Shown: positions 1 to 64,000 of the stretch, piece by piece
Layout: every line of letters begins with the position of its first letter
How positions within the stretch are numbered: position 1 is the first letter of the stretch
From: an uncultured Bacteroidales bacterium
GTDB taxonomy: Bacteria; Bacteroidota; Bacteroidia; Bacteroidales; VadinHA17
Reading direction: 5' to 3'
NCBI GenBank assembly: GCA_963756885.1
Contig: CAVWPG010000002.1
Coordinates: 1,977-65,976 of the forward strand
DNA length: 64,000 nucleotides
Notes under the pieces: model-generated
The model's input: the letters and a program-made list of their open reading frames with translations, nothing else
Database searches by the model: none
Told to the model about the DNA's origin: nothing
Program-made: the position numbers and the translations under genes

Positions 1-1733
1 CCCTCCTGTGTATAAACTGAAGCTGAGCAATAACAACCTCCGGCATCAAGGTTAACAGGCAGCGTGCGGGTACCGGCATTATCGGTGAACAGCATCTTCT
101 GCATATAGTAAGAAGGGGAGGCAAAGCATGTTACTGCATCATTCCATACGATGCATGGCCCGAAATTGCCATGGCCGAGCAGACCTGCATAATTGCCATA
201 TCCTGTCCACCACATCCTTTCAGAGTTCCTCTCGCAACCAAGCATGAAGGCTGCATCGGAAAGGGCATCACCAAAGTTACCGGTTATGTTTCCTCCGTTT
301 CCCCCGATGGATGATGCGTATTCAGCAACACAGATTTTTTTGCATGCCGGATCAATTGTGTCATATTTTCTGTACAAGCCTGACAGATCCTTAAGGTAAA
401 AATGCTCGTCGACAAAATCGACTGAATTCCCGGAGGTATGGGACATCACATTATCCTGCCGAAAACCGTTGTACATTATTTTCATCCCCGGGTAATGTGC
501 CAGGATCGAGTCGTGGATCATCGCATACCTTGGATTATAGAGGTCAGCTGTTTCCCATCCGTTCTCATTCCCTATTTCAATGTATTTCAGATTGTAGGGG
601 GCGGGATGTCCGTTTCTGGCACGCTGTGCTCCCCACACGGACTGTACAGGGCCATTGCAATATTGAATCAGGTCAAGGATATCGTCTATTATTGGCTGCA
701 TCCTGTCAGTCGGACAGACTCCGTACCACTGCCTGTCCCATTCTCCCTCACTTATTCCTGAAGAGCAAGTATATACAGGTTCAGCCCCAAGGTCTTCGCA
801 AAGCTGCAGATATTCATCAAGTCCGAAGTAAAGGTCATTCTTGTACAGCCATCTCGATCTTGTCGATCCCGGTCTTTCCTCAAGGGGACCTATTGAATTC
901 TTCCAGTTCCAGCATTCGCTCATCTTGTATGACTCAGCTGTGCATCCGCCGGGAAACTGAATATATTTTAGCTTTAAGGAATCGAGCTTCGCGGCCAGAT
1001 CCGGACGGAGGCCATTGGGACGATCCTTCCAGGCCGGCGGCATGAGTGTAACGACGTCAAAATACACATCGCCCTCAGAAGAGGCATAAAGGGTGAAGCG
1101 GTTGTCGCCGCTGATCGCACCTATATTGTCAGTATACAGGTCACACGTGAAATGCTGCCAGGTCAATGCAGGCTTAAAATCCTCCGATTGTGCATATACC
1201 TTTCCAGTGCTGCTTTCAAGCCTGGCACTTATTATCCCATTGAAATTCTGACCCTTTTTTGCCCAGAAGGATAGCATGTATTTCCTGTGATTATCCAGCC
1301 GGATACCCCAGTATCCGCTGTTTGACAGGCCGACACCTCCCGGGCCTGCAGAGGTGACCTCAAGCTTAATGCAGCGCTCCTGTTTATTGTTAATCTGGCT
1401 TGTCCCGCCCGATGTCTGGCTTGAAATCTTGCCCTGTGAGCTCCCCGGTTTGATCAGTGTCCAGTTCATTATCGGATCGTTCAGCTCTTCGAACGATGGA
1501 TTGTTTATAAGCTGGGCATACAAGCCTCCCTGGAACTGGTAGTTGAATTCTTCCAGCTGCTGGCCCCTGCAGACAGGGGCAACCGTTGCGCCGGGCCGTG
1601 ACAGGTCGATTGTGCATACCGGAGCGGCGCTCTGACCCTTGAGTACAGGGGGTAGCAAAAGCAGTAAAACCAACGTGGAGATTATACGACCTGCTCCTGT
1701 AAAGATCCGTCCAATCTGGCTTTTTATTTTCAT
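1..1733 (-). CDS. alpha-L-arabinofuranosidase-like glycoside hydrolase (GH51-type), partial; C-terminus runs off the window start
   Basis: Absent from the ORF track because it is open to the window edge. My reverse-strand translation from ATG 1733-1731 gives a signal peptide MKIKSQIGRIFTGAGRIISTLVLLLLLPPVLKGQ, then GGLYAQLINNPSFEE, LKYIEIGNENGW, VDFVDEHFY and CVAEYA, which are typical GH51 motifs. I spot-checked the frame for stops only in places. The plus-strand ORFs at 193-1045 are its shadows. Confidence 0.7.
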   Translation of the reverse strand, partial: MKIKSQIGRIFTGAGRIISTLVLLLLLPPVLKGQSAAPVCTIDLSRPGATVAPVCRGQQLEEFNYQFQGGLYAQLINNPSFEELNDPIMNWTLIKPGSSQGKISSQTSGGTSQINNKQERCIKLEVTSAGPGGVGLSNSGYWGIRLDNHRKYMLSFWAKKGQNFNGIISARLESSTGKVYAQSEDFKPALTWQHFTCDLYTDNIGAISGDNRFTLYASSEGDVYFDVVTLMPPAWKDRPNGLRPDLAAKLDSLKLKYIQFPGGCTAESYKMSECWNWKNSIGPLEERPGSTRSRWLYKNDLYFGLDEYLQLCEDLGAEPVYTCSSGISEGEWDRQWYGVCPTDRMQPIIDDILDLIQYCNGPVQSVWGAQRARNGHPAPYNLKYIEIGNENGWETADLYNPRYAMIHDSILAHYPGMKIMYNGFRQDNVMSHTSGNSVDFVDEHFYLKDLSGLYRKYDTIDPACKKICVAEYASSIGGNGGNITGNFGDALSDAAFMLGCERNSERMWWTGYGNYAGLLGHGNFGPCIVWNDAVTCFASPSYYMQKMLFTDNAGTRTLPVNLDAGGCYCSASVYTQE

Positions 1734-1782
1734 ATGTTCCTTATTATTAGGTTGATCCAGCTAAGTGATATCCGGGATATAT

Positions 1783-3330
1783 TCAGTTTGCTCCCGGCCA
1801 GAGGCTGTTGATGAGCTCAACTGTCCGGTCTACAAGCAAACCTCCCCCTTCAGGGCTCACAATATCGCTCTGGATAACTGCACTGTAGCCTCCTCCCTTT
1901 ACAGCTTTTTCGGTTGGCAGATATGATCCCGGACCTGCAGCCAGTTGTATGACAAATGTCTGCAAGGCTTTGCTGCGTGCCTGGATCCTGATGCCATAGT
2001 CTGTGAACAGCTCAAACTGATTTGTACAGATTGCGACATCACCCAGCCTCAGTACGTGTATTTCTGCCCCCAGCAGAGGCCGGGGGTTTGCCTTCTGGTT
2101 CTCATAGCGCCTTACAACATCCCTGTTCCACGTCATCCGTGCAAGCTCAAACCCTGCTGCAGTTGAGTCAGCAGCCATAGCTTCGGAAGCTTCATCCCTC
2201 TGTGACCTGCTGAAATCGTATTCCTGGTCGGTGACCAGCCGCATTGGCAACTGGAGCGTTTCCACCCTGTGTTCCAGCTTGACGTTTTCATACCTGTCAT
2301 CCTTAACTGTTTCATAGGATTCTTCGACTGCCAGAACAATTCGCCTGGCGATCTCTTCAAGGTGATTAAGCTTGCGCAGTCTGATCATCCTTTCTTCAGC
2401 CTCCTTCCTGTACAATGGCCTCGGTGACTGATCCCCTGCCGCACCTATCCAGCCCAGCACACATAGGTCCGGGCCAAAGCGCTTCTTCAGCATCTCCCTC
2501 ACGGGATACCAGTAGTCCGCATTGACAGCCAGCCTGTTTTCAACTTCCTGCGCCGGACATGGAACATTTATCGCCATTGCAGTCAGCTTGCCTCTCATAT
2601 CCCAGAAGAAAAGTGTATTGACATCGTGATCTTCCATCCCTTCGAGATTCAAAAATTCCGGCAGCCCGGTTGCACCATACATCTGTGCTGTTCCTGCCCC
2701 CATGCTGCCCTGAGCCATCTCCTTTGAATAAACCGCTCTCCTGTTGTAGGCAACTGCTGCATGACCAAGCCCCCAGGTAACGCTCCCCTTAGACCTGGTC
2801 CGCCATGCCCTGGCTATTGCCTCAGATATCCTGCTTACAAAAAACCTGTCATAATCATCGACCTGCAATACCCCTTTCTCAGGGATCTGGTATCTGAAGG
2901 AGCAGTCAAGGCCATTTTCAAGTACCGGAGCCGTATGGGTGTGGATAGCTGTAAGGAATATTTTTATTGTATCTATCTCAGGTGCAGCTTTATGCACCTC
3001 TGCCCGGATCATTGCAAGAAGCTTTTCGGGGATCTCAACCACATCGCATGAGACCATAATTGCCATATCGGCGGAGGCGTTACCCTCGCGCGACTCAAGG
3101 GCAATGACACTGGCAGAAAGGGGAGTTTCAACAGTGTCCGCAATGCGGAGATTGAACTGCCCCACGAGAGCAACAGGCAATTTTGGGGTAATATCCGCAA
3201 CAGCAGTACCTACAAGCAATTGTGACGCGTAAAGGGAGGAACTGATCTGAAAGATCGTCATAAGGAGAAGAGAGGATATTCCCATTGCATATCTCCTGTA
3301 ACGCCGGGGTGAATTAGTTTCTTCATTCAT
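1783..3330 (-). CDS. neutral/alkaline ceramidase-like N-terminal-domain hydrolase, secreted
   Basis: 515-aa ORF. The hydrophobic N-terminus, GTAVADITP...VGQ and the AIHTHTAP motif resemble the neutral ceramidase N-terminal family. ATGA start/stop overlap with the upstream gene at 3327-3330. Confidence 0.6.
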   Translation of the reverse strand: MNEETNSPRRYRRYAMGISSLLLMTIFQISSSLYASQLLVGTAVADITPKLPVALVGQFNLRIADTVETPLSASVIALESREGNASADMAIMVSCDVVEIPEKLLAMIRAEVHKAAPEIDTIKIFLTAIHTHTAPVLENGLDCSFRYQIPEKGVLQVDDYDRFFVSRISEAIARAWRTRSKGSVTWGLGHAAVAYNRRAVYSKEMAQGSMGAGTAQMYGATGLPEFLNLEGMEDHDVNTLFFWDMRGKLTAMAINVPCPAQEVENRLAVNADYWYPVREMLKKRFGPDLCVLGWIGAAGDQSPRPLYRKEAEERMIRLRKLNHLEEIARRIVLAVEESYETVKDDRYENVKLEHRVETLQLPMRLVTDQEYDFSRSQRDEASEAMAADSTAAGFELARMTWNRDVVRRYENQKANPRPLLGAEIHVLRLGDVAICTNQFELFTDYGIRIQARSKALQTFVIQLAAGPGSYLPTEKAVKGGGYSAVIQSDIVSPEGGGLLVDRTVELINSLWPGAN

Positions 3331-6300
3331 AGCATTGACTTTCTGTTTAACCTTATTATCTTAAGAGGCCCCGTCAGACCGGAAGGCTTCAGTGGCTTGT
3401 CCTTGTCAAGAAAATCGGTTATCGGGGATGATGTAAAAAGATTCTGCACCTTTCCGTACTGGATGAAATCGCCGATGAACCTGTTCCTGTATACATTCGC
3501 CACATCAACAACAAGAGTATTGCTGCCCTTTAGTGAACGGGTTATGTCGAGCATTGTACCTGGTTCCCAGATTTTCCCAAGCTCTGTTCCATTTAGCGAA
3601 ACGTCAGCCACAGCATTGAAATATCCCATATTCAGGAACACGCTCCCCCTGCCATCAACAAAATTGTCCGGCACCTCGAAATTTATAGTATAGACAGCAT
3701 TTCCTGCAAAAAAGCGGATATCAGGGTTATCGTAAGCAGAAAGTGGCTTTAATGCGGATATGTCGACCGATGGAACAGAGGCAGGATATCCTGCCCTGAA
3801 TTGTATGGAACCGCTGAAGCCGGTCAGTTCCAGCACCTGAGGCGCTTCATATTTATCCGTATGACTCTTGCCTCCATGGGTTGTAAATTCATATTCTCCT
3901 GATGACATGACGGTTACCTCCTTCCCATTCTTCCCGGCAGTTATAACGGGGACTTCTGAGTCCTCTTCGCCGACTGCAGCGGGAAATATCTGCTTCCCAT
4001 CCTTTCGGACAGCATCGATATAATCTGCTGCGATTCGCGACCTGAAGACAAACATGACTGACTGGAAAGGCTTAAATTCAAATGGGAGCCTTAAGATCCC
4101 CTTGTCAGTCTTGAAGATCATTGGCTGTATTATTTTACCAGTTTCAGGGTCCCATATTTCAGGTGTTTTATCCCCAACCCTGAATAGGCATTCCCTGTTA
4201 ACAACACTATCCAGCTGATTGGCAACAAAGTAGATATCCGTATCACCCATTTTCTTATGAATGAACTGGAATGTATTGTGCTCGTGCCGGTTGGTAAAGA
4301 AATCCGGACCAAGCCCGATCTCTTCGAATACCCGATCCAAAGGCATGCCCCAGAATACCTTTCCCTTGCCATAGTTGTTTTGGGTCGTTGTTTTGCCGTC
4401 GACCTTGCCCCAGATCCTGTCAGCCAGATCATGGAAGGCTGCCTTATTTTCTGTCAGGTCGCCCCTCGAAAGGGTTGAAACCGGTTTCGGTCCATAAACC
4501 ACAGCGCCTTCATTTACAAGGTTACCGATCAGTTTCAGCGTTTCATAATCCATATATGGAAATTCAGGAAGTCTCAGCAACGAATAGTCGCATGAACCAT
4601 TGAGCCTTAGCTTCCCATCCCTGACTGCAACCCTGTTTTTGAGAATATCGAAGTTGCATGCATTCAGCTGGTAACCGAAAGGGAGGGTTGTCGATTCTTT
4701 CTCAACAAAGAACTGAGGCAACTGATCGCCAAGGTAATAGAGCACATCCGGAGATACAGATCCTTTCTGAAGCAGGTATTGAATACGCGACTGGAAGTCG
4801 AACCATCCGGAAATATATTGCCAGTAGAGGTTATTCCTGTTAAAATGGGAAGCAAACTGCCCGAGTGTCATGCCCGGCTTCCTGTCGGTCGGCTGATGAA
4901 CATAGCTGTGCAGTATCATCTGGTTGATGCCTGAACAGAAAGCCCTGTCGCCGAAGGGTTTCAATTCCCATGGTGATTCGCTGTAATGTGCAGAACCTGT
5001 ATAAGCTTCCGAACCCAGGATCCCCTTGTCGTATCCTGTTACGGCACATGCCGGCATATTGAATTCCGGACCGGCTTTCGGCTCATACCTGACAAAATTA
5101 TTCCGGTCGGTCGATGACCAGAATTCATACATTGGCAGATCGACACAGCGGGTCGACTTCAGGATATCGAGAGGAGGATAAGAGCCATTGCCATATATCA
5201 CCTCGGCATGCATCTCAACCCTGTTCCTATGGCAAAGCTCGCTGAAGCACTCATAGTAATTCTGTTCAATAAGGTCTGCAATTGTTTTCCTGAAATCGTA
5301 AAGCACGGCTTCCGACTCCCCGGGTGAGTTCAATATCTCCCCGCAAAGGACAGGAAGGTAGGGGATCAGGCTATAGCCCCTGCGCTTTTCGAATTCCGAC
5401 GGAAAAGCAGCTGTCCAGTTCTGGAAAGCACATTCCCAGCTATCGATAAGTATAAATCTGAATGTATTGCCTGCATATTTTCCGGCGTGGTCAATCAATT
5501 TTTGTGGAAAGCTCCTGAAATGGAGCCCCATGGCAGCAGTATCCATCTTATCGCATTCCAGGCCCACTCCTTCCCTTGTAGCCGGGGAATTGGTGGCTCC
5601 GGTAGTGGTGTAGCCAAACCTAAGCACTGTCCAGCTTCCCGCTGGTGCATCCCACTGAAGCATCCCGTCGGGTGACATTTTGCCGGTAAGTTCTATGACT
5701 TGCTGTGAGGAGGGGAAATCCTTCCCGCTTCCGGAAGTGTAGAAAAGCTCCTCAGTCTCCGATGTTACCGAAGCGGTTTTCTCAGAGATGTAAGGTATGG
5801 ATGGGGAGAAGGATGCCTTTTCATTGTCTCTCAGCAGCCCTAGCTCTGATAGCTGCACGGGCGACTCATCGCGCCCATCCCCGTAACTGTCAAGGCTCAG
5901 GCGCGCAAAGCGGGCTGCAGTAAGGGGAACATCGACATATTCAGTTTTGTTGAGACCTTTAATACTGAAGCCCGATACTTTACGATATTCTTTGCCATTC
6001 TCTGATACGGAGAATGTATACGACGTCACAAAATCATTTGTATTGCCCCACATGAAGCTCCGATGGGGATATATTGCTATTTTATTGAATGTAAGCGGTT
6101 TTTGCAGAGAGATATCGAGGTAGTCGCCAGCCTTCATATCTGGTCCGCTGACCGGATTGCCATCGGTTACATAGGAGGCATCAGCCGTGTCGTTCAGCAT
6201 AACAACCGGCGATGATTGCAGGAACAGAGCTGGCTTTTCATCCGATCTGTATGCAACGAGTGCAACATCCCTGTAGAAATTATCAAGGCTGTAGGGCTTT

Positions 6301-6785
6301 CTCAGTTTTATACTGATATTCCGGCCACCCTCGACAATTGCCTTGGTCCAGACGAATTGCTTCATCGACATTTCCGGGGTTATCCACGGGCCTCCGCTGG
6401 AGCTCCAGCCATCGCAGTTGTGGGCACCTATCCTGATGCCAAGCCTGTCAGCCTCCTGCAGCGCCCAGCTGAACATTCCGAACCACTCGTCGGTACCGAA
6501 TTTTACTTTTTTGACTCCAAAATCACGGTCATCGAATAGTCCAACATTCAGTATAGTCGCCTGAACAATACCCTGGGCCTTCATGGCTTCAAGGTCTTTT
6601 GTAATCCCCTCTTTTGTGATATTGCCATCGAGCCAGTGCCACCATGTGTTGATTTTCGCACTCACGGGCGGATTCTGAAAGTCCCTGGCTGTCAGCTCCC
6701 CTCCTGGCTTTTGAGGTGCACAGGACATGCAAATTAAATACAGCAGGGATAGCCCTGACAGGATAAGAATAGTTCTTATTCGCAT
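3327..6785 (-). CDS. large secreted glycoside hydrolase, GH106-like (rhamnosidase-type N-terminus) with a discoidin (F5/8 type C)-like domain
   Basis: 1152-aa ORF with a signal peptide. The N-terminus FQNPPVSAKINTWWHWLDGNITKEGITKDLEAMKAQGI is typical of GH106-like Bacteroidota enzymes. An internal VTDGNP...IAIYP segment is discoidin-like, and the C-terminus is a beta-sandwich. The family assignment comes from memory of motifs, not from a search. Confidence 0.55.
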   Translation of the reverse strand: MRIRTILILSGLSLLYLICMSCAPQKPGGELTARDFQNPPVSAKINTWWHWLDGNITKEGITKDLEAMKAQGIVQATILNVGLFDDRDFGVKKVKFGTDEWFGMFSWALQEADRLGIRIGAHNCDGWSSSGGPWITPEMSMKQFVWTKAIVEGGRNISIKLRKPYSLDNFYRDVALVAYRSDEKPALFLQSSPVVMLNDTADASYVTDGNPVSGPDMKAGDYLDISLQKPLTFNKIAIYPHRSFMWGNTNDFVTSYTFSVSENGKEYRKVSGFSIKGLNKTEYVDVPLTAARFARLSLDSYGDGRDESPVQLSELGLLRDNEKASFSPSIPYISEKTASVTSETEELFYTSGSGKDFPSSQQVIELTGKMSPDGMLQWDAPAGSWTVLRFGYTTTGATNSPATREGVGLECDKMDTAAMGLHFRSFPQKLIDHAGKYAGNTFRFILIDSWECAFQNWTAAFPSEFEKRRGYSLIPYLPVLCGEILNSPGESEAVLYDFRKTIADLIEQNYYECFSELCHRNRVEMHAEVIYGNGSYPPLDILKSTRCVDLPMYEFWSSTDRNNFVRYEPKAGPEFNMPACAVTGYDKGILGSEAYTGSAHYSESPWELKPFGDRAFCSGINQMILHSYVHQPTDRKPGMTLGQFASHFNRNNLYWQYISGWFDFQSRIQYLLQKGSVSPDVLYYLGDQLPQFFVEKESTTLPFGYQLNACNFDILKNRVAVRDGKLRLNGSCDYSLLRLPEFPYMDYETLKLIGNLVNEGAVVYGPKPVSTLSRGDLTENKAAFHDLADRIWGKVDGKTTTQNNYGKGKVFWGMPLDRVFEEIGLGPDFFTNRHEHNTFQFIHKKMGDTDIYFVANQLDSVVNRECLFRVGDKTPEIWDPETGKIIQPMIFKTDKGILRLPFEFKPFQSVMFVFRSRIAADYIDAVRKDGKQIFPAAVGEEDSEVPVITAGKNGKEVTVMSSGEYEFTTHGGKSHTDKYEAPQVLELTGFSGSIQFRAGYPASVPSVDISALKPLSAYDNPDIRFFAGNAVYTINFEVPDNFVDGRGSVFLNMGYFNAVADVSLNGTELGKIWEPGTMLDITRSLKGSNTLVVDVANVYRNRFIGDFIQYGKVQNLFTSSPITDFLDKDKPLKPSGLTGPLKIIRLNRKSML

Positions 6786-6865
6786 AGATGAAAGGTATAT
6801 AAGTTAACAGAAAACTGTCACAATTGCACATTATGAGAACCTTTCCCTGCGATGACCGAAGGCTG

Positions 6866-7945
6866 CTATTTTTCTGCCAGCTTATACCACCTGACAGCAT
6901 TCCCGCTGTAGATCTTTCTTACAACCTCTTTCGGCAATTGCAATCCCTCAAACTCTCCCCTGAAAGACCGTGAGGTCATCTTATCATTTGTAGTGAAATA
7001 TTTCCAGTCATCAAGCCATGTATTATGGACAGTCGCCGACAGCTCAGCATCGCTCCCTTCCCCAAGATCGGAAAGATCAGTGCCATACAGCAGCCGGTCC
7101 TGGTATTTTATGCAGAAATCCCTTACCCTTTTGCGATCCCTGGCCGACTGATACTCAAGATGGCAGATCCTTGCAGCCATATCAACAGCCATATTCGGAA
7201 ACTTGTCGAGCCTTTTTGCAAGCTCGTCAACATTCCACTCCAGGCTGCCCAGATGACAACCTACAAAGATAAGGTCGGGATGCTTTTCAAGCATATGGTC
7301 CCTGGCATTGATCTGATCCTCATAGGAGGGATATTCAGGATGAAGGAACATGTGATACTGCGGATGTTCGGCAAAATAGCTGCTGTCGCCGCTTACAGTC
7401 ATCTCGCTTAGCGGAAGCCAGCAGTTGCGGGGCTCACCAAGGTGTCCCGTTATTGGCAGATTCTTGCTAACGATAAAGTTAATGACCGGATCGAGAGCCG
7501 GATCGTCCACCATGATAAACCTGCCATTCCTGTCGCGCTCAGTCATCCCGATATTCTTCCAGATCTTTACCGATACTGCTCCTCCTGCTATATTATCAGC
7601 CAGGTGGTCAATTACCTTCCTGCTCCAGGCTTCGGTACCGAAACCGGTTGTATCGAAGTAAAATGTTGCTGCATAAAAAACAGTCCCCGGGTATTTTTTT
7701 ACTGAACTCAGAGCCTGGTCATGCTGCATCTTCACAGCAGCCGAATCGGAATGGTCGACATTAATCGTAAGCAGCCTGAAATTATCCTTTATCGCCTGAT
7801 TTTCGAGAATACCCTTATCGGTGTCTATATGTGCATGCGAATCGATCTTCGGCACCGAATGAAAATCATCCATTGTAAAAAAATCGTTCCTGCACCCTGC
7901 CAGTAAAAGGGTCGCACAAATTATCGCAACTATGCTGTTCTTCAT
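6866..7945 (-). CDS. amidohydrolase-fold (metal-dependent TIM-barrel) hydrolase, lipoprotein
   Basis: The ORF track gives 6866-8017. The internal start MKNSIVAIICATLLLAGC (lipobox) at 7945 is more plausible. Contains the HAHID metal-binding motif and amidohydrolase-2-like features. Confidence 0.7.
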   Translation of the reverse strand: MKNSIVAIICATLLLAGCRNDFFTMDDFHSVPKIDSHAHIDTDKGILENQAIKDNFRLLTINVDHSDSAAVKMQHDQALSSVKKYPGTVFYAATFYFDTTGFGTEAWSRKVIDHLADNIAGGAVSVKIWKNIGMTERDRNGRFIMVDDPALDPVINFIVSKNLPITGHLGEPRNCWLPLSEMTVSGDSSYFAEHPQYHMFLHPEYPSYEDQINARDHMLEKHPDLIFVGCHLGSLEWNVDELAKRLDKFPNMAVDMAARICHLEYQSARDRKRVRDFCIKYQDRLLYGTDLSDLGEGSDAELSATVHNTWLDDWKYFTTNDKMTSRSFRGEFEGLQLPKEVVRKIYSGNAVRWYKLAEK

Positions 7946-8123
7946 TCTTTTAACGGATTTAAACTTATTCTTAAAATCAAATTTGTCTTCCAGGTATTCA
8001 AATAACCGCAGGGACACAGAGCGCCGGTAATTGCCGGATCTCCGTGGCCCGCACGGTCAGGTGATTTTATTATATACGGATTCTATTTACTGCTTGTTCA
8101 AATATCGAAGATTCAGCAAAAAA

Positions 8124-8996
8124 CTATTTTGGCATTACAACGAATGGCTGAGCGTTAAGCCAGTCAATGCTCTTCTTGCAGCTTGTATACTCATCAAAGT
8201 TATATTCTTCAACCTCAACTATACCGTACTGCAAACCCGATTTGGCTGCATTCTCCCAGTATGCCTTGAAATCCATCATGCCGCTTGCCCCAACTTCCTC
8301 CTTATCCTTTATATGCCATAGTTCGAACCTGCCCGGATATTTATTGAAATAATCTACAGGATTAGCTCCTCCCATTACTGTCCAGTAGAGATCCATCTCG
8401 AATGTGACCTTGGCAGGGTCCATATTTGCAAGCATGAAATCGTATACAGTCTGGCCGTCAAGCTTTGTCGAGAATTCCATGTTGTGGTTATGATATCCGA
8501 AGCGGATCCCCTTTGCCTTGCATTTTTCTCCGATCGTATTGAAATAATCACAGTACATCTTCAGTGTATCCAGGCTTGTATATGCACCACTGCCCATGAA
8601 AGGCTGGACAAGATACAGGACACCCATCGAAGCATGAGCATCAATACAAGCATCCCACCAGGCCATTGTGGCTGCCATGTTGGCCGAATCGGGCAGAGCC
8701 TGTCCCACATGGGCGCTTAAAACCTTTAAACCATTTGATTCGCAAAGAGCTTTAAATGCAACCGGTTCCATGCCATAAACCTTCCCATCACTGTAACCTG
8801 CCGGTTCAACGAACTTGTATCCCATCTTAGCCACTTTGGCTATTGCACCTGGTACATCCCTGCCGATTGAATCGCGTATAGAATAGAGCTGCAGGCCGAT
8901 ATTCTTACCCGGGGCTTTGCATGAATTTAAGGCTGGTAACAGTAATCCTGCCATAATAATTAACAATACAATTGTAAAAAAGCTTCTTTTTTTCAT
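8124..8996 (-). CDS. sugar phosphate isomerase/epimerase (xylose isomerase-like TIM barrel), lipoprotein
   Basis: 290-aa ORF with signal plus lipobox LLLPALNSC. The body has IGLQLYSIRD, FGYHNH and WHIKD, typical of the AP endonuclease 2 / xylose-isomerase-like family. Confidence 0.75.
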   Translation of the reverse strand: MKKRSFFTIVLLIIMAGLLLPALNSCKAPGKNIGLQLYSIRDSIGRDVPGAIAKVAKMGYKFVEPAGYSDGKVYGMEPVAFKALCESNGLKVLSAHVGQALPDSANMAATMAWWDACIDAHASMGVLYLVQPFMGSGAYTSLDTLKMYCDYFNTIGEKCKAKGIRFGYHNHNMEFSTKLDGQTVYDFMLANMDPAKVTFEMDLYWTVMGGANPVDYFNKYPGRFELWHIKDKEEVGASGMMDFKAYWENAAKSGLQYGIVEVEEYNFDEYTSCKKSIDWLNAQPFVVMPK

Positions 8997-9037
8997 TTTG
9001 ATCAGGTTTTTAAAATTTTTTCTAAGATAGCAATAAT

Positions 9038-9875
9038 TTATATTCCCAGGATTCTTTTTGCATTCCCGCCCCTCAAAAGAGCCTTAACCGAACCGTCTGC
9101 CTCCTCATCCGTCATCGATTCAATCCGCAGTCGTCCGGTTACATAATCAAGTATGGGAGAGTGTGTTCCGAAGGCAAATTTGTCCGTACCAAACCTCTTC
9201 AGCAATTCTGCAAGTGTATTCTCTCCCCTGATCTCTCTGCCTGAAGTATCAAACAGGATGTCGGTCTTCCTTAAAAGTGTAAGCTCTTCATCATTCAGAT
9301 CCAGGCTGTTGGCAAGGTTTACTATTATATATTTTGCGTCCGGAACCGCCCTGATAACCGGCAATATATTCCTGAGGTTCCACTCCTCCGAAAATGATAT
9401 CCTTTTTTACAGGAGAATTATAATCGAAAAGTGGTATATCGAGCCACGACCGCTGCCTGCTGTCGACCATGCGCATATCGAAGGCAACGGGCAGGCCGCG
9501 GTCGCGGGCCATCCTGACCAGCTCTGCGAGGGCCGGATCTGTCATCCCATAATCGTGATACTGCGGATAGAGCCTGATCCCCTTCATTCCCATTGAGGAT
9601 ATGCAGACTTCGAGATCATCCTTCCATCCTGCATAGATCGGATTGATAACAGCAAAGGGGATCAGCCTGGTGCCGAACTTTTTATCCGACATGAGCTCAT
9701 TGCGGAGCTCTTCATTGGCCGACTGCGTATTTTTATAGAATATGCCGTTGATGTTGCTGACAACCGACATGTCGACGCCAAAGCAGTCCATCCTGTCAAC
9801 GAGCAGGGAACAGGTATTATACTGCAGCTGCTTGAAAGGCCAGTGCCCTACATATGTATTTATATCAACCACCAT
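9038..9875 (-). pseudogene. amidohydrolase-fold hydrolase interrupted by a 1-nt frameshift in an A6 (plus-strand T6) run at 9403-9408
   Basis: ORFs 9291-9875 and 9038-9364 are the N- and C-terminal halves of one amidohydrolase (MVVDINTYVGHWPF ... GTHSPILD). The second frame is open upstream as far as the homopolymer (KRISFSEEWNLRNILPVIRAVPDAKYIIVN). Confidence 0.7.
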
Positions 9876-10797
9876 AGCGGCCTCCTTTCATCAATACACT
9901 GTTATAATTATCCCTGAAGATCTTTTTCTTCTGATCCTCTGTGGCTCCGGAGGCGAGTATCTTTCCAACACCATGATGATAGCAATTGTCCGTTCCGAAA
10001 AAGATCCGGTCCTCGCCAAGGTACCTTATCGCAAAATCAATAATATTCTCCTCGTTATTGCTTCCGCCTGTATCTGCATATATATTCGGACAGCCTGCGA
10101 GGGTCTTGCATTCATATTCCCAGTCGCCTCCCCCTGCAATATGAGCAAAATGGAAAGTTGCTTCAGGATATCTTCTTGCAGCATCAACCATGTCGTCAGG
10201 GGTTGTTGTATTGGGAAACCTTCCGATATCATACTTCATGCGGTATCCGGCCATGCCCAGCTGACAGAATGTATGCATGAAAACAATCATCTTCAGCCCG
10301 ATCAGCTTCTCTATAATGGGATAATATACGGGATCGTTGATCTTTGCCTGAGTATACCCCTTGTAACCAATCAGCCCAAGGTCCACGCACCTCTTCATCT
10401 CATCCATGGACTCCTTCCTGTAGAGCGGATTAAGGGTAAAAAAGCCGATGAACCTGTCGGGGTGCTTCCTGACGGCACTTATCACTATGTCATTGTTCTT
10501 CCTTACCTGCTCCGGACCTTCCGGATCACTGCCCGAGAAATTAGTTACCGGCATCGATATCTGCATCTTCTCTATTCCAAGCCTGTCAGCAATTTCAAGT
10601 TGTTTTTCAAGATCACCTTCAGGATGACAGTGAGCATCTATCTTCCTGTATTTCATAACATCCTTCATTACATCATACGAAGACAGAGCCGGCTTCATGC
10701 TCCCCTCGCCGCGGGAAAAATTCCCTGCGAGCATGATCCCGGCTGCCGAAAGGGATGTTTCCGACAGGAATTTCCTCCGGTTTATAGCTTTTGACAT
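9865..10797 (-). CDS. amidohydrolase-fold hydrolase with twin-arginine (Tat) signal
   Basis: The ORF track gives 9865-10875. The internal start MSKAINRRKFLSETSLSAAGIMLAG (Tat motif) at 10797 is more plausible. Contains the IDAHCHP metal motif. Overlaps the downstream gene by 11 nt. Confidence 0.7.
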   Translation of the reverse strand: MSKAINRRKFLSETSLSAAGIMLAGNFSRGEGSMKPALSSYDVMKDVMKYRKIDAHCHPEGDLEKQLEIADRLGIEKMQISMPVTNFSGSDPEGPEQVRKNNDIVISAVRKHPDRFIGFFTLNPLYRKESMDEMKRCVDLGLIGYKGYTQAKINDPVYYPIIEKLIGLKMIVFMHTFCQLGMAGYRMKYDIGRFPNTTTPDDMVDAARRYPEATFHFAHIAGGGDWEYECKTLAGCPNIYADTGGSNNEENIIDFAIRYLGEDRIFFGTDNCYHHGVGKILASGATEDQKKKIFRDNYNSVLMKGGRYGG

Positions 10798-10897
10798 GAG
10801 AATAATTTTAAAGTTTTGCCGAAAAGTTAAGCAATTCTGAATAAACTGAAAAGAAAAGCTTGTCTTTAAATGCAATAACAGGAAGTGCCTCCCTACC

Positions 10898-13507
10898 CTA
10901 TTCGCTTATGAACTTGTATTCAGGGATAAGGAGAGGTACCCCTTTTTCAACAACATATGAAACTGCAGTGTTTTTTCCCTGGCGCTCACTGCCATTGCTG
11001 TTTTCCTTTACGGGCGTCTGCACCCTTATGTCGGGGTTCATCCTGCTGATAAAAATCAGCGCGCGCTCCTTCGCCTCATCGGTAAACTTTTCGAATTGGG
11101 GATAAACAACCTTTATTATATCGGGCAGAAGACTCTTTTTTGTGCAGATAATACCTTTGGGCGTCTTTTCCGCCAGGTTGTCGGTAACCATTACAACAAC
11201 CCCGCCGGAAGGGATCCAGTTAAGCCAGCTCATTTCATCTCCTGCATTTTTCTCGTAACCCATGGCTATTATCGTTCTTGCATAATACCTCCTCAATCCA
11301 TCCTTGAAAAGAGGGGGCAGCTTTGTCTTTTCAATGTACGATGCAATAAGCCTGCAATTGTTGTAATGCATTGCATTATAGTTATAATCGGCTGCCGGAA
11401 TATTACCTGAGTTGTTGCCGAGCTGACAGGCCAGCAGTCGGGTCAGCGCCTTGAATTCTATCGAGCTTGTATCTATCTCCGGGTTAGTTTTTTTCATCAG
11501 CCAGCTTATCTGCTCCCTGTAATTATCCTTTTCACCCGGTAGTAGCTTCAGATCGGTCCCGGCAGGCATCAGCTCCTGAGGGATCACCTCAATCCTCTCG
11601 GTCACCAGCGGACTGGCCGCTACCGGCTTCCTTCCCTTAAAGGACAGCTCAGGCTCATAAAATAATGAGTCAGCGTCTGCTATTTTGTCTGCAATTATTT
11701 CGCACGATCCGGATGCCAGCCCAGCCGAAAAAACAGTGATCGTGATCTTCCCCGGATTTCCATCCGACCTTACAATATTTGTAACAGGCATCTCGATATA
11801 CCAGCCCTCTCCTGATTTCCTGTTGCTGTCGGCATATGTGGCAAAATCTGAAGGACCTGAAAGGCTTCCCGGACCATCAACCTTCCATTTAAGAGTGTTC
11901 TTTGCCCCCGCGATCTGATTTCCCCGGGAATCTGTTACAACAGCCTGCACAATGGCCACGGAACCTCTGTCTGCAGGAATAATCGAATGTGATGATCTGA
12001 CCGTTATCCTGGCTTCCGTTCCTGCTGTGACAGCTGCCGGTGACGATGAGGGTGAGGGCGCAGGATATATAAAATAAACGGAAGATGAATCGGTTATTGC
12101 CCGGGCCTTTTTAATGCTCCTTGTCGAATCCTCACCTTCTGCGAATTGCTCATTTTCGCCGGCAGCGGGTGTATCTCCAAGCCACCATGAAATTATCGAG
12201 GGATGGTTCCTGTCGCGTCGTATCATCTCGCTTATCTGCGATTTTTGCTCCGGTCCGGAAAAGCCATGTCCGGTAACTCCCGTGAAATCTTCCTCGGCAA
12301 TAATGCCCAGCCCGTCAGTTATTGAAAAGTCGGACGCTGTAGCCGGATAACCGATAATCCGGATGAAATTGCATCCCCTGGTCCCCTTCGCATCTGAATA
12401 ATCCATTTCAGCCATCCATGCCGGTACCGCATCCCCAAGCCACGGGTACTGATTGTGGCGGTCGATGCCCCTGAGCTCTGTCTTTTTGCCATTCAGGTAA
12501 AGTGCATTATCCTCCCCGATCTGAACTTTTCTGAACCCGAAGGTGGTTGACAGCTCATCCGTTACATCCTTCCTGCCGAGTACTTCAGAATGTATAGTAT
12601 AAAGACTGGGCTCCCCGGGCGACCATAATGCCGGGCTCTTTACAGGCTTACTTGTCTGGTCGAACATGAAAAGCAGGCCGGGCTCTATTTCAGCCTCCGA
12701 TTTGATTACCTGGATCACCTGCCCCTTCATGTCGCATATTGAAGTCTGTAGCAGGCAGCTTTTTTGCTGGGGATAATCGTTCTTCACCCAGGTTCTCACA
12801 TGTACAATCGCTTCATCTGCTGAAACTTCCGGTGTTTCAACAAATATGCCTCCCTCATGGGCTGCCGATCCCTGCATTGGAATATAGAGCTTATCCTTAA
12901 TTACAAGCCTTACATTCCTGTATATCCCGCATGACACGTTGAAACGGCCATCGGTCAGCGGATGTATCCTGAACTCATCGTTCTGGAGGTAATTGACGGC
13001 AACAGCCAGGAGATTATCGCCCCCATTGTTCAGAAAGGGTGTAATATCAAAATCGAATGAACCGTAACCTCCCTTATGGTCACCGGCATATTTGCCGTTC
13101 ACCCACACCTTGCAATATTTCTGTACCCCTTCGAACTCAAGGAATACGCTATGGCCGGACAGTTCGCTTCTTATCGAAAAATGCTTGCGGTACCAGCCCC
13201 ATCCTGTCCACCAGAAAGTCTCCCCTGTCTCTGCTGGACTTCGGGTGAATGGCCTCGCCTCCCCTGTCGTCCCGAAGGAGTTCCATGTATGGGGTATACT
13301 TACTACCGGCCACCTGGAATCGTTGAATCCGGGGGATTCATACCCGTTGGCTGCATTTTCTGATGGGAAATAGTTGAAAGTCCAGCCTGAATTGATGATT
13401 TTTTCAATCCTTATGCCACGAGGGTCATCTGCCTGTTTTTTTTGTGAGACCGAAAGAGTAATGAATGACAGGAGTGAAAGCAGAATAGCAATAACTTTCA
13501 TTTTCAA
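10898..13507 (-). CDS. GH2-like protein (sugar-binding and Ig-like domains plus an incomplete TIM-barrel region) with Ig-like domain and a roughly 250-aa C-terminal domain of unknown function
   Basis: 869-aa ORF with a signal peptide. GH2 N-terminal features are present (SIPHTWN, GGYGSFDFDIT, RDRNHPSIISW), but I cannot find the canonical acid/base NE or the nucleophile region (see findings). Confidence 0.65.
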   Translation of the reverse strand: MKMKVIAILLSLLSFITLSVSQKKQADDPRGIRIEKIINSGWTFNYFPSENAANGYESPGFNDSRWPVVSIPHTWNSFGTTGEARPFTRSPAETGETFWWTGWGWYRKHFSIRSELSGHSVFLEFEGVQKYCKVWVNGKYAGDHKGGYGSFDFDITPFLNNGGDNLLAVAVNYLQNDEFRIHPLTDGRFNVSCGIYRNVRLVIKDKLYIPMQGSAAHEGGIFVETPEVSADEAIVHVRTWVKNDYPQQKSCLLQTSICDMKGQVIQVIKSEAEIEPGLLFMFDQTSKPVKSPALWSPGEPSLYTIHSEVLGRKDVTDELSTTFGFRKVQIGEDNALYLNGKKTELRGIDRHNQYPWLGDAVPAWMAEMDYSDAKGTRGCNFIRIIGYPATASDFSITDGLGIIAEEDFTGVTGHGFSGPEQKSQISEMIRRDRNHPSIISWWLGDTPAAGENEQFAEGEDSTRSIKKARAITDSSSVYFIYPAPSPSSSPAAVTAGTEARITVRSSHSIIPADRGSVAIVQAVVTDSRGNQIAGAKNTLKWKVDGPGSLSGPSDFATYADSNRKSGEGWYIEMPVTNIVRSDGNPGKITITVFSAGLASGSCEIIADKIADADSLFYEPELSFKGRKPVAASPLVTERIEVIPQELMPAGTDLKLLPGEKDNYREQISWLMKKTNPEIDTSSIEFKALTRLLACQLGNNSGNIPAADYNYNAMHYNNCRLIASYIEKTKLPPLFKDGLRRYYARTIIAMGYEKNAGDEMSWLNWIPSGGVVVMVTDNLAEKTPKGIICTKKSLLPDIIKVVYPQFEKFTDEAKERALIFISRMNPDIRVQTPVKENSNGSERQGKNTAVSYVVEKGVPLLIPEYKFISE

Positions 13508-13662
13508 CTCTTTAATTATAAATAATCAATTACAATATATGAAATGTTTGAAATAAAATCAATCGGCAGATAAAATGTTTATCCCATATTATACAATGAT
13601 ATCAACAATCTTCCCTCCACAATTGAGAACCGGCCGGGGGAGGGTGAGAATATTAATGCGTA

Positions 13663-14032
13663 AGGGAAACCGCTGCTTCGCCCGAGAGTCATTGGCTGGG
13701 TCCCGCCTGAATGAAGCGTCAGGGTCGTGAGTCATGAGTGATGAGCAGCAAAAAGCGTAGAGCGTAGAGCAGAGAGCGCAGGCTATTATGATGCAGATTC
13801 AACAGATCTGCACTGGGTTGATGGAGGATGTAGGAAAAATTGAAATCCATTAACCGCAAAGGTCGCAAAGGTTTTACGCGGAGTACGCAAAGTCGCGATA
13901 GCTATCGGGATTAAATTCAATGCTTTATCTTTGCGTACTTTGCGCTCCCGATAGTATCGGGACTTAGCGCACTTAGCGGTTAAAAAGACTTCTTCAACAG
14001 CCCCAAGGGGGTAAGAAACAGAGGAGCACAGG
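13663..14032. repeat. mosaic intergenic repeat block R1
   Basis: Contains heptad tracts (AGCGTAG x4 at 13754-13781), a copy of the CAGATCTG 35-mer in reverse orientation, CGCAAAG words, and two palindromes (13894-13910, 13946-13962). Collinear in inverted orientation with 61596-61850. Confidence 0.85.
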
Positions 14033-14340
14033 ATTGTTCTTATGTTTGAAACAACCTGTCAGGAACAGTCAGGCGGATTTGATTCGAAAAGATCCTTTCC
14101 AGATTCCTTAACCTGACGGCAATGCCTTCGGGCCAGGTATAAAAGCCTTAAAATCGCAATAAAAAATCACAGCTGTGATAAACCTTTTTACAGTTCAACT
14201 GTTTCATATTATATCAGTTTCGGTAAGAGGTAATAATTAAGTGTTATACCGGCCCGGTTTAATATATGAAATTAAAATTCATCAGGAAAATATAAAATTT
14301 TTAAATTTGTTACTTTTACTTGTTTTTTATAAAAAAATAT

Positions 14341-14348
14341 TACATTTG
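14341..14348 (+). promoter_or_regulatory. Bacteroidota-type -7 promoter box TACATTTG (consensus TAnnTTTG) for the ilv-leu leader
   Basis: Exact match to TAnnTTTG, ending 14 nt upstream of the leader ORF start. Confidence 0.5.
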
Positions 14349-14362
14349 CATTCTGATTTTAC

Positions 14363-14431
14363 ATGATTATGTTGAAAAACACTTTAATATATATTATTAC
14401 CCTCGTGCTTCTCATTGCCCTGCGCAAATGA
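14363..14431 (+). CDS. putative ilv-leu leader peptide MIMLKNTLIYIITLVLLIALRK
   Basis: 22-codon ORF in which 12 of 22 codons are Ile/Leu/Val. Lies between a -7 box and an intrinsic terminator, just upstream of ilvD. Confidence 0.65.
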   Translation: MIMLKNTLIYIITLVLLIALRK

Positions 14432-14466
14432 ACCGGGAATAATATGTATTACTATAAATATACAGA

Positions 14467-14495
14467 AGCTTTCCGGGAAACCGGGGAGCTTTTTT
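14467..14495 (+). terminator. intrinsic terminator (attenuator) upstream of ilvD
   Basis: AGCTTTCCGG-GAAA-CCGGGGAGCT, a 10-bp stem with two G-U pairs and a GNRA loop, followed by TTTTT. Ends 16 nt before the ilvD ATG. Confidence 0.7.
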
Positions 14496-14511
14496 AATAT
14501 AAAGAAAGAAT

Positions 14512-16338
14512 ATGAAAATACAGCTTAGAAGCGCCAGAACGATTACAGGCAGGAACATGGCAGGAGCAAGAAGCCTGTGGAGGGCTAACGGCATGAAACC
14601 GGAGCAATTCGGAAAGCCGGTAATAGCCATTGTAAACTCATTTACTCAGTTTGTACCTGGTCATGTTCACCTGCATGAGATCGGGCAGTTCGTAAAGAAA
14701 GAGATTGAAAAGGCCGGCTGCTTTGCTGCTGAGTTCAATACAATAGCAATCGATGACGGAATCGCAATGGGGCATGACGGCATGCTCTATTCCCTGCCAT
14801 CGCGCGATCTGATTGCCGACAGTGTGGAATACATGTGCAACGCACATACCGTTGATGCAATGGTATGTATAAGTAACTGCGACAAGATCACCCCGGGTAT
14901 GCTGATTGCTTCGATGAGGCTTAACATCCCCACAGTGTTCGTATCCGGCGGGCCTATGGAAGCAGGGCGGCACGGGGATAAATATATAGACCTGATAGAT
15001 GCAATGGTAGCGGCAGCTGACAGTTCAGTAAGCGATAACGAACTGAGCGAGATAGAAAAGCTTGCATGTCCCACATGCGGTTCATGCTCCGGTATGTTCA
15101 CTGCCAATTCAATGAATTGTCTTAATGAAGCGCTCGGGCTGGCTCTTCCCGGAAACGGAACAGTAGTCGCCACTCACGGGAACAGGGTAAAGCTTTTTGA
15201 AAAAGCTGCCTCGCTCATTGTGGAGATGGCCAACAGGTATTATTCTGAAGGAGACGAATCGGTTCTTCCTCGCTCCATAGCAAACAAGGAGGCTTTCCTC
15301 AATGCGATGTCGCTTGATATTGCCATGGGAGGATCCACCAATACGGTTCTCCATCTTCTGGCCATAGCGCATGAGGCAGGAGTTGATTTTACAATGAAGG
15401 ATATAGACGAGCTCTCAAGGAAAATACCGAATATCTGCAAGGTGGCTCCGAGCTCCCATTATCACGTACAGGATGTTAACCGCGCCGGCGGGATCCTGGG
15501 AATAATGGGTGAGCTGGAACGCGCAGGCCTCATAAACAGCGCTGTAGGGAGGGTTGACTATCCAAGTCTCGGTGCAGCCATATCCGAATGGGATATAATG
15601 GGCGATAAAGCGATCCAGGAAGCGGGCAAGGTCTTCAGAAGCGCACCTGCCATGCAGAGAAATATCGTAATGGGCTCGCATGAGACATATTACAAAGATC
15701 TTGACACCGACCGCGAAAGCGGATGCATAAGGTCAGTAAGCCACCCTTACAGTAAGGATGGAGGCCTTGCAGTATTGTATGGCAATATTGCAACAAGAGG
15801 ATGCATTGTGAAGACTGCCGGAATAGATTCCTCCCTCTTTACATTTGCGGGCGATGCCGTAATTTTTGAATCACAGGAGGCAGCTGTCGAAGGGATACTC
15901 CATGGAGGAGTGAAGGCCGGGGATGTTGTCGTAATTCGGTATGAGGGTCCGAAAGGCGGACCGGGCATGCAGGAAATGCTTTATCCCACCTCTTACCTGA
16001 AATCGATGGGGCTCGACAAAGACTGCGCCCTTATAACGGACGGACGTTTCTCGGGAGGCACATCAGGCCTGTCGATAGGACATGTATCACCCGAAGCGGC
16101 ATCAGGAGGGGAAATTGCACTTATAAAGACCGGCGACAGGATTGAGATCGATATAGCAAAACGAAGCATCAATGTTGTACTCTCAGAAAATGAACTGAAT
16201 AAAAGAAGAAGTGCCGAGTTGTCAAAGAATGGGGAAGCATTCAAACCAGGAAAACGTGAAAGGGTGATCTCGGTTGCTCTTAAAACCTATGCTGCAAATG
16301 TAAGTTCAGCAGACCTGGGGGCGATAAGACTCGTTTAA
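14512..16338 (+). CDS. ilvD: dihydroxy-acid dehydratase
   Basis: 608 aa. N-terminus [23 protein letters not shown] and the CDKITPGM and [16 protein letters not shown] motifs are characteristic. Confidence 0.95.
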
Positions 16339-16370
16339 AATCCATACGGCATAGCAGATTTAAAGGGTGC

Positions 16371-18176
16371 ATGGCACATTACAACATGATAATTACTGAA
16401 ACACATAATGACAATAAGACCAAAAGACAGCATAATATGAAGAGTGTAAAGGAAAAAGAAGAGACAACCATTCAGACTACCAGCCAGGAATCGGTTTCAG
16501 GCGCAGATGCGATTTTACAGATCCTTATTGAGGAGGGAGTCGATACCATTTTCGGGTATCCGGGAGGAGCAATTATGCCTCTCTATGACAAGCTTCTGGA
16601 CTATGAGGATAAAATACATCATTATCTGACGCGCCACGAACAGGGGGCAGCTCATGCTGCACAGGCTTATGCGATGGTTACGGGAAAACCGGGGATCTGT
16701 TTCGCAACCTCGGGACCGGGAGCCACCAACCTCGTCACAGGCATCGCAAATGCATTCCTCGATTCGGTTCCCGTGGTCTTCATAACAGCCCAGGTAGTAT
16801 CCTCACTCATCGGCACCGATGCCTTCCAGGAGACGGATATTATAGGTATATCGATGCCAGTAACAAAATGGAACTGCCAGATCAAAAAGGCACAGGATAT
16901 ACCGGAAACCATGGCAAAGGCTTTCTATGTAGCAAAAACCGGACGGCCCGGCCCTGTCCTGATCGACATAACGAAGGATGCACAAATAGAATCACTTGAT
17001 CTCAAATATACTAAGTGTACTTACCTGCGCAGCTATAATCCCCAGATACCACTGCATAAAAAGGCAATTGAATCGGCTGCCATAATAATAAATCACGCCG
17101 AAAGGCCTCTTATTCTTGCAGGACATGGGGTTCTCCTCTCAGGAGCCGAAAACGAGCTGAGGGAATTTGCCGAAAAAACAGGTATCCCCGTTGCCGTAAC
17201 ACTGCTGGGAATATCGGCATTCCCTACCGACCACAGGCTTTATGCAGGAATGCTTGGAATGCACGGGAACTATGGCCCAAACATTCTTACAAACCAGGCT
17301 GACCTTATTATAGCCGTTGGGATGCGGTTCGACGACAGGGTAACCGGCAATCTGAAGAAATATGCAAACAATGCCACAATCATTCACATTGAAATCGATG
17401 AGGCTGAAATTAACAAGAATGTCATAGTCGATGTCGAAATAAACAATGATGCAAAGGAGGCCCTCAAGTATCTAACACCTCTTGTAAAGGAAAATTCATT
17501 CGAAAAATGGATCAGGGAGTTCAGGATAGCTGACAAAACCGAGTATGACAAGGTTATCAGGTCAGAGACAAAGCCAGAAACAGGAGAGATAAAAATGGGG
17601 GAAGTTATCAGGCAGATATCCGATCTTACAAAGGGAGAGGCTATAATTGTCACTGATGTCGGACAGCACCAGATGTATTCGGCGAGGTACTATAAATTCA
17701 CAAAGCCCAACACCCTTGTTACATCCGGCGGGATGGGAACTATGGGCTTCGGCATACCTGCCGGTCTGGGCGCCAAGCTGGGCAGCCCCGAAAGCACTGT
17801 CATCACCCTCGTTGGTGACGGAGGCTTCCAGATGACCATGCAGGAGCTGGGGACGATCCTGCAGTATAAGATAGGAGTCAAGATAATTATTCTCAACAAT
17901 AACTTCCTCGGAATGGTAAGGCAGTGGCAGGAGATGTTCTTCGACCAGAGATATGCCTCCACCGAGCTTGTAAATCCTGACTTCGTCATGATAGGCAAGG
18001 CATTCGGAATACCTTCGAAAAAAATAGCCCTGCGGGAAGAGCTTAAGCCTGCCCTCACAGAGATGCTGAAGACCGATGGGCCCTACCTTCTGGAGGTCAA
18101 GGTTGAAAAACAGGGCAATGTATTCCCGATGGTTGAGCCCGGGAAATCGGTTTCGGATATAAGATTAACATATTAA
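16371..18176 (+). CDS. ilvB: acetolactate synthase large subunit (ThDP-dependent)
   Basis: [23 protein letters not shown] and [16 protein letters not shown] ... GDGGFQM ThDP motifs. The start is uncertain (16371 or the internal ATG 16437, MKSVKEKEE). Confidence 0.9.
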
Positions 18177-18180
18177 ACAA

Positions 18181-18280
18181 GATACTTCTGTGCTCCTCCA
18201 GTGTACCTCTGTGTAAGTTCTTTTTTAATTAAACAGAGAAACACAGAGAAAAAAAAGAGATACACAGAGGCTAAAAAAAA
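18181..18280. repeat. mosaic repeat block R2 (CTCTGTG / CACAGAG inverted words) inside the ilvB-ilvN gap
   Basis: CTTCTGTGCTCCTCC..CCTCTGTGTAAGTTCTTTTTT..AAACAGAGAAACACAGAG..ACACAGAGG. The same words occur at 41484-41612, 59983-60010 and 63095-63115. Confidence 0.8.
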
Positions 18281-18285
18281 ACAAA

Positions 18286-18852
18286 ATGAAACAGGAATAT
18301 ACAATATCGCTCTTTACCGAGGATCATATAGGAATACTCGGCCAGATCACAATCATCCTTACAAGGAGGCAGATAAACATCGACAGCTTCTCAGCCTCAG
18401 AATCGGCAGTCAAGGGGGTGCACCTTCTCACAATAGTTGTAAAGACAACAAGCGAGATGATCCAGAAAGTTGCGCGGCAGATGGAAAAGCTTGTCGACGT
18501 GCTCAAGGTTTTCGTACATACCTCCGACCAGATCATTTACCAGGAGCTTGCCCTTTATAAGGTAACAACCAAGGGTCTCATGTCGGGCAATATAATTGAT
18601 CATATAGTACGCGCCCATCACGCCCGCATTCTCGAGGTATCTCCGGAATACATTGTGATTGAGAAGACCGGACACAGGTCTGAAATTGCCGAACTGCTTA
18701 CTCAGCTGGAACCCTATGGTGTGCTGCAGTTTGCCAAATCGGGACGGATAGCGATTACAAAACAGGTGAAGGAGCTTAATTCATACCTGAAGGAGATGGA
18801 TGAAGCCAACAGGCTCAAGCCGGAAACCTTTGACCTGCTCTCGGAAAATTAG
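18286..18852 (+). CDS. ilvN: acetolactate synthase small (regulatory) subunit, ACT domain
   Basis: 188 aa. YTISLFTEDHIGILGQITIILTRRQINIDS is ACT-like. Position directly after ilvB. Confidence 0.85.
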   Translation: MKQEYTISLFTEDHIGILGQITIILTRRQINIDSFSASESAVKGVHLLTIVVKTTSEMIQKVARQMEKLVDVLKVFVHTSDQIIYQELALYKVTTKGLMSGNIIDHIVRAHHARILEVSPEYIVIEKTGHRSEIAELLTQLEPYGVLQFAKSGRIAITKQVKELNSYLKEMDEANRLKPETFDLLSEN

Positions 18853-18907
18853 CAGGTCCCTGAAACGGAATTAGTAGTTTTAATCACATATTTAATATTT
18901 AATAACC

Positions 18908-19957
18908 ATGGCAAAAATTGATTTTGGCGGAGTAGTTGAGAATGTAGTTACAAGGGAAGAATTTCCACTCTCAAAAGCCCGCGAGGTTCTTAAGGATGAA
19001 GTAGTCGCTGTAATAGGTTACGGTGTCCAGGGCCCTGCCCAGTCGCTGAACATGAAAGACAACGGGATCAACGTTATAATTGGTCAGGCACCCGAATTTA
19101 AAGCCGACTGGGATAAGGCTATTGCCGACGGCTGGGTTCCGGGCAAAACACTTTTCCCTGTTGAGGAAGCCGCAACCAAGGGTACTATCATTCAGTACCT
19201 GGTCTCCGATGCTGCACAGCGTATACTCTGGCCCAAAATCAAGCCATGCCTTAAAAAGGGAGATGCCCTCTATTTTTCACATGGTTTCTCAATAACTTAC
19301 AAAGAGCATACCGGTGTTATTCCGCCTGCCGATGTTGATGTTATCCTGTGCGCTCCAAAAGGTTCCGGAACAAGTGTCAGGAGGAACTTCCTCGCAGGGG
19401 CTGGCATCAATTCAAGCTACTCAGTCTTTCAGGATTTCACCGGCAGGGCAGAGGAAAGAACAATTGCATTAGGCATCGCCATCGGCTCAGGCTATCTCTT
19501 CCCGACAACATTCGAGCTTGAGGTCTTCAGCGATCTTACAGGTGAAAGAGGTGTGCTGATGGGCGCACTGGCAGGAATCATGGATGCTCAGTACCAGGTT
19601 CTCAGGGCCAATGGGCACAGCCCTTCCGAAGCCTTCAACGAAACCGTCGAGGAGCTTACCCAGAGTCTCATCAGACTCGTGGATGAAAACGGGATGGACT
19701 GGATGTACTCCAATTGCAGCGCCACTGCACAGCGTGGAGCCCTCGACTGGAGGCCCAAATTCCGCGATGCTACGCTCCCTGTATTCAAGGAGCTCTATAA
19801 AAGAGTCAAATCGGGCGAGGAATGCGTGAGGGTACTCAATTCAACGGGCGCACCCAACTACAAGGAAATGCTCAACGGCGAACTTAAGGAACTCGGCAAT
19901 TCGGAAATGTGGAGAGCCGGAGCAGCCGTGAGAAACCTCAGACCGCTGAAAAAATAA
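18908..19957 (+). CDS. ilvC: ketol-acid reductoisomerase (class I)
   Basis: 349 aa with VAVIGYGVQGPAQSLNMKDNG, CAPKGSG and typical KARI length and order. Confidence 0.95.
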   Translation: MAKIDFGGVVENVVTREEFPLSKAREVLKDEVVAVIGYGVQGPAQSLNMKDNGINVIIGQAPEFKADWDKAIADGWVPGKTLFPVEEAATKGTIIQYLVSDAAQRILWPKIKPCLKKGDALYFSHGFSITYKEHTGVIPPADVDVILCAPKGSGTSVRRNFLAGAGINSSYSVFQDFTGRAEERTIALGIAIGSGYLFPTTFELEVFSDLTGERGVLMGALAGIMDAQYQVLRANGHSPSEAFNETVEELTQSLIRLVDENGMDWMYSNCSATAQRGALDWRPKFRDATLPVFKELYKRVKSGEECVRVLNSTGAPNYKEMLNGELKELGNSEMWRAGAAVRNLRPLKK

Positions 19958-19978
19958 TTATTGAAAATAAGTGAAAAT

Positions 19979-21472
19979 ATGAACGATAAGGTCATAATTT
20001 TTGATACCACCCTCAGGGATGGGGAACAGGTGCCGGGTTGCCAGCTGAATACGATTGAGAAAATTGAGGTCGCTCAGGCACTCGAAGCTTTGGGAGTGGA
20101 TGTTCTGGAAGCAGGGTTCCCTGTGTCGAGCCCTGGTGATTTCAAATCTGTTGTGGAAATCTCCAGGGCAATTACAAACCCGGTGATCTGTGCGCTCACA
20201 AGGGCTGTCAAGAAGGATATTGAAGTTGCGGCTGAAGCTCTGCAGTATGCCAAAAAGAAAAGAATACATACTGGCATAGGTGTTTCTCCCTTTCATATTC
20301 AATATAAAATAAAGACTACCCCGGAAGAGATCATTAAAAGAGCTGCCGATGCTGTCAAATATGCAAAAAAATTCGTCGAGGATGTTGAATTCTATGCTGA
20401 AGATGCCGGAAGAAGCGAGAACGAATACCTTGCAAAAGTTATTGAAGCTGTCATAAAGGCAGGGGCAACAGTTGTTAACATACCCGATACAACAGGCTAT
20501 TGCCTGCCAGAGGAATATGGCCAGAAAATTAAATACCTTAAGGAGAATGTTCCAAATATCCATAAGGCAACTATCTCGACCCATTGCCATAACGATCTTG
20601 GGATGGCCACGGCGAACACAATGATGGGCATCCTTAACGGGGCACGCCAGGTAGAGGTAACAATAAACGGTATCGGGGAGAGGGCAGGCAATACATCGCT
20701 CGAAGAGATTGCCATGATACTAAAGAGTCATCATAACCTCAACTTCCAGACCGAGATCAACACAAAGCTGATTTACAGCACAAGCAGGCTCGTCTCCACC
20801 CTCATGAGCATGCCTGTACAGGCGAACAAAGCCATTGTAGGACGCAACGCCTTTGCCCACTCGTCGGGCATACACCAGGACGGCGTACTGAAAAACAGGG
20901 AGAATTACGAGATAATCGATCCCGTTGAGGTCGGAATCAAGGAATCGTCTATAATCCTCACAGCCCGCAGCGGAAGGGCAGCACTTAACCACAGGCTCGA
21001 ACTGCTCGGATTCAAATTCGGCAAGGAGGAGATCGATGATATCTATCACCGGTTCCTGCTTCTGGCCGACAAGAAGAAGGATATCAACGATGAGGATATA
21101 AGGATCCTTGCAGGCGAGGTCTTCAACGGTGAAAAATCGATGAAGCTCGATACACTGCAGGTCGCCTGCGGAAAGACAATGATCCCTGTTGCTACGGTAG
21201 GAATAAAGATAAACGGAGAGCTCCATCTCTCGACTGCTTCCGGTAACGGACCCATTGATGCAGCCTTCACAGCAGTAAAACAGCTGATTAGCAAGACCGT
21301 TCACCTCGAGGAATTCCTTATCCAGGCAATTACGAAGGGGAGCGATGACCTGGGTAAGGTGCATATCCAGGTCGAGCATGAAGGGAGAACCTTTTACGGC
21401 TTTTCGGCCAATACTGATATAATAACAGCTTCGGTTGAAGCATTTATAGATGCAATAGCAAAAATTAATTAA
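19979..21472 (+). CDS. leuA: 2-isopropylmalate synthase
   Basis: [23 protein letters not shown] and a C-terminal LeuA dimerisation/regulatory domain. The ORF track starts at TTG 19961; ATG 19979 ([17 protein letters not shown]) is more plausible. Confidence 0.9.
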
Positions 21473-21474
21473 CT

Positions 21475-21600
21475 CCCTGTTCGCCCGTTCGCCCCTAACC
21501 CCCAAGGGGGGGCTAAAAAAGTGGTGTTTAATCGCTTTTTAACCCCCCTTCAGGGGTCCCGATAGCTATCGGGAAGGGGGGCAAAAAGGGAAGAGGAAAA
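21475..21600. repeat. mosaic repeat block R3 inside the leuA-leuC gap
   Basis: CCCCCAAGGGGG palindrome, then CCCCCCTTCAGGGGTCCCGATAGCTATCGGGAAGGGGGG (palindrome core 21557-21574), then a purine-rich tail. Confidence 0.85.
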
Positions 21601-21621
21601 GATTCAATTAAGAATAATTAC

Positions 21622-23043
21622 ATGAAACCAAAAACACTTTTTGATAAAATATGGGATGGTCATGTGGTGAGATCCATAGAGCAGGGCCCGGATGTGCTTT
21701 ACATAGACAGGCATTACATACATGAGGTGACCAGCCCGCAGGCCTTCAACGGACTGATGGAAAGAGGGATACCTGTATTCCGGCCCGAACGGACACTCGC
21801 GACCGCAGATCATAATATCCCGACAAAGGACCAGCATCTGCAGATCAGGGATGCCTTGTCGAGGAACCAGGTGGAAAAGCTGAAGGAGAATTGCAGCCGC
21901 TACGGAATAGAACTGTTCGGCCTGAACCATTCAAAAAACGGGATAGTTCATGTTATCGGTCCGGAGCTGGGCTACACACTGCCCGGCATGACAATCGTCT
22001 GCGGTGACAGCCATACATCCACCCACGGAGCCTTCGGAACAATTGCCTTCGGAATCGGCACAAGCGAAGTCGAGATGGTTCTGGCTACCCAGTGCATAAT
22101 GCAGCCCAGGCCCAAAAGAATGAGGATAACGATTAACGGGAAACTGCATGAGGGTGTTACATCGAAAGACATAATAATGTATATAATCTCCGGGATATCC
22201 ACCGGAGGCGGCACAGGCTATTTTGTCGAATATGCCGGTACCGCAATTGAGGATCTGAGCATGGAGGCCAGAATGACAATCTGCAATATGAGCATCGAAA
22301 TGGGTGCACGAGGAGGCCTCATAGCTCCCGATGAAAAAACGTTCAGCTACCTGCGGAACCTCCCGTCGATACCGGGAATTGAGGATCGTGAGGCAGCAAT
22401 AAAGGAATGGAAGAAGCTCAAAACCGACAGCGATGCCGTTTTTGACCGCGAACTCGAATTTGATGCGAGGGTAATAAAGCCTATGATAACATATGGCACA
22501 AACCCGGGAATGGGAATGGCAATTGACTCCTCCATACCAATGCCGGCCGACAGGCCAGGCGAATCTGCATCATCGTTCCTCAAATCGCTCGATTACATGG
22601 GACTGAAGCCCGGCATGAAGCTGCTCGGCCATCCTGTCGACTATGTTTTCATCGGAAGCTGCACCAATGGCAGAATTGAAGATTTCCGGGCCTTTGCAAG
22701 GATCATCAAGGGAAGAAAGAAGGCAGCCGGCATTGAAGCGCTCATCGTTCCAGGCTCCAGGAAGGTGGAAGAACAGATGGTGGCGGAAGGTCTCATTGAA
22801 ATTTACAGGGAGGCCGGGTTTGAGGTGAGACAGCCGGGATGCTCATCATGCCTGGCTATGAATGAGGACAAGATCCCGGCAGGAAAATATGCGGTCTCCA
22901 CCTCAAACAGGAACTTCGAGGGAAGGCAGGGACCAGGGGCCAGAACACTGCTGGCAAGCCCATTCACTGCCGCCGCGGCAGCTATTACGGGCATGATCAC
23001 CGATCCCCGCGAATTTATAACTGAAGAAATTAACGTTAAATAA
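21622..23043 (+). CDS. leuC: 3-isopropylmalate dehydratase large subunit
   Basis: 473 aa. [19 protein letters not shown] and [12 protein letters not shown] aconitase-family motifs. Confidence 0.95.
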
Positions 23044-23052
23044 TAATCTGAT

Positions 23053-23655
23053 ATGGCAAAAGTCAAATTTGATCTTCTCGAATCAACCTGTGTTCCGCTT
23101 CCCCTGGAAAACGTGGATACCGATCAGATTATCCCTGCAAGGTTCCTCAGCGCAACCTCGAGAGAGGGATTCGGGAACAACCTGTTCCGCGACTGGAGAT
23201 ACCTCAAAACAGGCGAACCGAATACTGCATTTGTTCTGAACGATCCCACCTATACCGGCAAGGTTCTTGTTACGGGAAAGAATTTCGGCAGCGGCTCAAG
23301 CCGCGAGCATGCCGTATGGGCAATATTCGACTATGGATTCAGGGCAGTCGTTTCGAGCTTTTTCGCAGATATTTTCATGAATAATTCCCTCAATAACGGA
23401 CTCCTTCCCATAGTGATCTCCGAGGATCTTCTGAAGAGGCTTCACGAACAGATCCGGAAGGATCCGTCGACAAAGGTCAGAATTGATCTCGAAAAACAAA
23501 AATTTACAATACTTCCTACGGGTGAGAGTGTAATATTTGCAATAAATCCATACAAGAAAGAGTGCCTTCTCAAGGGACTTGATGATATAGATTTTCTTCT
23601 CGGCATGAAGGATATGATTACAAGTTATGAAAACAATAAAAGTCTTGTAAAATGA
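23053..23655 (+). CDS. leuD: 3-isopropylmalate dehydratase small subunit
   Basis: 200 aa. NVDTDQIIPARFL and GKNFGSGSSREHA motifs. Confidence 0.95.
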   Translation: MAKVKFDLLESTCVPLPLENVDTDQIIPARFLSATSREGFGNNLFRDWRYLKTGEPNTAFVLNDPTYTGKVLVTGKNFGSGSSREHAVWAIFDYGFRAVVSSFFADIFMNNSLNNGLLPIVISEDLLKRLHEQIRKDPSTKVRIDLEKQKFTILPTGESVIFAINPYKKECLLKGLDDIDFLLGMKDMITSYENNKSLVK

Positions 23656-25220
23656 GAGTTGAAATAATGGATACTACCCTCCGGGACGGTGAACAGACCC
23701 AGGGAGTATCATACTCACCGCTCGAAAAACTCCATATAGCCAAACTTCTTCTCAAGGACCTGAGGGTCGACAGGATTGAAGTGGCTTCGGCAAGGGTATC
23801 TGCCGGTGAGTTCCAGGCGCTGAGCAAAATAACCGAGTGGGCGCGCCATAATAATCTTCACAGGAAAGTGGAGGTTCTCGGATTCGTCGACGGGGATGTC
23901 TCCCTCAACTGGATCAACGATGCCGGAGGAAAGGTTGTAAACCTTCTCTGCAAGGGGTCGCTCAGGCATCTTGAAAAGCAGCTTAGAAAAACACCGGAGC
24001 AGCATGTCAGGGATATCAGGGATATAATAGAAAAAGCAGAGGCGCTCGACATCCAGGTAAATATTTATCTCGAGGACTGGTCGAACGGGATGATCAATTC
24101 GGAGGATTATGTCTTCTATATGCTGGAATCGCTGAAGGATGACAATATAAAGCGATATATGCTCCCCGACACCCTGGGCATTTTAAACCAGGAGCAGACA
24201 TTTGAATTCTGTAAAAAGATAGTGGATCGCTATCCGGGGCTTCACTTTGATTTTCATGCCCACAACGACTATGACCTGGCGGTGGCAAATGTCTACTCTG
24301 CAGTGAAGGCGGGAGTAAAAGGGATTCATACAACCGTAAACGGCCTGGGAGAAAGAGCCGGCAATGCACCCCTCTCCAGCGTGATAGGCATAATGCGCGA
24401 TCAGCTCCATGCCGATACCGATATAAACGAATATGAAATCACAAAGGTGAGCAAGATAGTGGAGACCTTCAGCGGCATCCGCATCCCTGTGAATAAGCCG
24501 GTGATCGGGGAAAATGTCTTCACCCAGACATCGGGTGTGCACGCCGATGGCGACAGCAAGGACAATCTTTACTATAACAACCTGATGCCGGAACGCTTCG
24601 GCCGCAAGAGGAAATACGCCCTGGGGAAACAATCGGGCAAGGCAACCGTAAGGAAAAACCTTGAGGAATTCGGGCTCTTCCTCAGCCCTGAATCCCTTAC
24701 GAAGGTGACCCAGAGAGTAATAGAACTAGGCGACAAAAAAGAGAATGTGACTACGGAAGACCTGCCATTCATCATAGCCGATGTGCTCGGCAATGACAAA
24801 AGCAATTACAAGATCTTCATAAAGAACTACTCCCTGTCCCTCTCCTATGGACTGAAGCCATCAGCAAATATTCAGGTCGAGATCGACGGGCACCTTTACC
24901 AGGAAACATCCTCGGGCGACGGGCAGTACGATGCTTTCATGAAGGCCCTGAGAAACATATATGACAAGCTCGGGAAACATTATCCCGCCCTTACCGATTA
25001 TGAGGTCACAATACCACCCGGAGGCGCTACCGATGCGCTTGTTGAGACTATAATCACATGGGATTACAGGGGAAAGGAATTCAGAACGAAGGGACTCGAT
25101 GCCGACCAGACCGAATCGGCAATAAAGGCAACGGAGAAGATGCTCAACATAATCGAGGGGCTGAGCGAGACAGAGTACAAGACGGAACACCCGGAATTAC
25201 ACAGCGTGAAATATCATTAA
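23652..25220 (+). CDS. cimA: (R)-citramalate synthase (Leptospira CimA-type member of the IPMS/homocitrate synthase family)
   Basis: 522 aa. [85 protein letters not shown] and IPPGGATDALVET closely match my recollection of characterised CimA. ATGA overlap with leuD. Confidence 0.75.
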   Translation: MRVEIMDTTLRDGEQTQGVSYSPLEKLHIAKLLLKDLRVDRIEVASARVSAGEFQALSKITEWARHNNLHRKVEVLGFVDGDVSLNWINDAGGKVVNLLCKGSLRHLEKQLRKTPEQHVRDIRDIIEKAEALDIQVNIYLEDWSNGMINSEDYVFYMLESLKDDNIKRYMLPDTLGILNQEQTFEFCKKIVDRYPGLHFDFHAHNDYDLAVANVYSAVKAGVKGIHTTVNGLGERAGNAPLSSVIGIMRDQLHADTDINEYEITKVSKIVETFSGIRIPVNKPVIGENVFTQTSGVHADGDSKDNLYYNNLMPERFGRKRKYALGKQSGKATVRKNLEEFGLFLSPESLTKVTQRVIELGDKKENVTTEDLPFIIADVLGNDKSNYKIFIKNYSLSLSYGLKPSANIQVEIDGHLYQETSSGDGQYDAFMKALRNIYDKLGKHYPALTDYEVTIPPGGATDALVETIITWDYRGKEFRTKGLDADQTESAIKATEKMLNIIEGLSETEYKTEHPELHSVKYH

Positions 25221-25257
25221 AAGCAGTAAATAATCTTTTATTAACAGAACCAAATCT

Positions 25258-26316
25258 ATGAGCAAATCTTACAATATTGCAGTTATTCCAGGTGATGGCA
25301 CCGGTCCCGAAGTAGTCAGGGAAGGGAAAAAAGTACTCAGCGCGGTGGCATCGAAATACGACTTCGCCATTAATTTCGAGGAATTTGATTTCGGAGGTGA
25401 GCGGTATCTTAAAACGGGCGAGGTACTTCCCGATTCTGCTTCGGAACAGCTTAAAAAATTCGATTCGATTTTCCTTGGAGCAATCGGTCATCCCGATGTA
25501 AAACCCGGTATACTTGAAAAAGGAATACTGCTGAAGCTCAGGTTCGATCTCGATCAGTATATTAACCTGCGCCCGATCAAGCTCTATCCCGGTGTTGCCA
25601 CTCCCCTTAAGGATAAGGGCCCCGAGCATATCGACTATGTTGTTGTCAGGGAAAATTCAGGCGACGTGTATACAGGCAGCGGCGGTACAACCATGAAGGG
25701 AACGCCCCACGAAGTTGCAATACAGAATATGGTCTACTCGCGCATGCAGGTAGATCGCTGCCTTAGATATGCATTCGAATACACAAGAAAGAGAAACAAG
25801 AGAAAAACACTGGCTCTCTGCGGAAAGACAAATGTCCTTACCTTCGTCTTTGACCTTTGGGAAAGGGCCTTCAATGAAATAGGAAAAGAATATCCCGATA
25901 TCAAAAGGGAATATTACCATGTCGATGCCACCTGCATGTGGATGGTTAAAAACCCGGAGTGGTTCGACGTCATCGTTACTACGAACATGTTCGGTGACAT
26001 AATAACTGACCTCGGAGCAATAACACAGGGAGGCATGGGGATTGCAGCAGGCGGCAACATCAATCCGCGCGGTGTCTCAATGTTCGAGCCTATCGGCGGT
26101 TCCGCACCAAAATATACAGGAAAGAATATAATCAATCCGCTGGCTTCAATAGCCTGTGGCGGAATGATGCTCGAGCACCTGGGAGAAGAAAAAGCTGCCC
26201 GTTCAATCGAAAATGCAATAATGGACGTTACTGCCAATAAGCTGAAGGATATGGGAGCCGGTAAAATGGGATATTCCACTACAGAAGTCGGTGACCTCGT
26301 TGCCGAAAGAATATAA
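25258..26316 (+). CDS. leuB: 3-isopropylmalate dehydrogenase
   Basis: 352 aa. [17 protein letters not shown] and [12 protein letters not shown] motifs of isocitrate/isopropylmalate dehydrogenases, at the end of the leu block. Confidence 0.9.
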
Positions 26317-26417
26317 ATCTGCCTGCTACCCCCTGCGAGAAAGGGATCAGAAAGTGAATTCATTAAAAAATTATTCAATTTCCCGCAAAAAGTAGTAGCA
26401 TATAAATAATTTATTAT

Positions 26418-26425
26418 TATTTTTG
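26418..26425 (+). promoter_or_regulatory. -7 promoter box TATTTTTG for the his leader
   Basis: Exact TAnnTTTG match, ending 17 nt upstream of the leader ATG. Confidence 0.5.
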
Positions 26426-26442
26426 CATCATATTTTAAGAAA

Positions 26443-26502
26443 ATGAATTACAGGACATCACATCATTATCATTTTGAATCTTGCTGTCAGGCGAGGAGAT
26501 AG
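26443..26502 (+). CDS. putative his leader peptide [19 protein letters not shown]
   Basis: 19-codon ORF with 3 His codons within 4 positions (26461-26472). Its 3' end contains TCAGGCG (26487-26493), which duplicates the terminator 3' arm. Confidence 0.5.
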
Positions 26503-26531
26503 TGATATGTTCAAATATTAAAGTATCATAA

Positions 26532-26560
26532 ACCCGTCTGAGCAGATCAGGCGGGTTTTT
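26532..26560 (+). terminator. intrinsic terminator (attenuator) upstream of hisG
   Basis: ACCCGTCTGA-GCAGA-TCAGGCGGGT, a 10-bp stem with one G-U, followed by TTTTTGATTT. About 40 nt before the hisG ATG. Confidence 0.7.
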
Positions 26561-26602
26561 GATTTCCTGCCTGAGTTGTTCGGACACATAGGACAAAGTA
26601 AA

Positions 26603-27460
26603 ATGAGTGTACTGAAAATTGCCATCCAGAAGAGCGGACGACTGAGTGAAAATTCAAAAAAACTGCTTGAAGAATGTGGTATCAAATTCTCAAACGGAAT
26701 AAGTGTTCTGAAAACATCTGCTTCCAACTTCCCGGTCGAGGTTCTCTTCCTGAGAGACGACGATATCCCGCAATATGTCGAACAACAGGTGGCCGATATC
26801 GGGATCCTCGGGGAGAACATGGTGGCCGAGAAAAACAAGGATGTCGATATTTTTGAAAAGCTTGGCTTTGCCGGCTGCAGACTGAGCCTGGCCATACCCA
26901 AGGAGGAAAAATATACAGGTCCGGGATTCTTTATGAATAAAAAGGTTGCTACAAGCTACCCCAGGGTCCTTACTGACTTCTTCCGGAAGAATGGCATAAC
27001 CGCAGAGATCGAGGAGATCAGCGGAAGCGTCGAAATAGCTCCGGGCATAGGGCTTGCAGATGCAATCTGTGATATTGTGAGCTCAGGAAGCACACTGCTC
27101 ACAAACGGATTACAGGAAGTTGAGACTATCCTCAGGAGCCAGGCAGTAATAATCGGCAACAGGAACCTCAGCGAGGGCAAAAAGGAGATCCTTGCCAGGC
27201 TGCTCTTCAGGATCAGGGCAGTAATCAATGCCAAGGAGAATAAATATATCCTGCTCAATGCCCCCGAATCGGCCGTTGACAGGATCTGCGCCATACTCCC
27301 CGGAATGAAGAGCCCTTCGATAATACCCCTTGTAAATAAAGGATGGGTCAGCATGCACTCGGTTGTGAAGGAGGATCAGTTCTGGGAAAGGATAGATCAG
27401 CTCAAGGAGGCCGGGGCGGAAGGCATACTTGTTATTCCCATTGAAAAAATGATCCTGTGA
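26603..27460 (+). CDS. hisG: ATP phosphoribosyltransferase (long form)
   Basis: MSVLKIAIQKSGRLSE start. The ORF track starts at upstream TTG 26576, which would lie right after the terminator. DIVSSGSTL motif. Confidence 0.9.
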   Translation: MSVLKIAIQKSGRLSENSKKLLEECGIKFSNGISVLKTSASNFPVEVLFLRDDDIPQYVEQQVADIGILGENMVAEKNKDVDIFEKLGFAGCRLSLAIPKEEKYTGPGFFMNKKVATSYPRVLTDFFRKNGITAEIEEISGSVEIAPGIGLADAICDIVSSGSTLLTNGLQEVETILRSQAVIIGNRNLSEGKKEILARLLFRIRAVINAKENKYILLNAPESAVDRICAILPGMKSPSIIPLVNKGWVSMHSVVKEDQFWERIDQLKEAGAEGILVIPIEKMIL

Positions 27461-28749
27461 TGAAAACAATAATACTTCCCGAAAGGAACGACTGGGAGGA
27501 GATCTGCAGCCGTCCTTCAATGAAAAAATGCTATCTTGAAGAAAAGGTCAGAGCCATTCTCCTGAAGGTAAGATCCGAAAAGGACAAGGCGCTTCTTGAA
27601 TATTCCGAAAAATTCGATGGCATCAGACCCGACAATCTGAAAGTATCCCCCGCTGAGATCGAAGAATCGGTTCAGCTCGTACCCGCCCCGATAAAGGATG
27701 CAATAGATATTGCCCGCAAAAACATAGAAATGTTCCACAGGGCCCAGCTGGCCGCTGAAGCTCCCGTCGAAACCCATCCGGGGGTTAAATGCTGGCGAAA
27801 AAATGTTCCTGTTGAAAAGGTGGGACTCTATATTCCCGGGGGCAGTGCTCCTCTCTTTTCAACTGTTCTCATGCTGGGGATCCCGGCCAGACTGGCAGGA
27901 TGCCGCGAGATAATCCTTTGTTCTCCGCCGGGGAAAGACGGCAAAATAAATCCGCTCATCCTCTATACCGCCAGACTGATAGGTATAACCTCGATCTATA
28001 AGGCCGGAGGCGCACAGGCTATAGCTGCTATGGCCTTCGGAACAGAAAGCATTCCACGGGTGTATAAAATATTTGGCCCCGGAAACCAGTTCGTTACCAA
28101 AGCTAAGGAGCTTGTGCAGGAAGAGGGCGTCGCAATAGACATGCCGGCCGGACCCAGCGAAGTGCTTGTAATATCCGACTCCGCAGCAGATCCTGAATTC
28201 ATAGCTGCCGACCTCCTGTCGCAGGCAGAGCACGGTCCCGACAGCCAGGTGGTCTATCTGACCGACAGCAGCGATATGATCGGGAAAGTACTGGAGCAGA
28301 TAAATCAGCAGCTCCGGCTTCTGCCAAGGAAGGAGATAGCCGCCCAGGCCTTGGAAAACAGCAAGCTCATACTCCTCCCCTCGCTCGATAAATGTATGGA
28401 CTTCAGCAATCTGTATGCACCGGAACACCTTATAATAAATACTTCCGACCCTCACCGGCTTGCAGCCGGGGTTGTAAACGCAGGATCGGTGTTTCTGGGA
28501 TCTTTCAGCTGCGAAAGCGCCGGCGACTATGCCTCGGGGACCAATCACACCCTCCCTACAAACGGTTATGCAAGAAATTACAGCGGTGTATCGGCCGAGA
28601 GCTTCATGAAAAAGATCTCCTTCCAGGAGCTGACGGATGAGGGAATAAGAAGCCTGGGACCCGTAATAGAAATTATGGCAGAGGCAGAACTTCTGAACGG
28701 ACACAGGAATGCCGTGAGTTTAAGATTAAAAAGCCTGAAAAATGACTGA
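27457..28749 (+). CDS. hisD: histidinol dehydrogenase
   Basis: 430 aa. [17 protein letters not shown] and APEHL motifs. 4-nt overlap with hisG. Confidence 0.95.
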
Positions 28750-29773
28750 TATAAATAAGCTTGTCCGGGAAAATATAGTCAGGCTTACCCCCTATTCCAG
28801 CGCCCGGGATGAATACTCCGGAAGCCGTGGAATATTTCTGGATGCCAATGAGAATCCTTACGGCAGCCTGAACCGTTATCCCGATCCCTACCAGCGGATC
28901 CTGAAAAAAGCTGTCTCGCGGCTCAAAGGCATACCCGAGGAAAAAATATTCCTTGGCAATGGAAGCGACGAAATAATCGACCTCTGCTTCAGAATATTCT
29001 GCAATCCGGGCAGCGACAGCTCCCTTACTTTTCCACCTACCTACGGGATGTATGAAGTTTCTGCATCGGTTAACGATGTGAAAGCCCTGAAGGTTCCCCT
29101 TAACGGCAATTTTCAGATTGATCTCCCCGCAACGGAACCACTTCTCGGAAACAGGAATCTTAAGCTCATATTCATCTGCTCACCCAACAATCCTACCGGC
29201 AACTCGATAAACAGAAGCGATGTTGAATACATCATCTCCGGCTTCAACGGGATTGTGGTGATCGATGAGGCCTATATCGATTTCAGCGATAAGCCCTCAT
29301 TTCTGGAGCTCACCTCAAAATATCCCAACCTGATTGTGATGCAAACCTTCAGCAAGGCATTCGGACTTGCAGCAGTGAGGGTCGGCGTGGCTGTATCCGA
29401 TCCCGCTGTCATCAGCTATTTCAACAAGGTGAAGCCTCCCTATAATATAAGTACTGTGAACCAGAAGGCAGTACTGAGGAAAATCGAAAAGCACGATTTG
29501 TATATGGAGCAGGTCCGTACTATCAGGCAGGAAAGGTCAAGGCTTGCCGATACGCTTAAAAAAATGGGTGTGGCCGAGAAAGTGTTCCCGTCTGATGCCA
29601 ACTTCCTCCTTGTAAAAGTCAGGGATGCCGGCCGGATATATGAATCGCTTGTTGAAAGGAATATTATTGTTAGGAACCGCAGCAGTGCCGTTGAGAACTG
29701 TATCAGGATTACAGTGGGTAAACCGGCCGAGAATAATAAATTGATTAACGCACTTAAGTCCTTTTCAAAATGA
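28742..29773 (+). CDS. hisC: histidinol-phosphate aminotransferase
   Basis: 343 aa. [17 protein letters not shown] and the [16 protein letters not shown]-lysine motif. Confidence 0.9.
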
Positions 29774-30858
29774 AAAAAGTTCTATTTATCGACAGAGACG
29801 GGACCATAATAGCTGAACCGTCTGATGAACAGGTGGACAGTTTTGAGAAATTCAGCTTTCTGCCTTCGGCTATAACCTGCTTATCGCTGATAGCCAGGGA
29901 GACTGATTATGAACTTGTAATGGTGACCAACCAGGACGGCCTCGGCACCGGATCTTTCCCTGAGGAGACTTTCTGGCCGGTGCAAAACAAGATGCTCGAG
30001 ATCCTCAGGGGCGAAGGGGTGGTTTTCAGGGAAATATTCATCGACAGATCGATGCCCGCCGAGAATGCACCTACCCGAAAGCCGGGCACTGCAATGCTTG
30101 TAAAATATATCTCCCAGGGCGTAGACATGGATGAATCATTTGTAATCGGCGACAGGCACACCGATATACAGCTGGCCAAAAACCTGGGATGCAGATCAAT
30201 TTTTCTTAACAGTGAAAAATCACCCGATGCCGATTTTTGTACTTCCGACTGGAATGAGATCTATAAATATCTCAAACAGATCCCGCGCAGTAGTATAATA
30301 GAGAGAAAAACATCGGAAACTCAGATCCAGATCGATCTTAATCTTGACGGAGCCGGCAAGAGCAATATCTCGACGGGAATAGGCTTTTTCGATCATATGC
30401 TTGAACAGATCGCCAGGCACGGCAATCTTGACCTCAGCATTAATGTAAACGGAGACTTGTACGTCGATGAGCATCATACTGTGGAGGATGTTGCAATAAC
30501 ACTCGGGGAGGCAATGCTAAAGGCTATCGGAGGGAAAAAGGGGATTGAGCGGTATGGCTTCGTGCTCCCCATGGATGACTGCCTTGCACAGGTTGCCCTT
30601 GATTTCGGCGGAAGGCCATGGCTCGTCTGGGAAGTAGAGTTTACGAGGGACAAGATAGGAGAAATGCCCTCCGAGCTGTTCTTCCACTTCTTTAAATCAT
30701 TCAGCGACAATGCCAAATGCAACCTTATAATAAGGGCTGACGGACAGAACGAACACCATAAGATAGAGGCTATATTCAAAGCTTTTGCTAAAGCTGTGAA
30801 GATGGCCGTAAAACAGACAGATAACTACAATCTCCCAAGTACCAAAGGTAAATTATGA
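29770..30858 (+). CDS. hisB: bifunctional histidinol-phosphatase / imidazoleglycerol-phosphate dehydratase
   Basis: 362 aa. N-terminal HAD-type [14 protein letters not shown]; C-terminal IGPD motifs GIGFFDHML and DEHHTVEDV. Confidence 0.95.
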
Positions 30859-31433
30859 TAGCCATCGTCAAATATAATTCAGGAAACATAAAATCGGTGC
30901 AGAATGCCCTCGACAGGCTCGGCTATAAAAGCATTATTACTGATGATCCCGATGATCTGACCAGCGCCGAAAAGGTGATCTTTCCGGGAGTCGGCGAGGC
31001 AGGCACGGCTATGAGGTACCTGAAGGAAAGAGGGCTGGATGAGGTTATCAGATCACTTGAACAGCCGGTACTCGGAATATGCCTCGGACTTCAGCTTATG
31101 TGCCGGTTCTCCGAGGAGGCAGATACGACATGCATGGGCATTTTTGATTCGGACGTCAGGCTGTTCCCCCCTGTTGATAAGATCCCCCACATGGGATGGA
31201 ACAGCTTTCTTACAATAAAGGGTGATTTGTTCAGGGGCATCTCATTAAATGATGATGTTTATTACGTGCACAGCTACTATGCCGAGATCTCTTCATGCAC
31301 TGCTGCAACATGCGACTACATCCTTCCCTTCAGCGCCGCCATGACAAAGGGGAACTTTTATGCGACCCAGTTCCATCCTGAAAAATCGGCCGGGATAGGC
31401 GAGAAAATCCTGAGAAATTTCCTCAGCCTATGA
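30855..31433 (+). CDS. hisH: imidazole glycerol phosphate synthase, glutamine amidotransferase subunit
   Basis: 192 aa. [12 protein letters not shown] and FHPEKS triad context. Confidence 0.95.
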
Positions 31434-32143
31434 GAATCATTGTTGCCATGGACATAATCGGCGGCAAATGTGTCCGCCTGACAAAAGGAGATTTCGGTAC
31501 AAAAAAAATTTATAGTGATGATCCGCTTGAGGTAGCCAGGGAGGTTGAGGATAACGGCATAAGATACCTGCACCTTGTCGATCTCGACGGCGCCAGGAAT
31601 AAAAAGATCACCAACCTTCAGATACTTGAAAATATCGCCGGCAGGACGGACCTTAAAATTGATTTCGGCGGAGGGATCAGGACCGGGGAGGATCTCCGGA
31701 CTGTTTTCAATGCGGGGGCTGTGCAGGCTACTGCCGGCAGCATTGCAGCATCAGATCCTGAACTATTCCTGAAATGGCTGTCGGAACATGGTCCGGAAAA
31801 GCTTATACTGGGCGCTGATTATAAAGGCCGTAAGATCTCTGCCGCGGGCTGGCTCGAAAATTCCGCTATCGGGCTAACCGATTTTCTGACCAGTTACAGC
31901 AAAAAGGGGGTGCAATACGTTATATGCACCGATATCGAGAGGGACGGAATGCTGATGGGACCAGCAGTGGCAATGTACAGGGAAATTCTTGAACAGACCA
32001 AAATAAATCTCATAGCCAGCGGAGGCATTTCGTCACTTGAAGACATTGAAGAGATCAGGGAGGCGGGCTGCGAAGGGGTTATTGTAGGCAAAGCCTTTTA
32101 TGAAGGAAGGATAACATTAAAAGAACTGGGAAAACAATGCTGA
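31430..32143 (+). CDS. hisA: 1-(5-phosphoribosyl)-5-[(5-phosphoribosylamino)methylideneamino]imidazole-4-carboxamide isomerase
   Basis: 237 aa. [13 protein letters not shown] and IASGGISS motifs. Confidence 0.9.
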
Positions 32144-32898
32144 AAAGAAGAATAATACCCTGTCTCGATATCAAGGATGGGAGAACCGTGAAGGGAGTTA
32201 ATTTCCTTAACCTTGTCGATGCCGGCGATCCCGTCGAGCTGGCAAAAGAATATGTCAGGCAGGGGGCCGACGAGCTTGTATTCCTCGATATAACAGCCAC
32301 TATCGAGAACAGGAAAACACTGGCCGGACTCGTGGAAAGGATTGCGGCAGAGATCAATATCCCGTTCACAGTCGGGGGTGGCACCGACACCGTCGGGGAT
32401 GTTGCACTGCTGCTGAAGGCAGGTGCCGATAAGGTTACCGTCAATTCGGCAGCGGTCAAAAGGCCCGGACTGATCTCAGAGCTTGCCGGCCAGTTCGGCA
32501 ACCAGTGCATAGTAGTCGCAATCGATACACGCTTTGTTGATGATGAATGGATCGTTTTTGTTAACGGCGGCCGCACCCCCACCCCACTCAGGACAATAAG
32601 CTGGGCCCGCAGGGCGGAAGAGCTTGGCGCCGGGGAAATACTCCTCACCTCCATGAACAACGACGGCACGAAATCGGGATTCTCGATCGATATTACAGCC
32701 GATGTGAGCCGCAGCATCAACATACCCGTCATAGCTTCGGGTGGAGCGGGTACAATGCAGCACTTCAGGGAGGTATTCAACAATACCGGATGCAGTGCAG
32801 CCCTCGCGGCAAGTATCTTCCATTTCGGGGAGATAGATATCAGGGATCTGAAGAAATACCTGACCGATGAAAATATATCTGTAAGATTGCAACCATAA
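32137..32898 (+). CDS. hisF: imidazole glycerol phosphate synthase, cyclase subunit
   Basis: 253 aa. [38 protein letters not shown] and IASGGAG. Confidence 0.95.
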
Positions 32899-33014
32899 TT
32901 AAAGCTCTCCGTGGCCCTCTGCACCCGCTCTGCGGATCCCTGTGAAATGGAAAATAAATGCAGGAAAACCGGAAGGCACACTGAGCTCACACAGCATCAA
33001 ATAATATATCAACT

Positions 33015-33608
33015 ATGAACAGGATTGACTTCAGCAAAGGAAACGGGCTCGTACCGGCAGTTATCCAGGACAACAGCACTCTTCAGGTCCTGATGGTGGG
33101 CTACATGAATGAGGAGGCACTTGAAAAAACAAGGAGTGAAAAGATTGTAACCTTTTTCAGCCGGAGCAAAAACAGGCTCTGGACCAAAGGGGAGACCTCC
33201 GGAAACCGGATGTTCGTGGAATCTATTCAGGCTGACTGCGATAACGATACGATCCTTATAAAGGTAAGCCCCACCGGGCCTGTCTGCCATACAGGAAGCA
33301 CATCCTGCTTTGCCGAGGAGACTGCCAAAGGATTCATTTACAAGCTTGAGAAGGTGATCAGTCAGCGCATCGACGACAACAGTACCGAATCATATACGAA
33401 TAAGCTTTACCGGAAGGGGATCAATAAGGTGGCGCAGAAGGTAGGTGAAGAGGCTGTGGAGCTTGTTATTGAGGCCAAGGATGATAATCTGGAGCTTTTC
33501 AAAAATGAAGCAGCCGACCTTCTGTATCATCTGCTGGTTCTGTTAAAGGCCAAAGGTGTCAGCTTTCAGGATGTGGAGGAGGTACTGAAGGAGAGGCATA
33601 AGCCATAG
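33015..33608 (+). CDS. hisI: bifunctional phosphoribosyl-AMP cyclohydrolase / phosphoribosyl-ATP pyrophosphatase
   Basis: 197 aa. GLVPAVIQD, SRSKNRLWTKGETSGN, DCDNDTIL..GPVCHTG, then a HisE-type helical C-terminus EEAVELVIEA..EAADLLYHLLVLL. Confidence 0.9.
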   Translation: MNRIDFSKGNGLVPAVIQDNSTLQVLMVGYMNEEALEKTRSEKIVTFFSRSKNRLWTKGETSGNRMFVESIQADCDNDTILIKVSPTGPVCHTGSTSCFAEETAKGFIYKLEKVISQRIDDNSTESYTNKLYRKGINKVAQKVGEEAVELVIEAKDDNLELFKNEAADLLYHLLVLLKAKGVSFQDVEEVLKERHKP

Positions 33609-33731
33609 ACAGCTTCTGCACAGGGTGAGGTACCTGCCTCATTAAATGGCGATTTACGCTGAAATGTGATTTTTGCCGCCTGAACGGGATCCGGAGCCTG
33701 GAGGAATACCTGGAAAAGGGAATGGAATAAT

Positions 33732-34020
33732 GGCTCGCAGATGACACAGATTCGGCAGATCTGCACTGGTTTTATGCCCCCTTTAGGGGTCCCGATAGCT
33801 ATCGGGAGGGGGCAAAAAACAGTGGGGAGAGTCACGGTGCTGGGTGCTTGGTACTGGGTACTTGGTGCGGGGTGTTGGGTGCTCGGTCGATCAGAGCGTA
33901 GAGCGTAGAGCGCAGGCTATTATGATGTAGATTCAGCATATCTGCACTGGTTTTATTCCCCCTTTAGGGGGTTGGGGGGCAAAAAACAGGAGGTGGCAGG
34001 ACAAAAAGGCAAAAGGGGGA
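33732..34020. repeat. mosaic repeat block R5
   Basis: Two reverse-orientation copies of the CAGATCTG 35-mer, palindrome 33790-33807 flanked by CCCCCTTTAGGGG / GGGGGCAAAAAAC, heptad tract GGTGCTG x7 (33836-33884), and AGCGTAG x3 (33895-33915). Confidence 0.9.
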
Positions 34021-34092
34021 CAAAAAAATTGATATCTTAAACAATAACTGCAGTTATTACGAATTTTTCTTTGATATATTCAAAAAAGTATA

Positions 34093-34100
34093 TATTTTTG
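34093..34100 (+). promoter_or_regulatory. -7 promoter box TATTTTTG for the Phe/Tyr leader
   Basis: Exact TAnnTTTG match, ending 20 nt upstream of the leader ATG. Confidence 0.5.
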
Positions 34101-34120
34101 CAAGCTAAGAAAACAGACAG

Positions 34121-34186
34121 ATGAATATTGTGTACAATTATTTTATCTCCTTTTATTACTTCTTTTTTTACTTTAAAAAGAGATAG
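34121..34186 (+). CDS. putative Phe/Tyr leader peptide MNIVYNYFISFYYFFFYFKKR
   Basis: 21-codon ORF with 6 Phe and 5 Tyr codons (11 of 21), followed by an intrinsic terminator and pheA. Confidence 0.65.
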   Translation: MNIVYNYFISFYYFFFYFKKR

Positions 34187-34225
34187 GGGATTTTTGTATA
34201 CAGATAAATAAAATTTATATGAAGC

Positions 34226-34255
34226 AAGGGTCCCGGAAAGGGGCCCTTCTTTTTT
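34226..34255 (+). terminator. intrinsic terminator (attenuator) upstream of pheA
   Basis: AAGGGTCCC-GGAAA-GGGGCCCTT, a 9-bp stem with one G-U, then CTTTTTT. Ends about 15 nt before the pheA ATG. Confidence 0.7.
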
Positions 34256-34269
34256 AATACACATTGATT

Positions 34270-35100
34270 ATGAAAGTAGCTGTACAGGGAGAGACCGGAT
34301 CATTTCACGAAGTTGCTGCAAGGCAATACTTCAGTTACGATGAAGTTGAAATTATTCCGTGCTCCACATTCGACCTGACGCTGAACACCCTGAAGGCCGG
34401 GGAAGCCGATTTTGCAGTTATGGCCATTGAGAATGCCCGCTCGGGCAGCATACTCTATAACTATACACTTATAAGGGAATCGGGACTGAAGATCCTTGGA
34501 GAGCATAACCTGAGGATAAAGCAGAACCTTATGGCGCTGCCGGGTCAGCAGATCACCGGTATAAGGGAGATAAGATCCCATCCGATTGCCCTTGCCCAGT
34601 GCATGACTTTCCTAAACCAGTTTCCCGGGATAACCCTTATCGAGGCGGAGGATACGGCAGGAAGTGCCAGGCAGATACGCGAGAACAACCTGACCGGAGT
34701 TGCTGCCATCGCCTCAGGAATATCCGCTGAGATCTACGGGCTCGACATACTTGCAGAAGGGATCGAGACCTACAAGCAGAATTATACCCGTTTTCATATT
34801 ATAGGCAGCGAAGACAAGGGAAATACGAAGGGGAATAAGGTATCAATATGCTTCTCGACGGGCCACCGGCCGGGATCCCTGGCAAAGGTGCTCGTAAAGC
34901 TCGCAGAGCTTCAGATCAACCTTTCGAAGATCCAGTCGGTTCCAAGGCTCAACGGGGAATGGGAGTACATGTTCTATGTCGACCTCGAACTCAACAAGAA
35001 TACAAAATCCGAAGTGATCAGAAGGGTGCTCGCAGAATATACAAGCAACCTTGAAATACTGGGTGTTTACTTTAAAGGAGATATGATGTATGAAAGTTAA
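34270..35100 (+). CDS. pheA: prephenate dehydratase (with C-terminal ACT domain)
   Basis: VAVQGETGSFHEVAA start region, TRF motif (YTRFHIIG), and ACT region SICFSTGHRPGSLAKVL. The ORF track starts at TTG 34264; ATG 34270 is more plausible. Confidence 0.9.
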   Translation: MKVAVQGETGSFHEVAARQYFSYDEVEIIPCSTFDLTLNTLKAGEADFAVMAIENARSGSILYNYTLIRESGLKILGEHNLRIKQNLMALPGQQITGIREIRSHPIALAQCMTFLNQFPGITLIEAEDTAGSARQIRENNLTGVAAIASGISAEIYGLDILAEGIETYKQNYTRFHIIGSEDKGNTKGNKVSICFSTGHRPGSLAKVLVKLAELQINLSKIQSVPRLNGEWEYMFYVDLELNKNTKSEVIRRVLAEYTSNLEILGVYFKGDMMYES

Positions 35101-36250
35101 GCCAGCCGCCAGAACCGGAAATGTCAGCGAATATTATTTTTCGCAAAAGCTCGCACAGATCGACAGGATGCGGAAAGAAGGAGCCGACATCATCAATCTT
35201 GGAATAGGAAGCCCCGATCAGGCTCCTTCCGACAGCACGATAGCAAGCCTTATCTCTTATGCTGTAAGGGAAACATCGCACGGGTACCAGAGCTACAAGG
35301 GGATCCCTGAACTCAGAATGGCATTCGCCGGCTGGTACAGAAAATATTTCCGTGTTGCGCTCGATCCTGAAAGTGAAATACTTCCCCTCATGGGCAGCAA
35401 GGAGGGGATAATGCATATCAGCCTGGCCTATGTGAATCCCGGCGATGAAGTACTGATCCCTGACCCCGGCTATCCGACATATTCATCCGTAACAAGCCTG
35501 GTGGGAGGAATAGTAAGGAAGTATGACCTGAAGGAGAGCAACGGATGGCTCCCCGATATGGAGGCTCTCGAAAACACCGATCTGTCGGGGGTTAAGCTGA
35601 TGTGGATAAACTATCCCCATATGCCTACGGGCACAAGGGGGTCAACTCAGCTCTTCAGAAGACTTGTGGACTTTGCTGCAAAACATAATATCCTGCTCTG
35701 CAATGACAATCCATACAGCTTCATCCTGAACAATGACTACCACAGCATTTTGGAAACAGAAGGTGCCATGGACACTGCGCTCGAGCTCAACTCGCTGAGC
35801 AAATCCCAGAATATGGCGGGATGGAGGATCGGGATGGTTGCCGGGCACAGCGATTATATAAAGGAGATCCTCAAGGTGAAGAGCAATATGGATTCGGGTA
35901 TGTTCCTTCCGATGCAGATGGCTGCCGTGGAAGCCCTTCATAACCCCGAGTCGTGGTACGATAAGGTAAATGCTGTATATGCAGCGCGCAGGAAAACAGT
36001 TGAAGAGATCATGGATATCCTTGGCTGCAGCTACGATCCGGGACAGTCAGGGCTTTTCATGTGGGGAAGGATCCCAGGCAGTGCCGGTGATTGCGAAGCC
36101 TGGGTTGAGGACATTCTGAACGGATCGCATGTATTCGTTACGCCGGGGTTCATCTTCGGCAATAACGGAAACCGGCATATAAGGATCTCCCTGTGCGCCA
36201 CGCAGAAAAGACTGGAAGAGGCGAAGGAGAGGCTTGAAAGGAGAAAGTAG
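35090..36250 (+). CDS. class I/II PLP-dependent aminotransferase (probable aromatic / prephenate aminotransferase)
   Basis: 386 aa. NLGIGSPD, NYPHMPTG and SLSKSQNMAGWRIG (PLP lysine). Operon context between pheA and tyrA. Confidence 0.8.
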   Translation: MKVKPAARTGNVSEYYFSQKLAQIDRMRKEGADIINLGIGSPDQAPSDSTIASLISYAVRETSHGYQSYKGIPELRMAFAGWYRKYFRVALDPESEILPLMGSKEGIMHISLAYVNPGDEVLIPDPGYPTYSSVTSLVGGIVRKYDLKESNGWLPDMEALENTDLSGVKLMWINYPHMPTGTRGSTQLFRRLVDFAAKHNILLCNDNPYSFILNNDYHSILETEGAMDTALELNSLSKSQNMAGWRIGMVAGHSDYIKEILKVKSNMDSGMFLPMQMAAVEALHNPESWYDKVNAVYAARRKTVEEIMDILGCSYDPGQSGLFMWGRIPGSAGDCEAWVEDILNGSHVFVTPGFIFGNNGNRHIRISLCATQKRLEEAKERLERRK

Positions 36251-36400
36251 AAAGGAGAAAGGAGAAGAGAAAGAGAAAGGAAAAAGGAGAAAGGCAAATG
36301 GCGAAAGTTACACGTTACGGATTCCCCCTTTGAAGGGGCCCGATAGCTATCGGAAGGGGGATGTAAAAGGCGCAGGGCGAAGGGCAACCAGAGCCATTCA
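36245..36400. repeat. mosaic repeat block R6 (polypurine tract plus palindrome) inside the aminotransferase-tyrA gap
   Basis: About 85 nt of almost pure A/G (36215-36300), then CCCCCTTTGAAGGGGCCCGATAGCTATCGGAAGGGGG (36325-36360). Confidence 0.8.
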
Positions 36401-36451
36401 TCCGGCAAATAATATACAGGGAACAATTTTTTTACAATTAATAAACAAAAC

Positions 36452-37297
36452 ATGACAATTGCAGTTATTGGAGTAGGGCTCATAGGCGGTTCTCTTGCCC
36501 TGGATCTCCGTAAGAGGGGATTTGCGGAAAGGATCATAGGAGTTGACAATAATATCCATCATCAGAATATAGCCCTTTTATGCGGATTGGTTGACGGGAA
36601 TGATACGCTTGAAAACGCTATAGACAAGAGCGACCTTATCATCCTCACCACACCGGTCAATACGAATTGCACGATGCTGCCCGGAATCCTTGACAGGATA
36701 GCCGGAACAACAAAAGTGGTTACAGACATGGGGTCGACGAAGGCAAGCATAGCTGTAGCATCTGCGGATCACCCCGCAAGGGGACGGTATGTGGCCGTCC
36801 ATCCGATGGCAGGAACCGAATTTTCGGGTCCGCTTGCAGCTATCGGAAAGCTCTTTGACTATAAGAATGTTGTAATCTGCGACAGGGAGCGCTCGGATCC
36901 GGATGCCCTCCTGCTGGTGGAACAAATGCTGGACACTCTGAATATGCGCAAGATCTATATGAACTCAGGCGATCACGATGTACACGTTGCATATATATCG
37001 CATATCTCCCACATAACGTCATTTTCACTTGCATTGTGCGTGCTCGACAAGGAGCAGGAGGAACAGAACATCCTGTCGATCGCAAGTGCCGGATTTGAGA
37101 GCACTGTAAGGCTCGCCAAGAGTAACGGGGATACATGGGCCCCTATCTTCGTTGAAAATGCCAGCCCTATCCTCGAAGTAATGGATACATATATTGAAAA
37201 GATGAACTCTTTCAGGAGAATGATAGCCGGAAAAGATGTCGAAGGGTTGAAGTCGCTGATGGAAGAGGCAAATAAGATCAGGAAAATATTGAACTAA
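36452..37297 (+). CDS. tyrA: prephenate dehydrogenase
   Basis: 281 aa. Rossmann IAVIGVGLIGGSLALDL, HPMAG and SHISH motifs. Confidence 0.85.
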   Translation: MTIAVIGVGLIGGSLALDLRKRGFAERIIGVDNNIHHQNIALLCGLVDGNDTLENAIDKSDLIILTTPVNTNCTMLPGILDRIAGTTKVVTDMGSTKASIAVASADHPARGRYVAVHPMAGTEFSGPLAAIGKLFDYKNVVICDRERSDPDALLLVEQMLDTLNMRKIYMNSGDHDVHVAYISHISHITSFSLALCVLDKEQEEQNILSIASAGFESTVRLAKSNGDTWAPIFVENASPILEVMDTYIEKMNSFRRMIAGKDVEGLKSLMEEANKIRKILN

Positions 37298-37312
37298 TAA
37301 AATAATCAAATC

Positions 37313-38428
37313 ATGGAAGTTAAGCTGGAGAATCCACTAATCAAAGACTGGAGAGGTTACAAGGGCAGGCCCTTTTTAATCTCCGGTCCATGCAGCGCAG
37401 AGACGGAGGATCAGGTTATGGAAACAGCCAGGCAGCTGGCTGCAATAAACCAGGTCAGTGTTTATCGCGCCGGCATCTGGAAACCCAGGACCCGTCCCAA
37501 TTCCTTCGAAGGGGTTGGCAGCGAAGGTCTGAAATGGCTGAGGAGGGTTAAGCAGGAGACAGGCCTGCTGGTTGGGACCGAAGTGGCCAACGAGAAGCAT
37601 GTCTATGAAGCCCTCAAATACGGCATCGATATGCTGTGGATCGGGGCCAGGACATCTGTAAATCCCTTCACAGTGCAGGAGATCTCAGATGCGCTGCAGG
37701 GCGTTGATGTCATGGTGCTTGTCAAGAATCCGATCAACCCCGACATAGAACTATGGATCGGAGCCATCGAGCGAGTCGCAAGGGCGGGAATCACAAGGAT
37801 CGGGGCCATACATCGCGGCTTCTCGTCGTATGAGAAGACTGTGTACAGGAACCAGCCCAACTGGCAGCTACCCATAGAGCTTCGCAGGCGTATCCCCGAT
37901 CTGCCGATAATATGCGACCCGAGCCACATCGGGGGGGCGAGACCCTTCCTGCACGAGATCTCACAGAAAGCCATGGACCTGAACTTCGACGGACTGATGA
38001 TCGAATCTCATATAAATCCTGCGAAAGCACTGAGCGATGCAGCCCAGCAGCTCACTCCCAATGATCTGAAGGAGCTGTTGAGCAGGCTCATCTACAGGAG
38101 CCCCGATACCTCCGATCCCAAACTGCTCGACGTGCTCGGCGAACTGAGGCAGCAGATCGATATTTACGATGACCACCTTCTTGACCTGATGGAAAAAAGA
38201 ATGAAGGTTGCAGAAACTATCGGGCACTATAAAAAGGAAAATAATATCACTATCTTGCAGAGTCTCCGGTGGGATGAAATTATAAGAAAAGCCATCATCA
38301 AAGGGAAGGAAAAGGGACTCAGCCCTGAACTTATCGATGCGATTTTCAAGGCAATACACCAGGAATCGATCAACCACCAGATGAGAGTCATGAACAACGG
38401 AGTGAAAGACAAGGCGGAAAAAAAATAA
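37313..38428 (+). CDS. bifunctional 3-deoxy-7-phosphoheptulonate (DAHP) synthase type I-beta / chorismate mutase type II
   Basis: 371 aa. The N-terminal part (SGPCSAE, YRAGIWKPRT, CDPSH) is KDO8PS-like DAHPS. The C-terminal ~90 aa (LRQQIDIYDDHLLDLMEKRMKVAETIGHYK) is CM type II-like. Confidence 0.85.
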   Translation: MEVKLENPLIKDWRGYKGRPFLISGPCSAETEDQVMETARQLAAINQVSVYRAGIWKPRTRPNSFEGVGSEGLKWLRRVKQETGLLVGTEVANEKHVYEALKYGIDMLWIGARTSVNPFTVQEISDALQGVDVMVLVKNPINPDIELWIGAIERVARAGITRIGAIHRGFSSYEKTVYRNQPNWQLPIELRRRIPDLPIICDPSHIGGARPFLHEISQKAMDLNFDGLMIESHINPAKALSDAAQQLTPNDLKELLSRLIYRSPDTSDPKLLDVLGELRQQIDIYDDHLLDLMEKRMKVAETIGHYKKENNITILQSLRWDEIIRKAIIKGKEKGLSPELIDAIFKAIHQESINHQMRVMNNGVKDKAEKK

Positions 38429-38443
38429 AACATTCAGATATTC

Positions 38444-39695
38444 ATGGAAAGATGTGTAGAACCCTCAGAAGTTAAAGGACATATAAAAGCCCCTGCCTCC
38501 AAGAGCATGACCCAGCGAGCTATTGCTGCCGCCCTTCTGGCTGACGGGGAAAGCACCATCATCAATCCATCATATTGTGACGACTCTCTTGCTGCAATGA
38601 GCATCGCATGCGGCCTGGGAGCAAAGGTAGATCCCATACCAAGCGAACTGAAGATCAGGGGCGCCAGGATCCTCAAGGAGGAAAAGCTTAATTGCGGGGA
38701 ATCCGGACTGGCTGTCAGGATGTTTTCGCCCATAGCCGCCCTGTATCCTGCCGAGATTACAATGGCCGGGGCCAATTCCCTGAAAAAGCGCCCTATGGGG
38801 ATGATCGAGGAGGCGCTGACCCAGCTTGGAGTACAGTGCACAACATCAGAGGGTTTTCTTCCCCTTACGATCAGGGGACCCATTAAGGGGGGAAATTGCG
38901 AAATTGACGGCTCCGTAAGCAGCCAGCTTCTTACAGGACTTCTCATGGCTCTGCCACTGGCAGAAAAAGATTCGGTGATCAGGGTTAAAAACCTTAAAAG
39001 CAAGCCCTATATCGACATGACCATACAGCTGCTGCAGACTTTCGGCATCAGCGTTCAATGCGATGATTATGAAGTGTTCAGAATACAGGGCAACCAGCGT
39101 TACACTCCAAAAAAATTTGCCATCGAAGGCGACTGGAGCGGCGGGGCTTTCCTGCTCGTTGCAGGAGCAATAAACGGCGACCTCAGGGTACAGGGTCTGC
39201 GCACGGACAGCAAGCAAAGCGATATGGCCATCCTCACCGCACTTGAAAAGGCAGGTTCAAAAATACACATAATGGAGGATCAGATAGATATCTCCAGATC
39301 GGAACTAAAATCATTCGAGTTCGATGCTACCGAATCACCCGACCTCTTTCCTCCTCTGGTGGCGCTCGCAGCCTATTCGGATGGTGTCTCGGTAATAAAA
39401 GGGGTCTCAAGGCTCATTTACAAGGAGAGCGACCGTGCCTCTGCACTCAGGGACGAATTCGGAAAAATGAACATAAATATCGAGATCAGCGGTGACAGCA
39501 TGAAAGTGACCGGAGGCCGCCCAACAGCCGCACGGGTTGAGTCTCACGACGACCACCGCATTGCCATGGCCGTTGCTGTAGCTGCATTAAGGGCAACGGG
39601 CAAGGTTAGTATACAGGGATTCACAGTGCGTTGCAAAATCATACCCCGGCTTTTTTGACGATCTGAGGCATCTCGGAGCAATCGTCCGCGAATAA
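38444..39695 (+). CDS. aroA: 3-phosphoshikimate 1-carboxyvinyltransferase (EPSP synthase) with an apparent 1-nt frameshift near the 3' end (GGG run 39616-39618)
   Basis: APASKSMTQRA, KKRPMG, SSQ, KSKPYIDMT, GDWSGGAF and HDDHRIAMA motifs. The tracked ORF ends at 39658 in ...FTVRCKIIPRLF. The +1 frame instead reads the conserved end CVAKSYPGFFDDLRHLGAIVRE, with stop at 39693-39695. Confidence 0.85.
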
Positions 39696-39905
39696 ATACA
39701 ATGCCATCCCGGCCAGTATAGCAAGGGCTCTTAACCTTCTATTCAAATAGCAGTTCAATCAGACATATCACAGAGAGCCCGGGAGAGGGCAATCGATTTT
39801 CAAGCAAAATGCTGATATTGATTTCAGTTGCCAAGGAGAAACGGTCATTGAATCATGATTTTTTAGAAAAATTCCGATTTTTTAATTATAATTTAAAAAT
39901 TTATT

Positions 39906-39913
39906 TATTTTTG
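39906..39913 (+). promoter_or_regulatory. -7 promoter box TATTTTTG for the Trp leader
   Basis: Exact TAnnTTTG match, ending 29 nt upstream of the leader ATG. Confidence 0.5.
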
Positions 39914-39942
39914 TAGCTGTACATAAAAAAAGTAAATACCGA

Positions 39943-40005
39943 ATGAGATTGAGAATGTTTTACGATTGGTCCTGGCGCAGCTTGAATTATAATGCTGTGA
40001 AATAG
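39943..40005 (+). CDS. putative Trp leader peptide MRLRMFYDWSWRSLNYNAVK
   Basis: 20-codon ORF with two Trp codons (39967-39969, 39973-39975). Its last three sense codons GCTGTGAAA (39994-40002) are perfectly complementary to TTTCACAGC (40048-40056) inside the terminator. Confidence 0.7.
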   Translation: MRLRMFYDWSWRSLNYNAVK

Positions 40006-40037
40006 GCCGTTGTATAACATTTATTTGATACTGATAT

Positions 40038-40066
40038 AAGGCACGCTTTTCACAGCGTGCCTTTTT
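40038..40066 (+). terminator. intrinsic terminator (attenuator) upstream of trpB2
   Basis: AAGGCACGCT-TTTCAC-AGCGTGCCTT, a perfect 10-bp stem, followed by TTTAATTT (the T-run continues out of the 3' arm). About 40 nt before the trpB2 ATG. Confidence 0.75.
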
Positions 40067-40104
40067 AATTTGCCATCATTAAACAACCATAAAAAATCAG
40101 AAAA

Positions 40105-41481
40105 ATGGAAAAGTTCAGAAAGATCATCCTCAGTGAAAATGAAATGCCCAGGCAATGGTACAACATCCTTGCAGATATGCCGAACAAACCTCTGCCTCCC
40201 CTCAATCCGGCAACCGGCAAACCTGTCGGGCCGGAAGACCTGGCTCCCGTTTTTCCCATGGAGCTCATAAAGCAGGAGGTATCCACGGAGAGATATATAG
40301 ATATTCCGGATGAGGTGCTTGACCTCTACAGGACTTACCGCCCCTCTCCCCTGTTCAGGGCAGTATCGCTCGAAAAAGCACTCGGGACAAAAAGCAAAAT
40401 TTACTACAAGTATGAAGGTGGCAACTATTCAGGATCTCATAAGGCCAATACGGCAATAGCCCAGGCTTACTATAACAAGCAGGAGGGTGTGCGGCGGATA
40501 ACGACCGAAACGGGTGCCGGACAGTGGGGAAGTGCCATGAGCTTCGCATGTCAGCATTTCGGGCTGGAACTGCTTGTATTCATGGTAAAGGTAAGCTATA
40601 ACCAGAAACCCGGACGCAAGCTTCTGATGAACACATATAATGCAAGGGTAGTGCCTTCACCAAGCACTATGACAGTGGCCGGACGGAAAGTACTGGAGCT
40701 GGATCCCGATTCACCCGGAAGCCTTGGCATAGCAATTTCAGAGGCAATGGAGGTGGCCGTACAGGATCCTTATACAAAGTACTCACTGGGCAGTGTCCTA
40801 AATCATGTCATCCTGCATCAGACAATCATCGGACAGGAAGCTCTCCTGCAGATGGAAAAAACGGGCGATTACCCTGACGTGGTTATCGGATGCTTCGGCG
40901 GAGGCTCCAACTTTTCCGGCATCGCCTTCCCCTTCCTTCGCGAAAATCTGACCAAGGGTAAAAAGACAAGGCTCCTCACACTCGAACCTGCCTCCTGCCC
41001 CAAGCTAACAAAAGGCAAATTCATGTACGATTTCGGTGATTCGGCAGGGATGACCCCTCTCCTTCCGATGTACACCCTGGGTCACAATTTCATCCCGGAA
41101 AAGATCCACGCCGGGGGACTGCGCTACCATGGCGCCGGCGTACTGGTAAGCCAGCTTCTAAGGGATGGCTTCATTGAGGCAAGAGCCAAGCTTCAGAGAG
41201 AATGCTTTGAAGCAGGAGTGCTCTTTGCCCGTACTGAAGGGATACTGCCTGCCCCCGAATCAAACTATGCTATTGCCGGAGCTCTTGATGAAGCAAGAAA
41301 AGCCGACCTGGAAGGGGTGTCGAAAACAATCCTTTTCAACCTCAGCGGACATGGACATTTCGATATCTCAGCCTACGAGAAATTCTTCGAAGGCAACCTG
41401 CCCGACCATGAGCTGACAACAGCAGAAGTCGAGGAAGCCATTTCGAAGATAGAACTGCCCACACTGATAAAAATAGATTAA
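40105..41481 (+). CDS. trpB: tryptophan synthase beta-subunit-like protein, TrpB2 class (long form, stand-alone)
   Basis: 458 aa. N-terminal MPRQWYNILADMPNKPLPPLNP extension typical of TrpB2, GSHKANTA (PLP lysine), TETGAGQWGSA and GGGSNFSG. No trpA nearby. Confidence 0.85.
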   Translation: MEKFRKIILSENEMPRQWYNILADMPNKPLPPLNPATGKPVGPEDLAPVFPMELIKQEVSTERYIDIPDEVLDLYRTYRPSPLFRAVSLEKALGTKSKIYYKYEGGNYSGSHKANTAIAQAYYNKQEGVRRITTETGAGQWGSAMSFACQHFGLELLVFMVKVSYNQKPGRKLLMNTYNARVVPSPSTMTVAGRKVLELDPDSPGSLGIAISEAMEVAVQDPYTKYSLGSVLNHVILHQTIIGQEALLQMEKTGDYPDVVIGCFGGGSNFSGIAFPFLRENLTKGKKTRLLTLEPASCPKLTKGKFMYDFGDSAGMTPLLPMYTLGHNFIPEKIHAGGLRYHGAGVLVSQLLRDGFIEARAKLQRECFEAGVLFARTEGILPAPESNYAIAGALDEARKADLEGVSKTILFNLSGHGHFDISAYEKFFEGNLPDHELTTAEVEEAISKIELPTLIKID

Positions 41482-41612
41482 TTCTCTGTGAACCTCTGTG
41501 CCTTATCCTCTGTGTAACTCTGTGTAACTCTGTGTAATCAGTTCCTAAGAACTTACACAGATCCCGATAGCATCGGGACACAGAGGTCCACTGAGGACAC
41601 AGAGATTGAGTA
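41482..41612. repeat. mosaic repeat block R7 between convergent trpB2 and the NIPSNAP gene
   Basis: CTCTGTG words x5, hairpin CTGTGTAA..GTTCCTAAGAAC..TTACACAG, palindrome TCCCGATAGCATCGGGA (41562-41578), then CACAGAG words. Confidence 0.85.
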
Positions 41613-41615
41613 CTA

Positions 41616-42416
41616 CTAGAAATCGGAGCAGGAAGCCGGATGAAGCAGGTACACATGTACCTTCGAAACCGTGTTCTTATATTCCTCCATTCCTGATATG
41701 CTCTTCCATTCCGGTGAACCGCCAAATGCCTTCCACAATTCATCATGTGTTTTGAGGTCGGCAAAGGTGGTCATATACATAAGGTTCGGCTTCTGATTAC
41801 CTGCCAGTGCCTCGCCGTAAAAAACGGCATTGAATTTAAGCTTCGCAAACAAGGCTATCTCCCCTCCCTTGTTGAACATCTCGATCTTCTTTGCAGCCTT
41901 TGCTTCCGTTGCACTTTCATAACTCCTCAACTCATAAATCCTGTCACCAACAGGGGTTGAAAAAACAGGTGCAACAAACCTTGGCATATCGATAAAGGCC
42001 TTCAGTAGGATGCTTTGCTGCCTGTCGTACGGCGGATTGTCGAACGGTGCGTCAATGAAAGAGCTGCCGGCCTGTGCATATGTCTTATCCTTTTCAAGGA
42101 TGGCAGGCAATCCTGCATACTGCTCAATTGTGTTGAAAGGAATAAAAAGATAGACCAGCTTGCCGAAAGCGGCAGTGTCTGTTTCGACCGGTTTGAAAAC
42201 ACCTATCTTAGAGATGCCTGCCCTGTGAAGGGCCGGAATAAATGCATCCTTCAGGAAGGCATCCACCATGCCGGCCTGAGCCGGAGAGGAAATTGAGTAG
42301 ATCCGTATTTCATAATACATCTGCTTATCAGCGCCGAAGATTCTGAACGGAAAGGTGGCAAGAATAAGCAGCAGTAAAGCCTTGAATGGCAGATTAACAT
42401 GTTTTGCGGTTTTCAT
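41616..42416 (-). CDS. NIPSNAP family protein (two NIPSNAP repeats), secreted
   Basis: 266 aa with a signal peptide. YEIRIY and YELRSYE beta-alpha repeats are typical of NIPSNAP. Confidence 0.75.
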   Translation of the reverse strand: MKTAKHVNLPFKALLLLILATFPFRIFGADKQMYYEIRIYSISSPAQAGMVDAFLKDAFIPALHRAGISKIGVFKPVETDTAAFGKLVYLFIPFNTIEQYAGLPAILEKDKTYAQAGSSFIDAPFDNPPYDRQQSILLKAFIDMPRFVAPVFSTPVGDRIYELRSYESATEAKAAKKIEMFNKGGEIALFAKLKFNAVFYGEALAGNQKPNLMYMTTFADLKTHDELWKAFGGSPEWKSISGMEEYKNTVSKVHVYLLHPASCSDF

Positions 42417-42451
42417 GGGCGGGGTTTTAATTGTTACATTATTGAAATGCT

Positions 42452-43531
42452 TTAATATTCCTTTGCAAAATTCTCGAAGATCCTGTTTGCCTGCTCAGAT
42501 GTGATCTCGCCCCCGGCCTGAACGACAAGCCTGTGCCGCAGGGTCACCGAATGACCCTTCTGCAATACAAACTGCACCTTCTCTTTTTTCGCATCGTAAG
42601 AATGCTGACCGAAATTGTTTACAGCGAACAGACCGTAGCCCCTGGCATGTGCATAGGCAGGATAACCGTGATTTTTCGGATTGTCAAAGATCCCGATCGT
42701 TATATGCTCATTATCTTTCGTCCCATTGAGCAGAACCCAGTCATTCCGGGTGCCCCATACGGCATCGCCCTTTAACCCGTTGCTGGAGTTGTACATTCCG
42801 GTTACCCCGGTATTGTCAACAACGCCAACTGTGGTGGGATTACCTTTATCATCGGTAAAAATCTGAGGTTCGTCGGAAGGCATCTCAAATGCCCTGTCGA
42901 CCCTTATGGCAAACAATCCCTCCTTGCTGTCATTAAATGTAACGGGTCCATTGACTGCCGTAAGGGTTGTTATATGATCGATGGTTCTCAATCCGCCATT
43001 GCCCGTGAAATAATAAGTCGTGTTCTCGCGGAGAAGGGTATTCCCCTTATTGTCATCCCAGTCGGCAGTTATTTCAAGAACACCTTTCTTTCCGCTTTCT
43101 GCCTTAATTATCTTCTGAAGAACAATATGCCCGTATTCATCCTTCTTTTCGGCAGGGATTGCAGAGGAATTGTTCCAGAAATCGAGCCCGTTGATATTTC
43201 CGTGATTGAACCAGATTCCAATATGATGAGGATGATCCACCCTTTCCCCCTTCCGGGGCTCTATAGGAAATCCCCTTGTAATGACGGAACCATTCGGAGC
43301 AATTACAGGATACAAAAACGGCTTTTCAATATCTGCAGGGTACTGATATGAAGTAAAAAATTTATCGCCGATATATACATCGACCCTGCTCTTGTCGTCA
43401 ACTCTTGCAAGCTTGACATCGAGACTCTTTGACTGCTGTGCTTCCAATGACATAGCGAAGGTAAAGAACAACAATAAGGCCAGCAGTCCGGCAGGTTTTA
43501 CAGATATGATACCAAACTTAACTGTTCTCAT
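42452..43531 (-). CDS. PmoA-like / DUF6807 family protein, secreted
   Basis: 359 aa with a signal peptide. ERVDHPHHIGIWFNHGNINGLDFWN matches my memory of the DUF6807 (PmoA family) signature. Confidence 0.65.
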   Translation of the reverse strand: MRTVKFGIISVKPAGLLALLLFFTFAMSLEAQQSKSLDVKLARVDDKSRVDVYIGDKFFTSYQYPADIEKPFLYPVIAPNGSVITRGFPIEPRKGERVDHPHHIGIWFNHGNINGLDFWNNSSAIPAEKKDEYGHIVLQKIIKAESGKKGVLEITADWDDNKGNTLLRENTTYYFTGNGGLRTIDHITTLTAVNGPVTFNDSKEGLFAIRVDRAFEMPSDEPQIFTDDKGNPTTVGVVDNTGVTGMYNSSNGLKGDAVWGTRNDWVLLNGTKDNEHITIGIFDNPKNHGYPAYAHARGYGLFAVNNFGQHSYDAKKEKVQFVLQKGHSVTLRHRLVVQAGGEITSEQANRIFENFAKEY

Positions 43532-43559
43532 GATTATTTCTGTTAAGATTACTTATGAT

Positions 43560-44918
43560 CTATTCATCATTACTATTCTCAATCGGAACGAATTGCAGTG
43601 GCTTGCGAAACCAGTTCGTCCGGTAGGCTCCGTAAAGGACTCCTGCCGTCAGCCATGTAAGTCCGACGATCTTTGCATTTATCCCGAGGCTTATCCAGAG
43701 AAACAGGCAAATGAAGAAACCCAGGAATGGAACGATCAGATTGCTGAACTTCCGCTGTTCCGCGTGCAGGAAATAACGTGTGAATGATGAAGCATTTACG
43801 CCCATGAAGGCTATGAGAGCTCCGAAATTCAGAAGCTGGGCGCCGACAGGATAGGAAACGAGGAATGCCCCTATCATAGTCAAAGCCCCGATAAGTATAA
43901 TATTATTTGAGGGCACCCGCGTGCGGGCATTTACAACCCCGAAAAATTTCTTCGGTATTGCGTTATCCCGGCCCATGCCATAGAGCAGACGTCCGGCACC
44001 CAGCTGGGCACCTGCGCCCGATCCGATCGTAGCGACAAGCAGGGCGAAATTTACAGTATGAAAGAGCCACTGACCACCAGCCCTGCCCGCAACAAAGCAG
44101 AATGCAGTATCCTGATCGGGAAAAGTGGTTGCCGGCCATACCATCTGTGCAAAATAGACCTGGATGGAAGCAAGGACGCCTGTTATTATGCATACAAGCA
44201 CTGAAGCCCGCAGGATATTCTTCCTCGGATTATGAACCTCTTCCGACAGGGTCGAAATACCGTCGAAGCCTATATAGGTAAGTACTGCCAGTGATGCTCC
44301 TGCCGAGACTCCCGAGAAAGAAAAGGTTGCAGGATCATAAAAAGGCCTCGTCCAGGCTCCGGCCCCGGCCGGGGGATTAATAAAAAGATATCTTACAGCC
44401 GCCCCGAGAAACAAAACTATCACCACACCAAGGCCTGTTGCAATTATCGTATTTGTGCGGGAACTGGATTCAATTCCTCTCAGGTTCATTCCTGTAAACA
44501 GGGCAGTGAAGACTACGAGATAGACTCCGAAAGGGATCTCGGGGATCATATTCAAAGCAGCCTTGCTGACCCAGATCACGCATATTATCGGATTCATTAT
44601 GTAATCGAAAATCATCCCCCAGCCCACAAAATAACCGAGGGAGGGATGGATCTCCCTGCTTACGTATGTATAGGCAGAACCTGCGCTCGGATAAGCATTT
44701 GCCATACGGCCATAGCTTATGGCGGTGAACATCATCCCAACCATTCCTATAAGTATGGTGGTTACAACGTGACCCTTTGCCAGTCCCACAGCTGCGCCAA
44801 ACAATGGCATCGGTGCAGTAGGCTGGATAAGTATAATGCCATACAGCACAAGGGACGACAGACCGAGAACACGCTTTAAACCCGGACCGTTATTTGAAGA
44901 GGTTTGGGAAATGCTCAT
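43560..44918 (-). CDS. APC-superfamily amino acid / polyamine permease
   Basis: 452 aa, about 12 predicted TM segments. N-terminal LKRVLGLSSLVLYGIILIQPTAP and AYPSAGSAYTY motifs, as in PuuP/PotE-like permeases. Confidence 0.8.
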   Translation of the reverse strand: MSISQTSSNNGPGLKRVLGLSSLVLYGIILIQPTAPMPLFGAAVGLAKGHVVTTILIGMVGMMFTAISYGRMANAYPSAGSAYTYVSREIHPSLGYFVGWGMIFDYIMNPIICVIWVSKAALNMIPEIPFGVYLVVFTALFTGMNLRGIESSSRTNTIIATGLGVVIVLFLGAAVRYLFINPPAGAGAWTRPFYDPATFSFSGVSAGASLAVLTYIGFDGISTLSEEVHNPRKNILRASVLVCIITGVLASIQVYFAQMVWPATTFPDQDTAFCFVAGRAGGQWLFHTVNFALLVATIGSGAGAQLGAGRLLYGMGRDNAIPKKFFGVVNARTRVPSNNIILIGALTMIGAFLVSYPVGAQLLNFGALIAFMGVNASSFTRYFLHAEQRKFSNLIVPFLGFFICLFLWISLGINAKIVGLTWLTAGVLYGAYRTNWFRKPLQFVPIENSNDE

Positions 44919-45081
44919 AATTTTGTTCTGATTAAATTATTGTATCTCACTTTTGATTATTTATATTTGGGAACATTTTTTCGGAATTTTCAAATATGCA
45001 AAATAAAAGGTAAATAATCTGTCATACCTCGGTTATTTTACCCAAAATTTGTGAGTATATAAAAATCTATAAAAGCAAATC

Positions 45082-46203
45082 ATGGAAAATCAATCAATTG
45101 CTCCAAAAAGACTTCACTCCCTTGATGCCCTGCGTGGTTTCGATATGTTCTGGATAATGGGAGGCGAAGGCATCTTTGTCGGACTCGCTTCACTGACAGG
45201 TATTCCTGTGCTCAACTGGTGGGCGGGTCAGCTGGAGCATATGCCCTGGCACGGCTTCAGGTTCTACGACATGATCTTTCCCCTGTTCCTGTTCATAGCC
45301 GGTATCTCATTCCCGCTCTCATTGGCAAAGAGGAAGTCTCTTAATCAGAGCGATAAGACTATCTACAGGCATGTAATAAGCCGCGGTCTCATACTTGTCC
45401 TCATTGGCATTGTCTTCAATAACGGTGTCAATTTCGACTTCGCCCACCTGCGCTATGGCAGTGTTCTTGGAAGGATCGGTCTTGCATGGATGTTTGCGGC
45501 TCTCATCTTCATGAATACAAAGCTTACATTCCGGATAGTATGGCTCGCCGGGATCCTGATCGTGTACTGGATGCTGTTCATCCTCTTTCCTGCTCATGAT
45601 CTGGGGGCAACAGATCCATATTCAATGGAAGGGAACCTCGCGGGACATATAGACAGATTATTCCTGCCGGGTAAATTCTGCTGCTATAAATTCGGCGACA
45701 GTGAAGGCATCATGAGCACAATACCGGCCATCGGAACGGCGCTGCTGGGGATGCTTACCGGACAGTTTGTAAGCTCCGGGTATCTTGGCGGAAAGCCCGT
45801 TCGCAAGGTGATGTACATGATCGCTGCGGCGGTGGGACTTATAATCATTGGAAGGATCTGGAACCTGGGATTTCCTATTAACAAATACCTCTGGTCCAGC
45901 TCATTTGTATGCTTTGTCGGCGGATTGAGCCTCCTTCTTTTCTCTGTCTTCTATCTTGTTATTGATGTCTGGGGCTATAAGAAATGGACATTGTTCTTTG
46001 TGGTTATAGGAATGAACCCGATCACTATTTACCTCACTGAAAGAATTGTAAATTTCGGTTCGGCAACCAGGTTCTTCTTCGGTGGCTTTACTGCCATGCT
46101 GCCGGAATCCTGGGGCCCGCTCATTGACGGGATCGGGATAACTACGGTGGCATGGGTTTTCCTCTATATCCTTTATAAAAAGAAAATCTTCCTGAAGGTC
46201 TGA
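45082..46203 (+). CDS. DUF5009 / heparan-alpha-glucosaminide N-acetyltransferase-like membrane acyltransferase
   Basis: 373 aa, polytopic. RLHSLDALRGFDMFWIMGGE N-terminus typical of this family. Confidence 0.7.
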   Translation: MENQSIAPKRLHSLDALRGFDMFWIMGGEGIFVGLASLTGIPVLNWWAGQLEHMPWHGFRFYDMIFPLFLFIAGISFPLSLAKRKSLNQSDKTIYRHVISRGLILVLIGIVFNNGVNFDFAHLRYGSVLGRIGLAWMFAALIFMNTKLTFRIVWLAGILIVYWMLFILFPAHDLGATDPYSMEGNLAGHIDRLFLPGKFCCYKFGDSEGIMSTIPAIGTALLGMLTGQFVSSGYLGGKPVRKVMYMIAAAVGLIIIGRIWNLGFPINKYLWSSSFVCFVGGLSLLLFSVFYLVIDVWGYKKWTLFFVVIGMNPITIYLTERIVNFGSATRFFFGGFTAMLPESWGPLIDGIGITTVAWVFLYILYKKKIFLKV

Positions 46204-46422
46204 TCGCGTGAAACAAAGGGCGTCATGCCGTGAAACGGCGGGATGGTATGGCCTCGCCGGATCACGTGGCTGCATATCCCGGCGGGAATTGCATCGGGAT
46301 AGCTGCCGGGACCGCTACATCGTTAATGCTTAAAAGTGCTGGCACCGGTTTGTTCACTAATTAAAAAATTCAGAACAAATCAGGCAATTCACGGTTTATA
46401 GGATTATAATAAACCGAATGTA

Positions 46423-47193
46423 ATGTCTCCAGATCTTCTCACCAACACACAGGTTGATTTTTTCAACAGGAATGGCTATCTGCTCGTTGATAAGCTGCTG
46501 TCAATGAATGATGTGGAGGAATACCGAAGTATATACGAGGATTTCCTTGCAAACGGGCATAATGCGGCAAGGTACAGGGCCGATCTTGCTGGTCAGCCTG
46601 ACGATTCTCCAAAAGCAGCAGGTGAAAGGATAACCCAGATCATGGTACCGGGCCGACTCCTGCCGGCGCTTCTTGAGAAAAGCCTGCACAGGAGATCGCT
46701 GGCCTGGGCCAGGCAGCTGCTGGGTGATGATATGGAGCTCGATTTTGACATGCTCATCGATAAGGCGCCTTTCACATATGCTCCCACACCATGGCACCAG
46801 GATTGTGCCTACTGGATATCAATGCCCGACACAAGGGCTGTCAGCTGCTGGGTTGCCCTTGATGAAGCCACAAGGGATAATGGCTGCATGTGGTATGTTC
46901 CCGGATCCCATCTTGCTCCTGTGAGACCCCACAGGCCATCCTCCAGGGGAGGGGGGGCACTGATGTGCGATGCAAGTGAAGAGGAGGGCGTCGCCGTGGA
47001 GATAAGTCCCGGCAGCTGCATCTTTCATCACGGTGCAACGCTTCACTACAGCAGGGGAAATTCAACGGACAGAAGGAGACGCGCTTTCATAACCAATTTC
47101 AGACCCGGGACCATGATCAGGTACGAGAGGGATCATGGCTTCGATCACACAGGTGAGCGGGAGGTGAATAATGATGAGGCAAAACAGCTTTAA
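46423..47193 (+). CDS. phytanoyl-CoA dioxygenase (PhyH) family Fe(II)/2-oxoglutarate oxygenase
   Basis: 256 aa. FNRNGYLLV, WHQDCAYW, GCMWYVPGSH and the HGATLHYSRGN facial-triad context. Confidence 0.75.
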   Translation: MSPDLLTNTQVDFFNRNGYLLVDKLLSMNDVEEYRSIYEDFLANGHNAARYRADLAGQPDDSPKAAGERITQIMVPGRLLPALLEKSLHRRSLAWARQLLGDDMELDFDMLIDKAPFTYAPTPWHQDCAYWISMPDTRAVSCWVALDEATRDNGCMWYVPGSHLAPVRPHRPSSRGGGALMCDASEEEGVAVEISPGSCIFHHGATLHYSRGNSTDRRRRAFITNFRPGTMIRYERDHGFDHTGEREVNNDEAKQL

Positions 47194-47210
47194 CCGACAG
47201 GCGACCACTA

Positions 47211-48455
47211 TCATCCCAGCTCCTTCATTGCAACATCCAGATCGATCTCCTTTTCCCATTTGGCTACAACAATTGTAGCGACTGAATTGCCTATAAGGTT
47301 CGTAATGGCCCTGGCTTCACTCATAAAACGGTCGATGCCGAGGATGAGGGCAAGCGAGGCAACAGGTATGTTTCCCACAGCGGGAAGGAGGGCTGCAAGG
47401 GTTATGAACCCGCTGCCCGTCACTCCTGCTGCTCCCTTGGATACGAGAAGCAATACAAGCAGCATTGTGACCTGATGGTAAAGGGTCAGATGGGTGTTTG
47501 TCGCCTGTGCCAGGAACACGGCAGCCATTGTAAGATAGATGGAGGTGCCGTCGAGGTTGAAGGAGTAACCCGTGGGAATAACAAGCCCGACCACTGGTTC
47601 CGATACGCCCCCCTTCCGGAGCTTCGCCATCAGGCTGGGTAATGCCGCCTCAGACGACGATGTGCCAAGGACGATAAGTATTTCTTCCTTTATGAAGGCC
47701 AGCACCCTGAAGATCCTGAAGCCAGCAAGCTTAAGGATACTTCCCAGGACAATAAAGATGAAAAGCAGACAGGTGAGATAGAAGGATATCATCAGCTGAC
47801 CGAGTGATGCAAGAGAGCCGACCCCGTATTTGCCGATCGTGAAGGCCATGGCACCGAAAGCGCCGACAGGCGCAGCTCTCATTATAATGTTTATTACGGC
47901 AAAAAGACCTGCTTCAAGCGATTTTATTCCGCGCAGAACCGGCAGGGCCTTGTCGCCTATCCGGGAAAGGGCGATCCCGAAAAGTATTGAAAAGAACAGG
48001 ATCTGAAGGAGATCGCCGTTGGAGAGGGCATTGACGATATTGTCGGGAATTATATGAAGCAAAAAGCCGACAACCCCTGTCGTTTTGCTCTGTGTGACAT
48101 ATGAGGATACTGCATTTGCATCGAGGGTGGATGGATCCACATTCATTCCCGACCCTGGCTTCAGGAAGTTTATTACAATGAGGCCTATTATAAGGGCCAG
48201 TGTTGTAACGATCTCAAAATAGATAATGGCCTTGATGCCTACCCTGCCTACCTTCTTTATGTCCTGCATGCCGGCAATACCGTTAACTATCGTACAGAAA
48301 ATTACCGGGGCGATCATCATCTTTACAAGCTTGATGAAACCGTCACCCAGAGGCTTCATCTTCACAGCCAGGGCGGGATAGAAAAACCCCAGCGCTATTC
48401 CTAGTATTATTGCCGCTATTACCTGCCCGTAAAGACTTTTGAAGATTCTTGGCAT
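47211..48455 (-). CDS. dctA: dicarboxylate/amino acid:cation symporter (DctA / GltP family)
   Basis: 414 aa. [44 protein letters not shown] and the [18 protein letters not shown] motifs of the DAACS family. Confidence 0.8.
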
Positions 48456-48542
48456 TAGTTGTTAAATTATTTAAAATTCTGTTTATCCTGTGGCTTTCGA
48501 CTATTTTAACCACGGAGTCACACGGTTTTGCTTAATTACCCA

Positions 48543-50912
48543 TTATTCTATCACCGTAACCTTCATCTCTCCCGGCTCCAACCCTTCCGCTTCGGCCCTT
48601 ACCTTCACAACACCCGGTTTCATTCCCGCCTTCAGTAATATACATGCAATACCTGCCTCCGCCTTCGCCGGATTAGCCCCAACCAGCGACACATCACCCG
48701 CCACTGAAAATCTTATCGGCCGGTTATCTTCAGGAAGCACTGTTCCGACAGAGTCTGTAACTGAAGCATAGACGAAAACAATGTCATTCTTGCCTGACTG
48801 AAGCTCCCTGCCGCTAAGATCCACAGACAGCGCTATCCTTTCAGGCCTGCCCGGAGTCTTCCTGACAGCAGAGACAACCTCCTTCCCGTTTATAAAACCC
48901 TTAGCCTCAAGAACTCCTGGCTCAAAGCGGCTCATCATAAACGTGAAAGGGGGCCAGGTAAGCTTCGTTGAAAACATGTCAGGCAAGGGTTTCTGACGGT
49001 AGACTACCCTGCCGTTAACTGATAATTCAACCTCCGCGCAATTGCTGAAGACCTTTACAGTCCTGAATGCCGGATCACTCCAGTAATTGGCAATGAAGAT
49101 CATGGGATCCGCATTCTCTGCCTGGCTTTTGTAAAAATAAAATGAAAACTTGGGGATCCTGAAGATATCCATTATCCCCGACGACTCTATATCAGGTGCA
49201 TAACCCCGCTTGTAGTCGAACATAAGCCAGTTTGCATCCCCAATGGCATGCCCCCTCAGATCGTCATTATGGGAGTCCTCGAAGTTGAGAGCCTGCTGAA
49301 GAAGTCTTTTCTGCCCGAAACCCCTGAGCTGCCTGGAGGAGCGCTCTTCAGGCTTCAGGCCCGCATAAGCTGTCTGGTTGAACCCGGCATTCATGGCATA
49401 ATACTCCCAGTCGCCATATTCGGCAATGAGCAAAGGCTTGTTCTTCGAATACCTGTTCCAGTAATAGGGAGGATCGGCATGCTGCCGTGCCGGGATGAAA
49501 ATATCATATACATCATCTATCCATCCGCATGTATAAACATTGCTGAAAGGAAGCTCCCCGTGAACAGCTTTATGAGCCCGTTCCATGAACTGGCGCGGCA
49601 TCTCAGTCTCATTGAGCGACGGTTCCCAAAGCACTACGCAGGGATGGTTCCTGTCGCGCCTTACCATCTGCCGGACATCAGTGATGGCATTGTCCTGAAA
49701 TTCCCCATTGCCAAAAAACTGCCATCCGGGAATCGGATCCATAACCAGGATGCCAAGCATATCGCAGGCATCCAGAAAAGCCGGAGACTGCGGGTAATGG
49801 GAACAACGGACAAAATTGAACCCCGCCTCCCTGATCTTGACCGCATCCCTGTACTGGGCATTATCGGAAAGGGCATTTCCTATATAGGGATAAGCCTGGT
49901 GACGGTTGGTACCGGTGAGCCTGACCTTCTCCCCGTTAAGGGTGAAGCCATCACGCGCTGAGACTGCAAAAGTGCGTATGCCGATCTCCATTTCAACAGA
50001 ATCGGCTGCCATACCATCGCTAAGTACTCTTACCCTGAGCTTATAAAGTGAAGGCGATCTGACTGACCAGAGACGTGGATTCTTTACTGTAAGCTTTTGA
50101 TTGAAACGGGTGAAACCAGAGGCAGGAATCTGCCTGCTGTCTGCTATTCCCGTGAGAGTTTCAGATCCGTCAGGCGATACGAGGGAATATTGCAGTCCGG
50201 CATTCCGGGGCGCGCTCCCTTCATTTTCAATATCTGCCTGAATGTTCACCTCAGCCATTGCTGCGTTCACGCTGCCGAAGCTGATAAGCATCCCTCCTCC
50301 TGCCTCCCTGCCGGCTTCAACGGCATCTGAAATATGGATCTTCTCTTTTATAAGCAGTGTAACATTCCGGTAGATCCCGCTATAATAGTTAAAATCCATC
50401 TGAGCAAGGGGCTTTCCCGGAGGGACAAGCGGGTTATCGCGGTTATCAAGCTCGACAAGCAGGCAGTTCTGTTCTCCGAAGGCGATCTTACCGGCGAGAT
50501 TAATATAGAAGGGGAGATATCCGCCCTTATGTGTCATTATAAGATCGCCGTTCAGAAAGACCCTGGCTACCTGCATGGCTCCATCGAACCGGATCGTCAG
50601 CGATTTATCCCTGTACTTTTCAGGGATAATGAAAAACTTCCTGTACCAGGCTATGCCCTGCCACTGCAGTCCTGATGAATCTGCCGGCTCAATACTGGCT
50701 GTATGAGGCAGGCTTATCTTCTGCCAGCGGGATCCGCTGCTATCCTGACCGGTAAAGAGTTCCGGTGAAATGACGCCTGCAGGATCCCTTATGAACTGCC
50801 AGTTGTAATTGAAATTACCGTCACCCACTGCTAATGAAACCTCCTCTTTTTCCTTGCAGGAGGATACAAGCAGAAGCAGGGTCGACAATGCCAATAAGCC
50901 GCGGATGATCAT
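48543..50912 (-). CDS. glycoside hydrolase family 2 (beta-galactosidase/beta-mannosidase-like), complete catalytic domain, secreted
   Basis: 789 aa. GGYLPFYINL, RDRNHPCVVLWEPSLNE (acid/base) and LLIAEYGDWEY (nucleophile region), with C-terminal Ig-like domains. Confidence 0.85.
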   Translation of the reverse strand: MIIRGLLALSTLLLLVSSCKEKEEVSLAVGDGNFNYNWQFIRDPAGVISPELFTGQDSSGSRWQKISLPHTASIEPADSSGLQWQGIAWYRKFFIIPEKYRDKSLTIRFDGAMQVARVFLNGDLIMTHKGGYLPFYINLAGKIAFGEQNCLLVELDNRDNPLVPPGKPLAQMDFNYYSGIYRNVTLLIKEKIHISDAVEAGREAGGGMLISFGSVNAAMAEVNIQADIENEGSAPRNAGLQYSLVSPDGSETLTGIADSRQIPASGFTRFNQKLTVKNPRLWSVRSPSLYKLRVRVLSDGMAADSVEMEIGIRTFAVSARDGFTLNGEKVRLTGTNRHQAYPYIGNALSDNAQYRDAVKIREAGFNFVRCSHYPQSPAFLDACDMLGILVMDPIPGWQFFGNGEFQDNAITDVRQMVRRDRNHPCVVLWEPSLNETEMPRQFMERAHKAVHGELPFSNVYTCGWIDDVYDIFIPARQHADPPYYWNRYSKNKPLLIAEYGDWEYYAMNAGFNQTAYAGLKPEERSSRQLRGFGQKRLLQQALNFEDSHNDDLRGHAIGDANWLMFDYKRGYAPDIESSGIMDIFRIPKFSFYFYKSQAENADPMIFIANYWSDPAFRTVKVFSNCAEVELSVNGRVVYRQKPLPDMFSTKLTWPPFTFMMSRFEPGVLEAKGFINGKEVVSAVRKTPGRPERIALSVDLSGRELQSGKNDIVFVYASVTDSVGTVLPEDNRPIRFSVAGDVSLVGANPAKAEAGIACILLKAGMKPGVVKVRAEAEGLEPGEMKVTVIE

Positions 50913-51128
50913 ATTTCCCGATTTTTAATAAAAGTAAGAATTATTTGTTAATTCCCGGCAGTTCACGCTTCTCAGCTTTGGCGCAGCTGTAACCGGCCAT
51001 AAGGATCTCAGAATCCTCATGCCGGTCTTCATAACAGCGTTAATCCCATCCTGAAATTGTAATCGTATATTTGCAAATCGTTCATATCTTTAAAGCCGTA
51101 AGGATAACCTTCGTCTGACAAAGAGAAC

Positions 51129-52349
51129 ATGACATCACGAGAACGGATCATAGCATCCATAAATCATATTCAGCCCGATAAAGTACCGATCGATCTTGGC
51201 AGCTCCACAGTAACCGGGATCTCAGCCATAGCCTGTAACAAACTGAAGAAGCACCTTGGGATAACCAGCCGGACAAGGGTATTTGATGTTGTCCAGCAGC
51301 TTGCGGAGGTAGATATGGAGATTGTCAATATGCTCGGAGTCGATGCCCTCGATATCAACAGGGTATCTGCTGATGGCAATGACTGGTACGATGTGGTGCT
51401 GTCCGACGGCAGCAGGGCGCAGTATCCCTCATGGTTCAGGCCGGTAAGGTCGGAAGATGGTTCCATGTACACTACCGACGGGAACGGAACAGTTATATCA
51501 AGGAAAGCGGCGGATGCAACATTTTTCGACCAGATGCATTTTCCATGGGAGGATGGATATCCGGAAAATCCTGACGATCTGAAGGAAGCACTGAAGAAAA
51601 TAAGCTGGGTCGTTCATTCCCATTCGTCAAACCTGAATGAAACAGAGCTCAGGAACAAGCTGATGACCCTGAAGGAATCGACCGGTAAAGCTCTTGTAAT
51701 GTCGGGCGGGGTGAAGCTTCTCGAGCTTGGCTTCTTCATCCGGAGAATGGACAATTTCCTGATGGACCTTATGATAGGTGACGAAAAGCTCTCCGGATTG
51801 CTCGACAGTCTTGTCGATATGCACCTTTCCGGACTGGAGAAAAAATGCCGGAATGTCGGGGATATCGTTGATGTTATAAGATTCGGCGATGATCTTGGCA
51901 TGACATCCGGTCCCTTCATGGATCTGGCCACATTCAGGAAATATCTGAAGCCCAGGTACAAGATACTGTGTGATTACGTCAGGAAGCACAGCAGCATGAA
52001 GATCTTCATGCATTCATGCGGAAGCATAAGGCAATTCATACCCGACCTGATCGAAGTCGGCTTCGATATCCTGAACCCTGTCCAGACCAACTGTTACGGC
52101 ATGGATCTCGTGGCGCTGAAGAATGAATACGGCAGGGACATTACCTTCTGGGGCGGAGGGGTCGATACATCTTCCGTCATCAGCAGGGGGACCCCGCAGG
52201 ATATAAGGAGGGATGTGCTGATCAGATGCGAGATCCTCTCGAGGGATGGAGGATTTGTCTTCGCTCCCATTCATAATATCCTCTCGGAAGTACCCCCTCA
52301 GAATGTTATGGCAGCATATAATGCCGTACGGGAATTCAATGAAGGGTAG
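51129..52349 (+). CDS. uroporphyrinogen decarboxylase (URO-D) family protein, non-HemE paralogue A
   Basis: 406 aa. FGDDLGMTSGPFM, MHSCGSI, ILNPVQ and FWGGGVD are typical of the URO-D/MtaA-like TIM barrel. Lacks the HemE N-terminal RQAGR motif. No signal peptide. Confidence 0.75.
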   Translation: MTSRERIIASINHIQPDKVPIDLGSSTVTGISAIACNKLKKHLGITSRTRVFDVVQQLAEVDMEIVNMLGVDALDINRVSADGNDWYDVVLSDGSRAQYPSWFRPVRSEDGSMYTTDGNGTVISRKAADATFFDQMHFPWEDGYPENPDDLKEALKKISWVVHSHSSNLNETELRNKLMTLKESTGKALVMSGGVKLLELGFFIRRMDNFLMDLMIGDEKLSGLLDSLVDMHLSGLEKKCRNVGDIVDVIRFGDDLGMTSGPFMDLATFRKYLKPRYKILCDYVRKHSSMKIFMHSCGSIRQFIPDLIEVGFDILNPVQTNCYGMDLVALKNEYGRDITFWGGGVDTSSVISRGTPQDIRRDVLIRCEILSRDGGFVFAPIHNILSEVPPQNVMAAYNAVREFNEG

Positions 52350-52369
52350 GAACGGGTCGCGACCCGAGC

Positions 52370-53431
52370 CTACAATAATTCTCTTCTTCTGATCTCCTTC
52401 GTCGCCCCGATCATAGCCATAAACCCGTCAACCGGAATATATCCGGGAATGGAGTTACCGGATCCGAGCCCAAAGCCTTTTGCCTTATTCCTGTAAACTG
52501 TACCGTTCTCTAAAACAGTTCTGTAAACTTCATCCGGAGAAGAAAGTATCAGAAGATTCAGGTCAAATCCTCCGAAAAGACCAATCTTATTGGAATATTT
52601 ATCGATCCAATCGATAAAGGGAGCAATCTGATCCTCATTGGAATGCTTGGCATCGATGCCCAGGCCTATGATCTCATCCATCAGCGGAAATATGCAGCCG
52701 CAGCTGTGCAGCAGGAACTTTTTACCCGAAGAATGAACGAGGTCAATAACCCTTTTGTACTGAGGAAGAATATGTTGTCTTATGATTTCAGGCTCCAGCA
52801 AAGTGGATGTCTTATGCCCGAGATCGTCTCCCATCCTGTAAAAGACGAACATGTCGTGATAATTTCCTATAACCCAGCTCCAGAGCTCAACCCAAAGATC
52901 ACCTATTCTTATGAAAAGGTCCCGGAACAGATCCGGATCCAGACACTGCATCACGCATAGTTGTTCAAAACCGACAAGATCCCGGCTGGCTTCGAAAATA
53001 CCATATCCGCATCCACCATAAGCTTTCATGCCGTCAGGAAGGGTCTTTCTTATCGCATCAAAATGAGGAATATATTTTTCCCTGAATATCCCCGGAATAT
53101 CCTCCCATGGATATTTTTCAAAATCATCCCTCGTCTGAATGGGTCCGGCCATCCCTCCCATTATTGCTCCATGTCCGGGGAAGATGTCACATATTGCTGC
53201 CTCAAAATCAAATCCGTCGTATGTCATATCTCTCCAGAAGCCGGTCACTTTCCTGTAATAACCGATCAGTTCGTCAGCAGTCAGGTTCACGGGATTTATC
53301 TCCTCTCCAAGAGCTTTGGAAATGAATGGGGGATCGATATGATGCTCATAGAGCGGTAACCTGTCAGGCCGCTGATTATTGAGCACCTGAAGGAGGTTGT
53401 GGTAATCGGGTAGGAACGAAGTGTGTTTCAT
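52370..53431 (-). CDS. URO-D family protein, divergent paralogue B
   Basis: 353 aa. MGDDLGHKTSTLL, LHSCGCIFPLMDEII and GLGSGNSIP. Lacks the RQAGR motif. Confidence 0.7.
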   Translation of the reverse strand: MKHTSFLPDYHNLLQVLNNQRPDRLPLYEHHIDPPFISKALGEEINPVNLTADELIGYYRKVTGFWRDMTYDGFDFEAAICDIFPGHGAIMGGMAGPIQTRDDFEKYPWEDIPGIFREKYIPHFDAIRKTLPDGMKAYGGCGYGIFEASRDLVGFEQLCVMQCLDPDLFRDLFIRIGDLWVELWSWVIGNYHDMFVFYRMGDDLGHKTSTLLEPEIIRQHILPQYKRVIDLVHSSGKKFLLHSCGCIFPLMDEIIGLGIDAKHSNEDQIAPFIDWIDKYSNKIGLFGGFDLNLLILSSPDEVYRTVLENGTVYRNKAKGFGLGSGNSIPGYIPVDGFMAMIGATKEIRRRELL

Positions 53432-53456
53432 GCATCAGAAATATTTACTCAATGGT

Positions 53457-53558
53457 CATAGCTAGCGCGGATTTGCAATCCGTGCTTTAAAATATTGGCT
53501 CTGCTGGCCCCAATTATGCTAGCCGGCGCCGATTTGCAATCGGGGCCTTAAACATTGT
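53457..53558. repeat. two tandem hairpin units GCTAGC..C(G/C)GATTTGCAATC(C/G)G..TTAAA(A/C)ATTG
   Basis: Hairpins CGGATTTGCAATCCG (53468-53482) and CCGATTTGCAATCGG (53529-53543), about 61 nt apart, between two minus-strand URO-D genes. Confidence 0.8.
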
Positions 53559-53576
53559 TGCATTATCACAATCCTT

Positions 53577-54836
53577 CTATCTGAACTCATCCACCGCCTC
53601 AAACATTGCCATTATATTTTCCGCAGGAACATCGGGCAGTATATTATGAACGGTATTGAACACGTATCCTCCTCCCCTGCTGAATACATCTATATTATGC
53701 CTCACATGGTCCTTCACCTGCTGCGGCGTGCCCTGGTTGAGAACGCTCTGTGTATTCACCCCTCCTCCCCAGAAAGTCAGATCGGCACCAAATTCCCTCT
53801 TGAGCTTTTCTGCATCCATGTTTACGGCATTGATCTGCACCGGGTTGATGATCTCGAACCCGGCATCTATCAGTCCGGGAATAAGCTCATATATGCCGCC
53901 GCAAACATGCAGCATGGTATGGGCCGATGAATTGGCCTTCACATAATCGCACATCATCCTGTGCCGCGGTCCGAAAAATTCCTCATAGATCTCCCTTGGC
54001 ATGAATGGACCGTTATTTGTTCCAAGGTCATCTCCGAATTTGATGATATCGACTAGATCCCCTACCGATTCACAGATCTTTGCAATGAACTCCATGTGGC
54101 CGCTGACAAGCTGATCGAGCAGCCTGTGGACATTCACAGGATCAAGGTAGAGATCCATAAGGAAATTATCTATCCGTCTGAGAAAGGTGCCCCATTCGAA
54201 GAGGTTGCATCCGATGCCTATGAGAAATGCCTTGTCGGATCGTGCCCGTTCCCTGATTATGGTTTCGCGAAGCATCTTCCAGAAATCCTTTTCATCCATC
54301 CAGTCGAAGGGGGTGAATCCGAACCCTCCCCAGATCACCCTTGTCATCTCACGGCTGATGCCTTTATAATCTGAAGGATAACCGTCAATATATGGAAATA
54401 TTATCTGATCGAAGAAGGTTGCTGCCGCTGGCATCTTGCCAATGTATTCACCGGTTTTGCCGGGTGCGAGCCAGCTGCCATCGGGTTGTATTTCAGGATT
54501 GAACCATTTGGGGTAAAGTGCCGGATAGCCTTTGATAAGTTCCAGCTCCTGCCAGTAATCTTCCGCGGTATTGAAGAAACGTCCGGCATCCACAACATCC
54601 ACCCCGAAATAGTCGAGGAATTCCATGTCAGGCTGTACAACCTCCTGGATCACATCATAGACATGAGTCTTCAGGTGGGGCTTGCCGATATGGCGGGCCA
54701 GGTTCTGCCAGGCCACTACAGATACGCCCGAACTGGGCGTGGCCCCGATATCCACCGGGAGCCTGTCGGGTTGCCTGTGGCTAATTGCGGCAAGGATTCG
54801 TTCTCGTGATGTCATAATATCCATATTTATTGGCAT
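53577..54836 (-). CDS. URO-D family protein, paralogue C (roughly half of residues identical by eye to paralogue A over the conserved C-terminal half)
   Basis: 419 aa. FGDDLGTNNGPFM, LHVCGGI, IINPVQ and FWGGGVN. The start may be the internal MTSRERILAAISHRQPDRLP at 54815, which parallels paralogue A. Confidence 0.75.
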   Translation of the reverse strand: MPINMDIMTSRERILAAISHRQPDRLPVDIGATPSSGVSVVAWQNLARHIGKPHLKTHVYDVIQEVVQPDMEFLDYFGVDVVDAGRFFNTAEDYWQELELIKGYPALYPKWFNPEIQPDGSWLAPGKTGEYIGKMPAAATFFDQIIFPYIDGYPSDYKGISREMTRVIWGGFGFTPFDWMDEKDFWKMLRETIIRERARSDKAFLIGIGCNLFEWGTFLRRIDNFLMDLYLDPVNVHRLLDQLVSGHMEFIAKICESVGDLVDIIKFGDDLGTNNGPFMPREIYEEFFGPRHRMMCDYVKANSSAHTMLHVCGGIYELIPGLIDAGFEIINPVQINAVNMDAEKLKREFGADLTFWGGGVNTQSVLNQGTPQQVKDHVRHNIDVFSRGGGYVFNTVHNILPDVPAENIMAMFEAVDEFR

Positions 54837-54840
54837 TATT

Positions 54841-55125
54841 TTTTACCACTGAGTTGCACGGTGTTTTACACGGAGTTACACTGTTATAACTGGCAGTCAA
54901 AAATGTATTTTCAGAAGATTAATTTACCTGGTTTCTTACTCCGTGATTTGCAGTCTGTTTTACTCCGTGTCCTGCACCGTGGAACTCAGTGCAACTCTGT
55001 GGTTAATGCAGCACCCTTTCAACCCTTCAACCCTTCAACCCTTCAACCCTTCAAAATTTTTCCACACCCTTCATCCAGCATCCAGCCCTCGCCTATTATT
55101 AGGCCGGCAAAGCCAGCACCATGAC
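54841..55125. repeat. mosaic repeat block R10 (CACGGAG words in inverted arrangement plus an 8-mer tandem)
   Basis: TACCACTGAGTTGCACGGTGTTTTACACGGAGTTACACTG (54844-54883), with an imperfect inverted partner at 54941-55010. CCCTTCAA x5 at 55014-55054. Confidence 0.85.
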
Positions 55126-55126
55126 C

Positions 55127-58021
55127 TTATAGCTCTATCTCAATAAACTTCACCTCATAAGGCTTAAGAATCACCGATTTCAACGGCTGCCCGATCTCTT
55201 TTCCGATCACATTCACCTCGACCATCCTCTTTATTGTCTGTCCGGGCACGGCAGACGAAAGCGTTACCTCCGCATCCTTGCCCTCGAGCTCGCGGAAGTG
55301 AAGAAGCAATGTCCCGCTCCCTTTGAAAGCAGGCCTGCTGTTAATGAGCATTGCGTTCGCCGGACCAGTAATCTTCAGAGTCCCGAGCGAAGGCGCTGTA
55401 AGCTCATTGGCCCCTGCCGGGAAAGTCCTTGACGGGAATGGGTTCCGCTCATTCCAGGCATACTTTGTTGCAAATGTATTTGTTGTATCTGCTGAAGAGG
55501 TGAGCTGGTAGCTCCAGCTGAAAGCTCCCTCCTGGAATGCCCTGAAGTTGGTCATCCAGTAGTTGTTCATCACATATGAGTAGAGCCAGGGCTTTCTTTT
55601 CTTCGGTATCCGGTCCCACTTTCCCATGTTGAAATCGCTGAACTGCCAGAGAGGCGCCTCATTGCTTACAAGGACTATCTGGCCTTTCTGCCCCCTGACA
55701 GCCACGAAATTCTGGGCAACGTTCCAGTCGGTCGATGAACCAGGCAGCTGCTGTCCCTGCGAAAGGATGCCTCCCGTCGTTTCAAAGACTATCCGTGAAC
55801 CGGGCAGGGAAAACGGGAAGGCAACATAAAGGGCTTCGGGATCGGTGATTATGAGCTTCCGGGCCATATATTTGAATTCAACCTTCTTGACATTTTTGTA
55901 AAGCCTGATCTCCAGTACAATACCCTTGGGAAGATCGCCGACCCCCGGCTCACATCCGGCCAGGTCAGATGAGATCTTTACACTTTCCCATACAGGGCCG
56001 TCGATCCCCTTGTCCACTCTGACATTATATACGGTTGTGCGGGTAAATGGCGCAATATCGCGCTTCACCGATGTCTCCCTGACGGGCTGACCTATATTAT
56101 ATGGATTCTGTCCGTCAGCTAGCTCCTGCTGCAGCTCCTTGTCGTACAGGCTCACTATGGCTCCCGTCTTCCTGTTGATGATTATCCTGTAAAAATTATT
56201 CTCCAGGATTTCATCGTTTTTTCCCGAATATGATGCCGGCTCCTGATCGCTGACCTCGATCTTCAGAGCCTTGTATCCCATGGCGGGGATATCATTTACC
56301 TCGAGCACCCAGTAGGCACCTTCTGCCCTTGTGCCCAGCACCTGTGCCGGGACTTCCCTGCCGGTAGTGAGATCGGTAATCCTGGCTTTTTTGCTGACAG
56401 GAAGGACCTCATAGTCGATAAAAAGGTTCACATCGCCCGACCTGTTCCAGCCCATGGAGTTCATGACATATATAACAGGAAAGCCCGCTTTTTTCAGGAA
56501 GGGCTGGAAGCGCGCCAGAGCCTCTTCGTTCAGCAATGTGGTCTTTTTGACAGCCTCCCATGCATAGGCTCCCTTCTGAAGCCATTGCTTGGTCGAGTTT
56601 TCGGACCAGGGCTGGCTTATACTCTCAGCGGCACCGCAGGTATGCTCATCGAAAAAGATCTCATTTTCGCTTATATGATCCATATCTGACCGGAGGGCAG
56701 GGTTCAGCTCCCCTCCCATCATGGAGACCATGGCAAACAAGCCCTGATCAACCTGCATTGTATTCTGGTTTTTCCTCACCTCTGCCGTCTCCCTCGAGGT
56801 AGAGCCATAGCCGTCGGTCCACCAGTCGAGCCATGCCTTCCGGATAACGGGAAGCCTGTCTGAATAATTCTTTTCCACATAAGCAGGAAACTCGCCGGCG
56901 ACGGCAAGTCTCAACTTCGGAGTTTCATATTTCTCATTCCATTTCTTCACAAGCTCGCAGGCCGTTGTCGAGGGGGGAGCATTATCGGTAAAATACCCGG
57001 AGAACTGGATCCCTATCCTGTCGAAGGGATAGCCTTTGCTATCGATGTCGGCAAGATGACCCAGCATATTTTCTGCCTTTATGGAGGAGCTTTCGAGCCC
57101 GAAAAAGTTGCCTGTCATATAATGATCGGCACGAAAGGCGAGCAGCCTTGCTCCCGAAGGAGCCTCCCACCAGAATGCGGTGGGCTTGTCAAACGGGAGT
57201 ACCGAGCGGGTTTCATTTATCCCCATTATAAGATATTTTACACCGGTATTCTTAAAATAATCGGGCATGCACCAGGCAATTCCGTTGACATCGTTCTGCA
57301 TTGCTGTTCTGACAGGGATGCCTGCATCGGAGAACTCTTTAAGAGGCTCAAGGAAATCGTACATCACATTTTCATCGGAGATCTCAGCCATATTGCAGTA
57401 CATGCCTGCAACCTCGATACGTCCTTCGGCGATCCTCTTTTTGAACCTTTCTATCTGCGCAGATGGTCTTGACCTGAGATATTCCCTCGTCACCCAGGCC
57501 GATTCACAGGTCCAGCGGAACTTTGCATCGTCGGGCATATTATCGGTAAGGTCGCAGTAATCGAGTGCATAATCGATATAGCGCATGTGCTCGGCCAGTA
57601 TCTCCGACTGCGGACGAGTATAGCCGATGTCGGTATGTGAATGCTCCACGAAATAGATCTCCCAGTGCTTTGGCGGCTGAAGGGTGAGCGAATACTTTTC
57701 CGGGGCGCCCTCATCGATCCTGGCAGTAAAGGTTACTGGTTTTGGCTTCGTAACGGCAGGAACAGTCAGGAGGAATTTATTCTGACCCTTCTTCAGATCA
57801 GCTGAAAGAAGTGTTTTCCCGTTGCCCGAGACAACTATCTTTCCGTCATTGTCTGAACTGCAGCTCACGGCTACCTGCTGGTATGATTTGCCGCCCTCCC
57901 TGAAGAGGACCGGGGCATTGAGGAATTCAACCTTCGGGTATGATGTCTGACCTTCAAGCTTTATAGTGCACATTGGGATCAGCAACATTATTACTGGCAG
58001 CAGGAGTTTGTGTTTTATCAT
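55127..58021 (-). CDS. glycoside hydrolase family 38 alpha-mannosidase, secreted
   Basis: 964 aa with a signal peptide. IYFVEHSHTDIGYTRPQ (the GH38 HSHxD metal/catalytic motif). Length and architecture are typical. Confidence 0.85.
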   Translation of the reverse strand: MIKHKLLLPVIMLLIPMCTIKLEGQTSYPKVEFLNAPVLFREGGKSYQQVAVSCSSDNDGKIVVSGNGKTLLSADLKKGQNKFLLTVPAVTKPKPVTFTARIDEGAPEKYSLTLQPPKHWEIYFVEHSHTDIGYTRPQSEILAEHMRYIDYALDYCDLTDNMPDDAKFRWTCESAWVTREYLRSRPSAQIERFKKRIAEGRIEVAGMYCNMAEISDENVMYDFLEPLKEFSDAGIPVRTAMQNDVNGIAWCMPDYFKNTGVKYLIMGINETRSVLPFDKPTAFWWEAPSGARLLAFRADHYMTGNFFGLESSSIKAENMLGHLADIDSKGYPFDRIGIQFSGYFTDNAPPSTTACELVKKWNEKYETPKLRLAVAGEFPAYVEKNYSDRLPVIRKAWLDWWTDGYGSTSRETAEVRKNQNTMQVDQGLFAMVSMMGGELNPALRSDMDHISENEIFFDEHTCGAAESISQPWSENSTKQWLQKGAYAWEAVKKTTLLNEEALARFQPFLKKAGFPVIYVMNSMGWNRSGDVNLFIDYEVLPVSKKARITDLTTGREVPAQVLGTRAEGAYWVLEVNDIPAMGYKALKIEVSDQEPASYSGKNDEILENNFYRIIINRKTGAIVSLYDKELQQELADGQNPYNIGQPVRETSVKRDIAPFTRTTVYNVRVDKGIDGPVWESVKISSDLAGCEPGVGDLPKGIVLEIRLYKNVKKVEFKYMARKLIITDPEALYVAFPFSLPGSRIVFETTGGILSQGQQLPGSSTDWNVAQNFVAVRGQKGQIVLVSNEAPLWQFSDFNMGKWDRIPKKRKPWLYSYVMNNYWMTNFRAFQEGAFSWSYQLTSSADTTNTFATKYAWNERNPFPSRTFPAGANELTAPSLGTLKITGPANAMLINSRPAFKGSGTLLLHFRELEGKDAEVTLSSAVPGQTIKRMVEVNVIGKEIGQPLKSVILKPYEVKFIEIEL

Positions 58022-58262
58022 GGTCGTTTATTTTAATATTTTTTTTACCACGGAGTTACACAGGGTCTTTCACGGAGTTACACGGTTTGATCAACCCAGC
58101 ACCAAGCACCCAGCCTTCGCTAGGGCTTCGGCTGGCAAAGCCAGAGCCCTGGCCCTGCGCCCTGAGCCCTGAGCCCTGCGCCCTGAGCCCTGCGCCATCC
58201 TCTGTGCTCCTCTCTTTTTTGCCCCTCCCGATAGCCATATCGGGAGACCACTGTTAAAAAAG
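58022..58262. repeat. mosaic repeat block R11
   Basis: TACCACGGAGTTACACAGGGTCTTTCACGGAGTTACACGG (58046-58085), heptads ACCCAGC/ACCAAGC, GCCCTG(C/A) x7 (58146-58196), and TTTTTTGCCCCTCCCGATAGCCATATCGGGAG..GGGGGCAAAA. Confidence 0.9.
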
Positions 58263-58337
58263 GGGGCAAAACTTAATAACTGAAAGTTTTACAGCTATAG
58301 TATTTTCACCTAAATGGGGTTGCTATAAATACCAGAT

Positions 58338-59600
58338 ATGAAAGTACAAAATTGTAAGCACAATACTGCATTTGGAGGGATAAATTTTGTTTTTGAGTAC
58401 CTTGAAGAAGGTAACTTCATAGTTTATTCGAAGTATTTTCCTGGATTAGAAATCAGAGCGCGTACAGCTGGAAAGATATAATATGCTCATATTAAGCATT
58501 ATTTGTGCGGGGTGATTGCATTGAAGATTTACAGATACATCTGAAGGAGACATTTTCAGGAATCCATTTATTAATATGCCAAGTTCTGACACAGTTTTAA
58601 AAAGGCTTAAGGAGTTATCTGCAGACAGCAATCTATGCTTTGCAAAGAGAGGAACTGTGAGCATATCTACAACAGGAACTCACATATTAGAGAAACTTAA
58701 TTTGCAGTTACTTGAGAAACTTGGAGCTTTTTTTAAAGATGAGATTACGATTGATTATGATAATACTATTCTATTCACTGAGAAAAGTGACAGTAAAATG
58801 ACTTATAAAGAAATCCTGGATATCAGCTAGCTGTATGCACTCATTAACGGAGACAGCTTTTTTATATTGAAAACAGAAATGAGAACAGTGACGCAAATCC
58901 TTTCAGGCAGATACTTAGAGCGCTTATTTACTTACTAAGTAAAAGGTACATAAAAAAGCTGATCATTTAGAGCAGACCTGCTTCTTATCAATTTGATGTT
59001 ATGAAGCTTCTGGATCAGAAGGTAAGAACTTTTACATTGGATGCACGAATAGTTATATAGAAAAATATTTTGCGCAGATTCATAATTGAGTGTTCATTAT
59101 TATACCTGTAATGAGACAATGGAAGTCGCTGAGATCAACATTCCTTTCAACAACAAGCAAGATGATAATAGAAAACCTCTAAGGAATATAGATTGATAGT
59201 GAAAAGAAAACTGACAGAAGACGACCAACTAAATCTGTTTACCAAGATGTTCGAATACAGGGCTATACTTACAAGTAACACAGAGTGGAGTACTGTTGAA
59301 ATAGCTCAATTTTATAACCATCGTGGAAACATGGAAAAGCAGTTTGATATACTTAAAAATGATTTTGGCTGGAATTACATGCTTTTCTCAAAACTGCACA
59401 GAACACCGTATTTTATATATACAGCATTTGCAGAAATCTATATCACGATATTATCAGATACTTCTCAGAAACACCAAGCACTAAAACCTACATCCAGGTT
59501 AAAAAGTTCCTATTCCTGTTTATCATTCTGCCTGCAAAATGGATAAGAAGGTCAGACAAAGCTATCTGAGAATATATGGTGAATACTTCTCAACTAGATC
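58338..59600 (+). mobile_element. IS1380-family transposase remnant (multiple frameshifts and stops), AT-rich
   Basis: Fragments in three frames: MKVQNCKHNTAFGGINFVFEYLEE, GGDCIEDL, MPSSDTVLKRLKELS, ENRNENSD, SRPASYQFDV, RLIVKRKL..EYRAILTSN..AQFYNHRGNMEKQFDILKNDFGW, and PAKWIRR. The order and motifs match my memory of IS1380-type DDE transposases. I could not identify terminal inverted repeats. Confidence 0.7.
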
Positions 59601-60030
59601 ATATAGACACCAATTTAGCTCAATGCTCTACGCTCTACGTTGCCAGCGGTATGGGTAACATATGTCCCGAAACTAAAATAACTAACGAGAATCCTAACTG
59701 TTATCTCGAATTTGATATAAAAAATCTCAGATAACTATTGAAGCTCTACCTCATATCTATAGCCTCGACTCTTTAAGCGCTCTACGCTCGTTGATCGAAG
59801 CACCCAACACCCAGCATCATAGTACCCAGCACCAAGCACCCTGAAGGGGGCATTAAACCAGTGCAGATCTGTTGAATCTGCGTCATCTGCGTGCCATTTT
59901 TAATAGCCTCTGCTCTCCGCTCTACGCTCTACGCTCGACTCACATCTCACATCTCACATCTCACCACTCATCACTCCTCACTGCTCTGTGTCCCTCTGTG
60001 TCAGTTCTTCCCTTCCTTTGCAATCAGAGG
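59600..60030. repeat. mosaic repeat block R12
   Basis: GCTCTACGCTCTACG, heptads CACCCAA.. (59801-59843), a forward copy of the CAGATCTG 35-mer (59860-59895), a heptad-phased tract at 59908-59980 (CTCTACG, CTCACAT x3...), and CTCTGTGTCAGTTCTTC. Confidence 0.85.
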
Positions 60031-60034
60031 ATTT

Positions 60035-60832
60035 CTATCTCCTTTTCACCTTGCCAAGCAGCAGATCCGTCAGGTTCTCCGCCGCCTTCCTGTTATCAAA
60101 GCCCTCCGGCAGCCGGTCGTGATCGATATACTCGTTATAGATCCACGGATCGCCTATTGCAAAAACATAGCCCTTGCCGACATTGTTCTCAGCAATCAGA
60201 ACCTTGCCATTCTCCGTAAGGATCGATCTGGCGGTGCCGGAGAGATTTAAATCGGACACCTCCTTTATATATATTTTCCTGACATCCCTGAAGAGCGGAT
60301 GATCAGGAAGGTTTTTGGATGCTCCCATTTCAAAGTCATCGCCCGGGACAGGATGGATCGTTACATGGTTGAAAGTCATCCCGAACTGTGATGCCAGCTG
60401 GTTGAGATGGGTGAACTCGCAGTTGGGGGCATCGTTGGCGAGTATAGCCAGAACACCCCCTTTTCTGACCCACTCTGTTATGGCTTTAATGTCGTCAGGC
60501 ATTATGTAGTTGGGTGACGGATTTTCGCTTGTTGTATCAGGATCGACAATTATATAGATATCCACTCCCGAGAGGGTTTTGGCATCGGGCTTTCCGAGGG
60601 TAGCGAGCTTTGCTCCCCTTGCTGTAAATGAATCTCCCCAGCGGGAGTAGCCGCTGAATTCGGTGTCTGTCCAGAGATAATGGAACGGCTTGCCGGTAGC
60701 TTTATTTGTCTCGTGATTGAACCAGTTGTCGAGTCCCACGACCGGCTGTGACTGAGCACAGCCTGAGGCAATGAGAGTTAATGTGAATGCTATCGGAAGA
60801 AATGTATTCAGAAAGATGCCTTGCTTTTGCAT
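60035..60832 (-). CDS. lipoprotein of unknown function (possibly DUF4350 / ThuA-like, class I glutamine-amidotransferase-like fold)
   Basis: 265 aa with signal plus lipobox TLIASGC. The fold guess is weak, resting on the pattern DIYIIVDPD..VRKGGVLAILAND..GKGYVFAIGDPW. Confidence 0.6.
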   Translation of the reverse strand: MQKQGIFLNTFLPIAFTLTLIASGCAQSQPVVGLDNWFNHETNKATGKPFHYLWTDTEFSGYSRWGDSFTARGAKLATLGKPDAKTLSGVDIYIIVDPDTTSENPSPNYIMPDDIKAITEWVRKGGVLAILANDAPNCEFTHLNQLASQFGMTFNHVTIHPVPGDDFEMGASKNLPDHPLFRDVRKIYIKEVSDLNLSGTARSILTENGKVLIAENNVGKGYVFAIGDPWIYNEYIDHDRLPEGFDNRKAAENLTDLLLGKVKRR

Positions 60833-60902
60833 GATCGTTTCATTTAATGTTATTCAAAAATATAAAACATTAGCGATGTAACGACAAGACTCCTGAATAT
60901 GT

Positions 60903-61325
60903 TTAATAAACAAGTTTGACCTCGATATCAGCTATGACCTCATCCTCAACGTCCCATACAGCTTCCCAGATCCCTTCCGATTTTTCTGAGATCAGGGCAC
61001 CTGCGGTGTATTCGGTATGGATAAGTGTCTTTCGGTAGAGCATGGGCTGCTCCACCTCATGAGCCAGCGAGCCGTCGGGGGCATAGAGTCTGAACCGCAG
61101 ACTGGTTCCCAGCATCAGGTCGCTTACGAAGCCGACGAACATAACACTCTCCGGGGCATGAAATGTATTTTTTATATTCTTAAATTCGTTATAGTCGTAG
61201 ATCCCATCCTTGTTGTAGTCGACCCACGCGTTGCAGGCAAAAAACTTAATCGGACGGTGTGATGGCTTTTTATTTGCGACGCTGCATGAGGACATCAGCA
61301 ACAATATGATCAGAAGCTTTTTCAC
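60903..61325 (-). CDS. small lipoprotein, unknown function
   Basis: 140 aa with signal plus lipobox LLMSSC. I recognise no motif. Confidence 0.55.
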   Translation of the reverse strand: MKKLLIILLLMSSCSVANKKPSHRPIKFFACNAWVDYNKDGIYDYNEFKNIKNTFHAPESVMFVGFVSDLMLGTSLRFRLYAPDGSLAHEVEQPMLYRKTLIHTEYTAGALISEKSEGIWEAVWDVEDEVIADIEVKLVY

Positions 61326-61329
61326 CGGA

Positions 61330-62175
61330 TATTTTTACACTGAGATAAATTAATCCTTCAACGCCGGAAGGGGATAAATGTTCAGGCTTTGCCGTGGGAA
61401 GCTTTCGGTGGCGACTGGTGCTGCAGAGAAGGGACCCCCTGCCTCCTGTTTTTTGCCCCCTCCCGATAGCTATCGGGACCCCTAAAGGGGGCATAAAACC
61501 AGTGCAGATCTGTTGAATCTGTGTCATCTGCGTGCCAAATTTCTTCCATAGTGCACCAAGCTATCAATTATTGAAGTCAGACAAGGATGCTAATGTTTGG
61601 GGCTGCTGAAAAAGTCTTTAACCGCCAAGTGCGCAAAGGTTTACGCAAAGTGCACAAAGACAAAACTTTGTTATTTAGATCTTTGCGTCCCGATAGCTAT
61701 CGTGATCTGCATAATCTCTTTGCGACCTTGGAGCCTGCCCCGATCGAAGTATCGGGGGTTAATGGATTTCGACTTTTTCTACATCCCCCATTAAATCAGT
61801 GCTGATCTGTTGAATCTGTGTCATCTGCGTGCTATTATTCTTAGCCCTTTATACCAATTCATACTTAAATAAAGTTAAGCCTGCATGCTAAAGTTTCCCC
61901 ACCTTCAAAAGGAGTGGAGAGTTCACGCGATTACTCACTGATGAAACCCGGCTTGGAGGTTCCTGACAGATTGCATTAAACAGAGATAAAAGTTCAGGCT
62001 TTGCCATGGGAAGCTTTCGTTGACTATTGGTGCTGCAGAGAAGGGACCCCCTGCCTCCTGTTTTTTGCCCCCTCCCGATAGCTATCGGGACCCCTAAAGG
62101 GGGCATAAAATCAGTGCTGATCTGTTGAATCTGTGTCATCTGCGTGCTATCATTCTTAGCCCTGAGCTATGCCGC
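61330..62175. repeat. mosaic repeat block R13 (largest), including two 165-bp direct repeats
   Basis: 61381-61545 and 61993-62157 are about 96% identical. Between them, 61596-61850 is an inverted, collinear relative of R1. Palindromes at 61461-61478, 61688-61705, 61737-61756 and 62073-62090. Confidence 0.9.
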
Positions 62176-62177
62176 AG

Positions 62178-62732
62178 TTACCTCCTCTTCTTGATCCCCC
62201 GCTTCGCAGGTTTGAAGGTCAGGCCGAGCCTTACATTGACGAATGAATCGGTCGACTGTCCCGACCGCAGCAGCAGGCATGCTCCCAGGTTGATTCCGAC
62301 TTTCTGTCCAAGAGCGTACATCACTCCGATGCCCGGGTTAATGAAAAGGTTTGCAGAGGATTTCGAGTCGAAGAGCACTCCTGCCTCCATGATGCTGTAG
62401 GGGGTGAACGGACGTATTATGAAATTATAATGGAGATGAAGGTAAACCGGAATAATTGTCCCGCCAGGATAGAACCAGGCCCCCGCTCCGCCGCCTGCCA
62501 TCACATTCTTGTCAAACTGATAGCCATGAACTGTAGTGAAGCCATAGAATGATTTAAATCCGACAAGGCCCGGGTGGTGTGTATTGAAGCCGCCGTCAAA
62601 CTCGGTTATCGTGATATAGCCCGGAGTATAATCGAGGGCTGAATATGGTTTATTCGGCTCCGCCAGGAACTGGGCCCTGACGGTGGTCATGGCCGCCATA
62701 AGGAAAAAAATTATCGGGAATATTCGCTTCAT
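62178..62732 (-). CDS. small outer-membrane beta-barrel-like protein (OmpW/porin-type), unknown function
   Basis: The ORF track gives 62178-62801; the internal start MKRIFPIIFFLMAAMTTVRAQ (signal peptide) at 62732 is more plausible. Alternating aromatic/Gly beta-strand pattern, with LGLTF near the C-terminus. Confidence 0.55.
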   Translation of the reverse strand: MKRIFPIIFFLMAAMTTVRAQFLAEPNKPYSALDYTPGYITITEFDGGFNTHHPGLVGFKSFYGFTTVHGYQFDKNVMAGGGAGAWFYPGGTIIPVYLHLHYNFIIRPFTPYSIMEAGVLFDSKSSANLFINPGIGVMYALGQKVGINLGACLLLRSGQSTDSFVNVRLGLTFKPAKRGIKKRR

Positions 62733-62759
62733 GTTCAGGTTAATTCGGATCTCTGTTTT

Positions 62760-63115
62760 TTCTTGGTGCTTGATGCCTGATGCTCGGTGCGGCCGACTCA
62801 CATCTCACAATTGTTTTTAACCACGGAGTACACGGAGTTTTTCACGGAGTTACACTGTTTGGTCTCAACATCAACCCCCTGACGCTCCGATCAGGGTCTC
62901 GCTTCGCCCGACTCACGACTCATATCTCATATCTCATACCTCTGCGCCTCTGCGCCCAGCCTCCGCAAAAGCTTCAGCTGGCAAAGCCTGCGCCCTGCGC
63001 CCAGCCTCCGCAAAAGCTTCGGCTGGCAAAGCCTGTGCTCTCCGCTCTACGCTTTTACTACTCATGACTCTTCACTCACCACTCACTACTATGCTCTCTG
63101 TGTCAGTTCTTCAAC
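62760..63115. repeat. mosaic repeat block R14
   Basis: TAACCACGGAGTACACGGAGTTTTTCACGGAGTTACACTG (62818-62857), hairpin CCCTGACGCTCCGATCAGGG, heptads (GACTCAC, ATCTCAT...), a 45-bp tandem x2 (62952-63041), and CTCTGTGTCAGTTCTTC. Confidence 0.9.
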
Positions 63116-63284
63116 TCCTCCCCAGCTCTCTTCCATTCGGCAAATCTACCCATAAAAAGAATAAAGCCATGCTCGCACATGGCTTTTTGTTTACGATCGG
63201 GGTAATTTTTGATTTTAATTATACCCTTCTGGGAGGCATCAATTATTTGCTGCAAAATTATTTTTCAGGTTTAAAAATTTAGTT

Positions 63285-63689
63285 TCAGGCCTCGTAGTTA
63301 AGCTCGAGATGATGTTTTTTCCACTTGTAATAGTAGGGAGATATATTCTTCTTTATTCTCGGTGTACGGAAGATTGTCTTATACAATTTTTCGTACAGAA
63401 TAAGATAGATGAGTGCCGCAAGGGATCCCAGTACGAAATACACAGCCGAAAATGCAAAGAGTGCAATTACCTTGATTACAAACCCCAGGGAATTGAATAC
63501 AGAAAAGATTGCTGCGGGCAGCTGTCTTTCGGCTGCAGTGTCGATTCTCAGGGAATCAAAACCCCTTTTGTCAGTCATGGCAGGCATGCTCACAACTGCA
63601 GGGGTGCAGACAGGTTTTTCTGTGCGGGACTTTGAGCCGTAAAAATCCGGCCTGTCAAATCCACCCTTCAGAGCTATATTATTTCCCAT
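63285..63689 (-). CDS. hypothetical membrane protein (two predicted TM helices)
   Basis: 134-aa ORF with hydrophobic stretches LPAAIFSVFNSLGFVIKVIALFAF and VYFVLGSLAALIYLILY. I recognise no motif. Confidence 0.4.
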   Translation of the reverse strand: MGNNIALKGGFDRPDFYGSKSRTEKPVCTPAVVSMPAMTDKRGFDSLRIDTAAERQLPAAIFSVFNSLGFVIKVIALFAFSAVYFVLGSLAALIYLILYEKLYKTIFRTPRIKKNISPYYYKWKKHHLELNYEA

Positions 63690-64000
63690 TGCTTCGCGTT
63701 TTAAATTACATGTTAAAAGTAATGCGAAAGCAGGCTCCGGTCAAGCCCCGTATGCCCGGCGGTGGCAATCCGGGCACGATTTTAAGGGCTGTATATCAAC
63801 TTAATGGGGAAGATCATTACCCGGCAGGGATAATTGATGAACAAAATGAGGATGCTCGTCAAAAACCGGCGGAAATTTATAGGCAACGGAGAAAAAAACG
63901 GAGGGATGAATCCTGAAAGTATTATATAGTCCTGATTTAGTGATAAATAGGCCGACAAACACGATCCCTTGAGTAATAAAATCCATTTTGACAAACGGAA

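Follow-up and report, generated by a model that had tools for sequence, protein, structure and literature searches.

Mosaic intergenic repeats in a Bacteroidales genome: hairpins, heptamer arrays and a phylum-wide palindrome with a candidate GIY-YIG partner

The DNA analysed here, a stretch of 64,000 nucleotides from an uncultured Bacteroidales bacterium (the window), carries among its genes a GH2 gene, ilv and leu genes with their leader, hisIE and an aminotransferase gene, and its spacers hold blocks of repeated sequence (Table 1). When curated intergenic and coding DNA were compared by self-BLAST, 164 HSPs joined intergenic to intergenic DNA, covering 1835 of 9992 intergenic nt, as against four between coding sequences (102 of 54069 nt) and two between intergenic and coding DNA. 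Eleven intergenic regions, starting at 13508, 18177, 21473, 33609, 36251, 41482, 48456, 54837, 58022, 61326 and 62733, form a single connected network. A first-pass annotation had counted at least 13 sites; there are instead these 11 and one separate family at 53457-53558, which it had placed in the common vocabulary and which matches only itself in the window, and the weaker match it listed at 32899-33000 has no significant match anywhere in the self-BLAST. Its block at 59600-60030 is repeat DNA from about 59728 to 60030, the left part being a decayed insertion sequence (IS), and its total of 3-4 kb agrees with the sum of its coordinates (3.55 kb), whereas repeat-covered DNA by BLAST amounts to 1.8 kb. 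The blocks are real and extragenic, as it maintained, save that the array from 36236 covers the last five codons of the aminotransferase gene.

Table 1. Repeat blocks and associated features by position in the window (PAL, 18-bp palindrome).
Position	Strand	Feature	Parts and remarks
13663..14032	.	Mosaic block between GH2 gene and ilv/leu leader	Long hairpin, z = -5.6; heptamer arrays 13724-13778; reverse-complement 36-mer 13788-13823; CGCAAAG/CTTTGCG words; G/C hairpin; 1-mismatch PAL 13893-13910; PAL with 3-nt loop 13948-13964
18181..18280	+	CTCTGTG/CACAGAG word hairpin filling ilvB-ilvN spacer	Orthologous spacers unrelated
21475..21600	+	G/C-hairpin block in leuA-leuC spacer	Exact PAL 21557-21574
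33725..34020	+	Composite 3' of hisIE	Reverse-complement 36-mer; G/C hairpin; exact PAL 33790-33807; GGTGCTG and AGAGCGT arrays 33836-33912; second 36-mer-like copy and G/C hairpin 33922-33990
36236..36400	+	GAAAGGA array (36236-36307) and G/C hairpin	2-mismatch PAL 36338-36355
41482..41612	.	Long hairpin of CTCTGTG(TAA) and CACAGAG words between convergent genes	z = -6.7, both strands; PAL variant with 3-nt loop 41562-41578
48504..48525	-	Lone TTTTAACCACGGAGTCACACGG word	Matches 58042 and 62815
53457..53558	-	REP-like hairpin pair in direct orientation, a family of its own	GCTAG-CGCGGATT-TGC-AATCCGTG-C and variant
54837..55126	-	ACCACGGAGTTACACGG words and complement (long hairpin)	ACCCTTCA array; GGCTGGCAAAGCC module
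58022..58262	-	CACGGAG words, GGCTGGCAAAGCC module	GAGCCCT array; PAL with 6-nt loop 58225-58244
58263..59727	.	Low-GC insertion, decayed IS outside the repeat family	Absent from same-species contig; DDE transposase remnant, Y-R-E-K-like motif; weak DDE_Tnp_1 match
59728..60030	-	Arrays AAGCACC, GCTCTAC, CTCACAT, CTCATCA	G/C hairpin; 36-mer 59859-59894; CTCTGTG words
61330..62175	-	Densest block	173-nt direct repeat 61373-61545 and 61985-62157; PALs 61461, 61688 (1 mismatch), 62073; PAL-like hairpin 61739-61758; 36-mers 61500, 61797, 62112; CGCAAAG words with GGTTAATGGATTTC
62760..63115	-	Arrays CTCATAT, CCTCTGCG, ACTCATC; CACGGAG words	45-nt tandem GGCTGGCAAAGCC module repeated twice; CTCTGTGTCAGTTCTT

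Modules are reused in different orders and in both orientations, as the annotation had described: composite units, 50-173 nt long, return in either orientation at 84-94% identity, a 36-mer is present in five copies at no more than three mismatches (0 expected), and heptamer arrays occur in almost all blocks. One order, (GGTGCTG)n-(AGAGCGT)n-GGCTATTA-36-mer-G/C hairpin, returns at 13754-13836, 33836-33970 and 59798-59936, so that the window shows what marks a BIME-type mosaic, defined modules in a limited set of orders and both orientations at many intergenic sites. Fold z-scores of the blocks range from -3.1 to -6.7. The modules extend beyond the window, continuing past its end in a contig of the same species (L254); the 36-mer and most of the words are lineage-specific. 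A single small vocabulary of one unnamed family is nevertheless too simple a description, given that the palindrome is a phylum-wide Bacteroidota element and not a genome-specific one, that 53457-53558 is of a published class (below), and that the heptads are of a known type. Their tandem, intergenic units of 5-11 nt, polymorphic in number among close relatives, are long simple sequence repeats (SSRs), among which heptamer arrays are included by Mrazek et al. (2007), as that work is cited in PMC4679880.

Open reading frames of 40-95 aa traverse the blocks (the PIAIGRG, TELHGVT and NLCHLRA peptides), but it is hardly credible that they encode small proteins. Orthologues differ by 0 synonymous and 4 non-synonymous changes and paralogues by 0 and 6, without third-position bias; one module is read in more than one frame and from either strand; loop indels have lengths other than multiples of 3; and the only database match of a peptide search is the orthologous copy. 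The annotation had called them junk and named synonymous-biased divergence as the sign that would speak for coding, and its reading stands. Rfam gives no match at gathering score over the whole window (58000-63200 yields noise only, E ~0.4), no intrinsic terminator signature (a G+C-rich stem-loop with a T run immediately after it on the transcribed strand) occurs in the blocks, and the strong canonical terminators and attenuators lie outside them.

Most blocks are located within co-directional operons or at an operon end, and so are transcribed. In the window 20 of 21 arrays have the G-rich strand as sense strand, several copies not being independent, and outside it 21 of 30 GC-rich skewed arrays do, or 64 versus 62 when all arrays are counted. 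REPs of Escherichia coli have effects of the mRNA-stabilising and processing type, and transcription, strong hairpins and a consistent orientation relative to transcription would all suit blocks that are selected cis-acting RNA elements of operons (mRNA stabilisers, processing sites, barriers to Rho or RNase). So would the history of the leuA-leuC site, where a G/C element lacking the palindrome is found at the same place in several diverged relatives (L252, L253, L251 and L168) and persists across lineages of ~78-81% ANI, which could reflect function; the palindrome was inserted into this older element. We nonetheless hold such a role to be distinctly unlikely. Sequences at orthologous sites are unrelated, whereas leader-peptide attenuators are conserved in all those relatives; the ilvB-ilvN spacer, 109 nt in the window, measures 15, 72 and 65 nt in relatives and the leuA-leuC spacer, 149 nt in the window, 0, 202 and 129 nt, one relative (L167) combining the 0-nt with the 15-nt spacer. 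The lack of a terminator signature and of Rfam matches weighs on the same side, as do polymorphisms within the species, seen by setting the window against its 20-kb same-species contig (~99% identity). Substitutions there are 0.75% in coding and 0.88% in intergenic DNA, and all seven indels of at least 3 nt fall in blocks, against none in 9678 coding sites. The block at 58022-58262 differs from the contig in two array units of 6 nt and has 2 nt inserted in the loop of the palindrome, and array indels of 5-13 nt occur at 62760-63115. Further differences are a GCTCTCC array at 59728-60030 that is 57 nt longer in the contig, a 612-nt repeat period of 61330-62175 missing from it (a repeat-flanked indel), and the 1.48-kb IS. 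Presence/absence polymorphism, a check that the annotation had proposed, thus exists both among relatives and within the species.

The palindrome (PAL), TCCCGATAGCTATCGGGA, is a perfect 18-bp dyad with seven copies in the window at up to two mismatches (0 expected). It was found at 120 or more genome loci with unrelated flanks, 117 of 120 being named Bacteroidota among the matches listed, and on 46 IMG/VR contigs. Long ORFs contain 13 of 130 copies as against 68% of random positions, and its boundaries are sharp, without a foot. PAL prefers hairpin loops and tandem arrays: the flanks form a stem of at least 5 bp in 32 of 183 copies (9.9 expected) and have a direct word in common in 45 of 183 (11 expected). 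A MITE, as the derivative of a DDE transposon, would combine terminal inverted repeats with a target-site duplication of fixed length; a 4-5-nt direct repeat flanks 12 of 183 PAL copies (1.1 expected), is absent from ~90% and is ambiguous inside periodic arrays, and it could point to another insertion mechanism. Conservation of an unchanged 18-bp sequence across orders amid non-homologous flanks, the perfect dyad, and paired changes of both outer bases in two variants (L257, CCCCGATAGCTATCGGGG; L046 and L106) are what one would expect of the DNA-binding site of a nucleoid, segregation or regulator protein conserved in Bacteroidota, a site kept by selection and only incidentally close to the nuclease genes described below. 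That reading is improbable, however, as variants with an intact stem have loops of 3, 4, 6 and 8 nt, a range more readily explained by a hairpin than by a dimer site of fixed spacing, as PAL is polymorphic within species and occupies junk settings (arrays, loops of other repeats, broken tRNA copies), and as its density varies ~20-fold between related genomes. Its occurrence in divergent, convergent and tandem spacers at background proportions counts also against the RNA role considered above.

At the level of architecture the analogy with REP/BIME, drawn in the first-pass annotation, is borne out by extragenic hairpin modules in both orientations, often inside operons, and the short imperfect palindromes in many extragenic copies resemble those of REPIN-RAYT systems. 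PAL and the G/C hairpins have neither the REP foot GT[AG]G nor the GCT[AG]G foot and CGCG...CGTG stem of subclass 2.6, which only 53457-53558 displays. Bacteroidetes possess their own TnpA_REP/RAYT subclass, 2.6, flanked by atypical REPs with further copies in the genome (Quentin et al., 2018; PMC6006769); by its sequence, including a 21-nt core identical to the reverse complement of a Flavobacterium johnsoniae REP, 53457-53558 is of this class. All hairpins, PAL included, might then be mobilised by a single-copy Y1 HuH transposase (RAYT, subclass 2.6 or 2.4) with its gene at another place in the genome. This appears unlikely, even though a RAYT-like ORF lies 650 nt from PAL at one PAL-seeded locus (L010) and GATAGC/GCTATC within PAL resembles the GCTAG/GATAG foot of the subclass 2.6 REPs. 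PAL is perfect, orientation-less and footless and is not among the hairpins listed as flanking RAYT genes in 11 Bacteroidetes species; the L010 gene is interrupted by a different, 40-nt palindrome; and PAL has the same sequence in different orders, whereas REPs as a rule vary from species to species. A search of the window yielded no Y1/RAYT gene, as had been noted, hence none flanked by the same hairpins, and RAYT occurs at one of 120 PAL loci among the matches listed, which is background density.

Another gene does accompany PAL. GIY-YIG genes in PAL-seeded loci all lie 40-453 nt from it (six of six), with none in ~1.4 Mb of other loci, and in a reciprocal sample of three homologues picked by protein sequence alone every one has PAL, exact or with 1-2 mismatches, 30-180 nt upstream. 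Nine of nine small Slx1-like genes thus have PAL ~30-450 nt upstream. At all nine loci PAL lies inside tRNA fragments, usually in place of a loop, and the tRNA copy broken in this way is next to an intact tRNA. The proteins (PF01541; nearest solved structures UPF0213 and SLX1) consist of a minimal domain of 85-100 aa and lack a DNA-binding extension; they are chromosomally encoded, and none turned up in IMG/VR. Only ~5-8% of the PALs sampled adjoin a GIY-YIG gene or tRNA fragment, and the window, with its solo PALs, contains neither a GIY-YIG nor a tRNA gene, nor does the 20-kb same-species contig, so that for this genome the link is one we infer. The GIY-YIG nuclease, and not RAYT, may be the trans-acting partner that spreads PAL.

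Taken together, the blocks are probably non-coding, rapidly changing intergenic mosaics of an uncultured soil or sediment member of the Bacteroidota, a counterpart of enterobacterial REP/BIME combined with mostly 7-nt microsatellites, selfish or neutral, and built by slippage, by copying and recombination of segments, and by insertion of PAL with a GIY-YIG partner. Slippage is shown: by it words of 7-10 nt expand and contract into arrays, and inverted sets of one word make long imperfect hairpins. Composite segments of 50-170 nt would be copied between intergenic regions in a putative copying step; their recombination into duplications and deletions is shown. PAL would enter hairpin loops and arrays, the GIY-YIG family acting in trans on it as RAYT does for REP, and the window PALs would be solo copies served by a nuclease gene elsewhere in the genome. 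The blocks would be passive riders inside operon transcripts, any influence on mRNA stability being a side effect, and they would be tolerated because they lack terminators, spare the A-rich stretch ahead of start codons and mostly keep the G-rich strand sense. More tentatively, PAL and stand-alone Slx1/UPF0213-like genes may possibly form an undescribed, phylum-spanning selfish system of two parts, similar to REP-RAYT, in which a structure-specific GIY-YIG nuclease would cleave the loops of hairpins, the D-loop and anticodon loop of tRNA genes among them, a fixed 18-bp palindrome would be installed there, and solo copies would seed or mark the mosaic blocks.

Among known systems, Proteobacterial REP/BIME and REPIN-RAYT share with these blocks extragenic, high-copy hairpin modules in varied orders and orientations, often in operons, which are rearrangement hot spots and probably depend on a nuclease or transposase encoded elsewhere. 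They differ in that the blocks have no GT[AG]G foot, include heptamer microsatellites and have as core hairpin a perfect palindrome of 18 bp, with one sequence throughout a phylum instead of one per species, and in that the linked gene encodes a nuclease of the GIY-YIG type in place of a Y1 HuH transposase. The RAYT 2.6 REPs (PMC6006769) are matched at 53457-53558 by the GCTAG foot and a CGCG...CGTG hairpin with a G-T pair, whereas the main network (PAL, 36-mer, G/C hairpins and words) does not have that design and has no RAYT gene in the window. With long SSRs, cyanobacterial STRR and TAACTGA repeats the arrays have in common intergenic tandem heptamers that vary in unit number between close relatives and are absent from orthologous spacers of sister taxa; here, by contrast, many different words coexist in one genome, interleaved with dispersed non-tandem modules, and inverted sets of them yield long hairpins. 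HIP1 of Cyanobacteria is a highly iterated palindrome of 8 bp (GCGATCGC), very abundant and frequent inside genes, for which we know of no established mechanism. PAL, too, is a short palindrome common to a whole phylum, but it is 18 bp long, extragenic, much rarer and associated with a nuclease gene. Free-standing GIY-YIG homing endonuclease genes, such as those of the phage T4 Seg proteins, with SegB in the T4 tRNA gene region, likewise are small nuclease genes without partner genes that stand beside tRNA genes and leave duplicated or broken target copies, whereas the present proteins are chromosomal and minimal, lacking the DNA-binding extension. Stand-alone Slx1-like/UPF0213 proteins of bacteria have been described (PMC1564403); what sets the genes discussed here apart, from these as from T4 Seg, is that a fixed palindrome of 18 bp lies upstream, one that is found by itself at many other places too.

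With intergenic and coding positions split according to a curated gene map, self-BLAST of the window returned 164 intergenic-intergenic HSPs spanning 1835 of 9992 nt, against 4 CDS-CDS HSPs spanning 102 of 54069 nt; HSPs between intergenic DNA and CDS numbered 2, and one connected network joins 11 intergenic regions. The repeats that the first-pass annotation had described as a mosaic family at 13 or more intergenic sites are real, but the list of sites shrinks: 53457-53558 matches only itself and 32899-33000, proposed as a weaker match, matches nothing. No repeats lie between the genes of the window's first 13.5 kb. Two modules, an 18-bp palindrome (PAL, TCCCGATAGCTATCGGGA) and a 36-mer, are present in the window in 7 copies at up to 2 mismatches and 5 copies at up to 3 mismatches, respectively, with 0 expected for either. 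A repeat search of the window recovered composite units of 50-173 nt, both direct and inverted and 84-94% identical, and Tandem Repeats Finder placed about 25 short-period arrays inside the blocks, nearly all of period 7.

Words and their complements stand on either side of a centre (modules are listed in the table), so that whole blocks are predicted to fold into long imperfect hairpins; fold z-scores for the blocks at 18181, 13840, 21475 and 41482 range from -3.7 to -6.7. The order (GGTGCTG)n-(AGAGCGT)n-GGCTATTA-36-mer-G/C hairpin recurs at three sites. PAL variants keep the stem CCCGAT/ATCGGG intact around a loop of 3, 4, 6 or 8 nt, a variation that fits a hairpin better than a protein site of fixed spacing. 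The sense strand of neighbouring genes has more G than C in 20 of 21 window arrays, with the sign reversing with gene direction, and composite module A and the 36-mer keep a single orientation relative to transcription throughout the window, which indicates that orientation tracks transcription and not replication. Selection against C-rich, G-poor untranslated RNA, which would invite Rho, is a possible cause. As a general law Rho avoidance finds no support, arrays of all kinds outside the window dividing 64 to 62, though GC-rich skewed arrays there, with 21 of 30 in the G-rich-sense orientation, weakly favour it.

The many small ORFs within the blocks, set aside as junk in the first-pass annotation, are indeed non-coding: orthologous ones have 0 synonymous versus 4 non-synonymous codon differences, paralogous ones have 0 versus 6 and lack third-position bias, and a search of the peptide against 5.8 billion proteins retrieved only its own orthologue. 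Blocks of this kind burden annotation with false small ORFs and excess 'hypothetical proteins'. They contain no Rfam families and no tRNA, and a 173-nt unit has no match among PLSDB plasmids or INPHARED phages. A reading of the blocks as canonical terminators was rejected, the convincing sites with a stem and T run lying outside them, in leader regions and at 63163.

The + strand of the window carries an extended series of amino-acid biosynthesis operons (see table), and its glycoside hydrolases belong to GH106, GH2 and GH38. Soil, sediment and wetland metagenomes contain hundreds of LeuA homologues that are 90-97% identical, and the only named relatives are 'Bacteroidota' and 'Bacteroidales' MAGs; soil runs X1 and X2 yielded scattered low-coverage fragments of the window genome, 150-260 nt long and uninformative on the blocks. 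None of the four leader attenuators reaches the Rfam gathering score, and a promoter-like TTTG...TAnnTTTG lies at 34070-34100, upstream of pheA. In relatives with orthologous sites (77-81% DNA identity), the ilv and his attenuators are kept in all genomes compared, whereas the ilvB-ilvN and leuA-leuC spacers vary in length and are mostly unrelated in sequence, which argues that the blocks are dispensable insertions and not conserved regulators. An exception is a G/C hairpin element in the leuA-leuC spacer common to the window and the relatives L168, L251, L252 and L253; only the window copy contains PAL, exactly between CCCCCCTTCAGGGG and GGGGGGC, and PAL thus entered this older element later, as an insertion of its own. 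At the GH2-ilv site (window 13508-14511), asnA separates the GH2 gene from the ilv leader in L167 (3026-4704), L168 (2441-3976) and L251 (2475-4588) and is missing from the window and L170, the window having a 370-nt repeat block instead.

Modules, operons, leader attenuators, spacers and PAL-associated units, with their positions (in the window unless a locus is named) or lengths
Feature	Location	Position or length	Strand	Composition or context
Module A	Window blocks			TTTT(A)TGCCCCC-TTTA-GGGG-PAL-GGGGGC-AAAAAAC; G/C clamp around two hairpins
Module B	Window blocks			36-mer, mostly adjoining module A
Module C	Window blocks	7-10-nt words		Arrays of AGAGCGT, GGTGCTG, CTCACAT, GAGCCCT, GAAAGGA and others
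Module D	Window blocks			ACCACGGAGTTACACGG words
Module E	Window blocks	45 nt		GGCTGGCAAAGCC
Module F	Window blocks			CGCAAAG words with GGTTAATGGATTTC
Module G	Window blocks			CTCTGTG and CACAGAG words
ilv operon	Window		+	ilvD-B-N-C
leu operon	Window		+	leuA-C-D-leuA2-B
his operon	Window		+	hisG-D-C-B-H-A-F-IE
pheA-aroA operon	Window		+	pheA-aminotransferase-tyrA-aroG/CM-aroA
PLP enzyme gene	Window	40105	+	
Leader-peptide attenuator	Window	14375-14500		Upstream of ilvD; MIMLKNTLIYIITLVLLIALRK, then stem-loop and T run
Leader-peptide attenuator	Window	26418-26560		Upstream of hisG; then stem-loop and T run
Leader-peptide attenuator	Window	34122-34255		Upstream of pheA; MNIVYNYFISFYYFFFYFKKR, then stem-loop and T run
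Leader-peptide attenuator	Window	39941-40065		Upstream of PLP enzyme gene (40105); MRLRMFYDWSWRSLNYNAVK, then stem-loop and T run
ilvB-ilvN spacer	Window; L167; L168; L170	109; 15; 72; 65 nt		
leuA-leuC spacer	Window; L167; L168; L170	149; 0; 202; 129 nt		
PAL-tRNA fragment/GIY-YIG/intact tRNA unit	L089	249-790		
PAL-tRNA fragment/GIY-YIG/intact tRNA unit	L255	2790-3264		
PAL-tRNA fragment/GIY-YIG/intact tRNA unit	L256	2920-3321		
PAL-tRNA fragment/GIY-YIG/intact tRNA unit	L257	2540-3374		
PAL-tRNA fragment/GIY-YIG/intact tRNA unit	L117	40-495		
PAL-tRNA fragment/GIY-YIG/intact tRNA unit	L049	4320-4735		
PAL-tRNA fragment/GIY-YIG/intact tRNA unit	L033	7240-7748		
PAL-tRNA fragment/GIY-YIG/intact tRNA unit	L109	4119-4802		

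The possibility that the modules are confined to the window, raised in the first-pass annotation, is refuted by a contig of the same species (L254; ENA ERZ25039463), in which they carry on past the window's end. This contig aligns to 49854-64000 at 98.5-99% identity with similar substitution in coding (0.75%) and intergenic (0.88%) sequence, and the indels of at least 3 nt fall in blocks in 7 of 7 cases, with 0 in 9678 CDS sites. The GCTCTCC array is 57 nt longer in L254, while the window has two extra units in the GAGCCCT array and 3 extra nt (CAT) in the CTCACAT array; PAL at 58225, perfect in L254, has 2 nt inserted into its loop in the window. Presence/absence polymorphism occurs within the species: one 612-nt period bounded by the 173-nt direct repeat is found in the window and not in L254. 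Blocks demonstrably change by slippage and repeat-mediated indels, with PAL as an independent insert, and as indel hot spots they can break assemblies and strain comparisons. A 1.48-kb low-GC (39%) segment at 58263-59727, missing from L254, carries broken-up ORFs, which match DDE_Tnp_1 weakly and contain a motif resembling Y-x2-R-x3-E-x6-K, and is a decayed IS that landed within a repeat block. To the right of the window's end, in a polysaccharide-synthesis neighbourhood, L254 carries a 23S rRNA-intervening-sequence/bAvd-like four-helix-bundle gene (5357-5731, locus coordinates).

An exact scan for PAL in one genome per species found at least 120 loci, where chance would give some 10-20 matches across all phyla by our own estimate. 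Among the matches listed, 117 of 120 loci are from named Bacteroidota, spanning Flavobacteriales, Chitinophagales, Cytophagales, Sphingobacteriales, Bacteroidales and Saprospiraceae, and the single contrary taxon label is that of a MAG contig; PAL also occurs in 46 IMG/VR contigs. Its density is 4 copies in 832 kb of unselected relatives versus 7 in the 64-kb window. Its flanks are unrelated between genomes, and it is extragenic (13 of 130 copies inside long ORFs versus 68% of random positions), occupying tandem, convergent and divergent spacers at background proportions. The edges of PAL are sharp, stem extension directly at them not exceeding chance; with small offsets allowed, flank stems of at least 5 bp occur in 32 of 183 cases versus 9.9 expected, and a common direct word of at least 6 nt in 45 of 183 versus 11 expected, so that PAL favours hairpin tips and tandem arrays, in the window too. 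Immediate direct repeats of 4-5 nt surround PAL at 12 of 183 loci (1.1 expected), mostly in 7-nt arrays, in which a 4-nt duplication is not distinguishable from a 3-nt deletion. Other window modules are absent from the PAL loci listed and from JGI metagenomes, except for CTCTGTGTAA-type words in one locus (L190) and a scatter of genomes with CGCAAAG or CGGACTT words, and the 36-mer is lineage-specific, given 0 matches of its 22-nt core in JGI metagenome contigs. PAL is also embedded in other recurrent Bacteroidota repeats (loci L036, L070, L075, L120; L002, L041, L100), with contexts such as ...GTCATTGCGAG-PAL-GAAGCAATC...; ...GAAAGCCCGACC-PAL-...GGTAACGCCCAAA in Flavobacteriaceae; these suggest additional phylum-level repeat families.

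A less likely partner of PAL than the GIY-YIG nuclease described below is RAYT, the Y1 HuH transposase tied to REP hairpins, in a system of the subclass 2.6 type, which is Bacteroidetes-specific and flanked by atypical hairpins (Quentin et al., PMC6006769). The published table of RAYT-flanking hairpins includes GCTAGCGCGAGCGTCCCGCTCGTG and the F. johnsoniae REP (PMC6006769). Within the reverse complement of this REP is the core GCGCGGATTTGCAATCCGTGC, and window 53464-53484 has exactly that sequence; the block at 53457-53558 thus belongs to this published class, and the same type is found in two other loci (L034, L099). PAL, however, is missing from that table (PMC6006769), the window has no Y1/RAYT gene, as the first-pass annotation stated, and a RAYT-like ORF occurs in only one PAL locus among those listed, interrupted there by a different palindrome. 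In this Saprospiraceae MAG (L010, 997-1692) a perfect 40-nt palindrome (1242-1281) breaks the ORF in frame, which agrees with the description of RAYT subclass 2.4, and heptamer-word hairpins (GTATCAAG.../CTTGATAC...) are also present.

When the ORFs neighbouring PAL were clustered, no transposase emerged, and the sole informative cluster was that of a small GIY-YIG protein. By tblastn, 2.26 Mb of loci contain 6 such genes, all 6 in PAL-seeded loci and 40-453 nt from PAL; the proteins belong to PF01541, with UPF0213 proteins and SLX1 as the nearest solved structures. The common layout has three co-oriented parts: a partial tRNA copy whose D-loop or anticodon loop has 3-7 nt replaced by PAL, the GIY-YIG ORF, and the same tRNA in intact form. 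Reciprocally, three GIY-YIG homologues, chosen in the protein database solely on their sequence, all (3/3) lie in this layout: L256 has an exact PAL upstream of the ORF, L255 a 1-mismatch PAL within a tRNA-Met copy, in its anticodon loop, and L257, where the unit is tandemly duplicated, the variant CCCCGATAGCTATCGGGG, its outer bases both altered together. The ORF has PAL on its upstream side in 9 of 9 cases, and the linkage of PAL, GIY-YIG gene and tRNA in these other genomes is a matter of observation. tRNA genes are enriched in PAL-seeded loci (2.28 versus 0.29 per 100 kb), 12 PALs lie within 600 nt of one, and L003, L029, L082 and L154 contain additional tRNA fragments disrupted by PAL. 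In L256 the stop codon of the GIY-YIG gene is inside the 5' end of the tRNA. In L089 the GIY-YIG gene and an intact tRNA-Met lie between two tRNA-Met halves that both end in PAL, an arrangement resembling insertion of a cassette into the anticodon loop. A Prolixibacteraceae MAG (L105, 6300-7200) has GIY-YIG gene and PAL within an apparent IS91-type (Y2 HuH) transposase ORF, putatively a second kind of target beside tRNA genes. A tight-alignment search of IMG/VR found no relative of the GIY-YIG family, and a literature search found no paper on the palindrome sequence and none describing a GIY-YIG/tRNA/palindrome link; bacterial stand-alone Slx1-like proteins are described just as a minimal GIY-YIG lineage (PMC1564403). 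We infer that the GIY-YIG nuclease acts on PAL, and the solo PALs of the window would likewise depend on it.

Should the link be causal, it would give minimal bacterial GIY-YIG nucleases a function, provide a further route for the dispersal of short palindromes, and explain broken tRNA copies beside tRNA genes. To our knowledge, the origin of bacterial intergenic repeats is understood mainly for Proteobacteria (REP/RAYT); in the window, another phylum makes comparable mosaics out of different parts, and PAL, conserved across Bacteroidota orders, is tied to a nuclease family that is a candidate enzyme. The likeness to REP/BIME elements drawn in the first-pass annotation holds: the mosaic is real, non-coding and hypervariable, and in Bacteroidota it forms an analogue of REP/BIME combined with heptamer microsatellites.

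Follow-up and report, generated by a model that had tools for sequence, protein, structure and literature searches.

Known TrpB2 enzymes and tryptophan leaders

The role of TrpB2 paralogues has been debated for about two decades, and they have been regarded as indole scavengers, as O-phosphoserine-dependent synthases, or as something else. The characterised set considered here consists of Thermotoga maritima TrpB2, the Sulfolobus enzymes TrpB2a/TrpB2i (PDB 4QYS, 6HUL, 6HTE), Thermococcus kodakarensis TrpB2, and BT_RS23500 of Bacteroides thetaiotaomicron. These enzymes are presented as stand-alone, with a high indole affinity, the ability to use O-phosphoserine, and a role in indole salvage (PMC11917138, PMC11085991, PMC11535334). 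The TrpB2 homologue of B. thetaiotaomicron rescued an E. coli ΔtrpA strain via cross-fed indole (PMC11535334).

The closest described regulatory element is the Bacteroid-trp peptide leader (Rfam RF01692; Weinberg et al. 2010, Genome Biol 11:R31, PMC2864571). The motif is said by the authors to control trpB and trpE, and is described as a 'loosely conserved hairpin' with no anti-terminator model (PMC2864571). The element discussed below precedes a trpB2 gene and is very probably a ribosome-mediated leader-peptide transcription attenuator, which would tie the expression of this monocistronic gene to the supply of charged tRNA-Trp.

The trpB2 gene and its surroundings

The window, i.e., the entire 64-kb stretch of DNA that was analysed, encodes a stand-alone TrpB-like PLP enzyme of 458 aa at 40105–41481 of the forward strand. 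The ORF scores 706.1 bits on NF009057 (cut-off 366) and 621.1 bits on TIGR01415 (cut-off 518.85), which are models of TrpB-like PLP enzymes, and only 130.6 bits on the canonical trpB model TIGR00263, far below its cut-off of 392.45. The best solved relatives of the product are the Sulfolobus TrpB2 structures 6hul_B, 4qys_B and 6hte_B, and its GSHK PLP-lysine motif aligns with the Sulfolobus TrpB2 chains. As judged from its sequence, the gene at 40105–41481 is a bona fide trpB2, in agreement with the sequence-only reading, which had named it a lone TrpB2 with no trpA nearby. Of the ORFs in the window with 150 aa or more, none was identified as trpA, E, G, D, C or F, and no other trp genes lie within 6 kb of trpB2 in the relatives whose flanks were scanned. 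Part of the stretch is present in three soil DNA metagenome runs and in none of the RNA runs.

The gene closes an ilv-leu / his / phe-tyr biosynthetic super-cluster, downstream of a pheA-tyrA-aroA operon with the aroA stop at 39658. A position inside a trp operon was considered for the distant relatives L068–L070, L075 and L064, and was rejected, as the neighbours there are unrelated (peptidase S51, CutC, FixG/FixH, a hexapeptide transferase, a HAD hydrolase, and a methyltransferase).

It is possible, albeit unlikely, that the attenuator operates as described while TrpB2 is the sole tryptophan synthase beta subunit of the organism, with the genes of the de novo pathway elsewhere in the genome. 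The position of trpB2 at the end of the super-cluster would fit this arrangement, and some archaea have only trpB2 (PMC1854888). However, most bacteria with a non-operon trpB2 also possess an operon trpB1 (PMC1854888), a canonical TrpB1-type gene follows the leader in the Bacteroides entries examined from the Bacteroid-trp alignment (B. vulgatus NC_009614 and gut-metagenome contigs), and the B. thetaiotaomicron homologue acted as an indole scavenger (PMC11535334). A more speculative and rather improbable idea is that the soil and fen Bacteroidales studied here lack the de novo tryptophan branch altogether, leaving the attenuated TrpB2 as their only route to tryptophan. If true, they would be obligate users of environmental indole, in which the salvage enzyme is induced when tRNA-Trp charging falls. 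The super-cluster end occupied by trpB2 is a place where a trp operon might be expected.

Putative promoter and leader peptide

All elements of the leader lie on the forward strand. A predicted promoter box of the Bacteroidetes -7 type, TATTTTTG, is found at 39906–39913 as a match to the consensus TAnnTTTG. It is followed at 39943–40005 by an ORF for the predicted leader peptide MRLRMFYDWSWRSLNYNAVK, which comprises 20 codons and ends with a stop codon at 40003. Its ninth and eleventh codons are UGG (39967–39969 and 39973–39975) and constitute the regulatory Trp codons. Both the box and the reading of the ORF are as the sequence-only reading had placed them. The spacing of 29 nt between box and ATG is atypical, the distance being 4–6 nt in most of the relatives aligned below.

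The box is present 5' of the leader ATG in 52 of the 55 aligned sequences, and none of the 55 has such a box in the interval from the terminator to trpB2. A second promoter downstream of the terminator was rejected on this ground. Expression of trpB2 should therefore need read-through of the terminator.

Terminator and competing helices

The intrinsic terminator occupies 40038–40068, and its arms, AAGGCACGCT-TTTCAC-AGCGTGCCTT, extend over 40038–40063 and precede a T-run. The 10-bp stem pairs 40038–40047 with 40054–40063. The hairpin, its TTTCAC loop and the T-run are present just as first noted, and the element is also detected by a terminator scan. The ATG of trpB2 lies 37 nt past the terminator element.

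Three segments of the leader are able to form competing structures. Region 1, UGGUCCUGGCGCAGC (39967–39981), consists of the Trp codons and CGCAGC, and forms the 1:2 anti-antiterminator hairpin together with region 2. In the minimum free energy (MFE) fold, this hairpin joins 39976–39981 with 39994–39999 and 39968–39974 with 40003–40008. Region 2a, AUGCUGUGAAA (39992–40002), supplies the 5' side of the outer anti-terminator helix and has region 1 as its alternative partner. The 3' strand of the outer helix (40048–40058) coincides with the loop of the terminator and the initial 5 nt of its 3' arm. In constrained folds, region 2b, GGCCGUUGUAU (40005–40015), makes up the 5' side of the inner anti-terminator helix, and its partner, 40034–40044, includes the terminator 5' arm.

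A perfect 9-bp anti-terminator had been proposed from the letters. The exact complementarity behind this proposal is real, since GCTGTGAAA at 39994–40002 is the exact reverse complement of 40048–40056, and a perfect complement of at least 9 nt between leader and terminator arose in only 29 of 5000 dinucleotide shuffles. It makes up just the outer core of a composite structure, an anti-terminator of about 21 bp in total (39992–40002 with 40048–40058, and 40005–40015 with 40034–40044), which ties up the 5' arm, the loop, and half of the 3' arm of the terminator. The mechanism put forward at that stage needed a similar extension: the notion of a Trp-codon attenuator stands, but the 1:2 anti-antiterminator hairpin, which holds the Trp codons, is required by the model and is well supported by the alignment, had been left out.

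Proposed mechanism

The -7 box would direct the start of transcription, followed by translation of the 20-codon leader ORF. With plentiful Trp-tRNA, the ribosome is expected to reach the stop codon at 40003 and to occupy region 2 (39992–40015). The terminator at 40038–40063 with its T-run could then form, and transcription would end about 40 nt short of trpB2. If no ribosome is engaged, region 1 with its Trp codons would pair with region 2, and the resulting 1:2 hairpin would likewise allow the terminator to form. When Trp-tRNA is scarce, a ribosome stalled at the UGG codon at 39967 or 39973 would cover region 1, setting region 2 free to pair with the emerging 5' arm, the loop, and the first bases of the 3' arm of the terminator. 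The composite anti-terminator formed in this way would permit read-through into trpB2. By analogy with the characterised enzymes, the TrpB2 product would then most likely form tryptophan from indole and L-serine or O-phospho-L-serine.

Conservation and covariation

Conservation was counted over 60 evaluable Bacteroidales trpB2 loci, with one genome per species. In 59 of them, the gene is preceded by a short ORF encoding W-x-W or WWW and, after it, an intrinsic terminator. An alignment was built from 55 sequences, namely the window and 54 species-level relatives. In all 55, the leader start (ATG or GTG) and both TGG codons are in frame, and the TGG columns are invariant. The leader stop codons fall in several different alignment columns, from 51 to 81, each of which is near enough to region 2 that a terminating ribosome would be predicted to cover it. 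The leader accompanies trpB2 despite varied neighbours, such as a his operon, pheA alone, cytochrome biogenesis genes, or PFK.

Leader and terminator are also found in five more distant Bacteroidales lineages (L061, L067–L069, and L073, the last from the cultured Butyricimonas synergistica DSM 23225), where the terminator sequences differ and the Trp codons of the leader read WWW. The terminators of L068 and L069 are unrelated in sequence and have matching complements of 12 and 8 bp. A covariance model derived from the core family gives the divergent subfamily 41–54 bits and yields a single strong match in the window. Upstream of trpB2, the 54 related species and the five distant lineages alike retain the leader, the terminator and the complementary segments.

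Covariation was observed in all three helices. The terminator stem is 97.3% paired in the alignment, with double changes at seven pairs. The outer anti-terminator helix (columns 58–68/122–132) is 87% paired and has double changes at five pairs, and its covariation score was reached by none of 500 shuffles. Compensatory examples are G-C to A-U at 65/125 and A-U to U-A at 66/124 and 67/123; the end pairs 59/131 and 68/122 are unpaired in about half of the sequences. The inner anti-terminator helix (columns 72–77/111–115) is 93.8% paired, with a compensatory change at one pair only. The 1:2 hairpin is 84% paired overall and 97.6% paired at columns 42–47/60–65, and its pair 37/71 switches from C-G to G-C in 15 sequences. 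The compensatory changes in the anti-terminator itself, together with the conservation of leader, terminator and complements, strongly support the reading of the locus as a Trp-codon attenuator.

Folding with and without a ribosome mask

The folding energy of the 156-nt region has a z-score of -4.45 against shuffles. Unmasked, the window's leader folds into the 1:2 hairpin and the terminator at -44.6 kcal/mol. When a ribosome footprint is masked at either Trp codon, the composite anti-terminator is obtained (-22 to -23.6 kcal/mol) and the terminator is absent. A mask at the stop codon allows the terminator to form.

Across the family, the outcome depends on the length of the transcript. When transcripts stop at the end of the anti-terminator strand, 54 of 55 sequences have the anti-terminator as their MFE structure with the mask on, and 42 of 55 favour the nascent terminator once the mask is removed. 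In full-length equilibrium folds, the terminator is preferred despite the mask in 51/55 relatives (second Trp codon) or 52/55 (first Trp codon), so that the switch would have to be kinetic. A thermodynamic switch at equilibrium was rejected for the family as a whole, since most relatives switch only on co-transcriptional truncation.

The same equilibrium folds raise the question of whether the leader ORF could sense tryptophan by another route, e.g., through Rho-dependent polarity or mRNA stability. As most relatives retain the terminator under a stalled ribosome in these folds, the anti-terminator alone may not suffice. Such a route is nevertheless very unlikely, because 54 of 55 sequences show the expected switch when folded co-transcriptionally, covariation specifically keeps the pairing of region 2 with the terminator loop and 3' arm, and the unrelated terminators of L068 and L069 come with their own matching complements. 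That the hairpin is a plain terminator or insulator of the pheA-tyrA-aroA operon, with an untranslated short ORF and incidental complementarity, is hardly credible: there is no obvious separate terminator between the aroA stop (39658) and the leader, and L012, a locus without a leader, carries the same hairpin directly 3' of its aroA stop codon, but the invariant in-frame start and TGG codons, the compensatory changes in the anti-terminator and the 1:2 helix, the persistence of the leader with trpB2 at loci without an upstream aro operon, and the -7 boxes 5' of the leader rather than 3' of the terminator all argue against it.

Meaning of a probable tryptophan-sensing leader on trpB2

Under the favoured attenuator model, a conserved leader that responds to tRNA-Trp charging on trpB2 alone would be regulatory evidence that the cell uses TrpB2 as a tryptophan source. 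This agrees with the indole cross-feeding of the B. thetaiotaomicron homologue. For Bacteroidetes Trp leaders, the trpB2 leader family also yields a well-resolved model of three covarying helices, in which the anti-terminator invades the loop and the 3' arm of the terminator.

Trp leader-peptide attenuators are already known on trp operons of Bacteroidetes (PMC2864571), so that the term 'textbook', applied to the element by the sequence-only reading, is apt and the novelty lies mainly in the target gene. No report of a Trp leader on trpB2 was found in the literature searched on TrpB2 with attenuation or with Bacteroidetes.

Comparison with known systems

The characterised TrpB2 enzymes share the family models and the closest solved structures with the window's protein. 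A Trp leader-peptide attenuator is not described in the cited accounts of them.

The Bacteroid-trp leader stems from the same phylum and has the same layout. A TAnnTTTG box lies a few bases ahead of the start of a short ORF, behind which comes an intrinsic terminator; the ORF has two or three UGG codons that often precede CGC or the like. In the published alignment, the 3' part of the leader pairs with the loop of the terminator and the beginning of its 3' arm, e.g., GUCGUGA with UCACGAC, or GUCGUAAG with CUUACGAC. The features named in the RF01692 description, i.e., a Bacteroidetes 5' leader, a short ORF containing two or more UGG codons, a terminator hairpin, and a Trp-synthesis gene downstream, are all found at this locus. 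RF01692 does not match the window's leader at the gathering score or at E up to 10, full-length alignments to the trpB2 leaders of L067 and L054 reach 37.5 and 36.8 bits (gathering score 49), and at gathering score no Rfam family matches anything in the window, its leader included, while a tRNA is the sole match in 11 loci. Since RF01692 misses the trpB2 leader subfamily at its gathering score, the subfamily is left unlabelled by current annotation pipelines. A T-box was not matched in the window at the gathering score, nor within 39700–40200 at E up to 10. The regulated gene also differs, as it is the stand-alone trpB2 only, whereas the five non-Bacteroides entries examined (Pedobacter, Algoriphagus, Microscilla, and two others) precede trpE, and entries of the B. 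vulgatus type precede a TrpB1-type gene.

With the enterobacterial trpL leader (RF00513), the element shares the four-segment logic of a 1:2 hairpin, an anti-terminator, and a 3:4 terminator. In both, segment 1 contains Trp codons followed by CGC, and a stop codon is close by. The RF00513 model aligns weakly over its full length at 39961–40068 (22 bits, E = 0.044), below its gathering score of 41. The two differ in phylum, and here the Trp codons are separated by a single codon and initiation would occur without a Shine-Dalgarno sequence. Furthermore, the anti-terminator of trpL ends in the 5' arm of the terminator, whereas the one described here continues through the loop and on into the 3' arm. 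The target also differs, being trpB2 instead of trpEDCBA.

Architecture of the trpB2 leader

By sequence, the ORF at 40105-41481 (+ strand) is a TrpB2. In profile searches its product clears the curated cut-offs for both NF009057 and TIGR01415 and scores far under the one for canonical trpB. Among solved structures it matches Sulfolobus TrpB2 best, and the PLP-lysine motif GSHK aligns. Upstream, on the same strand, lie a TAnnTTTG-type -7 box (TATTTTTG, 39906-39913), a leader ORF of 20 codons (MRLRMFYDWSWRSLNYNAVK and a stop codon, 39943-40005) with TGG at 39967 and 39973, and a terminator with a 10-bp stem, a 6-nt loop and a T-run (40038-40068), the last also recovered by a terminator scan. 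Nucleotides 39994-40002 are the exact complement of 40048-40056. The sequence-only reading had placed all of these features correctly, and its interpretation as a Trp-codon attenuator is supported, with amendments, by the comparative, covariation and folding results described below. A perfect leader-terminator complement of such length (9 nt) arose in 29 of 5000 dinucleotide shuffles, and the leader region folds far more stably than its shuffles (z = -4.45).

Conservation among relatives

A TrpB2 protein scan of species-representative genomes returned 80 loci. The 56 closest share 73-92% identity, and nearly all carry Bacteroidales or Bacteroidota MAG labels. The element is present in 54 of them, that is, in all with enough upstream sequence except L012; L014, whose upstream sequence ends at a contig edge, was left out. 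Leader and complement are both kept in these 54 relatives, counter to the lack of conservation that had been named as grounds for refutation. Their leader ORFs start with ATG (GTG in two) and encode W-x-W followed by R/C/H and then S, and a strong terminator begins 55-83 nt (median ~66 nt) 5' of the trpB2 start. Locus L012 (5898-6000) is a natural deletion variant, in which the whole leader ORF is gone and the terminator hairpin (loop GTTCAT) is kept directly 3' of the aroA stop codon; its trpB2 lacks the usual promoter box and the Trp-sensing part. Aro-operon synteny is common among the loci, yet the leader also accompanies trpB2 at loci with other genes upstream.

Five more distant Bacteroidales loci (L061, L067, L068, L069 and L073, the last from Butyricimonas synergistica DSM 23225) carry WWW leaders followed by terminators of wholly different sequence. 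No leader was found at the Cytophagales, Saprospiraceae, Chitinophagaceae and other non-Bacteroidales loci among the 80 returned.

Two side observations concern individual loci. L042 (CAVTMS010000010.1; TrpB2 85% identical) is titled 'Candidatus Bathyarchaeota archaeon' MAG, while its contig has the Bacteroidales order aminotransferase-tyrA-DAHPS/CM-aroA-leader-trpB2-NIPSNAP-DUF6807; judging from this synteny, the contig was probably misbinned or mislabelled. In Butyricimonas, L073:8421-8544 gives sub-threshold Thr_leader and Leu_leader matches (~23 bits each) just 5' of an aspartate kinase (8553-9899) and a diaminopimelate-decarboxylase-like gene, and may be another leader-peptide attenuator.

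Three mutually exclusive helices

In an alignment of the window with 54 related species (55 sequences), covariation and pairing support three mutually exclusive structures, namely a terminator, a 1:2 hairpin between the Trp-codon stretch (region 1) and region 2, and an anti-terminator. The terminator (columns 110-122/127-138) has 97.3% of cells paired and seven pairs with double changes. The core of the 1:2 hairpin (columns 42-47/60-65) is paired in 97.6% of cells and its Trp-codon extension (columns 33-39/69-75) in 72.3%, each with two doubly changed pairs. At pair 37/71 of the extension, 17 sequences have C-G and 15 have G-C, depending on whether the middle codon specifies Ser or instead Trp/Arg. 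The outer anti-terminator helix (columns 58-68/122-132), which corresponds to the pairing originally proposed, has 87% of cells paired and five pairs with double changes, including G-C to A-U at 65/125 and 60/130 and A-U to U-A at 66/124 and 67/123. Every slid control of this helix collapses, and none of 500 shuffles matches its covariation score. The inner anti-terminator helix (columns 72-77/111-115; 93.8% paired) is conserved with little covariation, a single pair showing double changes.

The position of the leader stop codon varies within columns 51-81; columns 81, 51 and 57 are the commonest, and the window has it at column 69. Given a ribosome footprint of ~30 nt, a ribosome terminating at any of these positions would overlap part of region 2 (columns 58-68). 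Where relatives encode a short peptide, conservation at the RNA level runs on beyond the stop codon, so it is the RNA rather than the peptide that is constrained there.

Folding with ribosome masks

The full window transcript was folded with a 31-nt ribosome footprint held unpaired on either Trp codon. This yields an outer helix of 11 bp (39992-40002 with 40048-40058) and an inner helix (40005-40015 with 40034-40044) that occupies seven of the ten bases of the terminator 5' arm. This composite fold (-22 to -23.6 kcal/mol) wholly displaces the terminator. The 9-bp anti-terminator first proposed is therefore exact as a complement but incomplete, and the predicted structure is larger. Without a mask, the 1:2 hairpin and the terminator form (-44.6 kcal/mol), and with the stop codon masked the terminator forms.

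Terminator stems are longer in most relatives, where the terminator persists at equilibrium in the full-length fold despite the mask, so the switch decision must be kinetic. Co-transcriptional folding was mimicked by cutting the transcript where the anti-terminator 3' strand has just emerged. With the Trp-codon mask, the anti-terminator is then the MFE structure in 54 of 55 sequences; without it, 42 of the 55 favour the nascent terminator. Among the divergent WWW loci, L068 and L069 have unrelated terminators and the same composite pairing, with complements of 12 and 8 bp to the loop and 3' arm, and L073 pairs with the terminator 5' arm plus loop.

Promoter position

Of the 55 aligned sequences, 52 have a TAnnTTTG box 5' of the leader and not one has such a box in the terminator-trpB2 interval, so trpB2 transcription should depend on read-through. 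The box G is only 4-6 nt from the leader ATG in 48 of the 55; the spacing is 29 nt in the window and 27-41 nt in L056, L016 and L044. Bacteroides promoter geometry would put the transcript start near the leader ATG, and relatives with 4-6-nt spacing would thus have leaderless or nearly leaderless leader mRNA.

Gene neighbourhood and function

The window holds an amino-acid biosynthesis super-cluster whose genes all lie on one strand. Its blocks are ilvD-ilvB-ilvN-ilvC-leuA-leuC-leuD, a second IPMS-like gene and leuB; hisG-D-C-B-H-A-F-IE; and pheA-aminotransferase-tyrA-DAHPS/chorismate mutase-aroA, followed by the leader and trpB2. The identities of ilvD, hisG and pheA were confirmed. Convergent, unrelated genes (NIPSNAP, DUF6807, APC permease) lie 3' of trpB2. 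The description of a lone TrpB2 without trpA nearby extends to all other trp genes, as no trpA, E, G, D, C or F was found among ORFs of at least 150 aa within the 64-kb window. Likewise, no other trp gene lies beside trpB2 in those relatives whose flanking genes were scanned.

The second IPMS/citramalate-synthase-like gene (23652-25220, HMGL-like and LeuA_dimer domains), between leuD and leuB, is distinct from leuA itself (19961-21472). Three URO-D family paralogues stand side by side at 51129-54836 (406, 353 and 419 aa; two on the minus and one on the plus strand), which might be methyltransferase-type homologues rather than haem-pathway enzymes.

TrpB2 enzymes show sub-micromolar indole affinity and O-phosphoserine use, as cited in PMC11917138, and a role of T. 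kodakarensis TrpB2 in indole salvage is cited in PMC11085991. The B. thetaiotaomicron homologue BT_RS23500 rescued an E. coli delta-trpA strain via cross-fed indole (PMC11535334). Control by tRNA-Trp charging would fit an enzyme whose product is tryptophan. The window TrpB2 may add to tryptophan made de novo or may be the sole route to tryptophan.

Relation to known tryptophan leaders

At gathering score, Rfam gave no leader match in the window or in the loci of 11 relatives scanned. Below threshold, RF00513 (enterobacterial trpL) scores 22 bits on the window, and RF01692 (Bacteroid-trp) aligns over its full length to L067 and L054 at ~37 bits, short of its gathering score of 49. A covariance model derived from the 55-sequence alignment detects the divergent WWW subfamily (41-54 bits) and has a single strong match in the window; a weak 21-bit match lies at 14364-14505, before ilvD.

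No report of a leader of this kind on trpB2 was found in the literature searched on TrpB2 attenuation and on TrpB2 in Bacteroidetes. According to the supplement of Weinberg et al. 2010 (PMC2864571), Bacteroid-trp is a presumed Trp peptide leader of trpB and trpE in Bacteroidetes, described as 'a loosely conserved hairpin'. In its alignment, entries from five non-Bacteroides genomes, including Pedobacter, lie 5' of trpE, and B. vulgatus-type entries lie 5' of a TrpB1-type gene, whereas the leader in the window precedes a stand-alone trpB2. In these entries, too, the 3' part of the leader pairs with the loop of the terminator and its 3' arm, and the tight box-ATG spacing recurs in the seed sequences. 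On the basis of the shared pairing and the sub-threshold RF01692 scores, the trpB2 leader is interpreted as a diverged Bacteroid-trp-type leader that scores under that family's threshold. The leader type itself is known from Bacteroidetes; the novelty lies mainly in its target gene, trpB2.
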